A stretch of DNA of 38,723 bases from Candidatus Aenigmatarchaeota archaeon. GTDB taxonomy: Archaea > Aenigmatarchaeota > Aenigmatarchaeia > Aenigmatarchaeales > JACQIB01. The notes beneath the pieces are model-generated. The model saw only the letters and a list, made by a program, of their open reading frames with translations. It did not search any database and was not told the DNA's origin. The stretch is taken from NCBI GenBank assembly GCA_046760225.1, contig JBHIDR010000004.1:1-38723 (forward strand), given 5' to 3'. Positions 1 through 38,723 of the stretch are shown here, piece after piece. How positions within the stretch are numbered: the first letter of the stretch is position 1; the number at the start of each line of letters is the position of its first letter. The position numbers and the translations under genes are program-made.

Positions 1-1792
1 ATGTAACATCTCCAACTGCTGTTACTCCGCCTACAGGACCAACAGTCAAGATTCCCTTGACCTGCACTGACGGCACATCGATTTCGACCTTGTCTGAAGC
101 CGTGAATGACTTGGGTGTCACAAGCACAGCACCAATGTGCGTCAAGACACTCTCTTCCCTTGTCCCTACTTCTGTGCCATAAACAGATAGGTCTTCTCCG
201 TCTTCCTTGTTCTTGTTGGTACCTAATCCGTCAATGTTGTTTCCATCGAACTTTATGTCCATTGAGTAGTTTCCTGCTGTTGTTCCATCCAGAGTCATTC
301 CGTCTTCATTTATGAAGAGTTCTGGTGTTCCTCCGGATGCTGTGGTGTTTGCCCACTCAAGGTCAAGTGTCACGTCCTGGTAGGTTATGTCAGCGAAGTT
401 GTCGTTTGCAGTTCCGTCTGTGGTCTCTGAGTAGAGGATGTTGTTGTCTGAGTCCTCATAGAACACAAATATCTTTTTACCAGTTGCGAATGTTGAGTTG
501 GCATAGAGATATATTGTATCTGAGTACTCATTTGCACCTGGCAGATAAATTGCGTCACTTAGTGCACCTGTGCTTATCTTTATTACGTTTGCATCGTCGT
601 TCTCACCAGCATCGTCCACTGTTAGGTCGACACCATCGGCATATTCGATTGTGTACCTTGCGAGGGTGTGTGTTGTCATGCCGTCAAAGCCTAGCTGGAT
701 GTAGTTCTCTGGGAACACTATTGCTTCTCCTGGACCTGGTGGGTTGTCATCTGGGCTGTTCAGTGTCTTAGCATACTTGACTCCTATTGCGTATTTCTTC
801 TCGTCAGCAGACACGTCCTTTATTGCCCCGAGATCCCATGTCCAGATCGGGTTGTTCTTGTCCTCTCCGATATATGGATCCCCATCGTTGTAGGTCTTTG
901 TTAGTTCCTCTCCTACCATCAAGATTACTACGCTGTTCTCAGGTGTTTGTGACTGATATAGGATGCTCTCGGCCTTGACTTTTATTCCACCCACAGTCTT
1001 CTCAGTGCTTCCCACAATAGCAGATTCTCCGTCAACAGTCACGTCAACTGAGTCTGAACCTATTGTATGAACTGTTACGGTCTTGTCGTCAACAACCACT
1101 GAGTCACCCTGTGTCATACGATATTCGTTAGCTATCTCTGCTGTAATCTGGTTTGCACCGACATCTGTTATCTTCAAGCTCCTACCCAATATTTCTATCT
1201 CCAGCGGATAGTCACTTGATACCTCTGATGTGTTGAAGTTCTCGTCGAATGTCCAGTTGTATGCCAGCTTCCCCGTCTTTATGAAGAGGGCAGGGCTGTC
1301 TTCAAAGTCCTTGTTCTTTGTTGCACTGGTCTCTATCTGCATGTCTGCGGTGTTTGTTATGAGAATCTTTTCCTGGAAGTCATAGTTGTCTGTGCCACCT
1401 ACTGCGCCTGAGAAAGATAGTGTGCTGTCCTTCAATACGCCCGGAACATCTGCGTTCTTAACGGTTGACTTCAGGTAACCGCTTGCTGAGATGTTCACGT
1501 TGATGGGTACTTCCTCAGACTCCACTCCTGCAGCCGCTGCGCCAGCAGTTGTAACTGTTTTTGTCTGTCCTGCTTCTGCTGCCAGTCTCACTCCCACGTT
1601 GATAGCGCCCACGATGTCAGCCGGAGCTGCATCTGCACCAACAACAATTGTTGGGAATGTTACTGTGCTGTCAGTTACGCTGACAATCTTTGTTATCTCT
1701 CCAACGTTGTCTTGTGCCAAAGCCGCACCAGCCATTGTCATTCCGGCCATCAAAGCTGATCCAGCTATAGCGGCAATTTTCCTAAGTTGCAT
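1..1792 (-). CDS. S-layer protein, partial (runs off window start; absent from ORF track)
   Basis: Hand translation from ATG 1792: MQLRKIAAIAGSALMAGMTMAGAALAQD...PTIVVGADAAPADIVGAINVGVRLA, the signal peptide plus IVVG..AA..D motif of Methanococcales/Thermococcales/DPANN-type S-layer N-termini. Same frame reads ...KGILTVGPVGGVTAVGDVT at the window edge; interior not checked codon by codon. GGAGGT SD at ~1800-1805. Confidence 0.85.
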   Translation of the reverse strand, partial: MQLRKIAAIAGSALMAGMTMAGAALAQDNVGEITKIVSVTDSTVTFPTIVVGADAAPADIVGAINVGVRLAAEAGQTKTVTTAGAAAAGVESEEVPINVNISASGYLKSTVKNADVPGVLKDSTLSFSGAVGGTDNYDFQEKILITNTADMQIETSATKNKDFEDSPALFIKTGKLAYNWTFDENFNTSEVSSDYPLEIEILGRSLKITDVGANQITAEIANEYRMTQGDSVVVDDKTVTVHTIGSDSVDVTVDGESAIVGSTEKTVGGIKVKAESILYQSQTPENSVVILMVGEELTKTYNDGDPYIGEDKNNPIWTWDLGAIKDVSADEKKYAIGVKYAKTLNSPDDNPPGPGEAIVFPENYIQLGFDGMTTHTLARYTIEYADGVDLTVDDAGENDDANVIKISTGALSDAIYLPGANEYSDTIYLYANSTFATGKKIFVFYEDSDNNILYSETTDGTANDNFADITYQDVTLDLEWANTTASGGTPELFINEDGMTLDGTTAGNYSMDIKFDGNNIDGLGTNKNKEDGEDLSVYGTEVGTREESVLTHIGAVLVTPKSFTASDKVEIDVPSVQVKGILTVGPVGGVTAVGDVT

Positions 1793-1964
1793 TTCGTTTA
1801 CCTCCTGTATTTGTTTTTTGCGCGGTGTATGCGCGTTTTTTTGGCGCCAAATTTTAGCGCATTATCCAAACGGATTGCGTTTGGTTCACGCCAAAAAGAT
1901 TAATTTTGTTTCTACATACCTTTGACGCCTTGCTTTGCTGAGATATTAATGGTATTAAGGGGGA

Positions 1965-1972
1965 TATATAAA
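1965..1972 (-). promoter_or_regulatory. candidate TATA box of S-layer gene
   Basis: TTTATATA on the minus strand ~170 nt upstream of the S-layer ATG, implying a long 5' leader. Confidence 0.5.
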
Positions 1973-2051
1973 CATCAAGAAACTGTTTCTTTACCTTTAA
2001 AATACCATTTATTAAGCAGTTAAAATATAGAAATAGTGTCTTTTATGCTTT

Positions 2052-2984
2052 TTAATTGTTTCCAGAGCCTTTTTGTCCCTTCTTTTCAAAATCCCTTTGT
2101 AAAAAGACCTTGTTTTTCCTTCCTATTCTCTCAAGTTTTACAATCCCCCTTTCTTCCAAACTTTTTAGAATTTTTGATATTTTTGCCTTGGAGTATCCGC
2201 TTTCCTTTACCAGAACCTTCTGATTCAGATAACCCTTTGCTCCAATAAGCATTTCCATTATTATTTTTTCATCTTTTTTCAGAACAGGTAGCACCATTTT
2301 AACTCCTAACTTCTTTTTGTAGATGAACCACGTAATAAGAATCAAAATAATAATTGCTGCAAACGGAATTGCAAGAAGAACAACAGGCATTTCTGTTTTT
2401 GTTACAACCCCTCCAATATTTTCGTAGGTTGCAGAAACATAAAGACCGTCACCTATCTTGACATTATGGATGTTCCAAATTACAATCACCTTCCTTCCGT
2501 CACTAGCATGCAGGCAGTCAGAAGGGAAACACGGCGCAAAATCTTCATTTCCCTTTACTAATACATGGCCCTCTGGCAGGTTCACCTTAACATAAAGATT
2601 GTTTGTTGGAAGTGGGACACGGTAATCAGAACTGAAAATTATCTTTTTGTCAATTTCCTTTACCAATGATCTTGCTGTGTATTTAATTTGCATTTTTTCC
2701 GGTTTAAATTCACTCAGGTTACATGTGATCTTGGATGCTGCAGCAGTGGTTATATCACAGCTTACTTTTTTATCATCAGCATAAACAGAAACGTTTTCTA
2801 TCGGGGATAAAATATTGTATTCAAAATATTCGGGTCTGTTTATGAATGTGATGTTCGTGTCATGAATTACAGAGCCGTCCTCCTTTATTGTGACGTATAT
2901 TCCCAAAAAACCCATCTTCACAGCAAGTGCTGGCTGCACAAATAAAAAGAAAATTAATACCGAAAGCAATACCAATTTTTTCAT
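2052..2984 (-). CDS. membrane-anchored protein with extracellular domain and C-terminal winged HTH (COG2512-like)
   Basis: Signal peptide, beta-rich domain, TM helix (VVLLAIPFAAIIILILITWFIY), then LKKDEKIIMEML..GYLNQKVLVKESGYSKAKISKILKSLEERGIVKLERIGRKNKVFL wHTH. Confidence 0.75.
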   Translation of the reverse strand: MKKLVLLSVLIFFLFVQPALAVKMGFLGIYVTIKEDGSVIHDTNITFINRPEYFEYNILSPIENVSVYADDKKVSCDITTAAASKITCNLSEFKPEKMQIKYTARSLVKEIDKKIIFSSDYRVPLPTNNLYVKVNLPEGHVLVKGNEDFAPCFPSDCLHASDGRKVIVIWNIHNVKIGDGLYVSATYENIGGVVTKTEMPVVLLAIPFAAIIILILITWFIYKKKLGVKMVLPVLKKDEKIIMEMLIGAKGYLNQKVLVKESGYSKAKISKILKSLEERGIVKLERIGRKNKVFLQRDFEKKGQKGSGNN

Positions 2985-2997
2985 TTAACCACCTGAA

Positions 2998-3441
2998 TCA
3001 GGGATTTGATTTCCCATGAACAACTACCACGCCGCCCACACCTGCGGCAGCGAACCTGTGTATCATCTCGGCAACCGAATTGAGTATAATCTGTGCCTCA
3101 CCCATCTCTGTAATGAGTTTCTTTGGCTCGAGTATCTCAATTGAAGAGGGACCGTATTCTATTACAAAATTAACAAGCTCGTCAAACCTCTTTACCACCA
3201 TCTCCATGTTGATTACCTGTGACCAGCCTTCCTTTACTCCTGGCATGGGGTTTTCCACCTTCTTTACCTCAGAAAAATCCTTTTTATAAACCTTTACCTT
3301 TTTGTCTGCCTCCATTTTGTTAAATAAGCTCTCAAGTGACTTCTTTGTGACTTCCTCGCTTATTGCAAGTGCTTCAAAGGCCAACCATGCCCTTATCCAG
3401 CCTCCATCAACCTTCTCCCTTGCCTCAGCTTCTGTAATCAA
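2998..3441 (-). CDS. conserved archaeal hypothetical protein
   Basis: 147-aa ORF (TTG start), codirectional with neighbours; motif FVIEYGPSSIEILEP resembles a family of uncharacterised archaeal proteins. Confidence 0.7.
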   Translation of the reverse strand: MITEAEAREKVDGGWIRAWLAFEALAISEEVTKKSLESLFNKMEADKKVKVYKKDFSEVKKVENPMPGVKEGWSQVINMEMVVKRFDELVNFVIEYGPSSIEILEPKKLITEMGEAQIILNSVAEMIHRFAAAGVGGVVVVHGKSNP

Positions 3442-3491
3442 GCAAACACCTTTTTTAATAGTTGTCTGGTAAAGTATTAAACCTTTGGTTT

Positions 3492-4529
3492 TTACTCGGT
3501 TCCAACCTTTTTAAGCATTTCCTTTGGTATCCATTTCTCTCCTGCAACTGGTATTTTCTCACCACATGGGCACTTCATGTCCTTTAGAAGGAACTCGGTC
3601 ATCCTTGGGCCATATCGCCCTATCACCTCTTGACCGCATTTTGGACAGTAAGTTGACTCGTACTTGCTACCAGGCACGTTTCCAAGGTAAACGTAATTCA
3701 GTCCTTGTTCCTTTGCTGCCCTGTAGGCCTTCTCCAGAAGCGAAACACTGGTAGTCGGGGCCCTCATCTTGTAGGAAGGGAAGAACTGGATGAGATGGAA
3801 AGGTGTATCAGGCCCCAGGTTCTCCACAATCCACCTGCTTATTTTTTTTATATATTCTTCCTTTGATTCTGGCATTATAAGATTCGTGATCTCTATGAAA
3901 ATCTTGTTTTTCTTGTAGGCAAGCATTGCATCATAAATGGGCTGGGCATCTGGCACAAGAGAGTATTCTTTGTAAAATGCCGGCTCAAGGGAAGATTTCA
4001 GGTCTATCACAGCAGCATCAAGGAAAGTGGCTGCTTTCTTTATTACTTCTGGTGGTGTGTAACCGTTTGTCACAAAAACATTGTAGAGACCATTCTTCTT
4101 TGCAAGCAGGGCTGTATCATGCGCATACTCAAAGAATATTGTTGGCTCAGTATAGGTGTATGCAATTCCCTGCAGATTGTTCTGCTTTGCAATCCTTACA
4201 AGTTTCTCAGGTGGCGCGTCCTCTCCATGGATATCTGTCCATTCCTGGGAAAGTATGTAATTGCAGCAGAAACTACAACGAAAATTGCAGCCCACTGTTG
4301 AAACAGAGAGATTGAGTGAGCCAGGTGCGAAGTGAAAAAGGGGTTTTTTGAGTATGCTATCAACGTTCATTGCAGCTACCTTTCCATAGACAAGGGAGTA
4401 CAGCTTTCCTCCCTTGTTCTGCCTGACCCTGCAGGTGCCTGTCTTGCCTTCGCTTATCACGCAGTACCTGCAGCAGAGCCGGCACTGTATGCCTCCGGTC
4501 ACAGACTTCCAGAACATTGCCTCTTTCAT
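3492..4529 (-). CDS. amrS: AmmeMemoRadiSam system radical SAM enzyme (PflA-like)
   Basis: N-terminal CRLCCRYC..G.CRVR, radical SAM GCNFRCSFCCN, YTYTEPT, VTNGY, C-terminal YVYLGNV..TYCPKCG. Confidence 0.85.
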   Translation of the reverse strand: MKEAMFWKSVTGGIQCRLCCRYCVISEGKTGTCRVRQNKGGKLYSLVYGKVAAMNVDSILKKPLFHFAPGSLNLSVSTVGCNFRCSFCCNYILSQEWTDIHGEDAPPEKLVRIAKQNNLQGIAYTYTEPTIFFEYAHDTALLAKKNGLYNVFVTNGYTPPEVIKKAATFLDAAVIDLKSSLEPAFYKEYSLVPDAQPIYDAMLAYKKNKIFIEITNLIMPESKEEYIKKISRWIVENLGPDTPFHLIQFFPSYKMRAPTTSVSLLEKAYRAAKEQGLNYVYLGNVPGSKYESTYCPKCGQEVIGRYGPRMTEFLLKDMKCPCGEKIPVAGEKWIPKEMLKKVGTE

Positions 4530-4589
4530 AATATTAATATAGATGTCACTCAGATAAACTTAAATTTTACGAGGCACAAAATAATTTAT

Positions 4590-5390
4590 ATGAAGATAAA
4601 TGATGATTTGTCGGAATTAATAGGTGCAATTATTGGAGATGGAAATTTGTATGACAAGAGACCCTCTTTTGTTGAAATAAGTGGAGATCCCAATCTTGAT
4701 TCACATTATTTCAAATCAATTCTAGTACCTATTATAGAAAAAGAACTTAATTATACTCCCAAATTATTTCATCATAGTGGCGCATTAAGACTAAGAATAA
4801 ATAACAAGAAATTCGTCCTATTCCTAAAGGGAATAGGAATACCAAGCGGAAAATATAAGACCAAGGGTGTTTTAATTCCTGATATTATTCTAAGTTCTTG
4901 GAAAAATACCAAACGATGTATAAGAGGTATATTTGATACTGATGGATGTATTCACTTTGATAAAAGAAATGTTTATAGAAAGCCATATCCTAGGATAGAA
5001 TTACACATGTCTAATCACAGATTAATAAGACAGATACAAATTGTCCTTGATAAACAGGGAATTTATACCAAAACCTCCAAGAAGAAAAACTCATTTTCAC
5101 TTTATTTTAACGGTCCTAAAGGTACCAAGAGCTTTCTTTCAAATGTAGGATTCTCCAACCTAAGACATATAAGTAGAATAAATAAATTCTATCCAGACAT
5201 GATATCGTTGAATTGTGCCAATGCCCCGGTGGCTCAGCCCGGTAGAGCGGCTGACAATTGGCCGAATCTCGTAACTAGGCAAGAAAACAGCAAGTCGGGG
5301 GTTCAAAAGGGGAGAAACTACGTTTCTCCCTCTACCCTCTCCCTTGAGGGTGGCCTGAAATTCCCTCCCGGGGCTCCAATCTACAAATAG
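4590..5390 (+). CDS. free-standing two-motif LAGLIDADG homing endonuclease-like protein
   Basis: Motifs LIGAIIGDG and IRGIFDTDG; AT-rich. Start moved to ATG 4590 because the track's start at 4332 overlaps amrS antisense. The last ~55 codons run through tRNA-Thr. Confidence 0.8.
   Translation: MKINDDLSELIGAIIGDGNLYDKRPSFVEISGDPNLDSHYFKSILVPIIEKELNYTPKLFHHSGALRLRINNKKFVLFLKGIGIPSGKYKTKGVLIPDIILSSWKNTKRCIRGIFDTDGCIHFDKRNVYRKPYPRIELHMSNHRLIRQIQIVLDKQGIYTKTSKKKNSFSLYFNGPKGTKSFLSNVGFSNLRHISRINKFYPDMISLNCANAPVAQPGRAADNWPNLVTRQENSKSGVQKGRNYVSPSTLSLEGGLKFPPGAPIYK
5223..5378 (+). tRNA. tRNA-Thr(CGU) with three introns (30/31: 5254-5266; 37/38: 5274-5285; 59/60: 5308-5361), encoded CCA
   Basis: Spliced: GCCCCGG TG GCTC AGCCCGGTA GAGC G GCTGT CTCGTAA ACAGC AAGTC GGGGG TTCAAAT CCCTC CCGGGGC TCCA (77 nt, U73). 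BHBs: GAG-CGGC-TG|A..GCCG-AA|T-CTC and TTCA-AA|A..TGAA-AT|T; the 37/38 motif is relaxed. Confidence 0.9.
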
Positions 5391-5465
5391 AAAAACCTCA
5401 TTACTAACCTTTCCATATTTATCACTGATAGATAGTTATTTAAGCACTAGTAAGAAATTGTAATT

Positions 5466-6251
5466 ATGGACTATGGTGACTTTGAGGATGATGCACAGAG
5501 AATCAGAAAAGCATTAATTCCGAAGATTATTGACAAGGAATTAAGGGGTTATATAGTATTACCAAAACCGTGGAAGCCGACCATTTCTGCCATTGTTTAT
5601 TCTCACTGGAATTTGAAGGAAGAAAGCAAATACCGCTCCCCTGATGGCAAAACACATTTGGATGAGGTAGAGGAAGAATTGGAATCCAGAGGGTTGGTTA
5701 AGCCTGCCCGTTCAATTTCAGTCAGGGTGGCCTCACGTGCTGCACTTTATAACTGGCTGGCATCATGGGGTGAATTGCCTGACCATCTAACTGCATACGA
5801 TAGAAATGGTGAGGTTATCCCAAGATCTGAAGTACAGTTTTATACCGATGATATGGTTGTTGAAGGAATGGAGCAAGATATGCGCATTAACATAGAAAAT
5901 GCATCCGACTTGAAAGATGTTCTAAAGGTTTTCAAAGAACGAGGTCACAAATTCAAAATCGATGATGACTGGGATTTCTCAAACGGGAAAATGGAAGAAG
6001 AGGCAGAAAATGCTTTCTATTTTGCAGAAGCAATACCTTTGATTGCCTTATTTGTAGAAGAAGCACCAAAGAGAGGTTTCGACAACGTGAATTATACATA
6101 TGCTAAACGCGGTAAAAGCGAACTGGGCAGCTATGTTTCAATCAGCAATTTAGCTGCTTCGAAATGTTTCTCAGAATTGGGCTTTGTTCCTAAAACGGTA
6201 ACTCGGTTGGTTAACAGAACCTTTTCGAAGTTCATTGCCGGGATTTATTAG
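5466..6251 (+). CDS. hypothetical protein
   Basis: 261-aa ORF with TATA-like TTTAAG upstream; no recognisable motif. Confidence 0.65.
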   Translation: MDYGDFEDDAQRIRKALIPKIIDKELRGYIVLPKPWKPTISAIVYSHWNLKEESKYRSPDGKTHLDEVEEELESRGLVKPARSISVRVASRAALYNWLASWGELPDHLTAYDRNGEVIPRSEVQFYTDDMVVEGMEQDMRINIENASDLKDVLKVFKERGHKFKIDDDWDFSNGKMEEEAENAFYFAEAIPLIALFVEEAPKRGFDNVNYTYAKRGKSELGSYVSISNLAASKCFSELGFVPKTVTRLVNRTFSKFIAGIY

Positions 6252-6594
6252 CAAGTCTCTTTTTTATCTGTCCTAAATCTTCTACGCTTACATAACCTGC
6301 AAAATAGGGCGCGGTGGGACCATGAAGGCGGGTACGCTCTTCTAATTCATCCGCTTCCGAGCGAGTGTAGAGGCCGAACCCCGCATTGCGAAATTCCATT
6401 CCGTAACGCATACCCCAAACGCCTATAACGCACTCTTCGCCGCGTTCTTTCGACTCATTTTCCAACATCCTCTCTATTTCATCCAAATAAGCGGTATCAA
6501 CAGATTTCAAGTCCTTCAATTCGACAGGTTTTCGGGCGTTAAACGTCTTCAAAGGGTTATAATTACGAGGTTTCTTAATGACTGCTTCAGACAT
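6232..6594 (-). CDS. hypothetical protein
   Basis: ORF from ATG 6594 (MSEAVIKKP...); codon style differs from core genes. Confidence 0.55.
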   Translation of the reverse strand: MSEAVIKKPRNYNPLKTFNARKPVELKDLKSVDTAYLDEIERMLENESKERGEECVIGVWGMRYGMEFRNAGFGLYTRSEADELEERTRLHGPTAPYFAGYVSVEDLGQIKKRLANKSRQ

Positions 6595-6737
6595 AATTAA
6601 TATTGTAACTCTAATGTTTTTAAAATCATCATATCTCAATTACGTCAAATTCAAGACTTATAATTAGGTGACCGGGCGACCTCAGAAAGGAGGGATTAGA
6701 CTTTTAAAACCTCAGGCACATCTATTCTTTGATTGAT

Positions 6738-7040
6738 ATGGCAGAATGGATAACATTTGTGAAAGGGGAGAACGTCAGGAAGGCTGAGGGCATCCTGAAG
6801 AAGGATTTTGATGTTGCAGCAAAGCAGTCAATAACAGTAAGGGATGCAAAGGCACTTGGAATAGAGGCTGAAGGCAGCTTCTTCTATATCAAGGGCAGTA
6901 ATGAGGGAGTGGCAAGGTGCAAGGAGCTCATAAAGGATCTTGTAGCTGAGATAGAGCAGGAGAAACTGGACAAAGCTAAGGAAGAAATTGAGAAAGAGTC
7001 AGAAGCTGCTGCAAGCGGTATGGGCGGGATATTCAAATAG
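6738..7040 (+). CDS. conserved archaeal hypothetical protein
   Basis: 100-aa ORF from ATG 6738 with QSITVRDAKALG and C-terminal AAASGMGGIF; core-like codon usage. Confidence 0.75.
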   Translation: MAEWITFVKGENVRKAEGILKKDFDVAAKQSITVRDAKALGIEAEGSFFYIKGSNEGVARCKELIKDLVAEIEQEKLDKAKEEIEKESEAAASGMGGIFK

Positions 7041-7043
7041 AAA

Positions 7044-7132
7044 TGGTGCGCCCGGCGGGATTCGAACCCGCGTTACAAGCTTGGGAAGCCTATCCGAAAT
7101 TTCTTTGGATCCTACCACTAGATTACGGGCGC
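7044..7132 (-). tRNA. tRNA-Gly(CCC) with 15-nt intron at 29/30 (7090-7104), encoded CCA
   Basis: Spliced: GCGCCCG TA ATCT AGTGGTA GGAT C CAAGC TTCCCAA GCTTG TAAC GCGGG TTCGAAT CCCGC CGGGCGC ACCA. BHB ATCC-AA|A-GAAATTTC-GGAT-AG|G. Confidence 0.92.
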
Positions 7133-7157
7133 ATAAAATTTGTTTTCTTTTCTAACT

Positions 7158-8702
7158 TTAATAAATTTCTATTCCAGTCACACCGTCAATCTTGATTGCC
7201 CTGTCTGAGAAATGCACAGAGTAAACAGGGAAATAAAAGACATCGAAGCGGGTTATGTCTGTTGTTGGGTTCAGTGCCTTGAGAACCTCTCTCAGGGCCT
7301 GCTTTGTCACCCTTGGCTTCAGTGCCCTTCCTGGTGCCTGGATGTCCTTTGCAGGATAAGGCAGAGCATGTGTAACATTGGGCACTTTCAGCTTTGTCAT
7401 GGAGATATACTTCCTTGCCCTGCCCTCCTTTCCAGCATATGTTATGAGGTTCCTTGCCTGCAGGGCCTTGAGTATTTTCCTTATGCTGCTTTCCCTCAGC
7501 CTGAGCTTCATCTTGAGCTCAGCTACTGTTGTTCCCTTTGAGCGGGCAATCTCCAGCATTGCCCTTGCCTCGCTCTCGCCAAGGCCTATTAGCTGTGACA
7601 TTCCATTGCTCAGAACAAGGCCGTTCCTGACATCAGCCATTCTTCCGCCTATGCCGTCAATTATGAAGGAATATGTCCTGAAGCCCTTCTTTAGCAGGCC
7701 CTCTTCCCTCTTGACCTCAACATAAAACAATGGGTGCTGGGTAAGCTCTATTCCTGTAACATGCTCCTTTTCTCCAAAGACCTTGTATTTCCTTTTCCTC
7801 TTCATCTCAACTATTCTGTGTATCTTCTGCTTGTCAACCATTATCCTTATTGATGGGAGTGTTTTTGCAGGCTCTCTTTTCTCCTTCTCTTTGCCAAGGA
7901 GCGAGCTTATTTGTGCTATCCTGCCCTTCTGCTTTGGAACGAGCCTTGGTGTGAGGCCCTTGTGGTGAGTCTCCCTGGGGAAGCTCTTCATCTTTATTTT
8001 TTCCTTTGAGATGCTGCCCATCACAAAGAACTCACCTGCCTTTAGTTTTGGAAGGTCCTCAAGCTCTTTCCTGGTTGCAAAGAAAAGGTTAACTGCTTGC
8101 AGATCGTTCTCGGTTGTTAGCTTGCCTATGAACTGGTTCCCGCACTGGCTGAGCACGTTCTTGTTGACCAGCGCAGGCCTCTGTGTTGCAACCAGAATAC
8201 CAAGGCCCCGCTTTCTGCCGCGGCGGGATATCTCCTCTATTTTCTTTATGGAATCCTTTCCTTGCGGCACGAACTTGTCAGCTTCCTCTACTATCAGAAG
8301 AAACGGCTGCCTGAGCTTTGTCTCTGCCGCATACAGCGCCTTTGAGAACTCCTCAACAGCATTTCTTTCGTCCATCACATCAGAAACATCAAGAATAAGG
8401 GGTATGTTCTCCTTCACCACCTTTTCAGCCAGCTCCGAATAATTCACGCCTTCTATGTCCAGGTCAGCGCCCTCTCCTCCTGCCCAGAGTATATCAAATT
8501 TCTCTTTTAAGGAGAAGTATTCGCCTTCAGTGTCAATCAAGCAGAAGCCTATGTTGTTCTTGAGCATGTGCTCGCAGAGCACTGCTATCAGATAGCTCTT
8601 GCCTGCACCTGACTGCGCTATTACGCATGTCCTTCCTGTTACCAGCTCCTGGGCATCCAATGAGAAGTTCTTGGATATGTTGAGCTTTATGCTATTGTCC
8701 AT
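7158..8702 (-). CDS. HerA/DUF87-family P-loop ATPase with C-terminal winged-helix region
   Basis: Walker A AQSGAGKS, IDTEGEY, Walker B LLIVEEADKF, RRGRKRGLG..ATQRPA; wHTH-like GTTVAELKMKLRLRESSIRKILKALQARNLI. Start placed at ATG 8702. Confidence 0.85.
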   Translation of the reverse strand: MDNSIKLNISKNFSLDAQELVTGRTCVIAQSGAGKSYLIAVLCEHMLKNNIGFCLIDTEGEYFSLKEKFDILWAGGEGADLDIEGVNYSELAEKVVKENIPLILDVSDVMDERNAVEEFSKALYAAETKLRQPFLLIVEEADKFVPQGKDSIKKIEEISRRGRKRGLGILVATQRPALVNKNVLSQCGNQFIGKLTTENDLQAVNLFFATRKELEDLPKLKAGEFFVMGSISKEKIKMKSFPRETHHKGLTPRLVPKQKGRIAQISSLLGKEKEKREPAKTLPSIRIMVDKQKIHRIVEMKRKRKYKVFGEKEHVTGIELTQHPLFYVEVKREEGLLKKGFRTYSFIIDGIGGRMADVRNGLVLSNGMSQLIGLGESEARAMLEIARSKGTTVAELKMKLRLRESSIRKILKALQARNLITYAGKEGRARKYISMTKLKVPNVTHALPYPAKDIQAPGRALKPRVTKQALREVLKALNPTTDITRFDVFYFPVYSVHFSDRAIKIDGVTGIEIY

Positions 8703-8757
8703 AAAAACTTTATTCTGGGTTAAAATATATAAGCTCTTACCATAAACGTATTTACAA

Positions 8758-8844
8758 GGGCCCATAGTCTAGTGGTAGGACAATACCCTTACAGAGGCAT
8801 TAGGATAGGTATAGGTCCCAGTTCGATTCTGGGTGGGCCCACCA
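8758..8844 (+). tRNA. tRNA-Val(UAC) with 13-nt canonical 37/38 intron (8794-8806), encoded CCA
   Basis: GGGCCCA TA GTCT AGTGGTA GGAC A ATACC CTTACA|A GGTAT AGGT CCCAG TTCGATT CTGGG TGGGCCC ACCA; central helix CTTA/TAGG. Confidence 0.93.
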
Positions 8845-8848
8845 CTTA

Positions 8849-8975
8849 GGGCCCGTAGATCAATGGAAGATCGCAACCTTGGCATAGCGAAAGCGTCGAA
8901 GGTTGAGGTTCCGGGTTCGAGGCACTTCCCGAAGTGCACACGGACGGAAGTGAGAAATTCCCGGCGGGTCCACCA
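8849..8975 (+). tRNA. tRNA-Ala(GGC) with two introns (15 nt in anticodon loop, 38/39 favoured: 8886-8900; 37 nt at 59/60: 8922-8958), encoded CCA
   Basis: Acceptor GGGCCCG/CGGGTCC with G3:U70 Ala identity pair; anticodon stem CAACC/GGTTG; T-stem CCGGG/CCCGG; intron stem CACTTCC/GGAAGTG. Lies 4 nt after tRNA-Val (likely dicistronic). Confidence 0.9.
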
Positions 8976-9127
8976 TCCTGAAAATCGATAGTTTTAAGAA
9001 GTTCTAGCGAGATTTATTTCTAACAAAAACCCTTTAATGAAAAACTTAAAGAGGTACTTGGAAAATATGTTCAAAGGTTAAGGAAAATTGTTCTCAAGGA
9101 AAAGCTTAGCCAAAGTTCGGTGATTCT

Positions 9128-9556
9128 ATGTTTGGTCCTCACCTAATGCTCGACTGCTATGGTTGCAATGAAGAAATGATGAATGATGAGAAGGTAATTC
9201 TGGATTTCTTGAATGGTCTTGTGGACCACGTCAAGATGACCAAGATAGCAGAGCCGTTCATAATACAGTTCAAGGGAAACCCAAAGACATTTGACAACGG
9301 CGGTGTATCTGCAATGGTGATAATAGCAGAGAGCCATATCTCTATACACACCTTCCCTGGAAACGGAGGATACCTTAACATAGACATATTCTCCTGCAAG
9401 GACTTTGATGTGAAGGGCGCGATTGATTTCGTGACCAGTCACTTTGCTCCACAGAAGATTGAAAAAAGGCTCCTTTCAAGGGGCAGGCACTTTGCAAGAG
9501 AGGAGGTTGTACCTGTTCTCAACAAGCAGAGGAAAGATTTAAAGAAAAGGTACTAA
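9128..9556 (+). CDS. speD: S-adenosylmethionine decarboxylase proenzyme family (could be the arginine decarboxylase paralog)
   Basis: GPHLMLDCYGC, GGVSAMVIIAESHISIHTFP (pyruvoyl ES cleavage site), IDIFSCK. Confidence 0.85.
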   Translation: MFGPHLMLDCYGCNEEMMNDEKVILDFLNGLVDHVKMTKIAEPFIIQFKGNPKTFDNGGVSAMVIIAESHISIHTFPGNGGYLNIDIFSCKDFDVKGAIDFVTSHFAPQKIEKRLLSRGRHFAREEVVPVLNKQRKDLKKRY

Positions 9557-9565
9557 TTCTTTTCC

Positions 9566-10006
9566 ATGATAACCGAGAGGGTATATGACAAATGGATGGA
9601 AAAAACGCAGTGTAAGAAAATTGAAAAGATTCTGAATAAGGTAAGGCCAGAAGGCAGAATACTAGATGTTGGCTCTGGTCCTGGTTTTCTTGAAAGGTTC
9701 ATAGATGCTGTTGCAACTGATGTTGACCTGAAGAACCTAAGGGGAGTGGAAGGCCCAAAGGTGCTTTGCTCAGGTGATGCGCTTCCTTTCAAGGGCAAGT
9801 CATTTGACTGGGTGTTCTGCATAGACACTGTTCACAAGCTCAGGGATACAGATGAGCTGAAAAGAGTAGGAAAAAGACTGGTTGTCACAATGTTCTGCAA
9901 TGAGAGTAATGCAGAGGAAAGGATGGAAGAACTGGGAAAGATAGGTGATGGTGAGCTATTCCTTGTAAAGGCAGAAAGGGAATGGGACGCTGTGCTTGTT
10001 GTCTAA
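9566..10006 (+). CDS. small class I SAM-dependent methyltransferase
   Basis: ILDVGSGPG motif I; DALPFKGKSFDWVFC. Confidence 0.8.
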   Translation: MITERVYDKWMEKTQCKKIEKILNKVRPEGRILDVGSGPGFLERFIDAVATDVDLKNLRGVEGPKVLCSGDALPFKGKSFDWVFCIDTVHKLRDTDELKRVGKRLVVTMFCNESNAEERMEELGKIGDGELFLVKAEREWDAVLVV

Positions 10007-10356
10007 ATTCTGGTTAGCATTTTTGACCTTTCTTCATTCTCTGAACTCCATTTAGCCCCCTCAATTGTGTCCTTTTTGTACATCGGGCTATATTTAAGCA
10101 GTCTTGCTCTCTCAGCAAGATTCAGGGCATGTGAGTATATGTTGCTTATTTTCAGGTAATCAAGAAAATAATTATGCCCGCTGCATCCATTAACAAACTG
10201 TCTTTTCCTCATTTTCACTTCATTTCTTGCCAGGTCCACAAGGTCCTTGAGCGGAGCCTTTTCAACTGTTTCTTTATAATGCTCTCTAAAGGGCCTGTAC
10301 TCCTGCATAAGTCCTCTTAGCTTTTCAACACTTGATTTTTTGATTTTCCTTACCAT
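10003..10356 (-). CDS. hypothetical protein
   Basis: ORF downstream of the metallophosphoesterase; ATG 10356 preceded by SD-like GGGGA. Confidence 0.55.
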   Translation of the reverse strand: MVRKIKKSSVEKLRGLMQEYRPFREHYKETVEKAPLKDLVDLARNEVKMRKRQFVNGCSGHNYFLDYLKISNIYSHALNLAERARLLKYSPMYKKDTIEGAKWSSENEERSKMLTRI

Positions 10357-10382
10357 GCAATCCCCTAACATATTTACCACTA

Positions 10383-11120
10383 CTATAGCTTGTGGTACTC
10401 CACAATAGGACAGTCCTCGCCTGGCGCGTCTGTATCAATTATAGCGAAATTACCGTTAAAATATGCACCGGGATTTATTGTATGCGTCCTGCGCTTGAAA
10501 AGACGGAACTTCTCGCTGTTCCCTCCACTATAGCTTACAATGCCTTTTTCCGGGTCCTTGTAAGTATACTCAGGAGCATGGTCATGACCGCGAATCATCA
10601 TGCTGTATCCTTTCTTTTCCATGGCCTCGAAATTTTTGTAATGGTCTGCCTCGGACTCCAGCCTGTTCCATAAGTCAGCAGGCTTCCATACATAGGTCCC
10701 TTCATAGGCGCCGTGCATCACAACCACTTCATGATTAGAATCGTTCTCCAGGCTTAGTCTTATCCTTCGGGCAGCGTTTTCTATTTTTGACTTGCTGTCC
10801 AGCATTCCCTGCACATATTCGCGCACATCCCTGTTTTCAGGCTTTTCCCATTCTTCCCACATCATCTGCGAGTCTATGCCCTGTCTGGTCATGGTGCCTG
10901 AGAATATCTCTTCCCTGTTGATATGAGAGTAGTCGTGATTGCCTGGCACAACTGCCCATGGCATGTCTCCCTTTGTCTGCATCTCCAACATCTGGCGCGC
11001 TATGTGAGCCCTGTCAAAATCACCCAGGCATATGCCCTGGTCAATCTTTCGCGCCTTGAACTCAGCTTCTATCCTTCCCAGGTCAGAACCGTGAACATCC
11101 GTTATAATCCCGTATCTCAT
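10383..11120 (-). CDS. calcineurin-like metallophosphoesterase
   Basis: Motifs DVHG, LGD, GNHD, MHG, GHDH, INPGA. Confidence 0.88.
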   Translation of the reverse strand: MRYGIITDVHGSDLGRIEAEFKARKIDQGICLGDFDRAHIARQMLEMQTKGDMPWAVVPGNHDYSHINREEIFSGTMTRQGIDSQMMWEEWEKPENRDVREYVQGMLDSKSKIENAARRIRLSLENDSNHEVVVMHGAYEGTYVWKPADLWNRLESEADHYKNFEAMEKKGYSMMIRGHDHAPEYTYKDPEKGIVSYSGGNSEKFRLFKRRTHTINPGAYFNGNFAIIDTDAPGEDCPIVEYHKL

Positions 11121-11175
11121 ATATAATATTTACTACTTTCTGGTATATAAACTTAAGGAAGGATGATTTTACGGT

Positions 11176-12180
11176 TTATTCAGTTAATTTATACCTCAGC
11201 AGTGCAGCTATGCCGCCCATTGCAAGGAGGCGCTCTCCTGCAGGGTGCTCGCTTGATATAATCATCATTTTTCCCCTTGTCTTGTCAACCATTTCCATGA
11301 GCTCCTCGTTCTCCCTGACTTTCTTGTCGCTTATGAGCAGGGTCTGCACTGCACCTGCCTGGGCTGCCTTCTTTACCTCTTCCAGACCATATGCCATTTT
11401 GCCTTCCTTGCCCAGCTCTTCAAGGAACTTCTCAACAGCAGCTGTTTCCTCTGAGATCCTGGACTGTTTTGTTATCCTTTCAAGCACTTTTCTCTTTATT
11501 ACCTCGCTGAAGCCCAGTTCTCCTGTATGGCTGCAGCCCTCTATGACCATTTTTCTTGCCAGTTCAGGCTCCTTTTCCCTGATTTCCTTTGCCAGCTCAT
11601 CCTTGATAAAACCAGGCCCAGCTATCACCAGATGCCTTATCTCCCTTCTCTTCAAATCAGCTATTATCTCGCCAAAATACTCTGGTTTCCTGCTTTTTCC
11701 CTCTTTTTTTGCATGGCCCGGACCAAGCAAACGCAGCAGATGGCGCTTTCTTTCCCTTACAAGATAGAGGTCGTATTCAGATTCATCAAGTATGGCAACA
11801 TGAACAGGCTCTGTGGGCTTTGCAGCAGCCCTTATTTTGTCCACTTCCCATTTCTTCCACTCCTTTTCAACTGTAAGGAAGGTGCCCGGAGTGATGTCAA
11901 GTGTGTGCCAGCCATAGGAGATGTCCTCAGGCCCCTCGATTATCTTGCCCCCAAGCCTCAGGGACTCTGCCAACTCCACTTTCTCCACCTTTATCTTGAG
12001 TGTCATTGGCCTTTTCCCGACCTTTTCCTTCCTTTCCTCTCTTCTGACCTCCACGCTGCGCACTGTCCTTGCCTTGACAAGGGAGCCAGGGGTAATCATG
12101 TCGCTCAGTATCCAGAGGTCATCAGAAGACTCTGGCGTGATCCTGGCTATCCCGTGCTTGAGGTCAAAGGAAGATTTCAT
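11176..12180 (-). CDS. pelA: mRNA surveillance protein pelota
   Basis: PESSDDLWIL..PG..V.A.T.R, LRLGGKI, HTLDI, IAGPGFIK, AYGLEEV..A..GAVQTLLISD, GGIAALLRY. Start ATG 12180 or GTG 12189. Confidence 0.93.
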   Translation of the reverse strand: MKSSFDLKHGIARITPESSDDLWILSDMITPGSLVKARTVRSVEVRREERKEKVGKRPMTLKIKVEKVELAESLRLGGKIIEGPEDISYGWHTLDITPGTFLTVEKEWKKWEVDKIRAAAKPTEPVHVAILDESEYDLYLVRERKRHLLRLLGPGHAKKEGKSRKPEYFGEIIADLKRREIRHLVIAGPGFIKDELAKEIREKEPELARKMVIEGCSHTGELGFSEVIKRKVLERITKQSRISEETAAVEKFLEELGKEGKMAYGLEEVKKAAQAGAVQTLLISDKKVRENEELMEMVDKTRGKMMIISSEHPAGERLLAMGGIAALLRYKLTE

Positions 12181-12246
12181 ACCTATCACTTCTTCTTTTT
12201 TCCATAAATAGATAGATTTATAAGATTTACTATCTTAAGGTAATAT

Positions 12247-12984
12247 ATGCCAGAATTCCTACCCACACTCATTGCAGGGCTAGTGATTTTTCTTATAGCC
12301 GGGCTTGCAGTTGCGTTCCCGCAGCAGCCAGCAGGTGCAACAGGAGGCGTGATAACCCATACAGGCAACCATCTTGACTATTTTATTGTGGCAGACAGCG
12401 TTGTGCTGAGGACAAACGAGGTCCTGAAACTGAATGACACAGCAAGCGTGAACAGGACCCATAATCATTTTGCAAACTTTTACTTCAAGCCTGCATACAA
12501 CAGCACGCTCCTTAAGATAAAGGTGCACGAGACCAACAGCCAGGGCATGCTGATGGTGCTGGTCAACAGCAAGGTTGTATATGCCGGCTATGCCAAGGAT
12601 ATTGTGGAAGTGGAATTTGATGACGACATGCTTGGGAAGAAGAATGACCTGGAAGTAAAAGTGGGAAGCCCTGGATGGAGGTTCTGGGAGTCGCCTGAAT
12701 ACAGTGTTGGCATAGAAGTATATGGTTTGGTGAAGAAAGGGGCTGAAAAGGACTTCACCCTAAGCAATCCAAGGGACGCAAAACTTAAGATATTCCTTTT
12801 GGAAGAGCCAGAAGGCGAGCTGACAATAAAGCTGAATGGAAAGCAGCTCTTCAAAGGAAGCACAGGAGAATACATGGAGCTTGAGATAGGTGCAGGTGAA
12901 TTCAAGGAGCACAACAGGATGGAGCTCGTGCCATCCCATGACGGCTACTTCAACATAGACTATGCAGAAATAATATTCAAGTAA
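12247..12984 (+). CDS. N-terminally anchored beta-rich surface protein
   Basis: Hydrophobic N-terminus; two similar beta modules (GMLMVLVNSKVVYAG / GELTIKLNGKQLFKG). Confidence 0.7.
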   Translation: MPEFLPTLIAGLVIFLIAGLAVAFPQQPAGATGGVITHTGNHLDYFIVADSVVLRTNEVLKLNDTASVNRTHNHFANFYFKPAYNSTLLKIKVHETNSQGMLMVLVNSKVVYAGYAKDIVEVEFDDDMLGKKNDLEVKVGSPGWRFWESPEYSVGIEVYGLVKKGAEKDFTLSNPRDAKLKIFLLEEPEGELTIKLNGKQLFKGSTGEYMELEIGAGEFKEHNRMELVPSHDGYFNIDYAEIIFK

Positions 12985-13672
12985 TTGCAGGCTTTTTCTT
13001 TGCATGCTTCTTGTAGACCTTACCTACTTTCTCGGCTATCTTCTCCTCTGCTCTCCTTCCCAGTGTTGCTGACTTCTTGGCGTACTTGGCTGCTGTCTTT
13101 GGGCCACAACCGAAGCTGTAGATGAGCATGTAGTAGGTCTCCACAGCCTCCTTTATTTCCTTTTTCGGGCATTCCTCCTTCATCATGCCCCTGACAAGCT
13201 TTGTCTCGTATCCCTCGACTTTCCTCATTACAGGCAGGTTCTCAACTGTCGTTTCCAGCCTCTTCTCGAGCTGCTCATATGCTTTTTTTGAGCGTATTTC
13301 AAGATCAGTTGCAATTCCTGTTTTCTCAGGCATTTTTGAATAGAAACCACCTATTTTCTTGTTGCCCAGCCATGCGAATGCCTCTCCCAGGCGCACTACT
13401 TTCACTAAAAGGCGCTCTTTCTCAGGATCAGACACCTCTTCTCCCCTATCCTCCCTCCTTGCATACCTGTCGAGGTCCTTCTTGAACTTGTGAAGGGATT
13501 TTCCTATTGTCTGGAGAGCAGGATTTTTTCTATAGAGCTTGCTCTTTTCTATCTTGTTTATGAGATTTCCTGTTGCCTTTGCATAGCCCCCTATGTCATT
13601 GGGCTTTCCTGGAGAGAATTTAATCTTTTCAATCTCCTTTTTTGCCTCGTATATTGCCTTTCCCTCATCCAT
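12977..13672 (-). CDS. hypothetical helical Lys/Glu-rich protein
   Basis: 231-aa ORF, divergent from 13756 across an AT-rich gap. Confidence 0.65.
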   Translation of the reverse strand: MDEGKAIYEAKKEIEKIKFSPGKPNDIGGYAKATGNLINKIEKSKLYRKNPALQTIGKSLHKFKKDLDRYARREDRGEEVSDPEKERLLVKVVRLGEAFAWLGNKKIGGFYSKMPEKTGIATDLEIRSKKAYEQLEKRLETTVENLPVMRKVEGYETKLVRGMMKEECPKKEIKEAVETYYMLIYSFGCGPKTAAKYAKKSATLGRRAEEKIAEKVGKVYKKHAKKKPAIT

Positions 13673-13755
13673 AAAAACAATTACGCTTTAAACTATAAAA
13701 AAGTGAAAACATACACTTATATACTACCGAAACGTAATTATAAGTAGGTGGTTAA

Positions 13756-14412
13756 ATGTTCGGTAGAAAAAATAATGAAGAGAGTGGTCTTGAGAAGCTC
13801 AAGAGAATGTTCTACGAGAGGTTCGGAAAATGGGGAAGATATGAGAGAGCTGCACAGAGAGCACTTACAGAACAGTATGAAAAAGACCCTACTGGACAGA
13901 TGGTGACGCCTGACAGCGACTCTTCTGGATTTGGATTTGCATTCAGGAACGAGCCGTATGAGGTACAGGAAAGGCTCGACAGGAACCTGCAGAACTATGA
14001 CAGGGCTGCATTCCAGGCAAACATAGGAAGCCCGAGTGCGCCTGATACCCTGAGAAAGGCAGAGCATGACTATGTGAGGGACAGGAACTTTGTTAAGAAC
14101 CATATGGGACCTGCTGACAGGGCTGTGAGGGAAGACCTTGGAAAGGCAAGGCAGAGGCTTGGAATGGGACCTGTTGACCTTACAAAGGTAAATGCAGAGG
14201 AGCTTGCAAGGAACTGGGGCCAGAACATGAGGAAAGAGAGCCCGGAGGAATATACTGCAAGAAGGACAGAGGAAATACAGAGCAGGGTGCCTGCTGGTCA
14301 GACAAGCATAATCCAACAGGTGTGTCAGGAAAGGGCAAAAAGGGAAATAGCAGCACTTCCTCAGCAATACAAGATGAACAAGGACGTGAGAACAGTTCCT
14401 GAGGCGGCTTAA
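13756..14412 (+). CDS. hypothetical protein
   Basis: 218-aa ORF with GGTGG SD and core-like codon usage. Confidence 0.7.
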   Translation: MFGRKNNEESGLEKLKRMFYERFGKWGRYERAAQRALTEQYEKDPTGQMVTPDSDSSGFGFAFRNEPYEVQERLDRNLQNYDRAAFQANIGSPSAPDTLRKAEHDYVRDRNFVKNHMGPADRAVREDLGKARQRLGMGPVDLTKVNAEELARNWGQNMRKESPEEYTARRTEEIQSRVPAGQTSIIQQVCQERAKREIAALPQQYKMNKDVRTVPEAA

Positions 14413-14476
14413 GTTTGAGGATGCTGGCATGAAGCCAGCTCTCTAAATTTTTATCTATATCAGACCTAGTTATATT

Positions 14477-15274
14477 ATGGCACCTGAAAGAGCAGAAATA
14501 CATATCATAGGAGAAATGCACCTTGTGGACGCAGTAATGTTCTTTTTGCATGCGCTGATTGCAAAATCATATCCAGGAACAGTGAAAAAAATATTTCTTC
14601 CCAAACTGGGAAGAAGAAAGACACTGCAAATAATAGACCTGGCAAACAAAATTGATTTGCCTATATATGACCAACTGGTTCTTGATGCATGGAAAGTCTT
14701 TAGACAAGAATACCAAAAAGTAAAGAGCTTAAATCCTGATTTAATCTTGGTAGAAAGACCCCAGGAACTTGAACATTTCTGCGAAAGCTTCAACAGAGGG
14801 AGGATCTCAGCTGAAGACCTGGTTGAGGAGCTTTACAGCATCCGCGAGGGCGCGGAAGCAATCAAGGAGAAATACGGTCCCCTGCTTGCCAACATACTTC
14901 AAAGCGAGACGCGTTTTAACAATATAGGGCTAATTTTCAAGGCATTCAAAAAGAAGATGATGGAAATGTTCAGCAAGGAAGGTGTGCGTGTACATTGCAT
15001 AGACATTCCTAAAAGGGACGAAAGAATAAAGGAATTGGCAACTGAAAGCCAGATAAGGGCATTCAGGGCAGAAAGAGAATCATATATGGCTGCCAGGACA
15101 AATGATATAATACGCATGGAAAGACCCAGGGTTGTTGTAATAATAACCGGCAAGATGCACGAGGAAAGGATAGAGGAAAACCTTGAAAAACACTTTGGAT
15201 ACAGGGACGAGGATGTGGTTGTGGAAGCCATAGAATTCAGTGGCATGTTAAAAAAAGCATTGGGTATTGTGTGA
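14477..15274 (+). CDS. putative Tiki/TraB/ChaN(EreA)-superfamily protein
   Basis: HIIGEMH, LILVE, RESYMA and VVIITGKMH match the GExH / E / R..M / GxxH pattern. Confidence 0.55.
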   Translation: MAPERAEIHIIGEMHLVDAVMFFLHALIAKSYPGTVKKIFLPKLGRRKTLQIIDLANKIDLPIYDQLVLDAWKVFRQEYQKVKSLNPDLILVERPQELEHFCESFNRGRISAEDLVEELYSIREGAEAIKEKYGPLLANILQSETRFNNIGLIFKAFKKKMMEMFSKEGVRVHCIDIPKRDERIKELATESQIRAFRAERESYMAARTNDIIRMERPRVVVIITGKMHEERIEENLEKHFGYRDEDVVVEAIEFSGMLKKALGIV

Positions 15275-15278
15275 TAAT

Positions 15279-15482
15279 ATGGAAGAAGCTGTTGGGCCCC
15301 CGTGCCCGAAATGCGGGAGACCGACAACAATGGTTGTTGAGCAGGACGGCACCAGAGCAGTCAGAAGATGCAGCGGCTGCATGAAGGCTGTTGAGGCATG
15401 CACATGCATCCCTGAAATAAGGATGGCTGCCAAGGAGCCTGTTGAAACACCGGAAGTTGAAGGAGCTCCTCCTGGACCATAA
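15279..15482 (+). CDS. small zinc-ribbon protein
   Basis: CPKC...CSGC..CTC; GTGA SD before ATG 15279. Confidence 0.6.
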   Translation: MEEAVGPPCPKCGRPTTMVVEQDGTRAVRRCSGCMKAVEACTCIPEIRMAAKEPVETPEVEGAPPGP

Positions 15483-15530
15483 CAATAAATTAAAATAGAT
15501 AGGAAATCAATTTAGAAGAGAGGTAGTTTA

Positions 15531-15926
15531 ATGTCGCTCATAGGGGATGTTGGAAAGGAACTGAAGGAGGACGTTGGAGAAGTCGCAGTATTGCTGGGCA
15601 TATTTATTGCAGGTCTCATAGTCATGACACTCGGGTTTTTCTGGGGAGGCTTTGCTATAGTTCTCTATGCCATCTACAGGTTCCTGCCTGATGAGGGAGA
15701 TGTGGTCAGTCATGCCAAAGAAGCCATGGAAGAAGAGGAGAGGTTAAAGGGCACTACAAAGAAGCGCTTAAGAAAGAGGGCAAAGGAGTTTTTCATGGAA
15801 GGAAAAGGAGGAGCTGCCCTGGAAATACTGGACAAAGCTGGTTTTACAGCAGAAGAAGTTGAAAAAATACTTGATGAATGGAAAGCAGAAAGGAAGGAAA
15901 AAAGAGAGGAAGCATTCAGAATTTGA
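15531..15926 (+). CDS. membrane protein (2 TM plus charged tail)
   Basis: GAGGT SD; hydrophobic hairpin then Glu/Lys-rich helix. Confidence 0.7.
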   Translation: MSLIGDVGKELKEDVGEVAVLLGIFIAGLIVMTLGFFWGGFAIVLYAIYRFLPDEGDVVSHAKEAMEEEERLKGTTKKRLRKRAKEFFMEGKGGAALEILDKAGFTAEEVEKILDEWKAERKEKREEAFRI

Positions 15927-15935
15927 GCTGATTTC

Positions 15936-18068
15936 ATGCCAGTAATGAAATTCACAGGGGAGCACATAAGCCTGATGTATGCAAAGAGCATGCTGAAGCT
16001 GCTCATGATAACCTTTGTTGCAATTGAGGCGTTCAGGTTCCATATATTCATACCGCTCATAATCTTCTTCATTGCATACTTCACAATGCCCGGCAAGTAC
16101 AAGACAAGCGAGCCATACAAGGCTGCTGAGGCATGGATGAGGATGGGCTTTGGTTTTGTGATAGGCCTGCTTCTGCTCGTGGCACTGACGCCGGGCGCAG
16201 ACGTGGGCATTATTATTGCAAGCTCCATGATAATCTTTGTTGGAATACTGATGGCAGCTGTTGTGGGCATGATACACATGACAACAGGTGGTAAGGTTCT
16301 TCTCACGCTCGGTGTTGCAATAGGCATGGGTGCGCTGTTCGGGCCCGTTATCATATTCGGAACAGAAGCAGTAACACCTGCAGTATCAATATTCTTCCTT
16401 GCGCTGGCTTTTTTTGCAACAATGCCTGAAAGGGAAGAGCCAAAGGAAGGCGAGCCTCAAATCGTCATTACAATCGGGAAGAAACTAGGCAAGAGCGTTG
16501 CCAAGCTTTATGGAAAGGATAATAAGTGGAAACTAATAGGTGATGGCTATTTCCTTGGCCTTGTGCTCATGGCAGGTGTGCCTATTGTTACAAGCTGGGT
16601 GAGCGGGCAGCTTGCACTTGTGGTGGGCCTTGTATGGATAATGTCGCTATTTGTTGGCTACACAGGCGGAAGGGAGGGAAGGCCTGCAATAGGAGTGATA
16701 ATGCTCTTCTTTGCAATATTCGCGTTCTCCTTCCAGTTCACTGGCACAGTAGGTGTTGCTGTCTTTGGTGGTTATTGGCCGGCTGTGTACAATGCAGGGA
16801 CAATGGTGCTTGATCCCCTGACAGCTGCAACAGACAGTGCAGGCATGGCTGTTGGTGATGCCTGGCTTGCGGTCACCTGCCCGTCATGCTACCAGGCAGA
16901 GCTTGAATACCGCAAAAAGCTGGAGAGCGGCATAAAGGAGGGCGGCACAACAAAGGCTCTGGAGCTTGCTAATTTCAAGGCGTTCAGCTATATTTCACAG
17001 GAGAATGAAATCGATCCCGCAACACCACTTGTAGGTTATGTGGAACTGGAGAACAGGGGAGAGTTCACAGCAAACAGGGTCAAGGTTAAGCTTGAAAAGC
17101 CTGTTGAACAGGACCCGACAAAGTTCAGCATGGCTGATCCCCACAGGGACGAGGTAACACTTGTAAATGATAACTGCATTTTCACTGAGTGCACAGCTTC
17201 TGACAGGTCACAAAGCAATGAGTGCGAATGGTTCAGGCCAAGCTACCCAGAGGACATAAAGATGATGCAGTTCAAATGTGGCAGATCTCCCAAATATGAC
17301 AGATGGTCAGATGACATAAGCTCGTGCGCATGTCATGAAAGGGACACATATGCATATGTTGTTGATGCAACATGCAAGGCAGAAGATGCATGCAAGGGCA
17401 AGAGCAGATTTGATATCACTACAGGCGAGACATATGACTGTGGCACAGATGGAGATAATTGCTGGATTGTTTACAAGAAAGCAGGCTGGTTTGTGAAGGT
17501 GCCTTTTGTTTATGAATTTGACTACACAGTCAATGCTTCACTTGATGTGGAAGTAATGAACAAGGAGCTCTTCATAAGAAAGCTGCTGAACAAGGAATTC
17601 AGGAGCGCATGGCAGGATCCCAAAATCGGACTAAAATCAATATATTCAGGAGGTCCCCTGCAGCTGTCAATACACACCATCAGGCAGCCCCTGAGGGACG
17701 ATGAAAGCACACTGGCAAGCGTGGGAGTATCAAACACTGGAACTGGTGTTGTTTTGAAAGACGGTGCAAAGATAACACTTCGCATACCCAAATCACCAGG
17801 AATAACAATGGTAGAGAAACCGACAAAGGTGTCAGCAACAAGGATGGAGGGTTGTGACTGGTCTGAAAGGACAGACGAGGTCGTCCTTGAATGCGAGCTT
17901 GGCTCAGACCTGAACCCTGAAAGCGAAGCACTGTACACATTCAGCTATAAGTTCAAGCTTGATGCAAACATACCTGTGAAAGACCTGCTTTACACAGCAA
18001 GCGCAGACTATACATATGAAAGAAGGGATGATATACAGCTCAAAATTGAGGATGTGCCAATACAGTAG
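15936..18068 (+). CDS. large polytopic membrane protein with Cys-rich extracellular beta domains
   Basis: Many hydrophobic segments in the first ~290 aa; C-terminal domain shares ENxGE / YDY / GPL / NTGTG / DYTY motifs with downstream lipoproteins. Confidence 0.8.
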   Translation: MPVMKFTGEHISLMYAKSMLKLLMITFVAIEAFRFHIFIPLIIFFIAYFTMPGKYKTSEPYKAAEAWMRMGFGFVIGLLLLVALTPGADVGIIIASSMIIFVGILMAAVVGMIHMTTGGKVLLTLGVAIGMGALFGPVIIFGTEAVTPAVSIFFLALAFFATMPEREEPKEGEPQIVITIGKKLGKSVAKLYGKDNKWKLIGDGYFLGLVLMAGVPIVTSWVSGQLALVVGLVWIMSLFVGYTGGREGRPAIGVIMLFFAIFAFSFQFTGTVGVAVFGGYWPAVYNAGTMVLDPLTAATDSAGMAVGDAWLAVTCPSCYQAELEYRKKLESGIKEGGTTKALELANFKAFSYISQENEIDPATPLVGYVELENRGEFTANRVKVKLEKPVEQDPTKFSMADPHRDEVTLVNDNCIFTECTASDRSQSNECEWFRPSYPEDIKMMQFKCGRSPKYDRWSDDISSCACHERDTYAYVVDATCKAEDACKGKSRFDITTGETYDCGTDGDNCWIVYKKAGWFVKVPFVYEFDYTVNASLDVEVMNKELFIRKLLNKEFRSAWQDPKIGLKSIYSGGPLQLSIHTIRQPLRDDESTLASVGVSNTGTGVVLKDGAKITLRIPKSPGITMVEKPTKVSATRMEGCDWSERTDEVVLECELGSDLNPESEALYTFSYKFKLDANIPVKDLLYTASADYTYERRDDIQLKIEDVPIQ

Positions 18069-18108
18069 TATTTTATATTGAAAAACCAAATAATTTCAAG
18101 GTGAATGG

Positions 18109-19017
18109 ATGAAGAAACTGCTCGCAGTGGTTGTTTTTGCTGTAATCATAGCTGGCTGTGTGGGACAGGAGGACACCATAACATACGGCGAGAACATAAT
18201 CATAGTTAAGGACGAGAAGGTGCTTCCAAGTCCTGTGACAGCAGGGAGCAGCTTTGATGTCAGCTTTATTGCACAGAACGTGCATGAGACAGAGGACGCG
18301 AACAATGTGCTGATAACACTTTATGACTGGGGACCAGCTGCATGCAAGGTGACTTCTGTTGGCGGTGCAGGTGTTGGGGAAGAGACATTCTATACGCTTC
18401 TTTCAGAGAGCAGGGTCCCTTCAGGAGCAGAGAGACTGGTTGAAATAGGCGCAAAAGCGCCTTCGCAGGCAGAAATTGCAGGAATAAGGTCGAGGTGCGA
18501 CTTCAAGTATAATGTAATGTACGACAGCTTTGCAGTAACAACAATAGACACTTCTGTTATTTCAGAGGCAAGGCTGAAGCAGCTGCAGAAGGCAGGCGAG
18601 ACTGTCAGCTTTAGCCCTACGCAGACAATCGGAGCAGGCCCTATCCAGATAAAGTTCGAGCACGCAGTAAGTCTTCCTGTAAGGGAAGGAGACAGCCTGA
18701 TATTCGATGTCAAGGTAGAAGACGTGGGGGAAGGAAACTACATCAGCATACCTGTTGACACACTTGAGGTAACTGTTCCAGAAGAATTCATACCTGTGGA
18801 AGAGGGATGCAGTATTGAGTTTGTCGGGAATGTGGAGAATGGGAAAAGAGTGTACAGGAACAAGGAACCACTTCCGCTCATAAGGGGGAGCACATCAAAA
18901 TACAGGTGCAAGTTCACAGCACCCAGTGTGCTTGAGGAAAGGACATTCTTCATAACAGGAAGAATGGACTACACTTACGTAATATACAAGGAGATAAGTG
19001 TCGACATAATACCATGA
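18109..19017 (+). CDS. putative lipoprotein, two Ig-like beta domains
   Basis: MKKLLAVVVFAVIIAGC lipobox; GPIQI, DVGEG, DYTY. Confidence 0.8.
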   Translation: MKKLLAVVVFAVIIAGCVGQEDTITYGENIIIVKDEKVLPSPVTAGSSFDVSFIAQNVHETEDANNVLITLYDWGPAACKVTSVGGAGVGEETFYTLLSESRVPSGAERLVEIGAKAPSQAEIAGIRSRCDFKYNVMYDSFAVTTIDTSVISEARLKQLQKAGETVSFSPTQTIGAGPIQIKFEHAVSLPVREGDSLIFDVKVEDVGEGNYISIPVDTLEVTVPEEFIPVEEGCSIEFVGNVENGKRVYRNKEPLPLIRGSTSKYRCKFTAPSVLEERTFFITGRMDYTYVIYKEISVDIIP

Positions 19018-19022
19018 TTCAT

Positions 19023-19889
19023 ATGAAAAGCAAAATTTTGGTTCTGGTGGCTGTTTTTGTTCTTTTAGCCAGTGGCTGTGTTGGGCAGGAGGAGGGAGAT
19101 GTCATAAAACAGATTCTCAGGATAGATGTTGTTGCAGGAGGAGTAGAGGACATCCACATAAGGGCAGAGGTACCTGAGTTTGCAAGACCGAACAGGAACT
19201 TCACATGGCACATCCTTGCAACACCGAGCATTGATATTTCTGATTTTGATTTCTTTGTCTATGACAGGTGCGGGGAGCTCTTCATTCCTGTTGGCGATGA
19301 CTCCTTCCATGAGGACTCAATAAGGGCGAACAGGACAAAGACATACGAGATAAAATATACACTGAAGGAAACCCAGGTTAACAGCTGCAAGGTTAGGTTC
19401 AAGACAACTTATACATCGAACATGACAATGAGCCAGAACATTGTTGTGCTTGATGAGTTCGAGTGGATGGAAAGGGAGAACAGGGGCACAAGAAAGGACA
19501 TACCTGTGTACACTTACAGCAGCACGAACCCGCTCAGGATGGAGATCTCCTTTTCCCATGACCAGCCATTGATAGAGGAAGCTGAAGTAAGGATGTATAT
19601 TGATTACTATGATGATGGAACAGGCATAATAAGCGAGCTCGGGCCAGGCGATGTTAAGATAGAGGTGCCCGGCAACCTGGAGTTCATTACATGCGATGAC
19701 TATAAAATGGAAGATAACATGCTTGTGCTTGACAAGGAAAAGAAGTTCTTCAACAAAAAGGCTGTGCGCTCCACATGCGAGTTCAACACGCTGGCCGAGC
19801 AGGTAATTGACACAAGGACAATGTTCATAGAGGCTCTCTATGGCTATAGCCTGGACAATGAGTTCACAGTAAGCATACTGAGGTTGTGA
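19023..19889 (+). CDS. putative lipoprotein, paralog of 18109
   Basis: MKSKILVLVAVFVLLASGC lipobox; NPLRM, DDGTG, LYGY. Confidence 0.8.
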   Translation: MKSKILVLVAVFVLLASGCVGQEEGDVIKQILRIDVVAGGVEDIHIRAEVPEFARPNRNFTWHILATPSIDISDFDFFVYDRCGELFIPVGDDSFHEDSIRANRTKTYEIKYTLKETQVNSCKVRFKTTYTSNMTMSQNIVVLDEFEWMERENRGTRKDIPVYTYSSTNPLRMEISFSHDQPLIEEAEVRMYIDYYDDGTGIISELGPGDVKIEVPGNLEFITCDDYKMEDNMLVLDKEKKFFNKKAVRSTCEFNTLAEQVIDTRTMFIEALYGYSLDNEFTVSILRL

Positions 19890-19891
19890 AA

Positions 19892-20242
19892 ATGGGAATT
19901 GAAATGGCTGGCTTCACATGGTCGCTCCTTGCAGGCATGATGGCAGCCATACTCATGGTCTACTCAATTGACAAGAAAAGCAAGGAGCTGTATGTTGCAT
20001 CTCTTGCATTCGTGCTGGCTTCCTGGAGCGGGCTTGAATGGGGGCTCTGGATGCTCGGGCAGGACATGTTCCAGCTTGTGTACAGGCCGATTGTTCCCAT
20101 GGCCTTCTTTTTCCTTGTCTGGACAGGGTTTGTGATATATACCTCTGAAAAGGTGTTCAAGGAAAGGCGCTACTGGGTGGCCTTCCTGGCCCTCATCATA
20201 TTTATAAGCATTGTTGCACGTTTTTGCATGGACTGCCTGTGA
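19892..20242 (+). CDS. small 4-TM membrane protein
   Basis: Four hydrophobic segments; closely coupled to the upstream gene (alternative GTG start 19886). Confidence 0.75.
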   Translation: MGIEMAGFTWSLLAGMMAAILMVYSIDKKSKELYVASLAFVLASWSGLEWGLWMLGQDMFQLVYRPIVPMAFFFLVWTGFVIYTSEKVFKERRYWVAFLALIIFISIVARFCMDCL

Positions 20243-20293
20243 AAATAGATTTAAATATGAACATCAAACAATTATGAATAGAGAGGGAGTGAA

Positions 20294-21184
20294 ATGAGCA
20301 AATATCTGCTTGCAGTGGTTGTTTTTGTAGTATTGATATCTGGATGCTTTGGGCAGCCACCTGTAGATCAAGAAATCGAATGTGCAACTTCTATGGTAAA
20401 CGGGCTTTCAATAACATGCTTTTCCTCTTCTGTAGGAGATTTGAGGAGCGGCCAGTCAACAACACTCCAGCTGGAGGTCGAGAACAAGGGAGAGGATGTT
20501 GTAAGCCAGGAATGGGGAGCCGCGCACCTGATAATACCAACTGACTGGAGCCTTGAAAAGGCAGTTACGCTTGCCTATCCAAAGGACCTGAAGAACGCTG
20601 ACCCTGCAACAGGAAGGCCTGCTGACATATACCAGTTCAGGTGGAGGGCAACCTCGCCAGGACTTCCCCGCGGCCAGGTAAGGTATGACACAATTATAGG
20701 AAGGGTTTATTATGACTATACCACGACTGCAAGCGGTGTTATCCCTGTATATCCCTATGGGGAGGACATAGTTGAAACAGCCAGCTTTACATCAAGTGTT
20801 GGTCCTGTTGCAATAAGCGTTGCTGTTATGCCCAACCCGCCAGCAATAGAATTTGCTGGAGAGGAGTTCAGCCTTTCAATAGTTGTAACAAACACTGGTG
20901 AGGGACAGGTCTATATGAACAACACTGTAAACTCTGGCAATCTTGAGCTGGAAGAAACAGAAAGGGACATTGTCAACCTTGATATTGTGCTTCCAACAGG
21001 ACTCAATGTAACAGATCCAGGATGCTACAAGGACATTGAACTGATTCGGGGAAGGGCAACTGCAATATGTGATGTGGAAGTAATCGACAAGCCTGTTGCA
21101 AAGCAGCTCCATCCTGTCACAATAAAGGCATACTATGGATACATGATAGAGGCCAGCACAACAGTGAGCATCACAGGAAGATAA
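20294..21184 (+). CDS. putative lipoprotein, paralog of 18109/19023
   Basis: MSKYLLAVVVFVVLISGC lipobox; ENKGE, YYDY, GPVAI, NTGEG, YYGY. Confidence 0.8.
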   Translation: MSKYLLAVVVFVVLISGCFGQPPVDQEIECATSMVNGLSITCFSSSVGDLRSGQSTTLQLEVENKGEDVVSQEWGAAHLIIPTDWSLEKAVTLAYPKDLKNADPATGRPADIYQFRWRATSPGLPRGQVRYDTIIGRVYYDYTTTASGVIPVYPYGEDIVETASFTSSVGPVAISVAVMPNPPAIEFAGEEFSLSIVVTNTGEGQVYMNNTVNSGNLELEETERDIVNLDIVLPTGLNVTDPGCYKDIELIRGRATAICDVEVIDKPVAKQLHPVTIKAYYGYMIEASTTVSITGR

Positions 21185-21191
21185 TCAGAAC

Positions 21192-22430
21192 TTAATATTC
21201 TGAAAGGTTCTTTTGCTTGTGTTCGTAATATTTAATTTCTAGCTTCTTGCCTGGTGGAATCGGTATACCATATACGCCTGCACCACCAGGTATATATCTG
21301 AACTTCCCATTCCTGAAAGCAGATATCAGCTCGCTTGTCCCTTGGTCTATTTTTGCTATATCCTCAATAGGAACCTCAATCAGTACCTTTATTTCGCTTC
21401 CAAAGCTGTCGACAAGCTGCCTCCATAAATCTTGAACCTTGACAGACCAGACATTTGTTATATTCAGGGCTTTTGCTATTATTTCTGAAAGAGGGATTAT
21501 ATGGACGTATTTTGGTCTATGGGAAGGGTGCCTATCTTCTTCAAAGCTAGCAAGCTCCTCTATCCTGAAATCAACCCCTTTCTTAATCGCTCTCTTACAA
21601 TTGGGGCATCTCCAACCAAATCTGGCAGCTTCCTTTGGTTTGAAAAATAACAAACAGCCAGTGCATCTTGTTTTATGGTACTTGCCCTCCAGCGGATTGA
21701 AGCCCACGTTCAGGATACATCTCCTACCACCTTCTCTCTTCAGTGCCTTCCTTATTTCCTCGAAACTGATTCCCTTTATCTGGAGCCTGTTAAATTCTCT
21801 TCCCATTTTGTTTGGCCATGGACTATGGGCATCACTGTTTGTAAGGAATGATAGGTTATGCAACTCAGCTATTCTGTCAGCCATATTGGTATCTGCTGAG
21901 AGGCCCAGCTCCACGAAATGTATTCTCTTCCACTGGTCTCCGTAACAACCCTTGTAAGAATCAAACTTTGCATACAAGCCAAAATAAGGAGTAAAGGCAT
22001 GGGCAAACCCGATAAGGCAGCCAGCTTCGTTGCATATTTCTGCTACCTGCTCTCCGTTTAAGTGTATTTTTGGCCTGCCATCCATGTCCAAGTTCTTACA
22101 ATAATTTTTAAACTTCTCTCTAAGCTCGTACACCTTACTGAAGCTTGGGAACAAAATGATATGATGCACCCTGTTGTTGTCCTCTATCTCTGTTTGTAAT
22201 AAAAACTTTGTTCCATTAGGATGCTCAAGAACATCATCTGCTGTTTGCTTCAGCTGTTCTTTTACCAGTCTTATCCAGCGTTCGTTCAGTATGTCAGCCG
22301 TACCAACAAGGTGAAGGCCTTTAAGTGGTGCCTGTTCCCCGATAACTCGGGGCACCATCTTATCTGATACAGCTCCAGAATACAGGCCATGCAAATGCAA
22401 GTCTGCATTGATCTCGATAAAATCGCTCAT
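21192..22430 (-). CDS. TIGR00375-family PHP-domain protein (endonuclease Q-like)
   Basis: ADLHLHG.YS, VGTAD, RVHH, DGRP, AHAFTP, ELGLSAD, NSDAHSP, GREFN, GKYH..C..C, CPNC..IKKGV, PGGAGVYG. ATG 22430 overlaps the upstream stop (ATGA). Confidence 0.88.
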   Translation of the reverse strand: MSDFIEINADLHLHGLYSGAVSDKMVPRVIGEQAPLKGLHLVGTADILNERWIRLVKEQLKQTADDVLEHPNGTKFLLQTEIEDNNRVHHIILFPSFSKVYELREKFKNYCKNLDMDGRPKIHLNGEQVAEICNEAGCLIGFAHAFTPYFGLYAKFDSYKGCYGDQWKRIHFVELGLSADTNMADRIAELHNLSFLTNSDAHSPWPNKMGREFNRLQIKGISFEEIRKALKREGGRRCILNVGFNPLEGKYHKTRCTGCLLFFKPKEAARFGWRCPNCKRAIKKGVDFRIEELASFEEDRHPSHRPKYVHIIPLSEIIAKALNITNVWSVKVQDLWRQLVDSFGSEIKVLIEVPIEDIAKIDQGTSELISAFRNGKFRYIPGGAGVYGIPIPPGKKLEIKYYEHKQKNLSEY

Positions 22431-23173
22431 TTTCTCGCCCTGAAGATTATTGTTGGTCCAATCTTTCTCGATAAATCCTTGGGATAATATTCTTCCAGCC
22501 CCTTTTGCTCCAACCATAAGGGCTCAATAATTTTTTCAACAAAAAATCCAGCTCCAATCAAAGCATTGTAGATGTCGCTTACTTTTACATGATATCCGAC
22601 AAATTTGTGTTTCTTGCCGTCAGGCCAAACCTCAATTTCTTCATATCTGCCTGTCTTAAAATAGCTCTTCTCAATCCTGTGCGTCTTAATGTTTATCAAG
22701 TCATGAAAAGGATGGGGCATGCTGAACACAAACAGCCCCTTTTTCTTGACTATCCTGTAGACCCCCCTGAATAGCTTTTTAAGGTTCGGAGAATATTGGA
22801 AAGCCCATGCCGAGACAGCCATATCGAAACTGTTGGATTTGAATCTCGTCAAATTTTGAAAATCGCCCTTCACAAACCTGACTTTCACCTTTTCCTTTTT
22901 AGCCAGATTTTCTGCATATTTCAGCTGCTCTTTAGATACATCTATTCCTGTGCATATTGCTCCCCTCTTTGCTAGGGCTATTGAATTTTGACCGCCGCCA
23001 CATCCAACTTCAATTATTTTTTTGCCCTTGACATTGCCAAGCAGCCTTAATTTGCCTTCATTTGGTGCATGCACTCCCCAATGAACAGAGCTTGTAGGTA
23101 TTTTGGCATCCTTTTGAAAATATTGGGAAGATTCATCCCACCATTTTTCTATTATTCTCCTGTCCTTCCCCAT
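22427..23173 (-). CDS. class I SAM-dependent methyltransferase
   Basis: IIEVGCGGG, GIDVS, FDMAVS, GLFVFSMPHPF. Confidence 0.88.
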   Translation of the reverse strand: MGKDRRIIEKWWDESSQYFQKDAKIPTSSVHWGVHAPNEGKLRLLGNVKGKKIIEVGCGGGQNSIALAKRGAICTGIDVSKEQLKYAENLAKKEKVKVRFVKGDFQNLTRFKSNSFDMAVSAWAFQYSPNLKKLFRGVYRIVKKKGLFVFSMPHPFHDLINIKTHRIEKSYFKTGRYEEIEVWPDGKKHKFVGYHVKVSDIYNALIGAGFFVEKIIEPLWLEQKGLEEYYPKDLSRKIGPTIIFRARK

Positions 23174-23183
23174 AAAAACCACA

Positions 23184-23283
23184 TGGTGGGCCGGGGGAGA
23201 ATCGAACTCCCGATCCCTACCGTGTCAGGGTAGTGTCATTTGGTGAAGCTCCTGAAGAAGCTTTACCACTAGACCACCAGCCC
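23184..23283 (-). tRNA. tRNA-Val(GAC) with a ~23-24 nt D-loop intron (~23239-23263), encoded CCA
   Basis: GGGCTGG TG GTCT AGTGGTA[..]TGAC A CTACC CTGACAC GGTAG GGATC GGGAG TTCGATT CTCCC CCGGCCC ACCA; intron hairpin AGCTTC-TTCA-GGAGCT; exact junction ambiguous by 1-2 nt. Confidence 0.9.
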
Positions 23284-23336
23284 GTGCATGAAAGTTAATA
23301 AAGAAAGTTTATTAAGTTTTCCTTATAACTCTTATT

Positions 23337-23795
23337 ATGGCAATAAACAGGGAATACAGCAGGCTCAAGAAGAAATACAAGAAGCTCCCTGACTGGGCAT
23401 GGCTCAGGAAGAACTTCACTGTCAAGATAGAGGAGGACGGAGCTGCAATAGAGCAGGTCAAGAACACCATGGTGGAGAAGCTGGAGAGCGTCAACGGGAA
23501 AATAGAGCCCATACTCTCTGGTGCTGAGAACTTCTGCTGCTATTTTGAAAGGAGGATGCTCGCGCGGAAGCAGAAGGAAAAGATGTTCGAGCTCTACAAG
23601 AAGATACAGTCATTGCTCTGGAGGTCCAGTGCAATAAACGTAAGCCCTTCTGAAAAGGAATGTGTTGAATGGGTGATAGATGCAAAGGAATTCTGGGAAA
23701 CGAACAAGAGGTTCTTTGTTGACACGTTCCATAGTATCTCAAAGGGCTGGAAGGCCCACAAGGAAGCTGAAGTGGAAACAGCATACCACGGGTAA
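23337..23795 (+). CDS. conserved hypothetical protein
   Basis: 152-aa helical ORF (Y..LKKKY.LP...C-terminal YHG); core codon usage. Confidence 0.75.
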   Translation: MAINREYSRLKKKYKKLPDWAWLRKNFTVKIEEDGAAIEQVKNTMVEKLESVNGKIEPILSGAENFCCYFERRMLARKQKEKMFELYKKIQSLLWRSSAINVSPSEKECVEWVIDAKEFWETNKRFFVDTFHSISKGWKAHKEAEVETAYHG

Positions 23796-23800
23796 TTTCT

Positions 23801-24322
23801 ATGGGAATTCTTGGAAAGAAATTCTATGAAAGAAATACAAAGAAGGTGGCGAAAGAGCTGCTGGGCAAGATACTCGTTCATGGAAGGAAGAGGGGGAAGA
23901 TAGTTGAGACAGAAGCGTATCTTGGAAAAAATGATCCTGGTTCAAAAGGATGTAGGAATGTTAAATCTGCCCCAAAGGTGCTGCTCGGGTCTGCAGGCCA
24001 TGCATTTGTTTACTTTACTTACGGAAATCACTGGATGCTGAATGCTGTTACTGAAAAAGAAGGAAAGGCAGGAGCTGTTCTCATAAGGGCAATAGAGCCT
24101 ATTGCAAACGTGAAGAACACCAGTGGACCGGGAAGGCTTACAAAGGCATTCAGAATAACAGGCAAACACAGCGGAAAGGACCTGACAAGGGGAAGGCTAT
24201 ATATCGAGGACTCAAAGGAAAGGCCCAAGATAGTAACAACAACAAGAATAGGACTTTCAAAGGGAAGCGACCTGAAGCTTAGGTACTATATCAGGGAGAA
24301 TAAATTCATTTCAAGGAAATGA
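23801..24322 (+). CDS. mpg: 3-methyladenine DNA glycosylase (MPG/AAG family)
   Basis: VAKELLGK, IVETEAYLG..DP, YFTYG.H.MLN, AVLIRAIEP, GPGRLTKA, RIG.S. Confidence 0.92.
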   Translation: MGILGKKFYERNTKKVAKELLGKILVHGRKRGKIVETEAYLGKNDPGSKGCRNVKSAPKVLLGSAGHAFVYFTYGNHWMLNAVTEKEGKAGAVLIRAIEPIANVKNTSGPGRLTKAFRITGKHSGKDLTRGRLYIEDSKERPKIVTTTRIGLSKGSDLKLRYYIRENKFISRK

Positions 24323-24323
24323 T

Positions 24324-24599
24324 TCACTTTTTCTTTTTTGGTTTCTTCACTGGCTTCTTCTTTACTGGCTTCCAGGCAGGCATCCTTCTCATGTATGCAT
24401 TTACAAATCTGGTTGCCGCTTTCTTGTCCATTTTCTTTGCCTTCATGAAGAAAACAACCATTCCTTCCTTTACTGCTGCCCTTGACTTCAGCTTTCCTTT
24501 TGTATCAGTGCAGTAAATGCAGTAAACATTCTTCTCATTCCCCCCGCCGTGCTGCTTGGCGGTCTTCATTGGCATACCGCAACTCTTGCAGCTTACCAT
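24324..24599 (-). CDS. putative zinc-ribbon protein with Lys-rich tail
   Basis: CKSCGMPM...YCIYC...MPAWK. Start moved to ATG 24599 because the track's extension overlaps the tRNA. Confidence 0.8.
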   Translation of the reverse strand: MVSCKSCGMPMKTAKQHGGGNEKNVYCIYCTDTKGKLKSRAAVKEGMVVFFMKAKKMDKKAATRFVNAYMRRMPAWKPVKKKPVKKPKKKK

Positions 24600-24634
24600 A
24601 ATAGAATTTGCTTTGAGGGGGTTAATAAAGAAAA

Positions 24635-24830
24635 TGGTGGGCGGGATGAGATTTGAACTCACGACTTCTAGACCGGTTTGGATTCCAGACCGGTTCACTA
24701 GTTGGCCTCGCCACTAGCTTTTCCAGCCAGTGCCTTATAAGACTTGCACGCAGTGCTTAGCGCTCTAATTGCCAAACGCTTGGGTTTCCTGGCTGAGCTT
24801 TGCGGGTCCGTTCGCACGAACTACCCGCCC
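24635..24830 (-). tRNA. tRNA-Ile(UAU) with five introns: 8/9 (24800-24822), 19/20 (24769-24787), 29/30 (24744-24757), 37/38 (24704-24735), 45/46 (24666-24695); encoded CCA
   Basis: Removing 23+19+14+32+30 nt from 196 nt gives a 78-nt cloverleaf: GGGCGGG TA GCTC AGCCAGGTTA GAGC G CTAGT CTTATAA ACTAG TGGTC GTGAG TTCAAAT CTCAT CCCGCCC ACCA. Each junction sits in a BHB-type motif. Confidence 0.88.
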
Positions 24831-24879
24831 TTATCCTCGCCCATGCTATTTTTATTGTTACGCACAGTAATTTAAAAAT

Positions 24880-25788
24880 ATGCTTAAGCATGGTCTTCTG
24901 GACAGGACAGAAAGAATACTGCAGGACGAGGGATATGTCACGTGCAGGTACAGGGGCTGCTTTGACATTGCAGCCAAAAAACACAGGCTGCTTTTCCTGA
25001 AGGTACTGCAGAACATTGACTCGTTTTCCGAGGAGCAGGCAAGGAACCTCAGCATACTGGCAAAGAACATGGCTGCAACCATGTTCCTCATAGGAGAGAA
25101 CACCACAAGGGAGAATCTCCAGGAAGGCATAGTTTATGAGAGGTTTGGCATTGCTGCTGTCTGCTTCGAGACATTCCGATTGTTCCTGAAGGAGGGCATA
25201 TTCCCAAGGATATACAGGAAGAGGGGAGGGCTGTTTGTGTCGATTAATAGGGACACTCTAAGGGAAATGAGGAAGAGCAGGGGGCTCACGCAGATGGAGC
25301 TTGCTGAAATGGTTGGCATAAGCAAGAAGGCAATATACGAGCATGAGGCAAGGAACCTGAAGATGCTGCTCTCAATAGCGCAAAGGATTGAGGACGTGCT
25401 TGAGAAAAAAATAATAAAAAATATTGATATTTCAAAGATTGGAGTTGGTGGGCAGGGCAAACCAGGTGACATGCTTGAGAAAAAGGTGGGCGGTGACCTG
25501 GAAAAGCTCGGGTTCAGCATAGACTTTGTGAAGCAGGCACCTGTTGACATTGTTGCGAAAAAGGAGGCGCTGCTCGTGTCAGACGTGGAGGCAGACAAGA
25601 AGAGGCTGAAGAAAAGGACAGAGGAGCTGAAGGGGTTCATAGGGGTGGCCCAGAAGCCTGCTGTTGTGATAACAGAGGACATAAAGGACAGGGACTCTGA
25701 AATACCCATAGTGCAGAGAAAAGAACTCGGTGAGATGAGTAGTAGGCGCCTATTTAAGATAGCCAAGAAAAGCAGAAAGTATAAATAG
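24880..25788 (+). CDS. archaeal Cro/C1-type HTH transcriptional regulator (COG1395-like)
   Basis: CFDIAAKK..LFLKVLQNIDS, GIVYERFGI, RGGLFVSIN, HTH RKSRGLTQMELAEMVGISKKAIYEHE, APVDIVA. Confidence 0.85.
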   Translation: MLKHGLLDRTERILQDEGYVTCRYRGCFDIAAKKHRLLFLKVLQNIDSFSEEQARNLSILAKNMAATMFLIGENTTRENLQEGIVYERFGIAAVCFETFRLFLKEGIFPRIYRKRGGLFVSINRDTLREMRKSRGLTQMELAEMVGISKKAIYEHEARNLKMLLSIAQRIEDVLEKKIIKNIDISKIGVGGQGKPGDMLEKKVGGDLEKLGFSIDFVKQAPVDIVAKKEALLVSDVEADKKRLKKRTEELKGFIGVAQKPAVVITEDIKDRDSEIPIVQRKELGEMSSRRLFKIAKKSRKYK

Positions 25789-25836
25789 ATAGCTGAGAAA
25801 TATTCTATGTTAAAGTAATTCTAGGAGGTGCTGTAA

Positions 25837-26244
25837 ATGAAAAGGGCTGTTGGAGGAAGATTAAAACAGTTTGACATAGAAGCCGGGGGCGAGGTCGGCG
25901 CGCTTGCCAACCTCTGTGAAATGATAGCTTCAAATGCCATAAACATAAAGGCAATTGCAACTGACGGCAACGGCAGGGTAAGGATTGTGACAGAGGACGA
26001 GAACACCACAAGGAGAACCCTGCAAAAATCAAGGGTATTCTTCATCGAGAGTGATGTTATTTCGTTAAGGCTTATTGACAGGCCAGGAGAGCTTGCAAAG
26101 ATAACAAGGCTCCTTGCCAATCACAAAATAAACATAAACAGCGTGTATATTCTGGGCAGGAACCCTGAGAGGAAGGAGACTGAGATTGCCCTGGAAGTAA
26201 GTGACCTGGTTGGTGCGACAAAGGTGCTGGGTCAGATGGCATGA
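25837..26244 (+). CDS. tandem ACT-domain protein (COG4747-like)
   Basis: GALANLCEMIASNAINIKAI; DRPGELAKITRLLANHKININSVY. Confidence 0.85.
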   Translation: MKRAVGGRLKQFDIEAGGEVGALANLCEMIASNAINIKAIATDGNGRVRIVTEDENTTRRTLQKSRVFFIESDVISLRLIDRPGELAKITRLLANHKININSVYILGRNPERKETEIALEVSDLVGATKVLGQMA

Positions 26245-26618
26245 GGCAGTTCGAGGTAAGGATTGAGAACAGGATCGGCGCGCTTGCCCTGGTCTGCGAG
26301 GTGCTTTCAGGAAGGGGGATAAACATAAAGGCAATTGCAACAGAGCTCAGGGAGGACAGGGGAGTTATAAAGTTCATCACGAACGACGAGCTCACAACAA
26401 GGGCTGTGCTCAAGGAAGCGGGATTCGAGTTCTCAGAGTATGAGATAATCCCTGTGAGGCTCAAGGACGAGCCAGGTGAGCTGGCCAGGCTGGCAAGGGG
26501 GCTGTCAAACCTGAACATAGACATAGAGTCTGTGTTCCTCCTGAACAGGGAGAAGGGCGTGACAGAGATAGCCTTCAAGGTCAATGACCTGAAGGGCGCA
26601 AGGAACCTGATTGGGTAA
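26241..26618 (+). CDS. tandem ACT-domain protein, paralog of 25837
   Basis: ENRIGALALVCEVLSGRGINIKAI; DEPGELARLARGLSNLNIDIESVF; ATGA overlap. Confidence 0.85.
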   Translation: MRQFEVRIENRIGALALVCEVLSGRGINIKAIATELREDRGVIKFITNDELTTRAVLKEAGFEFSEYEIIPVRLKDEPGELARLARGLSNLNIDIESVFLLNREKGVTEIAFKVNDLKGARNLIG

Positions 26619-26649
26619 ACGGTTTAAAGTTTAGGTTCTATTAGGATTC

Positions 26650-26910
26650 ATGCCAATCAATGAGGAACAAGCCAGGACACTTCTGAAGGAATACGAGGAT
26701 TCCAAAGGCAATGAGAAGGCCTATTCCGGGCTGCTCAAGGAAGCAAAGACAAGCGGCATAGAAGAGGAAGAGTTCAGGTACATGACATGGTACCTTGACC
26801 ACATGAATGACGGGGGCAAGGCCGGGCTTGAACACGGGATAATGGAGAAAATTTCTCCTGTCAAAAGGAGGCGTCTCAGGAGCATGGTGAACAGGTACAG
26901 AAGGAAATAA
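26650..26910 (+). CDS. hypothetical protein
   Basis: 86-aa ORF after TTTAAA; core-like codons. Confidence 0.6.
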   Translation: MPINEEQARTLLKEYEDSKGNEKAYSGLLKEAKTSGIEEEEFRYMTWYLDHMNDGGKAGLEHGIMEKISPVKRRRLRSMVNRYRRK

Positions 26911-27261
26911 TCAGGCGTCAATCCACCTGAGCTCGTGCAGGTCCCTTAGTTCCTCATAACAGTCAGCTTCCTTTACCCTGTTTGCTTCCAAAAGTTCCAA
27001 GATAGCAGAGTATGCAAGCAGCTCTTCCTTGAAGAAAAACAGCCTGTCATGATAGTTGTAATGCTTCGTGTACTTGGATATTATCTGCTCTGCCTCGAAC
27101 CTTGAAAGGGATTCCAGGCTTATTTCTATATTCGCTCTGGATTTTGGATGATATACCCTTGCCCTTATGTCCTTGCCCTTCCTTGACCTGCCCTGAAAGC
27201 ATGGATTAAACCCTGAAAATATCTCCACTGCTGCCTCATAGCCCTCAAGAAACCTTACCAT
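26911..27261 (-). CDS. hypothetical protein
   Basis: 116-aa ORF abutting the convergent gene. Confidence 0.6.
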   Translation of the reverse strand: MVRFLEGYEAAVEIFSGFNPCFQGRSRKGKDIRARVYHPKSRANIEISLESLSRFEAEQIISKYTKHYNYHDRLFFFKEELLAYSAILELLEANRVKEADCYEELRDLHELRWIDA

Positions 27262-27351
27262 ACTTATAATTTATCCTGAATGCTTAAATTCTGGGGGCAT
27301 AGTTTTAAATATACTTGCATGCACATATTTCTGTACAAGGGGGATGATAAT

Positions 27352-29013
27352 ATGGCTAATGGTACGCAAACAGGGCAGCAGCCCATAATTGTTCTGCCAG
27401 AAGGCGCTATGAGGACACTGGGAAAGAACGCCCAGCTGACCAACATAGCAGCTGCAAAGGCGGTTGCTGATGCAGTAAGGACAACTCTGGGCCCGAAGGG
27501 AATGGACAAGATGCTCGTGGACTCTATGGGTGATATTGTTATAACAAACGATGGCGTGACAATTCTTGAGGAAATGCACATAGAGCATCCTGCAGCAAAG
27601 ATGATTGTTGAGGTTGCGAAGACACAGAACGAGGAGGTTGGTGACGGCACAACAACCGCAACAATACTTGCAGGTGATCTCCTGAAGAAGGCAGAGGGCC
27701 TGATAGAGCAGAACATACATTCCAGTGTGATAACAAGGGGGTTCAAGGAAGCAAAGGAAAAAGCACTTGAAATACTCAGGGATATTTCCATGAACGTGGG
27801 TGTTGGTGACACAGAAACACTGAAAAAGATTGCAATAACAGCAATGACAGGCAAGTCAGCTGAAAAGGCAAGCGAACACCTTGCAAACATAGCTGTTGAG
27901 GCAATAAGGCTCATACACTCTGAGGACGGAATAGATATTGGCAATGTCAAGGTCGAGAAGAAGCAGGGAGGCAGCGTTGAGGACACTGAGCTCATAAAGG
28001 GCGTGATAATAGACAAGGAGGTTGTTCATTCAGGCATGCCGAACAGGATGAAGGAAGCAAGGATAGCCCTTGTGGATGCCTCGCTTGAGATAGAGAAGAC
28101 TGAAATAGATGCCCAGATACAGATAACAAGCCCTGAGCAGATGGAGAAGTTCCTTGGCCAGCAGGAAAAGATGCTGAAGGACATGGTGGACAAGATAGCC
28201 AATTCAGGGTGCAATGTGCTGTTCTGCCAGAAAGGTATTGAGGACGTGGCGCAGCACTACCTTTCAAAAAGAGGAATAATGGCAGCGCGAAGGGTGAAGA
28301 AGTCTGATATGGAAAAGCTTGCAAAAGCCACAGGTGCAAGGCTTGTTTCGAACCTGAGTGACATAAGCGAGGCAGACCTTGGAAGGGCAGGCATGGTTGA
28401 GGAAAAGAAAATAGCAGGAGAGGAAATGATATTCGTAAGGGAGTGCGTGAACCCAAAGGCAGTTTCTGTGCTGATAAGGGGCGGAACAGAGCATGTTGTC
28501 GAGGAGATATATAGGGCAATGGAAGATGCACTAGGAGGTGTGGCTGCTTCACTTGAAATAGGAAAAGTGGTTGCAGGAGGAGGAGCACCTGAAGAAGCAG
28601 TTGCAAAAGGGCTCAGGACATTTGCACAGCAGTACTCAGGAAGGGAACAGCTGGCAATACTTGCTTTCTCTGAGGCAATGGAGGTTGTGCCAAGGACGCT
28701 TGCAGAGAATGCTGGCCTAGACCCGATTGACATAATAGTTGCGCTCAGGTCAGCGCATGATGCAGGGAATACAACAGCAGGAGTGGATGTTGCAACAGGA
28801 AAGATAATTGACATGAAGGAAATAGGCGTTATTGAGCCGCTCAAGATAAAGACCCAGGCAATCAAGTCAGCTGCTGAGGCAACAGAGATGGTATTGAGGA
28901 TAGATGATGTGATTGCAGCTGGGAAACTGAACAAGGGGCCTGCAGGTCCTGGCGGAATGCCGCCTGGCATGCCACCTGGAATGGGCGGAATGGCTGGAAT
29001 GGGGGAGTACTAG
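27352..29013 (+). CDS. ths: thermosome subunit (group II chaperonin)
   Basis: [44 protein letters not shown] tail; start ATG 27352. Confidence 0.97.
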
Positions 29014-29068
29014 ACTTCCCCTTTTCCAATGCAAAAGGATTTAAGAAGTGCTTGCTCTAATTCTTTTC

Positions 29069-29743
29069 ATGCCAAAGGGAAAGTTCTGCTTTGTTTGCGG
29101 AAAAAGAACAGAGGAACTCATAGACGGTATGTGCAGTGACTGCTTTGCTGAAAAGCAGGAGATTGTTGCATTCCCAAAAAGAATAGAGATAACAAGGTGC
29201 AGCAAGTGCGACATGGTGAAGATAGAAAACAGGTGGATGAGATGGGAGCCAAAGCTGCTCCTGAAAAAGGCAAAGGTAAAAGGAAAGGTAATGGAGTTCA
29301 AGGTAAAGGAGAACAAGAAGTTTGTTATTGAGATAGGTGGTTATCCAAAGGGAAGCGACAAGGTCAAGATGGAGAGGCACGAGGTTGTTGTCCACTTCAA
29401 TGTTATTGTTTGCCCTGTTTGCTCAAGGGAGCTTGGCGGATACTATGAGGCAATAATACAGATAAGATGGAAGACCCCTGAATCAAGAATACGATTTGGT
29501 GAAGTCAACAACTTTGTTGCAGACGAACTTTACAAGATAAAGGAGAGGGACAGGATGGCATTCTTCAGAGTGGAACCAAAGAAGGAAGGCACGGATTTCT
29601 TTGTTGGCAGCAAGAAGGCAACCAAGAAGGTTGTGCAGAAGCTCAAGGAAAAATACAAGGCAGATGTAAAGCAGAGCTACACGCTCGTAACAAGGAAGGA
29701 CGGCAGGGATGTATATAGAAATATTTATTCTGTGAGAATTTGA
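29069..29743 (+). CDS. archaeal NMD3-family protein
   Basis: FCFVCG, MCSDC, CSKC, CPVCSR..GGYYEAIIQIR, final KDGRDVYR..YSVRI. Confidence 0.88.
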   Translation: MPKGKFCFVCGKRTEELIDGMCSDCFAEKQEIVAFPKRIEITRCSKCDMVKIENRWMRWEPKLLLKKAKVKGKVMEFKVKENKKFVIEIGGYPKGSDKVKMERHEVVVHFNVIVCPVCSRELGGYYEAIIQIRWKTPESRIRFGEVNNFVADELYKIKERDRMAFFRVEPKKEGTDFFVGSKKATKKVVQKLKEKYKADVKQSYTLVTRKDGRDVYRNIYSVRI

Positions 29744-29776
29744 AGGGTTTAAATCCTTTTCTGTCCAATAAAAAAT

Positions 29777-30694
29777 ATGACAATAAAACTCATACCAACA
29801 ACATATGCAGAGCACATTGGAAAGATGTTCTTGGACAAGGAGGGCGTAGATGTCATATTTCCTGACAAGAACAAGGACGGAAAAAGATATTTTCCTGATG
29901 GTGAGGTCTATACTAGATTTTCAACTATCAATGAACTATCTGAGGCTGATAGGGTAGTCATGCTCCATTCTGGTGCACCAAGACCGAACGATGGTCTTGT
30001 GGAGCTGCAATGGCTCTCCAAAATCATTAGTAAGTCAAGTGCCTATCCAATAGAGTTGTTCTTCACATATTATCCGTACGGAATGCAGGACAATGTGTTC
30101 AGGAATGGTGAAGTAAATGCAGCCATGGAAATTATAAAGGACCTGACAAATACCTCAAATGTCGATAATATCTATGTTATTGATGCCCACTTTGGAGGAA
30201 GAGACTGGGTGAAGAAGCATCCAATAACCAATATTTCTGCATTTCCTTTGTTGAAAAAGGAATTTGAAGAGTTTTTTTCTGGACCATTTGAATATGTTGC
30301 TCCTGACAAAGGATCAGCACGAAGATGCGGTATTGAATTATACTTAGAAAAAGTCAGAATTGATTCTCATACTGTTGAGATAATGGTTCCTGAGCATGTT
30401 AAACCTAGAATAAAAGGCAAAACTGTGGGGATAGTCGATGATATTTTAGAAACTGGTGGGACAATGGAAACTGCTTATGATAAGTGCAAGGAATGTGGTG
30501 CAAAGGAGATTGCAGCGCTAATTACTCATGGTGTTCTTCTAGAAGGAATAAGGAGAGTATGGAAAAAATACGATTCTAATCTTTACTTAACAAACACCAT
30601 ATATCAGCCGGAAATATATGGGACGCATATTGATGTTGCTGACTTAATTCTAGATACAATAAAGAGCAGCGATTCTTCTAAAGATATTTCTTGA
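29777..30694 (+). CDS. prs: ribose-phosphate pyrophosphokinase (divergent)
   Basis: FPDGEVYTR, YYPYGMQD..F..GE, IDAH, APDKG, VDDILETGGT, THG, TNTI. Confidence 0.8.
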   Translation: MTIKLIPTTYAEHIGKMFLDKEGVDVIFPDKNKDGKRYFPDGEVYTRFSTINELSEADRVVMLHSGAPRPNDGLVELQWLSKIISKSSAYPIELFFTYYPYGMQDNVFRNGEVNAAMEIIKDLTNTSNVDNIYVIDAHFGGRDWVKKHPITNISAFPLLKKEFEEFFSGPFEYVAPDKGSARRCGIELYLEKVRIDSHTVEIMVPEHVKPRIKGKTVGIVDDILETGGTMETAYDKCKECGAKEIAALITHGVLLEGIRRVWKKYDSNLYLTNTIYQPEIYGTHIDVADLILDTIKSSDSSKDIS

Positions 30695-31442
30695 ACCAGT
30701 TGGCTATTTCGTTGAAGCCTTTTTTCTTTGCTTCAGCACTCCAATTATGTTTCTCTCCCTTAAGCCAAATCATTTTCTTTTCACAAACAAGTGCTTGATG
30801 AAACTTTTCTGCTAGTTCTGGTACCACAATACTGTCTTCAGTACCAACCACCATGAGCGTTGGTACCTTTATTTTTTCAGCATCTACTAACTCATTGTAT
30901 TTCATGGCATCCAGGGCATAAGAGTAATTAAGTTTTTTTGGGCCGCTCCAACTCTCATATATTCTATACCCCTTTTCCTTCCAACTATCAAATATTTCTT
31001 TTCTATTTTCCAGGGATTTCTTATAGTCAATAAGCGGTGCTCGAAGTGAAAGTACTTTAATTCTTTTGTCACGAGCAGTTATGTAAATAGATATAATGCC
31101 GCCAAAACTTGCTCCAAATAATCCAATTCTAGATATGTCAACCAATGGTTGTTCAATTATGTATTCAATAGCGCAATTTAAATCATCAATTCCTTGTGTG
31201 ATTGTTACATCTTCAAATTCGCCTTCACTTTCTCCATGCCCATGAAAGTCAAAAGCAAAAACTAAAAAACCGTTAGGAACCAGTAATGGTGCAACTTGAG
31301 TGACATTATGTGCTTCCTTTGAGGTTGATAACCCATGACAAATAATGACTGTAGGGAAGGGACCTTTGCCATCAGGTATGTAGAGATATCCTCCGAGCTT
31401 CTGGCCTTTGTTGTTCCTGAAGCAGACTTTTCTTTTTTCCAT
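30678..31442 (-). CDS. alpha/beta-fold hydrolase
   Basis: CHG, FDFHGHGESEG, nucleophile elbow GASFGG, GTEDSIV, EKH. Confidence 0.9.
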   Translation of the reverse strand: MEKRKVCFRNNKGQKLGGYLYIPDGKGPFPTVIICHGLSTSKEAHNVTQVAPLLVPNGFLVFAFDFHGHGESEGEFEDVTITQGIDDLNCAIEYIIEQPLVDISRIGLFGASFGGIISIYITARDKRIKVLSLRAPLIDYKKSLENRKEIFDSWKEKGYRIYESWSGPKKLNYSYALDAMKYNELVDAEKIKVPTLMVVGTEDSIVVPELAEKFHQALVCEKKMIWLKGEKHNWSAEAKKKGFNEIANWFKKYL

Positions 31443-31490
31443 GGCACTATTTATGGAACACACTTATAAAAAGCTGGCACAAGACTTATT

Positions 31491-32033
31491 ATGCGACTTT
31501 ATTTTGTGGTGAGTGCACAGGGGGGTTCTGGAAGGAAATACGACAGGCTGAACAAGATCGGCATAGAGCAGGCAAAGCGATTGGGCCCCTTTTTCAAGAA
31601 CAAAAGGATTGACATTGTGTATTGCAGTACCAATATGAGGGCCAAGCAAACCTACAAGCACATCAAGCCCTTTCTGAATGATGTTCCGCTCATATTTACA
31701 AAGAAACTCAGGCAGCATGGCGTACCTGCAGAGGTGGGCACAGGCTACAAGTTTCTCGAGGCTGGAGAAAAGGAGACCGAGCCTGAACTGGAGAAAAGGA
31801 CAAGAAACTTCTTTGAATTTCTGAAAAGACATTACAAAAAAGAGCACGTATTGGTACTGAGCCACAAGGAGGTCCTGAAGTCCCTGATACTGAAAGTCAT
31901 GAGTCTGCCGTCACCAGAAAAGAAATATTTTAGGCTGCACAGTGCAAGTGTCTCTGTCTTTGAAATTGAAAAGGGAATGAAAGGAAGGGCTTTCAGGATA
32001 AATGACATAAGCCATTTGTTCAGGAAGTACTGA
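31491..32033 (+). CDS. histidine phosphatase-fold protein lacking the RHG motif
   Basis: LNKIGIEQAKRLG, VYCSTNMRAKQT, VLVLSH, SASVSVFE present; RHG position reads VSAQ. Confidence 0.75.
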   Translation: MRLYFVVSAQGGSGRKYDRLNKIGIEQAKRLGPFFKNKRIDIVYCSTNMRAKQTYKHIKPFLNDVPLIFTKKLRQHGVPAEVGTGYKFLEAGEKETEPELEKRTRNFFEFLKRHYKKEHVLVLSHKEVLKSLILKVMSLPSPEKKYFRLHSASVSVFEIEKGMKGRAFRINDISHLFRKY

Positions 32034-32075
32034 ATTCTACAAAGCTATTTATATCTGCCTAATCAAAGTGATTTC

Positions 32076-32399
32076 ATGGCGTTCAAAAGACCAAGACCCA
32101 CACCAGAAGAGGAAATAGCAAGGACAAGGATACCAAAGGAAGGCGAAGTGCTTGGTATTGTTATTGAGATGCTTGGTGCGAGCAGGATAAGGGTTGAATG
32201 TTCTGATGGCTTCACAAGGATATGCAGGATACCTGGAAGGATGAGGAGAAGGCTGTGGGTAAGGATGGGTGATCTTGTGATGGTAAAGCCCTGGAAAGTA
32301 CAGAGCAATGAAAGAGCAGACATTGAGTGGAAATACACAAGGACACAGGCCCAGTGGCTCAAGAAAAAGGGCTACCTGAAGAATATTGAATATGGGTAA
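32076..32399 (+). CDS. eif1a: translation initiation factor aIF-1A
   Basis: GEVLGIVIEMLGASRIRVECSDGFTRICRIPGRMRRRLWVRMGDLVMVKPW..Q..RADIEWKYT. Confidence 0.96.
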   Translation: MAFKRPRPTPEEEIARTRIPKEGEVLGIVIEMLGASRIRVECSDGFTRICRIPGRMRRRLWVRMGDLVMVKPWKVQSNERADIEWKYTRTQAQWLKKKGYLKNIEYG

Positions 32400-32432
32400 A
32401 ACAATATATTTCTGGGATGTGATATTTTCCCT

Positions 32433-33422
32433 ATGTATTATGTTTTCGGGGAGTCTGTTGACACGTTTCTCGGCCACCACCTGAGGAAGGCGCAGGTGCT
32501 TGACATACCTGATGAGCTTAGAGGCTGGAACATGGAACCATTGCACGATGATGTAAGCCTGCCAATATGGATTGTTGCAGGCAAGTACTGCCCAACATCC
32601 AGGGATGTTTACCTCAGGTATGTGGAAGGTGTGAAACCTCCGCCTACTGCACCGCTTGTCGAGGGAAGGCTCTACCATGAGGCGCTTGCCGAGATAGTGC
32701 CAACTGCAAAGGAATATGTTTACAGGAACGGGATATCATCGAACTTCAACCTCCTTAACCACATGCTTGGTGTTGGAAAGAGGAAAATACTTGAACTGGT
32801 TGACGGCTCAAGAAAGGACATACAGAAAGCAGGAATGAGCGAGGAAAAGATTGCAATGATAAAGTACAACATGCTCAAGCTCTGGAACTTTGAGTCAATG
32901 CAGATAGCTGCAAATGTTGACCTGGTGATGAGCAAGTTCCCGAGCATTAACAGGGACAGCCTTGTTGCAAAGGCAATTCCGCTTGCTGTTGAGCAGAAGC
33001 TGGACGGAAGCAAGATAGGCCTGAGCAGCCAGCTGAGCATAGATGCACTGAGGGTTCCGCAGGCTGTTATATTCGACCTGAAGACAGGAAGGTCGCACAG
33101 CTTTCACTTACTGACCACAACAGGGTATGCACTTGCATATGAGGCAGAGCACACAGAGCCTGTTAATATCGGCTGCATAGTCTATCCGAACTTCCATCCC
33201 CATCTGCCGATTCCTTCTGTAAAGAAAAAGCCTCACCTCATAACAGCTGAGCTCAGGAAGGACTTCATAGGGCTACTGAGGCACAAGACAAGCATAGTGG
33301 CAAGCAGTGAAGACCCTGGCATTGCAGAGCACTGCCCGCCTTCATGCCCTTTCTTCAGTGCATGCCGGCCTAGACAAGCAGGCCAGCCAGCCAGATTGTC
33401 AGAATTCCAATCAAGAAAATAA
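32433..33422 (+). CDS. csa1: Csa1-like (type I-A Cas4 family) PD-(D/E)XK nuclease, standalone
   Basis: DELRGWN, YCPTSRDVYLR, G..YH, SIDAL..FDLKTG, GYALAYE, C-terminal CPPSCPFFSAC (Fe-S ligands). Confidence 0.8.
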   Translation: MYYVFGESVDTFLGHHLRKAQVLDIPDELRGWNMEPLHDDVSLPIWIVAGKYCPTSRDVYLRYVEGVKPPPTAPLVEGRLYHEALAEIVPTAKEYVYRNGISSNFNLLNHMLGVGKRKILELVDGSRKDIQKAGMSEEKIAMIKYNMLKLWNFESMQIAANVDLVMSKFPSINRDSLVAKAIPLAVEQKLDGSKIGLSSQLSIDALRVPQAVIFDLKTGRSHSFHLLTTTGYALAYEAEHTEPVNIGCIVYPNFHPHLPIPSVKKKPHLITAELRKDFIGLLRHKTSIVASSEDPGIAEHCPPSCPFFSACRPRQAGQPARLSEFQSRK

Positions 33423-34104
33423 TAGCATGCAGAATAGATGGCTTTAATTTTCTTTCCTTCCTTGTCTCAGGTATGAGGTCTGTTCCTGCAATATAGATGA
33501 AACCTCCTGCTGCAATTCCTATGAAGAAAGGAAGCGCGCCTTCTATTGCCAGGAGGAAAAAGTATGCAATTGCTGCTCCTGCAAGTGCAACAAGTGCTGA
33601 GAGAACATTATAAAAGATTATGCTCTTCCTCTTCATTCTGCCGTGGAGCAGCACACCAAAGTCACCTATTTCCTGCGGCACCTCATGGAGCAGAACAGCA
33701 AGTGTTGTTGTCACACCCAGGGCAAAGTCTGCAATAAATGCTGCTGCAATTATCACACCATCAATGAAATTGTGCACAGTGTCACCGATTATTATCATAT
33801 AGTTGAATATGGGAACCCTTGCATTACCCATGTGGTGATGGTACCAGGAAAGAAACCTTTCAAGAACAAAGAAAATTATTATTCCGCCCAATATTGAGGC
33901 AAAGGCTGCCTGGGAAACATTTATTTCAACCATCTCAGGAATCAGGCCAAGGAATGCTGCTGAGAAAAGCGCTCCTGCAGCATAGCTCACAAGGAATGGT
34001 GAATATTTCCTTGCCCTCTTTTCCCTGTAAAGAAGGAGCAAGCCGCCTGTAAGTCCAAGCAGGCCTGAAATCAGCACAGCGAGCATGATATATGCAATCA
34101 GCAT
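33370..34104 (-). CDS. ZIP family metal transporter
   Basis: GDTVHNFIDG, HEVPQEIGDFGVL, AAGGFIYIAGTDLIPE, HHH loop. Confidence 0.93.
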   Translation of the reverse strand: MLIAYIMLAVLISGLLGLTGGLLLLYREKRARKYSPFLVSYAAGALFSAAFLGLIPEMVEINVSQAAFASILGGIIIFFVLERFLSWYHHHMGNARVPIFNYMIIIGDTVHNFIDGVIIAAAFIADFALGVTTTLAVLLHEVPQEIGDFGVLLHGRMKRKSIIFYNVLSALVALAGAAIAYFFLLAIEGALPFFIGIAAGGFIYIAGTDLIPETRKERKLKPSILHAIIFLIGILTIWLAGLLV

Positions 34105-34169
34105 AAAAGAAGTAGCTCTTACGCCCAGATAAAGTTTTCTTTATATACTGGTTTCAGCATTAAGATATT

Positions 34170-34379
34170 ATGGTTTTCAGAAGATTCAAAAAGAAAACAA
34201 GAGCAAAGAAAAGGAGCTCAAGAAAGAAAAGGGGCGGCAAGAAGAAGCCTTTCGGTGGAATAGTGATAAAGCCTGATGCAAAGCTTGCTGCAATAGTCGG
34301 GAACAAGGCCCTGTCGCCAGCTCAGATGACAAAGAAAATATGGGCTTACATCAAAAGGCACAAGCTTTTGAAGAGGTAA
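34170..34379 (+). CDS. SWIB/MDM2-domain protein with basic N-terminal tail
   Basis: PDAKLAAIVG...SPAQMTKKIWAYIKRHKL is the N-terminal half of a SWIB domain; K/R-rich first ~27 aa. Confidence 0.75.
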   Translation: MVFRRFKKKTRAKKRSSRKKRGGKKKPFGGIVIKPDAKLAAIVGNKALSPAQMTKKIWAYIKRHKLLKR

Positions 34380-34478
34380 AGTCCTGTTTTCTTTATTCCC
34401 TGAATTTTGCTTATTCTTAGTCAGAAAAAGAGGAAAAAGGAGATGCGCTTAAAGCCCTATATAATATAGGCACTTTGA

Positions 34479-34646
34479 TCAAACAACAACCCATGACTTG
34501 TTGAGCTTCCTGTTTCTGTTCCTTTTCCTGTTGTTGTGGCATCTCCTGCAAATATGGACTTTTTTGCCCTTTAGTGGCCGGCTCACAAACCCAATGTTCT
34601 TCTCTGTGAGCATGTTTTTACAGATATCGCATTTAATTGGTACCAC
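34479..34646 (-). CDS. 55-aa basic zinc-finger protein (not in ORF track)
   Basis: GTG start; MVPIKCDICKNMLTEKNIGFVSRPLKGKKVHICRRCHNNRKRNRNRKLNKSWVVV*; two CxxC pairs. Confidence 0.6.
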   Translation of the reverse strand: MVPIKCDICKNMLTEKNIGFVSRPLKGKKVHICRRCHNNRKRNRNRKLNKSWVVV

Positions 34647-34840
34647 CAGCCGTTTACACTATGTGCGTAGTGAAATATAAAGACATGCCCGAATCGGCAA
34701 CAAACAAAGTCAAAATCGTCAGAAAGCGAACAAAATGGCTCCTTTGTCTCTTTCTTGCTATATACAATTATTTTTCTGAACATGGAAAACAACGCCTATT
34801 TAAAGTTTTCTGCGCACCTTATTATTAGGGGTTAACTACT

Positions 34841-35434
34841 ATGCCCAGGTCTATTGGCAGGAGCAGGTTCGAGCACTATGGAAAGCCCACAAGGGAGAGG
34901 AACCTTGCTTTTGCCCTGAAGTTCATGCGCAGGACAGCATCTGCCTTAGGCCTGACCAGGCTCTGCCTTTACAGGTCAATTGAGATCTGCAAGAAAGCCA
35001 GCTCCATGGGGATTGTGAAGGGAAGGAAGATAGAGAAAGTATGCTGCGCATGCCTTTACTATTCCTGCAAGGAGCTCGGGATTCCGTGCTCAATCCATGA
35101 GATAGCAGGTATTGTGGGTGTTGACCCGAGGGAAGCGATGCGCTCCTATGTGTCGCTCTCCAGGAAGCTGGGGCTCAGGATAAGGCCAAGTGATGCAAGG
35201 ACAATGATCCCGAGGTTCTGCTCTGTGCTGAAGCTCCCTGCAAGCATGGAGACAAAGGCACTGGAGATGATAAGGAATACAGACGGCATGTACTGCGGGC
35301 CAAGAACACTTGCTGCAGCAGCAATCTACCTTGCTTCAGACAAGAAGCAGAAGGAGATAGCAAAGGTGCTTGCTGTTTCTGAGGTGAGCCTGCGCAGCAC
35401 AGCCAAAAAGCTCAAATGCTTTGCTGGTGAATGA
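34841..35434 (+). CDS. TFB/TFIIB-like protein with cyclin repeats only
   Basis: ERNLAFAL, KGRKIEKVCCACLYYSC..GIP.SIHEIA, IPRFCSVLKL, P..LAAAAIYLA, QKEIAKVLAVSEVSLR; no Zn ribbon. Confidence 0.8.
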   Translation: MPRSIGRSRFEHYGKPTRERNLAFALKFMRRTASALGLTRLCLYRSIEICKKASSMGIVKGRKIEKVCCACLYYSCKELGIPCSIHEIAGIVGVDPREAMRSYVSLSRKLGLRIRPSDARTMIPRFCSVLKLPASMETKALEMIRNTDGMYCGPRTLAAAAIYLASDKKQKEIAKVLAVSEVSLRSTAKKLKCFAGE

Positions 35435-36090
35435 TTGTTTATGCCAAGAGAGACCTACAGCAGGAAGCAGCTCATAGAAAAGCTGAAAAAAAGGCAGAGG
35501 AGCTTGGCAGGACACCGACCTACAGGGAGATAAGGAAGGACAGTTCCATGCCACATCCAGAAACCTATAGGAATGCCTTTGGCTCCTACAACAAGGCCAT
35601 GGAAGAAGCTGGCCTGGAGCCAAACATAAGGTTCAGCAGGCCCCCAACAGTGCACACAAGGGAAGAGCTTATTGGCTTTCTAAAAGAAAAGGCAGACAAG
35701 CTGGGAAGAGCGCCCACAAGAAATGAAGTAAGGGATGACAAGTCCATGCCAGATCCAAAAACATATTATTACAAGTTCGGTGGACATGCCAAGGCACTGG
35801 CAGCAGCTGGACTAAAGCCAAACAGAGCTTCTGGAAAATATACAAGGGACGAACTCATAAAAGCCCTCCGGAAAAAGGCCAAGGACATGGGAAAGACACC
35901 AACAATAAAGGACATGAACACAGACAAGGACATGCCGTCTGCAACTACCTATAGCAGTTGGTTCGGCTCCTATACTGAGGCACTGGAGGCTGCTGGTCTT
36001 AGGCCCAGAAAGAAGAATAAGGAGAAAGATCCGTTCTTGAAAATGGCTTCTTCAGAGGAGTATGGAGACTACTACAGCTACCTAGATTGA
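35431..36090 (+). CDS. homing-endonuclease-associated repeat protein (3 repeats, no nuclease domain); probable frameshift near 5' end
   Basis: Three ~62-aa repeats (L/M)G.(T/A)PT......SMP...TY...FG....A..AAGL.P; the start of repeat 1 is in the frame opened by ATG 35441. Confidence 0.75.
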   Translation: MIVYAKRDLQQEAAHRKAEKKAEELGRTPTYREIRKDSSMPHPETYRNAFGSYNKAMEEAGLEPNIRFSRPPTVHTREELIGFLKEKADKLGRAPTRNEVRDDKSMPDPKTYYYKFGGHAKALAAAGLKPNRASGKYTRDELIKALRKKAKDMGKTPTIKDMNTDKDMPSATTYSSWFGSYTEALEAAGLRPRKKNKEKDPFLKMASSEEYGDYYSYLD

Positions 36091-36169
36091 TTTCTACTGT
36101 GTTCCGGTGAATAAGGTAAAAAACATAATTTTATATATTACTTTTTAGTAATTAATTTATAGTGATTAG

Positions 36170-36460
36170 ATGTCTGAGCAGTACCAGGAACAGAAGCAGA
36201 AAAGAAAGCAAAAGAAGAAAGAGGAAAAGCTGGAGTTCGAGATAGGCAAGGTATTCGGCCCTGAGGCTGCTAAAGAAGAGGACTTTGCTCTTGATCTTGA
36301 CATGGCAAGGTACCAGGCACAGAAAGGGCAGGGCGGAGACAGAGGAAGCGGAGATGGTCCAGAAGGATATACTGCCCAAAGAGTAATAGATTCTTCTACA
36401 AGAGAAGTATACGAGGATATAATTAAGCCCCTGTTGGGCAGGGGAAGAAACGGTCCTTAA
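36170..36460 (+). CDS. hypothetical protein
   Basis: 96-aa ORF with GTGA SD and upstream TTTATA. Confidence 0.55.
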   Translation: MSEQYQEQKQKRKQKKKEEKLEFEIGKVFGPEAAKEEDFALDLDMARYQAQKGQGGDRGSGDGPEGYTAQRVIDSSTREVYEDIIKPLLGRGRNGP

Positions 36461-36513
36461 ATTTACCACTTAATTAGGGTAAAGGTTAAATCTCTTTCTG
36501 TCCTATATACTGT

Positions 36514-37623
36514 ATGGCCAATAGAGACAAGTATAAAGTCAGCAGGCGCGACAGGCTGAAGAGAGAGCGCAAAAGCGCGGAGAAGAGGCTTGCCAAGGAC
36601 GAGAAGGAGCTGGCAAGGCTGAAAGGCAAAAAGAAGGCACTCAAGAGAAAGATGAAGGGTCTCACGGACAGAAAAAGGAAACTTGTATGCCAGAGCGCAG
36701 AAGAGGTGTTCAGGGTCATGCTGACCAGCGACGAGGTCGAGGGCTCTTTCCATAAGGATATAATGACGCTGCTTGACATGCAACTGACAATACCCAGGAA
36801 AGACTTCTACAACCTAGTGTATGACATGATAGGGGTGCATATTTACCGCTCATTGGTTCCATTGTGCACCAAAGAAGAGGAAACAGAGGTATGGGGAGGA
36901 TATGATGAATGCGTGGAACGTGCATATGACTCATGCTTATGCAGGCTCCCGGCACTCAAAATTGCACTGCAAGGCCTGATCGAGGACAAGGACGAGATAG
37001 AGGAGCACTACCTGAAATGGAAGGGCGACAAAAAGGGCCTGAAGAAAAGGCAGACCATGAAGAACAAGATTAACAACTACATGGAAGAAATCAGGGAAAG
37101 GTTCAATGAAATAAGGGAAGTGAAGAAGAAAATAAGGGGTTATGGGTCTGAGATAAAGAAAATAAAGAGCAGGCCATCCTACAGGGAAGAGTTCGAGAAG
37201 GACTATGAGCTTGCTGACAAGCTGTTCGATTATATCCGCAGAAACTACTGGAATAACGAGCTCGGGTTCAGGTATGGAAATTCGTGCGTGGAAGACGACC
37301 TGAGGGAGCTCAGGAACAGGATGCTTGTTTTTTGCGATAAATTAGGGATCACTCCAGGGGAATTCTTTGATGAGTTCTATAGCGGGCCTATGGGCAGCAG
37401 GGCCATAATGAACGTGCTGGGAAGGCTGTCTGAGTATGGTTCCGGCTATACCAGCCACCGGAGAATCGTAAAACTGGGAGAGGATGTCGAGAAAGAAAAG
37501 GGGAAGATGACGGACATACAGTACCAGATAGACGACATGAACTTCAAGGTCGACAACATGTACAGAAAGCTGAACCTCATATCCGGACCCCAACTGAAAT
37601 TAGTAGCGGATAAGCGCAAATGA
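36514..37623 (+). CDS. hypothetical coiled-coil protein
   Basis: 369-aa charged helical ORF. Confidence 0.7.
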   Translation: MANRDKYKVSRRDRLKRERKSAEKRLAKDEKELARLKGKKKALKRKMKGLTDRKRKLVCQSAEEVFRVMLTSDEVEGSFHKDIMTLLDMQLTIPRKDFYNLVYDMIGVHIYRSLVPLCTKEEETEVWGGYDECVERAYDSCLCRLPALKIALQGLIEDKDEIEEHYLKWKGDKKGLKKRQTMKNKINNYMEEIRERFNEIREVKKKIRGYGSEIKKIKSRPSYREEFEKDYELADKLFDYIRRNYWNNELGFRYGNSCVEDDLRELRNRMLVFCDKLGITPGEFFDEFYSGPMGSRAIMNVLGRLSEYGSGYTSHRRIVKLGEDVEKEKGKMTDIQYQIDDMNFKVDNMYRKLNLISGPQLKLVADKRK

Positions 37624-37625
37624 TG

Positions 37626-37949
37626 TTATGCGCACGCGAGGTCTGTGCACAGCGCTATGCTGTTCCTTTCTGCAATTTCTTCTAGCCTTTTTTTCAGGCT
37701 GTTGTATTCTTGGAGAACATGCTTGCTTCTTTGCTTTACCTGCTCGTCCTCTGTTTCCTTGGAAGCCTCAATAACCTTCCTTCCCAGAAGATAGGCCTCT
37801 TTCTGGAACCCCTCGAGCATCTCCTTCAGGTCGTTCCGCGGCATGATCTTTCCCAGTGCCTCTATCTGTTCGAACACAATGTACATGTTCTCGTTTAGTG
37901 TCTCGAGCAGGTCGAGCCTGTCCAGCGCTTCCTCCTTGCTGTATTCCAT
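37626..37949 (-). CDS. hypothetical helical protein
   Basis: ORF from ATG 37949 (MEYSKEE...). Confidence 0.6.
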   Translation of the reverse strand: MEYSKEEALDRLDLLETLNENMYIVFEQIEALGKIMPRNDLKEMLEGFQKEAYLLGRKVIEASKETEDEQVKQRSKHVLQEYNSLKKRLEEIAERNSIALCTDLACA

Positions 37950-37989
37950 TGTCAACACTGTTCTTTAGGAAAGAAAAGGATTTAAACCC

Positions 37990-38454
37990 TTACCTGTTCT
38001 CAAGAAGGAACTTTATTATTGATTCCTTTGGGACATCTTTCCATGGGATCCTGCCCTCTTCCATTAGGTATGACCAGTGCAGGCCATTGAAGTCCCTGAA
38101 ATAGTACAGGGCCTTGCTGTTCTGCTGCAGCTTCCTTATGAAGCTCTCGAGCGCCTTCTGCCTTTGTTTTGGCCACCTTTCCATTCCATAGAGGGGTGTC
38201 ACAAGTATTATGCCAATCTCGTTATGCCCTACCACCTCCCATTCCCTTATCTTCTGCTGCTCGGGTATTTTCCCTATGTAGAACAGCCCGAGGAACTTCT
38301 TGCGCTTTGTTGGGTGCCATCCTCCTGGCCATCCCCATTTCTCGAACCTGGACTGCAGCTCCCTGATTTGCAGGCCATGCTCCCTGGCCCATTCAGAAAT
38401 CTTGTCAAAACCGACTTTTGGCTTTACCAGTTTCAGCCCTGGATAGTCTCCCAT
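37990..38454 (-). CDS. hypothetical protein
   Basis: 154-aa Trp-rich ORF following an AT-rich gap. Confidence 0.65.
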   Translation of the reverse strand: MGDYPGLKLVKPKVGFDKISEWAREHGLQIRELQSRFEKWGWPGGWHPTKRKKFLGLFYIGKIPEQQKIREWEVVGHNEIGIILVTPLYGMERWPKQRQKALESFIRKLQQNSKALYYFRDFNGLHWSYLMEEGRIPWKDVPKESIIKFLLENR

Positions 38455-38488
38455 AAGAATAATATGTTATTCAACTTTATACGCTTTT

Positions 38489-38722
38489 CTAGCTCAGGAA
38501 GCTGCGTGCAAACCTTATTCCCTGCTTGTAGAGCTCGAGTGCAAGTTCGAACTTGCCCTGCTTTATTGCCCTTACTGCAGGCGCTATGTATCTTGTTCTC
38601 ATTGTCCTGTATATCTGCTTCCTGTTGGGAAGAAGTGAGATCGAGTGCACTATGGCAGGCGCCCTTGCATAGTATTCCTTTACCATCTCTATTCTTTCAG
38701 GGGATGACATCATGTAGGTGTC
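38489..38722 (-). CDS. C-terminus of a CFI-box-CTERM-like domain protein, partial
   Basis: Frame open to window end: DTYMMSSPERIEMVKEYYARAPAIVHSI...IY..MR..YIAPAVRAI..G.FE.A.ELY, matching the RD.yl...YY..AP.IV pattern. Confidence 0.55.
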   Translation of the reverse strand, partial: DTYMMSSPERIEMVKEYYARAPAIVHSISLLPNRKQIYRTMRTRYIAPAVRAIKQGKFELALELYKQGIRFARSFLS

Positions 38723-38723
38723 C

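Follow-up and report, generated by a model that had tools for sequence, protein, structure and literature searches.

The window, by which we mean the whole 38,723-nt stretch of Candidatus Aenigmatarchaeota archaeon DNA analysed here, appears to carry a selfish, free-standing gene for a monomeric LAGLIDADG homing endonuclease that has lodged between the promoter of a tRNA-Thr(CGU) gene and the first nucleotide of that tRNA (+1). The reading frame of this gene would run on through the tRNA by chance, and the gene would spread by cutting. We give this account a probability of roughly 0.7. The host genome (851 kb in 83 contigs, 83% complete, 43.9% GC) is that of a small DPANN-type archaeon.

The protein-coding part of the locus has three features.

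4590-5390, plus strand: full open frame, starting at ATG 4590 and comprising 266 codons up to TAG 5388-5390; tRNA and 3' flank make up the final 55 codons.
4590-5222, plus strand: core of the LAGLIDADG homing endonuclease gene, 211 codons, corresponding to the whole folded protein as judged by Pfam, homologue ends, AF2 and Foldseek.
5217-5222, plus strand: six added bases, GCCAAT, separating tRNA +1 from the Asn-Cys codons conserved in the family, as seen against homologue C-termini.

By motifs, profile and fold, the ORF encodes an intact single-chain, two-motif LAGLIDADG homing endonuclease with predicted cleavage activity. The 266-aa product matches Pfam LAGLIDADG_3 (PF14528) at 35.6 bits against a cut-off of 22.5, and carries both motifs in one chain, LIGAIIGDGN (D17) and IRGIFDTDGC (D118), with both catalytic Asp residues present. 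D118 is invariant in all 30 aligned proteins. The D17 position is Asn in 5 of the 30, so not every family member need be active. An AF2 model built with the homologue alignment has a pTM of 0.80, and Foldseek searches with this model retrieved I-Tsp061I (2dch; E 3.5e-12, target TM 0.76) and I-DmoI (target TM ~0.7); the matches also include PI-PfuI, and LAGLIDADG maturases/WhiA at 2ab5 (rank 10) and 8dy9 (rank 16). A profile search against PDB sequences likewise found 2dch (E 1e-4). The order of secondary structure elements in the model, taken with the Foldseek matches, indicates a pseudo-dimeric alpha-beta-beta-alpha-beta-beta-alpha fold.

The enzyme ends where the tRNA begins. The 29 aligned homologues are 196-229 aa long and terminate at about residue 208-212 of the ORF product, which is the tRNA start; pLDDT in the AF2 model stays at 95 or more up to about residue 212 and drops below 50 in the tRNA-encoded tail, at residues 222-257 and 262-266. 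Because the homologue ends and the AF2 confidence both stop at the tRNA start, the cassette 4590-5222 should encode the complete enzyme, and the tail is predicted to be a disordered, unstructured appendage. In the same 29-homologue alignment, several C-termini resemble translated tRNA 5' ends. The bases GCCAAT at 5217-5222 may have arisen by a small duplication of the start of the tRNA. The GC content of positions 4001-5000 is slightly lower than that of the genome as a whole (0.384 vs 0.439).

The tRNA gene into which the ORF runs is interrupted three times.

5223-5378, plus strand: tRNA-Thr(CGU) gene with encoded CCA; exons 5223-5253, 5267-5273, 5286-5307 and 5362-5378.
5254-5266, plus strand: intron 1, 13 nt, at tRNA position 30/31; its removal shifts the ORF frame; homologous inserts occur in relatives.
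5272-5274, plus strand: latent TAA, formed by U36-A37 and the next A, in frame solely after removal of intron 1.
5274-5285 (equally 5275-5286, at 38/39), plus strand: intron 2, 12 nt, at position 37/38; its removal keeps the frame; it has a homologue in genome G020.
5308-5361, plus strand: intron 3, 54 nt, in the T-loop at 59/60; its removal keeps the frame; bulge-helix-bulge by inspection.

The joined exons make 77 nt, which ARAGORN recognizes as tRNA-Thr(cgt) with a perfect cloverleaf and encoded CCA; the pre-tRNA including the CCA is 156 nt long. On unspliced DNA the tRNA at 5223-5378 was missed by ARAGORN, and it was also missed by Rfam at the gathering threshold. Intron 3 shows, on inspection, a bulge-helix-bulge with a 4-bp helix (5302-5305/5356-5359), 3-nt bulges (5306-5308 and 5360-5362) and the T-stem beneath. 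It is present in three copies in the genome, of which the copy on contig C1 has a compensatory change in the central helix, and additional copies occur on other contigs from the same metagenomes. Inspection found no bulge-helix-bulge motif for introns 1 and 2, which we call introns because of the spliced cloverleaf and because relatives have homologous inserts (12-13 nt at the intron 1 site in G009, G020 and L018). Two of the relatives with such inserts are endonuclease-free, G009 having a homologue of intron 1 and G020 homologues of introns 1 and 2. In this 83% complete genome, a search with a crude stem-loop pattern found no second copy of tRNA-Thr(CGU), its one match being a false one in coding DNA.

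We also considered whether the introns shield the tRNA gene against the endonuclease. By eye, introns are present in 8 of 15 endonuclease-linked tRNA-Thr genes vs 7 of 11 endonuclease-free CGU alleles. Intron frequency is thus not enriched beside the endonuclease, and we rejected the protection idea.

Relatives of the ORF are docked on tRNA genes in the same way. We fetched 80 related loci from species genomes. A tRNA-Thr lies at the 3' end of the ORF at every one of the 14 closest (L009-L022; 43-54% identity), the record titles of which read Micrarchaeota, Aenigmatarchaeota, Nitrososphaerota/Thaumarchaeota, Undinarchaeota or plain 'archaeon'. The anticodon is CGT at 12 of these loci (at L016 on the opposite strand), TGT at L012 and GGT at L022; removal of one segment followed by ARAGORN, a noisy procedure, supported Thr(cgt) at five loci, and L022 was solved by hand. 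The ORFs end in various ways.

L009, L015, L018, L022: stop is the TAG from U8-A9-G10.
L012, L017, L020, L021: stop is a D-arm TAG.
L010: own TGA, 2 nt 5' of the tRNA.
L014: stop past an entire intronless tRNA.
L011, L013, L019 (thaumarchaeal): own stop, separated from the tRNA by 44-75 nt.
L016: own stop, with the tRNA-Thr following on the opposite strand.

Because the stop sites vary so freely across the family, we infer that the stop position is under little selection.

Across the 80 loci, ARAGORN placed a same-strand tRNA start between -100 and +80 of the ORF stop at 43, against an expectation of ~0.009 per locus, and the ORF stop falls inside a tRNA at 26; both counts are lower bounds because ARAGORN misses multi-intron tRNAs. 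On these comparisons the clade of the window ORF is tied to tRNA-Thr, within a wider LAGLIDADG set adjoining tRNA genes. Members of a distant subfamily of ~330 aa (L023, L024, L027, L030, L033 and L035) lie, by eye, directly after a complete tRNA-Thr(CGU) and are followed by a stump consisting of the T-arm and the 3' strand of the acceptor. L010, L012 and L015 have such a stump 3' of their complete tRNA, again by eye. These stumps hint at breaks near the T-arm. A search for an upstream tRNA 5' stump in the 300 nt before the ORF, in the window and 10 relatives, gave alignment scores no higher than the 95th percentile of shuffles. Alignment also found no 3' stump downstream of the window tRNA; these alignment tests are weak, as they likewise failed to pick up the stumps seen by eye at L010, L012 and L015.

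The host genome has three further LAGLIDADG_3 ORFs that run into tRNA genes, as well as a LAGLIDADG_3 ORF within a 693-nt intron of tRNA-Tyr.

LAGLIDADG_3 ORF into tRNA-Pro(GGG): stop at U8-A9-G10.
LAGLIDADG_3 ORF into tRNA-Gly(UCC): reads 86 nt into the tRNA.
LAGLIDADG_3 ORF into a long-arm tRNA: stop in the D-loop.

To place the insertion we compared the interval between the tRNA and its left neighbour with that in relatives. Two features define this interval in the window.

3492-4529, minus strand: amrS, encoding an AmmeMemoRadiSam radical SAM enzyme (TIGR04337, 277.5 bits against a cut-off of 220; Pfam Radical_SAM); divergent, conserved left neighbour.
4530-4589, no strand: 60-nt spacer with TATA-like boxes at 4530-4542 and 4553-4569; it includes a 19-mer at 4548-4566.

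The gene amrS is syntenic with tRNA-Thr in relatives. A close orthologue of the endonuclease occurs in 1 of 40 relatives, and in none of the same-genus genome and five same-family genomes. The sequence-only reading had described a selfish endonuclease living in a tRNA leader and had pointed to the amrS-tRNA-Thr interval of relatives lacking the ORF. There we found an empty site, consisting of amrS, a 36-40-nt spacer with two TATA-like boxes and tRNA-Thr, in seven genomes (G001, G009, G010, G015, G017, G018 and G020); with the g19 alleles described below and the 1/40 patchiness, this upholds the description. The same-genus genome G001 has the empty form, its tRNA-Thr bearing a single 42-nt intron. 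Relative to G001 the window has two insertions at this locus, the endonuclease gene and a second one downstream of the tRNA.

5379-6720, no strand: second insertion of ~1.3 kb at tRNA-Thr, absent from the same-genus G001, with ORFs at 5466-6251 (plus strand) and 6232-6639 (minus strand).

Neither of these two ORFs has a Pfam or PHROGs match, and 5466-6251 has none in NCBIfam.

The insertion point is best seen in genus g19, where tRNA +1 comes directly after a 38-nt spacer in three empty genomes. The filled allele of this genus, G028, has a 38-nt spacer of the same layout with the endonuclease ATG at the place of tRNA +1 and the tRNA directly 3' of the ORF; its locus is identical to L010. The comparison of filled and empty alleles implies that the cassette inserted between the promoter and tRNA +1. 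The window spacer is 60 nt rather than 38 nt, and the exact insertion point is accordingly drawn in g19 and not in the window. The ORF does not lie inside an intron of a host RNA gene: its core is upstream of tRNA +1, and no upstream 5' exon or stump was found. No endonuclease-free allele was seen in Logan contigs of four DNA runs. As judged from these alleles, the gene is a patchily distributed, mobile-type element with empty sites in relatives. The exons of the window tRNA are identical at 64 of 74 positions to congener G001, 65 of 74 to G020 and 64 of 74 to L018, and these identities do not tell whether the tRNA came along with the endonuclease gene.

We then considered the open frame itself. 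Translation and a frame count bear out the earlier claim that the ORF has no stop before 5223 and stays open through all 156 nt of the pre-tRNA to TAG 5388-5390: the pre-tRNA has 0 stops in the ORF frame, with 2 and 4 in the other two frames. Frame counts on spliced sequences likewise agree with the claim that removal of intron 1 creates an in-frame TAA regardless of intron 2. The tail then ends in RAAVS before the TAA at 5272-5274, irrespective of introns 2 and 3, and the predicted products are 266 aa from unspliced RNA and 223 aa after intron-1 removal. The same reading had named a stop upstream of 5223 in the raw data as what would speak against it, and Logan contigs of the four runs, all from one study that is possibly the source of the assembly, match the window over 4300-5700 without an indel, the sole difference being G>A at 4340 in X3. 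Given this agreement, the missing stop is not an assembly error.

Read-through is by itself not improbable: of sequences obtained by mononucleotide shuffling of the pre-tRNA, 15% lack a stop over 52 codons, and among 60 combinations of a tRNA gene with a frame in this genome, 16 are open from end to end. At L017, which has a near-identical tRNA 5' end in the same frame, the ORF stops at a D-arm TAG; the window has CAG there, together with a compensating change in the D-stem. The window tRNA thus has no in-frame stop because its D-arm has CAG and not TAG, and because intron 1 shifts the TAA of the anticodon loop into another frame. Sequence comparison also suggests that intron 1 may predate the endonuclease at the locus: endonuclease-free relatives have counterparts of introns 1 and 2, so the frame may have been open since the arrival of the gene. 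An alternative offered at the outset, that intron gain simply removed a usable stop, fits better than a designed coupling. The splicing-made stop is most likely an incidental by-product. As a designed feature it finds no support, given the haphazard stops at the 14 closest loci, the read-through of an intronless tRNA at L014, the disordered tail and the occurrence of the introns without the endonuclease.

Candidate promoters lie both upstream of the ORF and within it. The second TATA-like box of the spacer ends 21-24 nt 5' of the endonuclease ATG, and the same spacing is seen, by eye, at 12 tRNAs of the genome. A further box lies close to the tRNA.

5180-5191, plus strand: TATA-like AATAAATAAATT, within the ORF tail at -43 to -32 of tRNA +1, picked out by eye.

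The sequence-only reading had taken a TATA-like element at ~4559-4566 as the nearest clear one and as a sign of co-transcription. That box is present; it is not the only one, given AATAAATAAATT at 5180-5191 in the ORF, which could, from its sequence, be an internal tRNA promoter. The 19-mer at 4548-4566 is unique in its own genome and, among 42 genomes of the order, has an exact match only in G010, with which the window has nothing further in common around it; the 19-mer may partly reflect a promoter consensus. By eye, no oligo-T terminator is seen between the ORF core and the tRNA, and RNase P RNA is present in the genome (113 bits). Because RNase P RNA is present and a TATA-like box lies 21-24 nt before the ATG, co-transcription of the ORF with the tRNA is plausible, as is a non-stop mRNA made by RNase P.

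These observations bear on four other accounts of the locus. In the first, one promoter would give an ORF-tRNA transcript, tRNA processing would set the protein output (266 aa, 223 aa or non-stop), and this coupling would have been selected. Its frame arithmetic is correct, the promoter spacing suits a leaderless ORF-tRNA transcript, and the RNase P RNA and the lack of a visible terminator agree with it. However, stop positions are not conserved across the 14 closest loci; the intron-bearing L009, L018 and L022 stop at U8-A9-G10, ahead of any intron, and L014 reads through a tRNA that has none. With a tail predicted to be disordered, 16 of 60 frames open across tRNAs and homologues of introns 1 and 2 in places without the endonuclease, we regard selected coupling as very unlikely. 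A more serious competitor, which we hold to be a real possibility while leaning against it, is that the tRNA has its own promoter, the box at 5180-5191 in the last endonuclease codons, so that ORF and tRNA are expressed independently and their overlap is a matter of packing. The AT-rich TATA-like box at -43 to -32 speaks for this, as do the family-conserved Arg-Ile-Lys/Asn codons, which are AT-rich in relatives as well. Against it, the box ends 31 nt before tRNA +1 whereas the spacing at 12 other tRNAs of the genome is 21-25 nt (by eye), G028 lacks a TATA-like element at the usual distance, and read-through from upstream would persist in any case without a terminator.

The two remaining accounts dispute that the gene is a working mobile nuclease. 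A domesticated host protein, acting as a regulator of the tRNA gene or as a folding or splicing helper of the multi-intron pre-tRNA, would explain the tight link to one tRNA identity, the maturases and WhiA among the Foldseek matches and the homologues without the first catalytic Asp. Such a protein is hard to reconcile with the scarcity of close orthologues (1 of 40 relatives) and their absence from the same genus and family, which retain the tRNA; many endonuclease-bearing tRNAs are moreover intronless, and both catalytic Asp residues are retained here. We consider domestication most improbable. The gene could also be a dead relic, unexpressed or inactive, with a frame open by chance, as its lack of a stop of its own and the low GC content around it might suggest; yet 211 codons without a frameshift or stop, two intact motifs with both Asp residues and a high-confidence model make this improbable.

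We accordingly return to the selfish endonuclease gene inserted between promoter and tRNA. The cassette would be a complete 211-aa enzyme, like its relatives mostly without a stop of its own, with the tRNA DNA supplying the stop; the open frame through the whole 156-nt pre-tRNA would be an accident. A leaderless mRNA would start from the promoter position used by the tRNA when the site is empty, making the ORF a translated 5' leader of the pre-tRNA. An RNase P cut at 5222/5223 would free the tRNA, the remaining mRNA would lack a stop, and uncut precursors would yield the 266-aa form, or the 223-aa form once intron 1 is gone. The enzyme would then spread by cutting endonuclease-free tRNA-Thr loci. 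Its target is probably in or beside tRNA-Thr, a placement made by analogy with phage T4 SegB.

A bolder version, which we find doubtful, holds that the gene has taken over the promoter of an essential tRNA, no second copy of which was found, that the ORF is translated from the pre-tRNA leader and that tRNA processing decides between the non-stop, 223-aa and 266-aa products. If this were true, the cell could not shut off the selfish gene and still keep its tRNA-Thr(CGU), the only in-frame stop would arise when intron 1 is spliced out of uncut precursors, and maturation of a tRNA would be coupled to a mobile nuclease in a new kind of host-parasite relationship. Such coupling is possibly general to tRNA-docked LAGLIDADG genes of DPANN archaea and CPR bacteria. 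Co-transcription, if true, would itself offer a selfish gene a compact route to expression that the host cannot switch off, and would be a natural example of a protein-coding pre-tRNA leader. Loci of this kind also matter for annotation: gene callers extend the ORFs through tRNA genes and tRNA finders miss multi-intron tRNAs, both of which occurred here. The docked enzymes may in addition supply nucleases with specificity for tRNA genes.

Homing endonuclease genes are known within introns, within inteins and as free-standing genes in phages. The enzymes most similar in structure to the window protein, I-Tsp061I and I-DmoI, are archaeal monomeric LAGLIDADG enzymes with genes inside bulge-helix-bulge introns of rRNA genes. 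They have the same fold, size class and two motifs in one chain, but the gene described here is not inside the RNA gene but upstream of tRNA +1, with no 5' exon or stump before it, and sequence identity is 16-19%. Multi-intron tRNA genes with introns at non-canonical positions are a feature of Thermoproteales and ARMAN-type archaea, and the three short introns of the window tRNA, at 30/31, 37/38 and 59/60, resemble them; the three genomic copies of the T-loop intron are as expected of transposing tRNA introns. We know of no report of an upstream protein gene that reads through a multi-intron pre-tRNA. Integrase-borne elements target tRNA genes, and share with the present case the use of tRNA genes as landing sites and, in some relatives, duplicated tRNA 3' fragments. 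They differ in that there is no integrase here, att-type direct repeats are not seen, and what has inserted is one 0.63-kb nuclease gene, on the 5' side of the tRNA.

In the open full-text literature we found no description of tRNA-docked LAGLIDADG genes, whether for archaea or for CPR bacteria, and they are apparently a widespread, undescribed class. Separately, we observed that docked LAGLIDADG clades each keep one tRNA identity across several archaeal phyla.

Among the literature consulted, Nawrocki et al. 2018 (PMC6125680) deals with group I introns. Closer in function is SegB, which the abstract of its report describes as a free-standing homing endonuclease in the tRNA gene cluster of phage T4, with a recognition site that includes the conserved T-psi-C stem-loop motif, and with segB and the flanking tRNA genes being preferentially inherited in a process of intron-less homing (PMC2330249). 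That abstract mentions no fusion to a tRNA 5' end and no borrowed tRNA promoter or stop, and SegB is a phage GIY-YIG enzyme, in contrast to the LAGLIDADG protein encoded here in a cellular genome. As a free-standing endonuclease gene beside tRNA genes, segB as described there nevertheless provides the best functional analogy, and an analogy only, for the gene at this tRNA-Thr.

The endonuclease ORF of the window (4590-5390, + strand), which runs into the adjoining tRNA-Thr(CGU) gene, has counterparts in its own genome: three further LAGLIDADG ORFs extend into tRNA genes. The first two below were assigned by Pfam LAGLIDADG_3, and the third by its motifs and its similarity to the window ORF.

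Contig C72 (L110 162-908), - strand: ORF with an N-terminal HTH, running into tRNA-Pro(GGG); TAG stop at U8-A9-G10
Contig C16 (L111 487-1425), - strand: ORF reaching 86 nt into an intron-bearing tRNA-Gly(UCC)
Contig C1 (L115 353-1105), - strand: ORF running into a long-arm tRNA; TAA stop in the D-loop

The 54-nt T-loop intron of tRNA-Thr is also repeated in this genome, with three copies sharing 94% identity over 48-54 nt (window 5308-5361, C1:59042-59095 and C3:28198-28245). A LAGLIDADG gene lies upstream of the host tRNA for two of the three, and near-identical copies are carried by other contigs of the same metagenomes. Further interrupted tRNA genes are present in the window.

7044-7132, - strand: tRNA-Gly(CCC), intron-bearing
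8758-8844, + strand: tRNA-Val(TAC), intron-bearing
23184-23283, - strand: tRNA-Val(CAC), 26-nt insert in the D-loop
24635-24830, - strand: tRNA-Phe, 106-nt intron (ARAGORN call)

Because ARAGORN recovers only 21 tRNAs in the genome, many others are probably masked from it by multiple introns.

A short distance 5' of the endonuclease ATG is a 19-nt sequence, ACTCAGATAAACTTAAATT (window 4548-4566), that is identical in G010, a genome of another family (L108 1501-1519), where it lies shortly 3' of tRNA-Thr and 5' of a small extra ORF. It occurs once in each of the two genomes, and in both its TATA-like part stands 21-24 nt ahead of the start codon. For 12 tRNA genes of the window's genome, the TATA-like box ends at a fixed 21-25 nt before +1, and this constant spacing suggests that tRNA transcripts are nearly leaderless. 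The genome nevertheless has an RNase P RNA (C8:10565-10841).

On the 3' side of tRNA-Thr, a stretch of ~1.3 kb (window 5379-6720), bounded on one side by the tRNA and on the other by the conserved gene of a small protein (6729-7040), is missing in the same-genus relative. It holds two ORFs.

5466-6251: ORF of 261 aa, with no family match and no homologue in any of the order's 41 other genomes
6232-6639: ORF on the strand opposite to the 261-aa ORF

Within the endonuclease family, Asn replaces the first catalytic Asp in 5 of the 30 aligned members (P0002, P0004, P0005, P0006 and P0033), in which the first motif reads GNGN, not GDGN; going by this motif, they may be nickases or inactive copies. 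A subfamily of ~330 aa with an N-terminal extension (L023, L024, L027, L030, L033 and L035) has a complete tRNA-Thr(CGU) immediately upstream of each ORF and a tRNA 3' stump, consisting of the T-arm and acceptor strand, on the 3' side. The layout looks as if a cassette had brought a replacement tRNA end.

One LAGLIDADG ORF of the window's genome lies wholly inside a tRNA gene.

Contig C3 24967-25736 (L112 968-1737): tRNA-Tyr(GTA), interrupted at 37/38 by an intron of 693 nt (ARAGORN call)
L112 1017-1685, + strand: LAGLIDADG_3 ORF of 222 aa inside this intron (Pfam E 7e-13)

Going by its sequence, this ORF would be a case of an archaeal tRNA intron that encodes an endonuclease, and we know of no description of such a case.

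Follow-up and report, generated by a model that had tools for sequence, protein, structure and literature searches.

Interrupted tRNA Genes of the Window

The window, i.e., the whole analysed stretch of DNA with a length of 38,723 nucleotides, belongs to the genome of a tiny vent archaeon of the Aenigmatarchaeota (DPANN). It contains six tRNA genes with 13 introns in total: three in tRNA-Thr, one in tRNA-Gly, one in tRNA-Val(UAC), two in tRNA-Ala, one in tRNA-Val(GAC), and five in tRNA-Ile(UAU). Hand reading and an intron-aware cloverleaf search written for this analysis agree on these numbers, and both reproduce the count of the first-pass annotation. That annotation overlooked a protein gene running through tRNA-Thr as well as the families of copied introns described below.

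The protein gene is located at positions 4590–5390 of the forward strand and encodes a free-standing two-motif LAGLIDADG homing endonuclease of 266 aa, counted from the ATG at 4590. It matches Pfam PF14528 with 34.5 bits (cut-off 22.5), and both LAGLIDADG motifs retain the acidic catalytic residue. An archaeal V-ATPase intein is a weak PDB match (E 0.016). The reading frame has no stop before the tRNA, traverses the whole of the three-intron tRNA-Thr gene, and ends 12 nt after the CCA.

The cloverleaf search places tRNA-Thr(CGU) at 5223–5378 of the forward strand. Its endonuclease-linked 30/31 intron (5254–5266, 13 nt) has a full BHB motif, its 37/38 intron (5274–5285, 12 nt) has three of the four central helix pairs, and its 59/60 intron (5308–5361, 54 nt) shows at least 80% identity to the 59/60 introns of tRNA-Leu(UAG) and tRNA-Lys(UUU). 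tRNA-Gly(CCC) (7044–7132, reverse strand) has one intron at 29/30 (7090–7104, 15 nt), and tRNA-Val(UAC) (8758–8844, forward strand) has one at 37/38 (8794–8806, 13 nt). tRNA-Ala(GGC) follows only 4 nt behind the latter (8849–8975, forward strand) and contains introns at 38/39 (8886–8900, 15 nt) and 59/60 (8922–8958, 37 nt); the second is at least 90% identical to the 59/60 intron of tRNA-His. tRNA-Val(GAC) (23184–23283, reverse strand) has a single D-loop intron at 21/22 (23239–23262, 24 nt). The five introns of tRNA-Ile(UAU) (24635–24830, reverse strand) are found at 8/9 (24800–24822), 19/20 (24769–24787), 29/30 (24744–24757), 37/38 (24704–24735), and 45/46 (24666–24695). The first of them is identical to the 8/9 intron of tRNA-Ile(GAU), and both the acceptor arm and the T arm are preserved in the predicted fold of the five-intron precursor (z −3.6). 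Three window introns thus occupy the canonical position 37/38; three or four had been reported at first because the intron in the anticodon loop of tRNA-Ala fits 38/39.

Evidence for the Introns

The central 4-bp helix of the BHB motif is complete in 10 of the 13 introns and has one mismatch in the other three (Thr 37/38, Ile 37/38, and Ala 59/60), in agreement with the mismatches in several motifs noted earlier. The intron-side helix is present in all 13. On the exon side, the outer helix is poor or lacking in Ile 8/9, Ile 45/46, Ala 38/39, and Val 21/22, where it is absent. After in silico removal of the introns, 21 of 21 stem pairs are formed in five genes and 20 in tRNA-Val(GAC), and ARAGORN recognises all six spliced products with the expected anticodons. 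Applied to the unspliced DNA without its intron option, ARAGORN found two of the six genes, both mis-typed; Rfam found three. A profile search that ignores pairing was also inadequate, since it mis-parsed tRNA-Ile and missed tRNA-Ala.

The six genes score 93–112.5 in the cloverleaf search. At looser settings, the reversed genome gave scores of up to 43 and the tRNA-masked genome of up to 48, the latter value belonging to a real 45th tRNA gene. Because over-permissive settings produce spurious chains of 10–20 “introns” with scores up to about 65, the count was restricted to genes that have compact introns and score at least 81. Four loci were corrected by hand: the Met start gene, Leu(CAG) with an intron in the variable arm, and Leu(GAG) and Tyr with long introns. 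When each intron was shuffled 2000 times, the motif recurred in 7.5% of cases for Ile 37/38 and in at most 3% for each of the other 12 introns, in a test that is partly circular because the register was chosen together with the motif. A seventh candidate tRNA in the window, at 37967–38042, was a weak Rfam match with a score of 17 and was rejected.

The Thr and Gly genes are covered, introns included, by DNA contigs from two to three of four vent runs. No intron-skipping joint occurred among the joints listed for these four runs, which come from one study and two of which may be the source of the genome. A loose contig end at 5222 in three of the DNA runs may belong to the tRNA-Thr of another organism and was left unused. 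All 13 are thus confirmed as BHB introns; the tRNA genes probably work, and excision is predicted from the motifs.

Intron Load of the Genome and Its Relatives

Across the whole genome, the intron-aware search revealed at least 88 introns in 37 of the 45 reconstructed tRNA genes. This number is a minimum because exact intron borders were not established for tRNA-Tyr or for the anticodon loop of an initiator-like gene (C18:16738–16907). The maximum, six introns, is found in tRNA-Phe. Among the 80 short introns, positions 37/38 (19) and 59/60 (18) are the commonest. Many introns of the genome are located in the 5′ half, from 8/9 to 30/31. BHB-type introns also occur outside tRNAs, in the split 16S rRNA gene and in rtcB, which has two of them at conserved motifs, one breaking the frame. 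Genes for tRNA-Arg(CCG), Cys, Leu(UAA), Pro(UGG), and Thr(GGU) were not found in this 83% complete genome, and no intron-less duplicate of any window isoacceptor exists among the 45 genes found, so that the refuting condition named by the first-pass annotation did not arise. In favour of a working five-intron gene, no other tRNA-Ile(UAU) is present among the 45; AUA accounts for 5830 of the 9923 Ile codons in host ORFs of at least 300 aa, and TiaS was found in none of 41 genomes. Standard annotation does undercount such tRNAs, as had been expected: Rfam recovers 18 genes (E ≤ 0.001) and ARAGORN with the option -i 21, several of them mis-typed.

In a genome of the same genus (G001), 14 of 36 reconstructed tRNA genes have one anticodon-loop intron each and none has two. 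The counterparts of the six window genes contain three introns there; the only position in common is 37/38 of tRNA-Thr, and its sequence differs. Some long 37/38 introns do resemble those of the congener (Ser-UGA). The number of introns in tRNA-Ile(UAU) is one in G001, two in G002 and G005, three in G004, and four in G003, and the number of Rfam-visible tRNAs varies from 4 to 55 per genome (41 genomes). The intron load is therefore patchy within the lineage. Of the lineage-wide proliferation proposed by the first-pass annotation, the genome-wide part stands; the extension to the lineage is overstated, given the lightly interrupted congener with the same two-gene EndA. In relatives, a search for copies of the cognate tRNA in front of synthetase genes gave none at 22 ThrRS and 13 TrpRS loci.

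Splicing Enzymes

The genome encodes RtcB and two separate paralogous EndA genes, C2:22790–23281 and C2:23747–24355, which are 49% identical. The former lacks the catalytic His, and the latter retains Tyr and His, so the suggested check of the enzymes reveals a two-gene alpha/beta EndA and RtcB. The best PDB match of the host EndA is the alpha subunit of N. equitans; an L3-like loop, a basic seven-residue insertion before the His, aligns to the loop of that protein, and there is no N-terminal insertion relative to M. jannaschii. In alignments, the position of the triad Lys, present in M. jannaschii, A. fulgidus, and N. equitans, is occupied by Ala in the alpha subunit. None of 85 His-bearing EndA sequences has Lys here; all 85 have Ala, Ser, or Thr. 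In ARMAN-2, loss of the triad lysine is reported to abolish cleavage. We infer that the host EndA functions as an (alpha-beta)2 enzyme, although without the triad Lys it is not a textbook member of this class.

Genomes with many and with few introns cannot be told apart by their number of EndA genes: the counts of Rfam-visible tRNAs, a crude proxy for intron load, range from 6 to 41 in the 20 genomes with two EndA matches and from 7 to 43 in the 14 with one. Full-text searches of the literature open to reading without subscription found no paper on EndA lacking the triad lysine, on Aenigmatarchaeota tRNA introns, or on free-standing endonucleases beside archaeal tRNA genes.

Copied Introns and the Endonuclease at tRNA-Thr(CGU)

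Cross-isotype families include 15 of the 80 short introns (19%), among them two from the window; about 80% of short introns have no cross-isotype sibling. A MITE-like source was rejected, as no intron families were found outside tRNA genes, where only three weak BLAST matches (E 0.014–0.04) were noted.

Close homologues of the LAGLIDADG gene occur in 7 of 371 genomes, in five families, and all adjoin tRNA-Thr(CGU); the six relatives, with 48–54% identity, are located directly upstream of it. With this query, no close homologue was found in the congener. Four of the seven linked Thr(CGU) alleles have a 30/31 intron, one has a 22/23 intron, and two are intron-less alleles whose D-stem differs and beside which a remnant of the 3′ part of a tRNA is left. 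At five of the seven loci, therefore, a free-standing endonuclease adjoins a gene with an ORF-less intron. The endonuclease is present at 5 of the 22 Thr(CGU) genes interrupted at positions 22–31 versus 0 of the 88 uninterrupted ones (Fisher P = 2e-4, which overstates the association because three of the five linked, interrupted alleles belong to one family). The count was made by hand from 122 rows, 12 of which were other tRNAs and were dropped; for 61 of the 88 uninterrupted genes, absence was taken from the homologue search and not from locus inspection. A 30/31 intron is present in 15 Thr(CGU) genes, and for 11 of them the examined flank contains no LAGLIDADG gene.

At 16 of the best 18 homologue loci, the gene immediately precedes a same-strand Thr or Phe tRNA or is contained in it, and 12 of these 16 tRNAs have an intron at 28/29–30/31. 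At one locus, the endonuclease lies inside a 638-nt 30/31 intron. The host has 27 LAGLIDADG frames: four free-standing ones run into a same-strand interrupted tRNA (Thr-CGU, Gly-UCC, Pro-GGG, and Leu-UAG), and two are inside tRNA introns (Tyr and Leu-GAG). By a rough estimate, the chance of such a pairing is about 0.5% per frame. The closest relative of the Pro(GGG) endonuclease adjoins a tRNA with a 37/38 intron only, and no tRNA was found at the locus of the closest relative of the Gly(UCC) endonuclease. Only 6 of the 37 interrupted tRNA genes have an attached endonuclease, and the number of LAGLIDADG genes does not correlate with the intron-load proxy in 35 genomes (rho −0.17, P 0.33).

Origin of the Introns

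These data point to intron copying and a neighbouring selfish endonuclease gene, rather than a shield against viruses, as the arrival routes. In the explanation that we consider probable, the introns are real and protein-spliced, copying and homing endonucleases bring them in, and EndA is permissive. A broad-specificity alpha/beta EndA would cut the introns and RtcB would join the exons; EndA would permit the load without setting it, and the introns would be mostly neutral-to-selfish passengers piling up unevenly. By the first route, an intron would be copied from one tRNA gene to the equivalent position of another, most of all at 59/60, where the conserved T-loop would supply the same half-motif. 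By the second, modelled on phage collaborative homing, homing endonucleases would target tRNA genes, and a target-breaking intron or a divergent allele would confer immunity, so that gene conversion would spread the endonuclease gene along with the immune allele. In the window, this route would be represented by tRNA-Thr(CGU), with its 30/31 intron, and the LAGLIDADG gene attached to it. Endonuclease activity, target site, and order of events are predictions from sequence here. Most introns are explained by neither route, which we count against both, and the alpha subunit without the triad lysine counts against the explanation as a whole.

A further-reaching version is put forward tentatively. 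Archaeal tRNA micro-introns may be immunity cassettes in an arms race against tRNA-targeting LAGLIDADG endonucleases, with each endonuclease clade driving an intron at its own position, as collaborative homing of protein-spliced introns on a cellular chromosome, and then being lost, after which the intron would be copied to other tRNAs; repeated rounds would lead to five- and six-intron genes, whose transcripts would be processed by an EndA able to cut without the triad lysine.

It seems rather unlikely that the process was purely neutral, with introns originating on the spot, by small duplications or RNA repair, at any site that allows a BHB, and persisting because EndA is permissive, and with endonucleases only using tRNA 5′ ends as safe, transcribed landing sites. 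Such a process would fit the uniqueness of most introns, their differing positions among orthologues (one to four introns in tRNA-Ile(UAU) of five relatives), the 30/31 introns without an endonuclease in 11 genomes, and the related endonucleases that adjoin uninterrupted tRNAs. However, it predicts neither the 0/88 versus 5/22 distribution nor an endonuclease clade tied to 28/29–30/31 introns, with a member inside a 30/31 intron, and near-identical introns in unrelated tRNAs need transfer.

The masking of tRNA att sites, raised by the first-pass annotation, follows a proposal of Randau and Soll, as described in PMC3293823: introns would be selected for breaking attachment sites of integrating viruses or plasmids. 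Positions 59/60 and 37/38 do fall in the 3′ half often used by integrases, which were detected in 31 of the 61 genomes searched. Nevertheless, the only integrase of the genome starts 56 nt behind tRNA-Glu(CUC), which has introns at 21/22 and 59/60, and in relatives introns are present in each of the eight tRNAs found at 30 integrase loci (one parse is doubtful). No convincing att-like duplicates of tRNA ends were detected in the host genome; the lack of one of at least 15 nt for the Glu(CUC) gene would fit an element frozen after intron gain. The many 5′-half introns, as well as those of rtcB and the split 16S rRNA gene, neither of which is an att site, also make this idea improbable. That the introns are kept for a function (modification guides, folding checkpoints, or a regulatory link of tRNA supply to EndA/RtcB activity) is very improbable, since the window introns are 12–54 nt long and differ from those of the congener, despite the two introns of rtcB, the resemblance of some long 37/38 introns to those of the congener, and the intron guide known from Haloferax tRNA-Trp (PMC3488258).

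Returning to copying and homing, the preprint on Asgard tRNA introns (bioRxiv 10.64898/2026.10.13.758758) calls the question of how introns arrive “the central open problem”, having identified no general route. This genome offers two concrete footprints of arrival, recent copying and endonuclease docking. With a named enzyme, a candidate target of 20–30 bp, and natural intron-plus and intron-minus alleles, the question can be reduced to a simple cleavage assay.

Comparison with Known Systems

With this genome, extremely interrupted tRNA genes are seen in a third archaeal lineage. It shows how badly the tRNA sets of DPANN are undercounted and hints at a splicing endonuclease, common to the phylum, without a residue held indispensable. 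Its five-intron window gene ties the highest printed count that we found, and tRNA-Phe exceeds it, although the supplements of the preprint may list genes with more introns.

Thermoproteales (Sugahara 2008 and Fujishima 2010, via PMC4033280, PMC8450103, and PMC4390854) are described as likewise having many non-canonical positions, relaxed motifs, and a two-subunit EndA. Near-identical introns are common to their tRNA types as well (28.3% versus 19% here, by a similar statistic). Our host differs in being a DPANN archaeon and in having about 2.0 introns per gene (P. calidifontis: 1.54), with a maximum of six in one gene as against three. Its EndA has an L3-like loop, no triad lysine, and no N-terminal insertion compared with M. 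jannaschii.

In Asgard archaea (the same preprint and PMC11291895), the load is similar, 2.2 introns per gene and up to five, with many gains; standard tools are likewise said to undercount the genes, and EndA is considered permissive rather than causal. In contrast to our genome, where copying is clear, copying there is near absent (1.5%), with no arrival route found. Endonucleases here go with particular tRNA genes and particular positions of introns, whereas the main text of the preprint contains no “homing”; nor does it mention “DPANN” or “Aenigm”.

Collaborative homing is described for F-CphI, encoded beside the intron-containing psbA of cyanophage S-PM2 (PMC6083498, PMC2988022). A free-standing endonuclease is likewise accompanied there by a conserved gene with an ORF-less intron that would block self-cleavage, and the same arrangement is predicted here. 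Unlike that case, ours involves an archaeal chromosome, the LAGLIDADG family, a protein-spliced BHB intron of 12–30 nt, and a frame overlapping the tRNA, with putative cleavage and protection.

ARMAN-2 (Micrarchaeum) and Nanoarchaeum equitans (PMC3239211, PMC3488258, PMC5829648, PMC12397907) likewise are reported to have tRNA-Ile(UAU) without TiaS and introns at 53/54 and 59/60. ARMAN-2 differs in its epsilon2 EndA, as opposed to the two separate genes here, and in its Tyr-His-Lys triad, whose Lys is replaced here; the alpha subunit of N. equitans has the same basic loop before the catalytic His as the host EndA.

Interrupted tRNA genes in the window and across the genome

Thirteen introns interrupt the six tRNA genes of the window, as the first-pass annotation had counted; manual reading and a purpose-written cloverleaf search that allows for introns gave the same result, with search scores of 93–112.5 for these genes versus at most 43 on the reversed genome. 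The central helix of the motif, a bulge–helix–bulge (BHB), is complete in ten introns and has one mismatch in three, and 3/13 lie at position 37/38. After in silico intron removal, the tRNAs keep 20–21 of 21 stem pairs, and ARAGORN recognizes all six with the expected anticodons. On the window itself, ARAGORN found two of the six genes, both mis-typed, and Rfam three, which bears out the earlier expectation that standard annotation undercounts these tRNAs.

In the whole genome (G000; 851 kb, 83% complete), 45 tRNA genes were reconstructed, 37 interrupted and 8 uninterrupted. Four loci were corrected by hand and two junction sets are incomplete, hence the total of at least 88 introns (~2.0 per tRNA gene). 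Position 37/38 accounts for 19 of the 80 short introns, 59/60 for 18 and 30/31 for 10. The hand-checked tRNA-Phe(GAA) gene (C2:21139-21358) contains six BHB introns, at 9/10, 30/31, 37/38, 43/44, 53/54 and 59/60, and forms 21/21 stem pairs. The maximum per tRNA gene is given as three in two publications (PMC4390854, PMC8450103) and as five for Asgard archaea in a preprint (bioRxiv 10.64898/2026.10.13.758758). The intron load of G000, whose DNA is contained in sequencing runs of hydrothermal-vent metagenomes, is real and represents an extreme version of a feature already known from archaea. A literature search found no description of tRNA introns for Aenigmatarchaeota, and this genome provides a testable link to the open question of how tRNA introns arrive.

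Several further loci can be noted. The endA genes are 1.4 kb from the six-intron tRNA-Phe(GAA), and a weak LAGLIDADG frame is 474 nt from it. An initiator-type tRNA body (C18:16738-16907) has four introns; its scripted anticodon-loop junction gave no CAU anticodon. The rtcB gene (C35:1477-1760, L171) carries two BHB-type introns at conserved motifs, one of 30 nt in frame and one of 32 nt that breaks the frame; in rtcB of two relatives (G003, G004), a long in-frame insertion, probably an intein, is located at about the second site. Matches to the 16S rRNA gene (C1:42935-46861) fall into three segments, and two of these flank a LAGLIDADG frame (45260-45967).

Splicing enzymes and distribution among relatives

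Two endA paralogues lie near each other on contig C2 (C2:22790-24355, L001), separated by an ORF that looks nitroreductase-like by eye; most of EndA's closest named relatives carry the label Aenigmatarchaeota. In the alpha paralogue the catalytic Tyr and His are retained, and a basic seven-residue loop aligns with the N. equitans loop; beta is without the catalytic His. The triad lysine, present in the aligned M. jannaschii, A. fulgidus and N. equitans enzymes and described as essential in ARMAN-2 EndA (PMC3488258, PMC12397907), is replaced by Ala, Ser or Thr in 85/85 His-bearing sequences, alpha included (30 loci from an unbiased Pfam search, the remainder from similarity to the G000 protein). 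We infer that a loop lysine substitutes for it. The broad-specificity splicing endonuclease anticipated earlier has its probable counterpart in this two-gene EndA with its N. equitans-like loop, alongside an encoded RtcB.

The five-intron tRNA-Ile(UAU) of the window is the only Ile(UAU) gene found in G000. It should be essential, since TiaS was found in 0/41 genomes and AUA makes up 59% of Ile codons; tRNA-Ile(UAU) without TiaS is already reported for ARMAN (PMC3239211).

The congener G001 shares the two-gene EndA and shows 42 Rfam-visible tRNAs. Among its 36 reconstructed tRNA genes, 14 have a single anticodon-loop intron and none has two; the orthologues of the window genes contain 3 introns versus 13. 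Across five family members the Ile(UAU) gene contains 1–4 introns whose positions vary, and tRNA-Phe has 0–3 in three members. As load and positions vary among close relatives, gains and losses are recent and the EndA architecture is merely permissive. The proposed lineage-wide proliferation therefore stands for G000 as a whole (37/45 genes) and is too strong for the lineage. Another relative, G009 (98% complete), shows only six Rfam-visible tRNAs and no LAGLIDADG_3 match; its tRNAs are probably even more interrupted, without endonucleases.

Intron copying between tRNA genes

With a measure patterned after that of the Asgard preprint, 15/80 introns group into families across isotypes at 80% identity (null 0–2); that preprint gives 28.3% for Thermoproteales and 1.5% for Asgard (bioRxiv 10.64898/2026.10.13.758758). 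Four clusters occupy 59/60, one of them also occurring at 37/38 of Pro(CGG), and the window contributes its Thr and Ala 59/60 introns. At 8/9, the window Ile(UAU) and Ile(GAU) have identical introns. Copies of the families were not found outside tRNA genes, which favours transfer between tRNA genes; gene conversion or the re-insertion of introns after excision might account for it.

LAGLIDADG endonucleases at tRNA genes

The long frame overlapping the window tRNA-Thr(CGU) (5223-5378, +) is a two-motif LAGLIDADG gene (4590-5390, +) that extends across the whole tRNA, introns included. Elsewhere in G000, three further free-standing frames run into interrupted tRNAs, and two lie within long introns, of tRNA-Tyr and tRNA-Leu(GAG) (C3:24967-25736 and C3:44836-45826). 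G000 has 33 LAGLIDADG matches versus one in G001.

All six close relatives of the Thr endonuclease among 371 genomes end within 25 nt of tRNA-Thr(CGU). Including G000, the seven loci have a 30/31 intron in four cases, a 22/23 intron in one and an uninterrupted tRNA in two. The uninterrupted alleles (L219 in G028, L222 in G314), downstream of the endonuclease, have a different D-stem, and behind each lies what is left of a second tRNA-Thr, its 3' half; this looks like allele replacement that travelled along with the endonuclease. The next endonuclease clade adjoins Thr(GGU), where 6/7 have introns at 28/29 or 29/30, and Phe with 30/31 introns; one endonuclease is inside a 638-nt intron. In a hand-counted control of 110 Thr(CGU) genes (12/122 rows were other tRNAs and were dropped; the two D-stem variants are missed by the pattern), the endonuclease accompanies 5/22 interrupted versus 0/88 uninterrupted genes (P 2e-4, inflated by kinship). 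The Thr endonuclease and intron are a candidate for collaborative homing, an arrangement that, judging by sequence association, would work like the one described in phages (PMC6083498, PMC2988022).

Against a general role of endonucleases, 11/15 Thr(CGU) genes with a 30/31 intron have none nearby. Endonucleases related to the Gly and Pro ones do dock, with a tRNA within 260 nt at 18/26 loci, but no clean intron link was found there, and endonuclease count does not track intron load across genomes.

Integrases and other tRNA-linked loci

The suggestion that introns mask tRNA attachment sites from integrating elements gained no support. The sole G000 integrase begins 56 nt past tRNA-Glu(CUC) in the same orientation, a layout described for pNOB8-type elements (PMC3293823), and this tRNA is itself interrupted at 21/22 and 59/60. 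Among 30 integrase loci of relatives, 23 of which have no tRNA inside the flank, 8/8 tRNAs found are interrupted. Intron gain after integration may be compatible with the same layout.

Only four G000 tRNAs are duplicated (Trp, His, Thr-UGU and Asn). Their second copies (C2:28102-28175, C6:6855-6929, C6:28345-28419 and C17:6811-6885; L346, L347, L295 and L348) are divergent and free of introns; in every case the gene for the cognate aminoacyl-tRNA synthetase follows 40–240 nt downstream in the same orientation. They may serve as leader elements through which the synthetases are autoregulated, or each pair may have been transferred together; at 22 ThrRS and 13 TrpRS loci of relatives, no cognate copy was seen ahead of the synthetase gene. 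In the window, a HerA-like ATPase gene (7158-8765, −) separates tRNA-Gly from the Val/Ala tRNA pair, and the surroundings of tRNA-Val(GAC) (22410-23700) differ between runs, one contig containing a joint that skips 22454-23169.

Follow-up and report, generated by a model that had tools for sequence, protein, structure and literature searches.

A tRNA-Ile(UAU) gene of an Aenigmatarchaeota archaeon that appears to be interrupted by five introns

The stretch of DNA that was analysed (hereafter the window; 38,723 nt from a Candidatus Aenigmatarchaeota archaeon) contains on its minus strand a segment of 196 nt (24830..24635). It opens with a 7-nt acceptor strand; at its other end stand a T arm, the acceptor strand that complements the first, A73 and CCA. 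Its neighbours are a divergently oriented gene for an HTH protein (24880-25788, plus) and a gene for a zinc-ribbon protein (24599-24324, minus). ARAGORN made no call at this position when run without introns and, when one intron was allowed, connected the same two gene ends into a tRNA-Phe with a 106-nt intron; Rfam gave no match at the locus at the gathering score, and a partial match of 19.2 bits below the cut-off (29). The original prediction had read the segment as a minus-strand tRNA gene of six exons and five introns, and we found its coordinates, exon sizes and intron share (118 of the 196 nt) to be correct (Table 1); three of the six exons measure only 8 nt. Removal of the five introns by script reproduced the fully paired 78-nt cloverleaf ending in CCA that had been claimed. 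Scored with ARAGORN, the joined exons were called as tRNA-Ile(tat) with all four stems paired, and this call and the paralog comparison described below together show that removal of the five introns restores a canonical cloverleaf with the conserved tRNA bases.

Table 1. Exons, introns and flanking elements of the putative tRNA-Ile(UAU) gene (window coordinates; intron positions in standard tRNA numbering)
Feature	Position	Strand	Remarks
TATA-box-like element TTTTTAAA	24871..24878	-	about 30 nt upstream of the leader decoy; putative promoter
Leader "spare acceptor strand" (decoy) GGGCGAGG	24835..24842	-	near-copy of acceptor nt 1-7, 12 to 5 bases upstream of nt 1
Exon 1 (8 nt)	24823..24830	-	acceptor 5' strand and U8
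Intron 1 (23 nt, 8/9)	24800..24822	-	central helix 4/4, 6-bp inner hairpin
Exon 2 (12 nt)	24788..24799	-	A9, D-stem 5' strand, D-loop to G19
Intron 2 (19 nt, 19/20)	24769..24787	-	central helix 4/4; 5 strain substitutions inside
Exon 3 (11 nt)	24758..24768	-	D-loop end, D-stem 3' strand, nt 26, nt 27-29
Intron 3 (14 nt, 29/30)	24744..24757	-	central helix 4/4, outer helix 3 bp; absent from 17/17 orthologs
Exon 4 (8 nt)	24736..24743	-	nt 30-37 including the anticodon UAU
Intron 4 (32 nt, canonical 37/38)	24704..24735	-	central helix 3/4, long inner hairpin
Exon 5 (8 nt)	24696..24703	-	nt 38-45
Intron 5 (30 nt, 45/46)	24666..24695	-	central helix 4/4, 6-bp inner hairpin; same-site intron in L008, L010, L013
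Exon 6 (31 nt)	24635..24665	-	nt 46-48, T arm, acceptor 3' strand, A73, encoded CCA
T-rich stretch right after CCA	24624..24634	-	likely transcription stop

All five junctions share a single register. The two strands of a 4-nt helix end two bases short of the cut and two bases short of the 3' end of the intron, respectively, so that two 3-nt bulges remain, each cut after its second base. Five BHB motifs are indeed present, including the one at 37/38 with its single mismatch (Table 1). The inner hairpins of introns 1 to 5 hold 6, 3, 2, 1 (then 8 beyond a mismatch) and 6 pairs, respectively, and the outer helices 0-3 bp, so that the motifs represent relaxed BHB forms. As a background, a fully paired central helix occurred in 1.8% and a helix with at least 3/4 pairs in 13% of 7854 arbitrary (start, end) pairs taken from the same precursor. 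We also observed that the 3' arm of the hairpin in intron 4 contains an 8-mer that is one base off exon 5; it provides an alternative partner for the anticodon stem, and both a competing four-intron solution (see below) and the 19-bit pseudo-tRNA match follow from it.

A custom solver, which removes BHB-compatible segments and tests the remainder for a cloverleaf, ranked the five-intron solution at the top for this precursor. Applied to 80 dinucleotide-preserving shuffles of the interior it reached the same score in one case and returned no solution in 24. Since one shuffle in 80 does equally well, assembly of a cloverleaf is by itself weak evidence, and for that reason the case for the gene rests on the paralog, the orthologs and the strain variant described hereafter.

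The genome contains a tRNA-Ile(GAU) paralog on contig C12 (3911-4008, minus; locus L113) with one intron. The 23 nt of that intron are identical to intron 1 of the UAU gene, and the same 14-nt leader lies ahead of it. Once spliced, the two genes agree at 66 of 78 positions. Of the 12 differences, 11 are confined to seven stem pairs, which are all standard pairs in both genes and of which four have had both bases replaced; the twelfth, and the only one outside a pair, is at anticodon base 34 (U versus G). The UAU anticodon is thus carried on a body close to that of the genome's own tRNA-Ile(GAU), as would be looked for in an AUA decoder. In a paralog-guided spliced alignment a path with three gaps was preferred (67/78 identity), which was rejected as it yields no cloverleaf. 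The two genes have in common a 57-nt module (14-nt leader, exon 1, intron 1 and exon 2; 96% identity) and have diverged outside it, and the comparison suggests that this 5' module was copied between them.

We searched 61 genomes of the class with the locus as query, and five genomes of the family with an ortholog as query. Seventeen tRNA-Ile(UAU) orthologs were parsed, five of them (L011, L013, L014, L015 and L022) by eye where the solver was wrong or failed. Orthologs with subsets of the introns, which the original prediction had named as a check on its reading, do exist: there is one intron in nine orthologs (L006, L007, L011, L012, L015, L019, L022, L023 and L108), two in five (L013, L014, L020, L021 and L105), three in L106 and four in L008 and L010. 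All 17 have an intron at or adjoining 37/38 and none was seen to have one at 29/30. The same-genus relative (L108), with its single intron, has the same neighbourhood and no leader copy, and members of the family of the host have two, three and four introns in this gene. No tRNA-Ile(UAU) was present in the regions L107, L109 and L112, and no ortholog was located in the genomes G005 and G006.

These orthologs allow the splice junctions to be compared directly with uninterrupted DNA. When 14-mers across the junctions of the UAU gene were sought as contiguous DNA in the orthologs, that of junction 1 was found exactly in three orthologs and with one mismatch in 11, that of junction 2 with one mismatch in four, that of junction 3 exactly in three (L011, L020 and L021) and with one mismatch in 10, and that of junction 5 with one mismatch in two (L020 and L021). 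Four of the five junctions (1, 2, 3 and 5) are therefore bridged by orthologs poorer in introns. The spliced product is identical to the mature ortholog sequences at 67-70 of 75 positions. The Rfam tRNA model scored single-intron orthologs at 55.5 and 58.6 bits but, across the seven loci to which it was applied, recognised no Ile(UAU) ortholog carrying two, three or four introns. Other inserts were seen as well, for instance one of about 170 nt with several hairpins in the D-loop of L014 (genome G043) and T-loop introns of about 60-70 nt in the family members L105 (G002) and L106 (G004).

The comparisons with paralog and orthologs bear on the question of whether the cloverleaf was pieced together by chance, as might be achieved, given enough freedom, with any 196 nt flanked by a genuine acceptor and T arm. 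The one shuffle that equals the score of the gene is in line with such an origin, as are the six- and seven-intron solutions that the solver returned in regions of 300-430 nt in a first census, which were false and were discarded. Shuffles, however, cannot provide an identity of 66/78 to a paralog with only the wobble base differing outside the stems, nor contiguous junctions in orthologs or the pattern of variation between strains (see below). We consider a chance assembly next to impossible; in our judgement, the ortholog junctions and the paralog comparison refute it.

A second solution concerns the number of introns. Here the intron at 37/38 is shorter and part of intron 4 is kept together with exon 5 as a variable region of 21 nt, resulting in a tRNA with four introns and a class-II-like variable arm. 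This solution has the same solver score and the same quality of the BHB motif at 37/38 (3/4), and draws on the near-copy of exon 5 inside intron 4. On the other hand, the paralog and the parsed orthologs have a variable loop of 5 nt (a 4-nt call in L011 was a misparse of the solver), the junction between exons 5 and 6 is contiguous with one mismatch in L020 and L021, and the long hairpin inside intron 4 would be broken up. The four-intron solution is for these reasons very unlikely, and we continue with five introns.

Variation between strains was also examined. Contigs from four DNA runs of one hydrothermal vent metagenome study were each identical to the window over 24642-24827 or more, and a second, co-occurring strain that covers 24642-24830 differs at 15 letters without any change in length. 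The 14 strain differences that are listed (of the 15) all fall in introns 2-5; of the 189 nt covered, 71 are exonic, and these contain no listed difference (P about 0.0014). Three of the changes affect the intron strand of central helices, where two convert a G-U pair to a Watson-Crick pair and one, in intron 2, creates an A-G mismatch. Overall, the exons are conserved and the introns are not, and the six-exon reading, the intron positions and the anticodon are borne out by the comparisons with paralog, orthologs and strain. The same data address a possible assembly artefact or chimera of several tRNA fragments. The genome was assembled from a metagenome in 83 contigs, and the 57-nt module shared with the paralog could mislead an assembler; yet the contigs of the four runs do not differ in a single letter, the divergent strain has the same layout without gaps, and the flanking genes are syntenic with those of the same-genus relative. 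An artefact can practically be dismissed.

With respect to splicing, we found that the five BHB cores have no base in common and can be accommodated in a single structure (-54.9 kcal/mol, as against -76.7 kcal/mol in the minimum-energy fold); competition for exon bases is confined to the outer helices, between introns 3 and 4 and between introns 4 and 5. None of the five central helices appears when the precursor is folded at minimum energy, and imposing all of them together costs +21.8 kcal/mol. Imposed one at a time, the motif of intron 5 costs +0.6, that of intron 2 +4.0, that of intron 4 +6.9, that of intron 3 +7.8 and that of intron 1 +8.8 kcal/mol, and these modelled costs shift modestly as other introns are removed. 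The original prediction held that splicing is probably ordered, with refolding between the steps, as the helices borrow exon bases from the acceptor stem, D arm and anticodon stem. Refolding away from the minimum-energy fold is indeed needed and the costs of the motifs differ, but the cores are free of overlap and can coexist in one structure, so that shared bases impose no order. The modelling suggests that splicing is modular and that its order is preferred rather than obligatory.

The machinery for the removal of BHB introns, EndA and RtcB, is encoded by the host (assembly of 851 kb, 44% G+C, 83% complete). Two EndA genes are located on contig C2, with a spacing of about 0.5 kb. The alpha-like EndA (L002:2332-2859) matches the catalytic subunit of Nanoarchaeum (3iey_A; E 4e-35), keeps the Tyr and the His and has a basic insert before the catalytic His; the second paralog is without the catalytic His and fits a structural beta subunit. 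By sequence, the pair agrees with a heteromeric endonuclease of broad specificity that has the DPANN insert, as described in the accessible text of PMC5829648. At the position of the canonical catalytic Lys (K156 of M. jannaschii by alignment) the alpha-like EndA has an Ala, and all 80 related Aenigmatarchaeota-type sequences (L025-L104) have Ala, Ser or Thr at this position; the residue that follows is Arg or Lys in 46 of these 80 and Asn in this host. A gene for the ligase RtcB is present on contig C35, and RNase P RNA was detected with 113 bits. The RtcB frame (C35:1400-1760; L003:1230-1760) is broken between GGIG and DINCG by an insert of about 32-35 nt with two TAG stops and a hairpin, and contains in addition an in-frame insert of 30 nt in the His-Gly-Tyr ... 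Pro-Ile-Gly-Gly motif. These inserts may be BHB introns in the ligase mRNA; no clean BHB could be fitted to them.

AUA is the commonest Ile codon of the host (59% of Ile codons, 44.5 per 1000 in 268 long ORFs). A domain search for TiaS_FLD gave no match in the 61 genomes of the class and a match in all four archaeal controls, and tRNA-Ile(UAU) genes are common across the genomes of the class. These sequence data suggest that AUA is read by a UAU anticodon throughout the class. Nanoarchaeum and Korarchaeum also decode AUA by a tRNA-Ile(UAU), without agmatidine. The gene models of the host include only one UAU gene, in a genome that is 83% complete. A tRNA with anticodon CAU, which may be either a Met or an Ile2 tRNA, lies on contig C16, and the lack of an agmatidine pathway and of another AUA decoder is to be read as provisional.

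A further alternative is that the locus is a pseudogene in decay, with so many insertions in the former tRNA gene that it is no longer spliced to a working tRNA. That the splice motifs do not appear in the minimum-energy fold of the precursor is compatible with decay, and another copy could be hidden in the missing part of the genome. Against decay, no mispair occurs in any stem and the paralog differs by compensatory changes, the exons are invariant between strains where the introns vary, and neither another UAU gene in the gene models nor a TiaS in the 61 genomes was found, yet AUA is used so heavily. A pseudogene is improbable, although less so than the four-intron solution. We consider it very probable, on the combined sequence evidence, that 24830..24635 is a functional tRNA-Ile(UAU) gene, the only AUA decoder found in this small DPANN archaeon, that is interrupted by five archaeal BHB introns. 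As the only decoder found for the commonest Ile codon, it would have to undergo five consecutive splicing events with high efficiency.

The features of the locus and host suggest how expression could proceed. Transcription would be driven by the TATA-like element, which is also found before orthologs at an equal distance from the conserved spacer, and would yield a leader of 18-20 nt. An endonuclease composed of the alpha-like EndA with its DPANN-type insert and the beta-like EndA without catalytic His would cut after the second bulge base, RtcB would seal the exons and RNase P would remove the leader. Each intron would be autonomous, with the upstream exon giving 4 helix nt and two bulge bases and the intron giving the other strand. 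From such autonomy it follows that exons could shrink to 8 nt (the minimum by the same logic being 7) and that no strict order of splicing would be needed. The helix of intron 1 would take acceptor nt 3-6, and the spare strand in the leader probably holds the 3' acceptor strand in the meantime.

The spare strand pairs with the 3' acceptor strand at 6/7 positions in the UAU gene. When four precursors interrupted at 8/9 or 9/10 were folded at minimum energy, the leader copy paired with the 3' acceptor strand and exon 1 with intron 1. The association was examined in 126 gene models from the host genome and related loci, after five models that were false by eye had been left out. All seven models with a junction at or before position 9, which are not fully independent (Ile-UAU from three genomes, Ile-GAU, Arg-UCU from two genomes and Phe-GAA), have in the leader, at -12 to -16, a 7-mer able to form 6/7 or more pairs with the 3' strand, and four of these pair 7/7; among the 119 other models 7/7 pairing occurs in none and 6/7 in five. 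With the native leader, the motif of intron 1 costs 2.7 instead of 8.8 kcal/mol in the model, a weak control as 18 of 30 shuffled leaders did equally well, compared with 5/30 for the GAU paralog and 3/30 for Arg-UCU (the G020 and G003 rows of this test were left out as the intron end was misplaced). The leader copy probably serves as a placeholder during the removal of intron 1. Besides that of the UAU gene, leader copies were seen at G000:C12, G000:C2, L008, L010, L088 and L124; where the copy differs from the true strand, the difference is often C to U, with G-U pairing kept. In a MAFFT alignment of the 8/9 introns the helices were not aligned. A full-text literature search and the accessible parts of the reviews yielded no mention of a spare acceptor strand in a tRNA leader.

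The statement in the original prediction that described tRNA genes contain about three introns at most agrees with the published record, as far as it is covered by the accessible portions of the papers. There, introns are given as "up to three" per tRNA gene (PMC8450103) or "a maximum of three introns" per tRNA gene (PMC4033280), and three are found in a tRNA of C. merolae (PMC3728597). A full-text search on tRNA genes with four or five introns, on DPANN and EndA and on Aenigmarchaeota gave no count above three within the openly available literature. Compared with the two or three per gene of the multiple-intron tRNAs in these sources, the count of five is two above the published maximum, and splicing follows the known mechanism. 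The gene is a record-size example of an established kind; what is new is the lineage, and the tRNA affected is essential and in heavy use.

The multi-intron tRNAs of the Thermoproteales, e.g. of Pyrobaculum calidifontis, likewise go together with a heteromeric endonuclease with a broad-specificity insert, and their introns differ among close relatives as they do here, according to what is accessible of PMC8450103, PMC4033280 and PMC4090602. In those accounts the maximum is three introns per gene, whereas the Aenigmatarchaeota tRNA-Ile(UAU) has five, and the insert of the endonuclease is a crenarchaeal loop, in contrast to the Nanoarchaeum-type insert of the DPANN host. The C. merolae gene belongs to the same isoacceptor and has several BHB introns including one at 37/38, and its order of removal was shown by experiment to be preferred and not fixed; it is, however, nuclear and eukaryotic, has its three introns in the D stem, at 37/38 and in the T loop, and was validated by RT-PCR, in contrast to the archaeal gene, which is predicted from DNA (PMC3728597, in the parts available). 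With the heterotetrameric endonuclease of Nanoarchaeum equitans (PDB 3iey) and the DPANN "L3" insert (PMC5829648, as excerpted) the alpha-like EndA of the host has the basic insert before the catalytic His in common; it differs in the Ala at the position of the canonical catalytic Lys. The decoding of AUA would be of the Nanoarchaeum/Korarchaeum type, with a UAU anticodon and no TiaS found, with the difference that here the decoder gene has more interruptions than any other tRNA gene that was found in the genome.

A broader model would have tRNA genes packed with self-contained intron modules, each relying on 6 nt of exon before and 1 nt after the intron, so that exons can be as short as 7-8 nt and no fixed order applies, with acceptor-proximal introns depending on a co-inherited spare strand in the leader, with an endonuclease clade that does without the canonical catalytic lysine, and with introns being gained and lost on a genus time scale, as the range of one to five within one family would imply. 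As a whole we put this model forward as a tentative one that is rather doubtful in its full extent. In DPANN, the present gene would raise the documented intron load per tRNA gene from three to five relative to the maximum in the accessible sources. The range from one to five introns across these orthologous genes, in which the same-genus relative has a single one, constitutes a natural experiment on intron gain, and the 8-nt exons and the leader decoy translate into testable rules for what the endonuclease needs.

Several other tRNA genes of this organism seem to be split. Rfam found 17 tRNA genes above the cut-off in the whole assembly. As it reported only these and missed both the UAU gene and, in the seven loci scanned, all multi-intron orthologs, annotations of such organisms, and inferences on the genetic code and on auxotrophy that are derived from them, will be systematically short of tRNAs. 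The tRNAs missing from DPANN genomes were attributed to undetected disrupted genes (PMC5829648, accessible text). Our census of gene models used the solver with strict anchors on regions up to about 260 nt, a setting that introns in the T arm and the acceptor stem escape. With solver and eye combined, candidate split genes were found at C2:34292-34469(-), C16:7985-8173(-), C16:9089-9281(-), C18:16738-16907(+), C6:21468-21595(+) and C16:3360-3599(-). They include candidate four-intron genes for Arg-UCU, a CAU tRNA and Lys-CUU, a candidate Leu-CAG gene with three or four introns, a Cys-GCA gene with three and one further gene with about three. Calls of six introns at C16:9089-9281 and C16:3360-3599 were false, and about four and about three introns, respectively, were seen by eye. 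Within the window, sub-threshold tRNA matches at 37967-38042 (minus; 24.7 bits) and 8849-8919 (plus; 22.7 bits) may represent further split tRNA genes, and the three tRNA genes that were detected there (7047-7132, 8758-8841 and 23187-23283) have one intron each.

Follow-up and report, generated by a model that had tools for sequence, protein, structure and literature searches.

The locus studied here raises two linked questions: whether a tRNA gene with the anticodon UAU, broken up by introns, can provide AUA decoding in a lineage without TiaS, and why this gene stands beside a COG1395 gene, a place that tiaS takes in many archaea. We analyzed a stretch of 38,723 nucleotides (the window) that contains both genes. 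From the sequence, we consider it very probable that the locus is a functional gene for a tRNA-Ile(UAU) that decodes AUA and carries five introns, in an Aenigmatarchaeota-like DPANN archaeon whose phylum lacks TiaS. The main features are as follows.

24635..24830, minus strand: tRNA-Ile(UAU) gene, 196 nt including the encoded CCA at 24637-24635, with A73 at 24638 (sequence, intron-aware search, and ARAGORN on the spliced product)
24831..24879, between the genes, no strand: divergent promoter region, 49 nt, with two A/T boxes (sequence; box roles taken from spacing only)
24880..25788, plus strand: COG1395/PRK04140-like gene, 302 aa, with a nuclease-like domain, an XRE-type HTH, and a second nuclease-like domain

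Identification of the tRNA gene

On the minus strand, the gene opens with the 5' acceptor strand GGGCGGG (24830-24824) and ends with the T arm, the partner strand CCCGCCC, the discriminator A, and CCA. The anticodon loop is CUUAUAA, with U33 and a purine at position 37, and U, A, and U occupy 24739, 24738, and 24737. The first-pass annotation had read a TAT anticodon at 24737-24739 together with A73, and both coordinates are exact in the sequence. An unbiased parse search drew on 346 BHB-type intron candidates, and its three best solutions all contain this loop. Joined by coordinates with a script, the five-intron product is 78 nt long and is called tRNA-Ile(tat) by ARAGORN. After intron removal, the cloverleaf has a 7-bp acceptor stem, and all of its stems are fully paired when G-U pairs are counted. 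Isoleucine identity rules involve A73 and an acceptor stem in common with the cognate tRNA-Ile(GAU). Here, both features and the D loop match the tRNA-Ile(GAU) of the same genome (G000:C12:3911-4008) exactly. As judged from its sequence, the locus is a real tRNA-Ile(UAU) gene. The locus was found exact in contigs of four DNA runs, all from a single study, and in no RNA run.

Standard finders do not recover the gene in its unspliced form. ARAGORN with default settings missed it, as did Rfam at the gathering score, with the locus scoring only 16-19 bits. With introns allowed, ARAGORN proposes 'Phe gaa' with a 106-nt intron; on reading, this call puts a G at position 33 and is unsupported by the orthologues, and it was rejected. 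An alternative tRNA from Infernal at 24638-24728 (19.2 bits) was also rejected, as it combines a pseudo-D-arm in intron 4 with the real 3' half and shows two mismatches in the acceptor on reading. Since standard finders miss or misname this gene, the tRNA complements of DPANN archaea, and the decoding capacity inferred from them, are underestimated. A genome-wide scan for CAU, UAU, and GAU loops flanked by stems proved much too unspecific and was set aside. A joint 24521>24635 in DNA contigs was likewise discarded; it has a side of 30 nt with 7 mismatches and probably belongs to another organism.

Predicted introns and exons

The BHB criterion consists of two 3-nt bulges on opposite strands, with a 4-bp helix between them and a splice site in each bulge. 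The predicted exons and introns, all on the minus strand, are listed in the order of transcription.

24823..24830, minus strand: exon 1, tRNA positions 1-8 (intron-aware parse; acceptor strand same as in the tRNA-Ile(GAU) paralogue)
24800..24822, minus strand: intron 1, 23 nt, between positions 8/9 (central helix 4/4, inner helix 6 bp)
24788..24799, minus strand: exon 2, positions 9-19 (intron-aware parse)
24769..24787, minus strand: intron 2, 19 nt, in the D loop after G19 (central helix 4/4, inner helix 3 bp)
24758..24768, minus strand: exon 3, 3' part of the D loop, D stem, position 26, and positions 27-29 (intron-aware parse)
24744..24757, minus strand: intron 3, 14 nt, in the anticodon stem at 29/30 (central helix 4/4, inner 2 bp, outer 3 bp)
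24736..24743, minus strand: exon 4, positions 30-37, carrying UAU at 24739-24737 (sequence and intron-aware parse)
24704..24735, minus strand: intron 4, 32 nt, canonical position 37/38 (central helix 3/4, outer 3 bp)
24696..24703, minus strand: exon 5, positions 38-45 (intron-aware parse)
24666..24695, minus strand: intron 5, 30 nt, in the variable loop at 45/46 (central helix 4/4, inner helix 6 bp)
24635..24665, minus strand: exon 6, positions 46-76, with the rest of the variable loop, the T arm, the 3' acceptor strand, A73, and CCA (sequence)

The central helices of introns 1-5 have 4, 4, 4, 3, and 4 of 4 pairs. None of 5000 shuffles reached this sum of 19/20 (mean 7, maximum 14). Equally good placements of the same length elsewhere number 0, 1, 0, 4, and 0. 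In the unspliced context, the inner helices measure 6, 3, 2, 1, and 6 bp and the outer helices 0, 1, 3, 3, and 1 bp. These flanking helices are short compared with strict hBHBh', and most introns are therefore relaxed forms in that context. Intron 4, which is one central pair short and has a 1-bp inner helix, is the weakest of the five. Intron 1 occurs a second time, in the tRNA-Ile(GAU) gene at G000:C12, and intron 1 with its leader is 96% common to both genes; no further copies of introns 2-5 were found in the genome. At the place of intron 5 in the variable loop (45/46), L004 and L006 also have an intron. Position 43/44 was rejected for intron 5, as hand reading in five registers gave no central helix there, against 4/4 pairs and a 6-bp inner helix at 45/46.

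A co-occurring strain is represented by a variant contig from DNA run X1, which spans 24642-24830 without gaps. All 14 listed substitutions fall in predicted introns (five in intron 2, two in intron 3, two in intron 4, and five in intron 5) and none in exons (P ~ 0.0014). Their distribution bears on a reading with four introns instead of five, in which either a single 45-nt cut leaves the D arm aberrant or the cut after the anticodon leaves a long variable arm in place. A time-limited rerun of the solver did give a four-intron parse with a score of 31.0, and two parses that leave a variable arm of 20-21 nt score 32.0, equal to the five-intron parse. However, the D loop of the four-intron parse lacks A14 and G18-G19, whereas with intron 2 removed the D loop is the same as in the GAU paralogue and resembles those of the orthologues. 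The variable loop UGGUC of the five-intron parse is also that of the GAU paralogue, L004, L006, and L015, and a long variable arm is not known for tRNA-Ile. The two introns in dispute, 2 and 5, each have 4/4 central pairs, with inner helices of 3 bp and 6 bp and with 1 and 0 rival placements. The strain substitutions cluster in these same introns and leave exon 2, between introns 1 and 2, untouched. We consider a four-intron gene very unlikely and retain the five-intron parse. The five-step splice proposed in the first-pass annotation holds as a sequence-based model, backed by the BHB geometry, the orthologues, and the strain variant. Five introns in one tRNA gene is extreme, though precedented.

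AUA codon use and TiaS

In 474 ORFs of at least 200 aa, ATA accounts for 8150 of 180911 codons (45 per 1000), ranks second among all codons, and makes up 59% of the Ile codons. The thermosome gene, cited earlier as an example of core genes rich in ATA, has 38 ATA against 13 ATT plus ATC, and the codon counts bear this observation out. The search for TiaS_FLD (PF08489) was positive in 4 of 4 archaeal control genomes. It found nothing in the genome itself (0/1, 83% complete), in its relatives (0/61), or in the genomes of the phylum (0/201, 92 of them of high quality), which supports the earlier proposal of AUA decoding without TiaS. Among the ~24 tRNA genes resolved in the 83% complete assembly, one CAU tRNA was recognized (C16:7985-8173), which is elongator-Met-like, plus one initiator-like gene whose anticodon was not read; no tRNA-Ile2(CAU) was recognized. 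A tRNA-Ile2(CAU) or a second AUA decoder may still exist in this one genome.

The incomplete assembly also gives some room to the view that the locus is a pseudogene in decay, full of insertions, and that AUA is read by something missing from the assembly. By standard tools the locus does not pass as a tRNA, and a copy of the 5' end, now degenerate, lies in its leader. Such decay is difficult to reconcile with a perfect cloverleaf once spliced, with a conserved promoter layout, and with the absence of exon substitutions in the diverged strain. A BLAST search with the 231-nt region found no other copy of the gene in the genome, ATA is the second commonest codon, and TiaS was found in none of the 201 genomes. 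We regard a pseudogene as scarcely credible. With a functional gene, a codon used 45 times per 1000 can hang on a gene that is spliced five times, which bears on how far a tRNA gene can be fragmented free of cost.

Orthologues in relatives

Orthologous tRNA-Ile(UAU) genes with the same anticodon occur in 40 relatives, each with at least the canonical intron. The insert at 37/38 is present in all 41 archaeal tRNA-Ile(UAU) genes compared, none of which is shorter than 98 nt, and published genes have it too. A relative of the same genus has the gene between the same flanking genes with one intron. The gene adjoins a COG1395 gene in 38 of the 42 assessable relatives. The divergent partnership pointed out in the first reading of the locus is therefore a conserved arrangement. 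The same adjacency was found in 3 of 16 Undinarchaeota and upstream of COG1395 in none of 18 other TiaS-less genomes that have COG1395.

The COG1395 gene and its partners

The 302-aa protein matches NF003162 over positions 2-307 of 317 (E 7.6e-67) with 225.6 bits, and since this is below the curated equivalog cut-off of 263, we file it as a diverged homologue and not as an equivalog. The cut-off was reached by none of the 44 homologues found in 61 genomes of the class. HTH_3 lies at residues 127-154. The AlphaFold model has a pLDDT of 93. In this model, residues 1-108 resemble Hjc (1gef; Z 8.7, rmsd 3.3, 93 aligned), residues 122-182 resemble XRE repressors (Z about 10), and residues 193-294 resemble the N-domain of TIP26 (2czr; Z 9.1) and Can2 nuclease domains. 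The modeled architecture is PD-(D/E)XK-like, XRE HTH, and a second PD-(D/E)XK-like domain. In alignment A1 of 29 COG1395 homologues, the D...K(V/I)L motif is retained as D29 and K41. Related loci were searched with the 7-sequence alignment A2, in place of A1, which was too divergent.

A nuclease-like domain, an XRE-type HTH, and a degenerate nuclease-like domain are described for the COG1395/PAB2104 family (PMC1189080, PMC3424549). The protein agrees with the family in this domain architecture and in the D...K(V/I)L motif, and differs in its NF003162 score (225.6 against 263 bits) and in its partner, a tRNA gene and not tiaS. Elsewhere, among genomes with both genes, tiaS and COG1395 form a divergent pair in 15 of 23 from Hydrothermarchaeota and in 16 of 45 from other archaea. 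Co-occurrence of COG1395 with a DUF1743 plus tRNA_anti (OB) protein was tabulated in a 2012 paper (Table 1, row 91; PMC3424549); this protein corresponds to TiaS. The statement in the first-pass annotation that COG1395 is often next to tiaS is thus correct, though the linkage is not universal. The one-line co-occurrence note in that table was the only passage found in the literature that ties COG1395 to TiaS function or to tRNA-Ile(UAU).

At COG1395, the tRNA gene holds the usual place of tiaS, divergent and ~50 nt away. The tRNA gene may have displaced tiaS here in an ancestral member of the lineage, to which we assign an even chance. The case for such displacement depends on one or two events in evolution. 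The in situ replacement suggested earlier fits the facts of the locus and is plausible, while as an account of its history it stays inferential. The locus would be a possible instance of an RNA gene that took over the place of an enzyme gene.

A broader reading, which we put forward tentatively and with some doubt, is that COG1395 is functionally tied to AUA decoding and that its neighbor is whatever gene makes AUA readable: tiaS in many archaea, and tRNA-Ile(UAU) in Aenigmatarchaeota and some Undinarchaeota. The change of partner would then be a non-orthologous displacement, in which a tRNA gene took the locus of a gene for a tRNA-modifying enzyme. A related bold idea is that the canonical intron is kept for a modification that blocks misreading of AUG. 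COG1395 may act as an autoregulator that determines how much is transcribed from the interlocked divergent promoter; a nuclease-like partner that acts on the tRNA itself is less likely. COG1395 is uncharacterized and widely conserved in archaea, and it pairs with tiaS in many of them and with the functional substitute of tiaS here. This dual pairing provides a first concrete and testable functional hypothesis for the family.

A neutral history would explain the same arrangement. Two promoters interlocked in ~50 nt would keep the tRNA and COG1395 genes together, the position of tiaS would be a coincidence, and COG1395 would be unrelated to AUA decoding. The adjacency in Aenigmatarchaeota and the three Undinarchaeota may go back to one or two ancestral events, and the 18 other TiaS-less genomes lack it. 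In the wider sample of 45 genomes, 24 have tiaS and COG1395 apart, and in 5 more the two are separated by 1.0-3.5 kb. Among 80 COG1395 loci, the majority of them from Asgard and TACK genomes, tiaS was close by in just 2, both from Hydrothermarchaeota. No operator motif common to the tRNA-type and tiaS-type intergenic regions was evident by eye. On the other side, COG1395 is partnered by a protein-coding gene in some phyla and by a tRNA gene in another, and these partners replace one another functionally for one and the same codon. The tRNA pairing has been held in 38 of 42 genomes despite divergence of the COG1395 proteins to 37-55% identity, and the tiaS pairing recurs in genomes from 1.2 to 4.0 Mb. 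For us, the points for and against the neutral history are about evenly balanced.

Downstream of COG1395, a thermosome gene was seen in 9 of 10 sampled Aenigmatarchaeota and in L048, and in none of 8 other Hydrothermarchaeota. As a sign of shared ancestry of both locus types, this gene is weak and was not relied on.

Promoter region and proposed decoding

The two A/T boxes appear to be interlocked. Judged by spacing, each box would serve the gene farther from it: the one next to the COG1395 start codon would drive the tRNA gene, and the one beside the tRNA a leaderless COG1395 mRNA; both roles are putative. Relatives have the same promoter layout. The degenerate copy of the 5' end in the leader is at 24842-24835.

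We propose the following route of transcription, splicing, and charging. The primary transcript would probably start ~10-16 nt upstream of the tRNA, driven by the A/T box abutting the COG1395 start codon. It would contain five short introns after positions 8, 19, 29, 37, and 45, for each of which a BHB fold is possible. Two adjacent EndA-domain genes (C2:22994-23254 and C2:24053-24328) could provide a two-subunit splicing endonuclease for the excision of all five. RtcB, encoded once (C35:1677-2834), would join the six exons of 8, 12, 11, 8, 8, and 31 nt into a 75-nt tRNA plus the encoded CCA. IleRS would then charge the tRNA with isoleucine, and U34 would pair with the A of AUA. In haloarchaeal tests, U34-containing Ile tRNAs bound AUG as well as AUA (PMC3895270). 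The genome encodes Elp3, so that an xm5U-type modification of U34 may be possible.

Comparison with known systems

Fujishima et al. (2011) reported a tRNA-Ile(UAU) and no TiaS in ARMAN-2, -4, and -5 (PMC3239211), and the same combination is described in Nanoarchaeum equitans and Korarchaeum cryptofilum (PMC6000648). The latter two had been named in the first-pass annotation, and ARMAN joins them in print. No tRNA-Ile2(CAU) is reported for these archaea in the relevant passages of both papers. The present gene is the same in its encoded UAU, its lack of TiaS, and its 37/38 intron. The ARMAN-2 gene has a 25-nt strict BHB intron that is cut in vitro by its own endonuclease (PMC3239211), and in Korarchaeum the UAU gene has an intron and the GAU gene has none (PMC6000648). 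In contrast to the one intron there, the gene here has five, and AUA is here the second commonest codon. The divergent pairing with COG1395 goes unmentioned for those archaea in the same passages of PMC3239211 and PMC6000648. Because Nanoarchaeum, Korarchaeum, and ARMAN are already known to read AUA with tRNA-Ile(UAU) and without TiaS, a tRNA of this kind is ordinary within its lineage, and it adds one more lineage to this alternative route.

Mycoplasma mobile also reads AUA with a UAU anticodon and without a C34-modifying enzyme. Its tRNA-Ile2(UAU), with U34 shown to be unmodified (PMC3575796), is bacterial and intronless. In eukaryotic tRNA-Ile(UAU), the wobble pseudouridine is held to depend on the intron. 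Pseudouridine at the wobble position is documented for the eukaryotic tRNA (PMC3895270, PMC3575796). The archaeal genes resemble it in using UAU for AUA and in having an intron beside the anticodon in every gene (41/41 compared here). By analogy, the canonical intron may be kept for an intron-dependent anticodon modification that blocks AUG misreading. The likeness is perhaps trivial, because an archaeal BHB always pairs the anticodon with the intron.

Work by Sugahara and colleagues in 2008 is said to have described Thermoproteales tRNA genes with up to three introns each. In Asgard families, up to five introns per tRNA gene are reported (bioRxiv 10.64898/2026.10.13.758758). The present gene is like these multi-intron BHB genes in its short, protein-spliced introns at canonical and non-canonical positions, in escaping standard finders, and in the broad-specificity type of endonuclease, with two EndA genes here. 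It differs in belonging to a DPANN archaeon, in having five introns where a same-genus relative has one, and in an intron 1 that, taken with its leader, is 96% common to the gene and its tRNA-Ile(GAU) paralogue.

The interrupted tRNA-Ile(UAU) gene

A tRNA gene with many interruptions was read directly from the minus strand (24830..24635). Its 5′ end has the acceptor strand GGGCGGG followed by U8; at its 3′ end a regular T arm is followed by the pairing acceptor strand, A73 (24638), and a CCA encoded in the gene. The first-pass annotation had proposed a UAU anticodon at 24737-24739 together with A73, and our reading placed it at the same coordinates in the anticodon loop CUUAUAA. The gene was not reported by ARAGORN at default settings or by Rfam at its gathering score (16-19 bits only, threshold 29). 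With introns allowed, ARAGORN gave a tRNA-Phe(gaa) with one 106-nt intron, which we rejected because, by our reading, that call puts G at position 33.

Our cut rule follows the published canonical bulge-helix-bulge (BHB) case: the splice site lies after the second base of each 3-nt bulge, and the four bases preceding the 5′ bulge pair with the four preceding the 3′ bulge. Applied to the gene, the rule yielded six exons and five introns.

Predicted introns (coordinates, strand, tRNA positions, BHB helices)
Intron 1: 24822-24800 (-), positions 8/9, central helix 4/4, inner helix 6 bp
Intron 2: 24787-24769 (-), positions 19/20, central helix 4/4, inner helix 3 bp
Intron 3: 24757-24744 (-), positions 29/30, central helix 4/4, inner helix 2 bp
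Intron 4: 24735-24704 (-), positions 37/38, central helix 3/4, inner helix 1 bp
Intron 5: 24695-24666 (-), positions 45/46, central helix 4/4, inner helix 6 bp

The 78-nt product, spliced by coordinates in a script, was called tRNA-Ile(tat) by ARAGORN. In a search of all 346 BHB-like candidates, with at most five introns allowed, three solutions tied for best, and all contain introns 1-3 and the loop CUUAUAA; two carry a 20-21-nt variable arm, and the third, the five-intron model, a 5-nt variable loop. A time-limited rerun of the solver gave a parse with four introns and an aberrant D loop, which we consider very improbable. The 19 central pairs of the five-intron model were reached by none of 5000 gene shuffles (mean 7.0, maximum 14). 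When introns of the same lengths were placed elsewhere in the gene, equally good cases numbered 0, 1, 0, 4, and 0 for introns 1-5. Intron 4 is the weakest of the five, and the outer helices are mostly short.

Strain variation agrees with this model. A variant contig from one DNA run (X1) is a gapless match to 24642-24830 apart from 15 differences. Of these, 14 are listed; every one maps to predicted introns 2-5, and none touches the 71 exon bases (P about 0.0014). The exact gene also occurs in contigs from four DNA runs, all belonging to one hydrothermal vent metagenome study; these runs may include the source sample, so the matches are not independent proof. The window is one entire 38.7-kb contig of an 851-kb assembly (83 contigs, 44% G+C, 83% complete), and the closest homologues of its proteins are labelled Candidatus Aenigmatarchaeota.

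Paralogue and orthologues

The paralogue tRNA-Ile(GAU) (G000:C12:3911-4008, -; G000 is the source assembly) matches the window gene in acceptor stem, A73, and D loop, and also contains intron 1. Because these features are common to both genes, the Ile identity of the window gene and its exon 2-exon 3 join are fixed. Window 24788-24844 (14-nt leader, exon 1, intron 1, and exon 2 start; 57 nt) is 96% identical to the paralogue, and this sequence likeness suggests that an intron-bearing 5′ segment was copied, or moved by gene conversion, from one Ile tRNA gene to the other. Of the five introns, intron 1 alone has a second copy in the assembly. A degenerate copy of the tRNA 5′ end (GGGCGAGG) lies in the leader at 24835-24842 (-), at the position of the tRNA start point in a same-genus relative; the GAU paralogue shares this leader.

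Orthologues of tRNA-Ile(UAU) were found in 40 relatives. The 41 genes, the window's included, are 98-286 nt long, and therefore none is intron-free. An insert directly after position 37 passed a simple test in 37/41; the window gene is one of the other four, which the test misses, for example through an extra intron in the anticodon stem. In our own parses no other gene has as many introns as the window gene; two relatives' loci (L004 and L006) come next with four, the automatic table being unreliable in some of its rows. In G001, a relative of the same genus, the gene has one canonical intron and lies between the same two genes, COG1395 and a zinc-ribbon gene. The gene is real and ordinary for its lineage, with extreme fragmentation.

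All 41 genes have an insert at or beside position 37/38, with a similar 39-40-nt intron in many genera; tRNA-Ile(GAU) of G001 (L005) and of another relative, G040 (L014), is by contrast uninterrupted (76 nt). At L141 (G023:C11:72020-72780), a 5′ exon of tRNA-Ile(UAU) adjoining COG1395 is followed by a long insert with an open frame bearing a LAGLIDADG-like GDGS motif. The listed Zn_ribbon_2 ORF (24324-24698, -) overlaps the tRNA 3′ end; judging from G001, the ORF probably begins instead at ATG 24599, which lies 36 nt past the tRNA.

Most of the recognisable tRNA genes in the assembly (~24 in all) are interrupted. Four or five introns are predicted in several that measure 170-193 nt, and the ARAGORN anticodons are wrong for several.

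Examples of tRNA genes
Source assembly: C16:7985-8173, C16:9089-9281, C2:34292-34469, C18:16738-16907
Window: 7044-7132, 8758-8844, 23184-23283

Probable AUA decoding without TiaS

The ATA codon was said to be abundant, and counts bear this out: with 8150 of the 180911 codons in 474 long ORFs, it is the second commonest codon overall and accounts for 59% of Ile codons. TiaS makes the agmatidine of tRNA-Ile2(CAU) for AUA reading. Its TiaS_FLD domain was not found in the 83% complete source genome (0/1), in 61 relatives (0/61), or in 201 genomes of the phylum (0/201, 92 of high quality), and the search was positive in four archaeal control genomes every time. These results favour the proposed TiaS-independent decoding. 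None of the ~24 tRNA genes recognised in this incomplete assembly was identified as tRNA-Ile2(CAU), which may yet occur elsewhere in the genome; CAU was resolved in one, the elongator Met-like C16:7985-8173 with four introns, and could not be resolved in an initiator-like gene. The genome has two EndA genes side by side, as well as RtcB and Elp3.

The initiator-like gene (G000:C18:16738-16907, +) carries A1:U72, and its anticodon stem has three G:C pairs at the base. Its sole BHB-consistent splicing gives the loop CUCAGAA with anticodon CAG; the gene lacks the string CAUAA and therefore, by our parses, cannot form a canonical CAU loop. Elp3 is divided over two contig ends (G000:C3:46129-46536 and C69:4-1101), as far as can be seen by an assembly break and not a broken gene.

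TiaS-free AUA reading through tRNA-Ile(UAU) is an already known strategy. ARMAN-2, -4, and -5 have tRNA-Ile(UAU) and neither tRNA-Ile(CAU) nor TiaS (PMC3239211); two of 167 genomes, Nanoarchaeum and Korarchaeum, carry tRNA-Ile(UAU) (PMC6000648); haloarchaeal tRNA-Ile U34 mutants bind AUA, AUG, and AUU (PMC3895270); and M. mobile uses U34 unmodified (PMC3575796).

Genes adjoining COG1395

Neighbours of COG1395
tiaS, 80 COG1395 loci, mostly Asgard and TACK: 2/80, both Hydrothermarchaeota, divergent, 44-62 nt apart
tiaS, three long Asgard/TACK contigs or chromosomes: separation at least about 250 kb
tiaS, Hydrothermarchaeota (38 genomes, 23 with both genes): divergent pair in 15/23
tiaS, wider archaeal sample (both genes in 45 further genomes): divergent, the two matches 454-634 nt apart in 16/45; at 1.0-3.5 kb in 5/45; unlinked in 24/45
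tRNA-Ile(UAU), Aenigmatarchaeota relatives (COG1395 in 44/61, 42 assessable): adjoining in 38/42
tRNA-Ile(UAU), Undinarchaeota-phylum set (TiaS in 1/17): upstream in 3/16
tRNA-Ile(UAU), other TiaS-less genomes with COG1395: upstream in 0/18

The suggestion that COG1395 often neighbours tiaS was right for Hydrothermarchaeota and part of the wider sample but not for the mostly Asgard/TACK loci. The divergent tRNA partner noted in the window recurs across the relatives. The 38 positives include one co-directional case, two at a distance of 0.8-1.3 kb, two cut by contig ends, and one known from its 5′ exon only; the four exceptions are G005, G046, G053, and G059. The slot has persisted although the COG1395 proteins have diverged deeply, to identities of 37-55%. 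The locus-level idea of the first-pass annotation survives testing: the COG1395 slot holds tiaS in many archaea and its functional substitute here. That the tRNA gene displaced tiaS in place is an even call.

The 49-nt spacer between the tRNA and COG1395 contains two A/T boxes which, judged from spacing, place each gene's likely TATA box beside the opposite gene's start. This layout is repeated in relatives, and the Hydrothermarchaeota tiaS/COG1395 spacer is similarly compact. Neutral synteny from such interlocked promoters may explain the linkage with about the same chance as not, and a functional tie of COG1395 with AUA decoding is a more tentative possibility. We found no paper linking COG1395 to AUA decoding other than through a one-line co-occurrence (PMC3424549) with DUF1743, the Pfam family now named TiaS_FLD.

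The COG1395 ORF (24880-25788) encodes an XRE-type HTH and matches NF003162/PRK04140 over its full length (E 7.6e-67, under the curated cut-off). Its structure model (pLDDT 93) has three domains. By model comparison, the N-terminal domain is Hjc-like (1gef, Z 8.7; VRR-NUC, Z 8.8), the HTH scores Z about 10, and the third is a second nuclease-like domain (TIP26 2czr, Z 9.1; Can2). A 2005 paper predicted this architecture for COG1395 (PMC1189080). For the HTH (residues 120-186), the best solved relative by sequence is the archaeal MBF1-like protein 2mez (E 6.5e-11), and matches also include ribosome-bound EDF1/Mbf1 chains, a bare hint that it might bind RNA.

Other neighbours recur as well. A TIGR00375 PHP-family gene (21192-22517, -) lies ~2.4 kb from COG1395, and within ~5-8 kb of it in 17 of 80 mostly TACK loci (L031-L110). 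The thermosome gene (27280-29013, +) is downstream of COG1395 in 9/10 sampled Aenigmatarchaeota (L172-L181), and one or two ACT-domain genes often lie in between; within the Hydrothermarchaeota phylum it is downstream at L048 and at 0/8 other loci.
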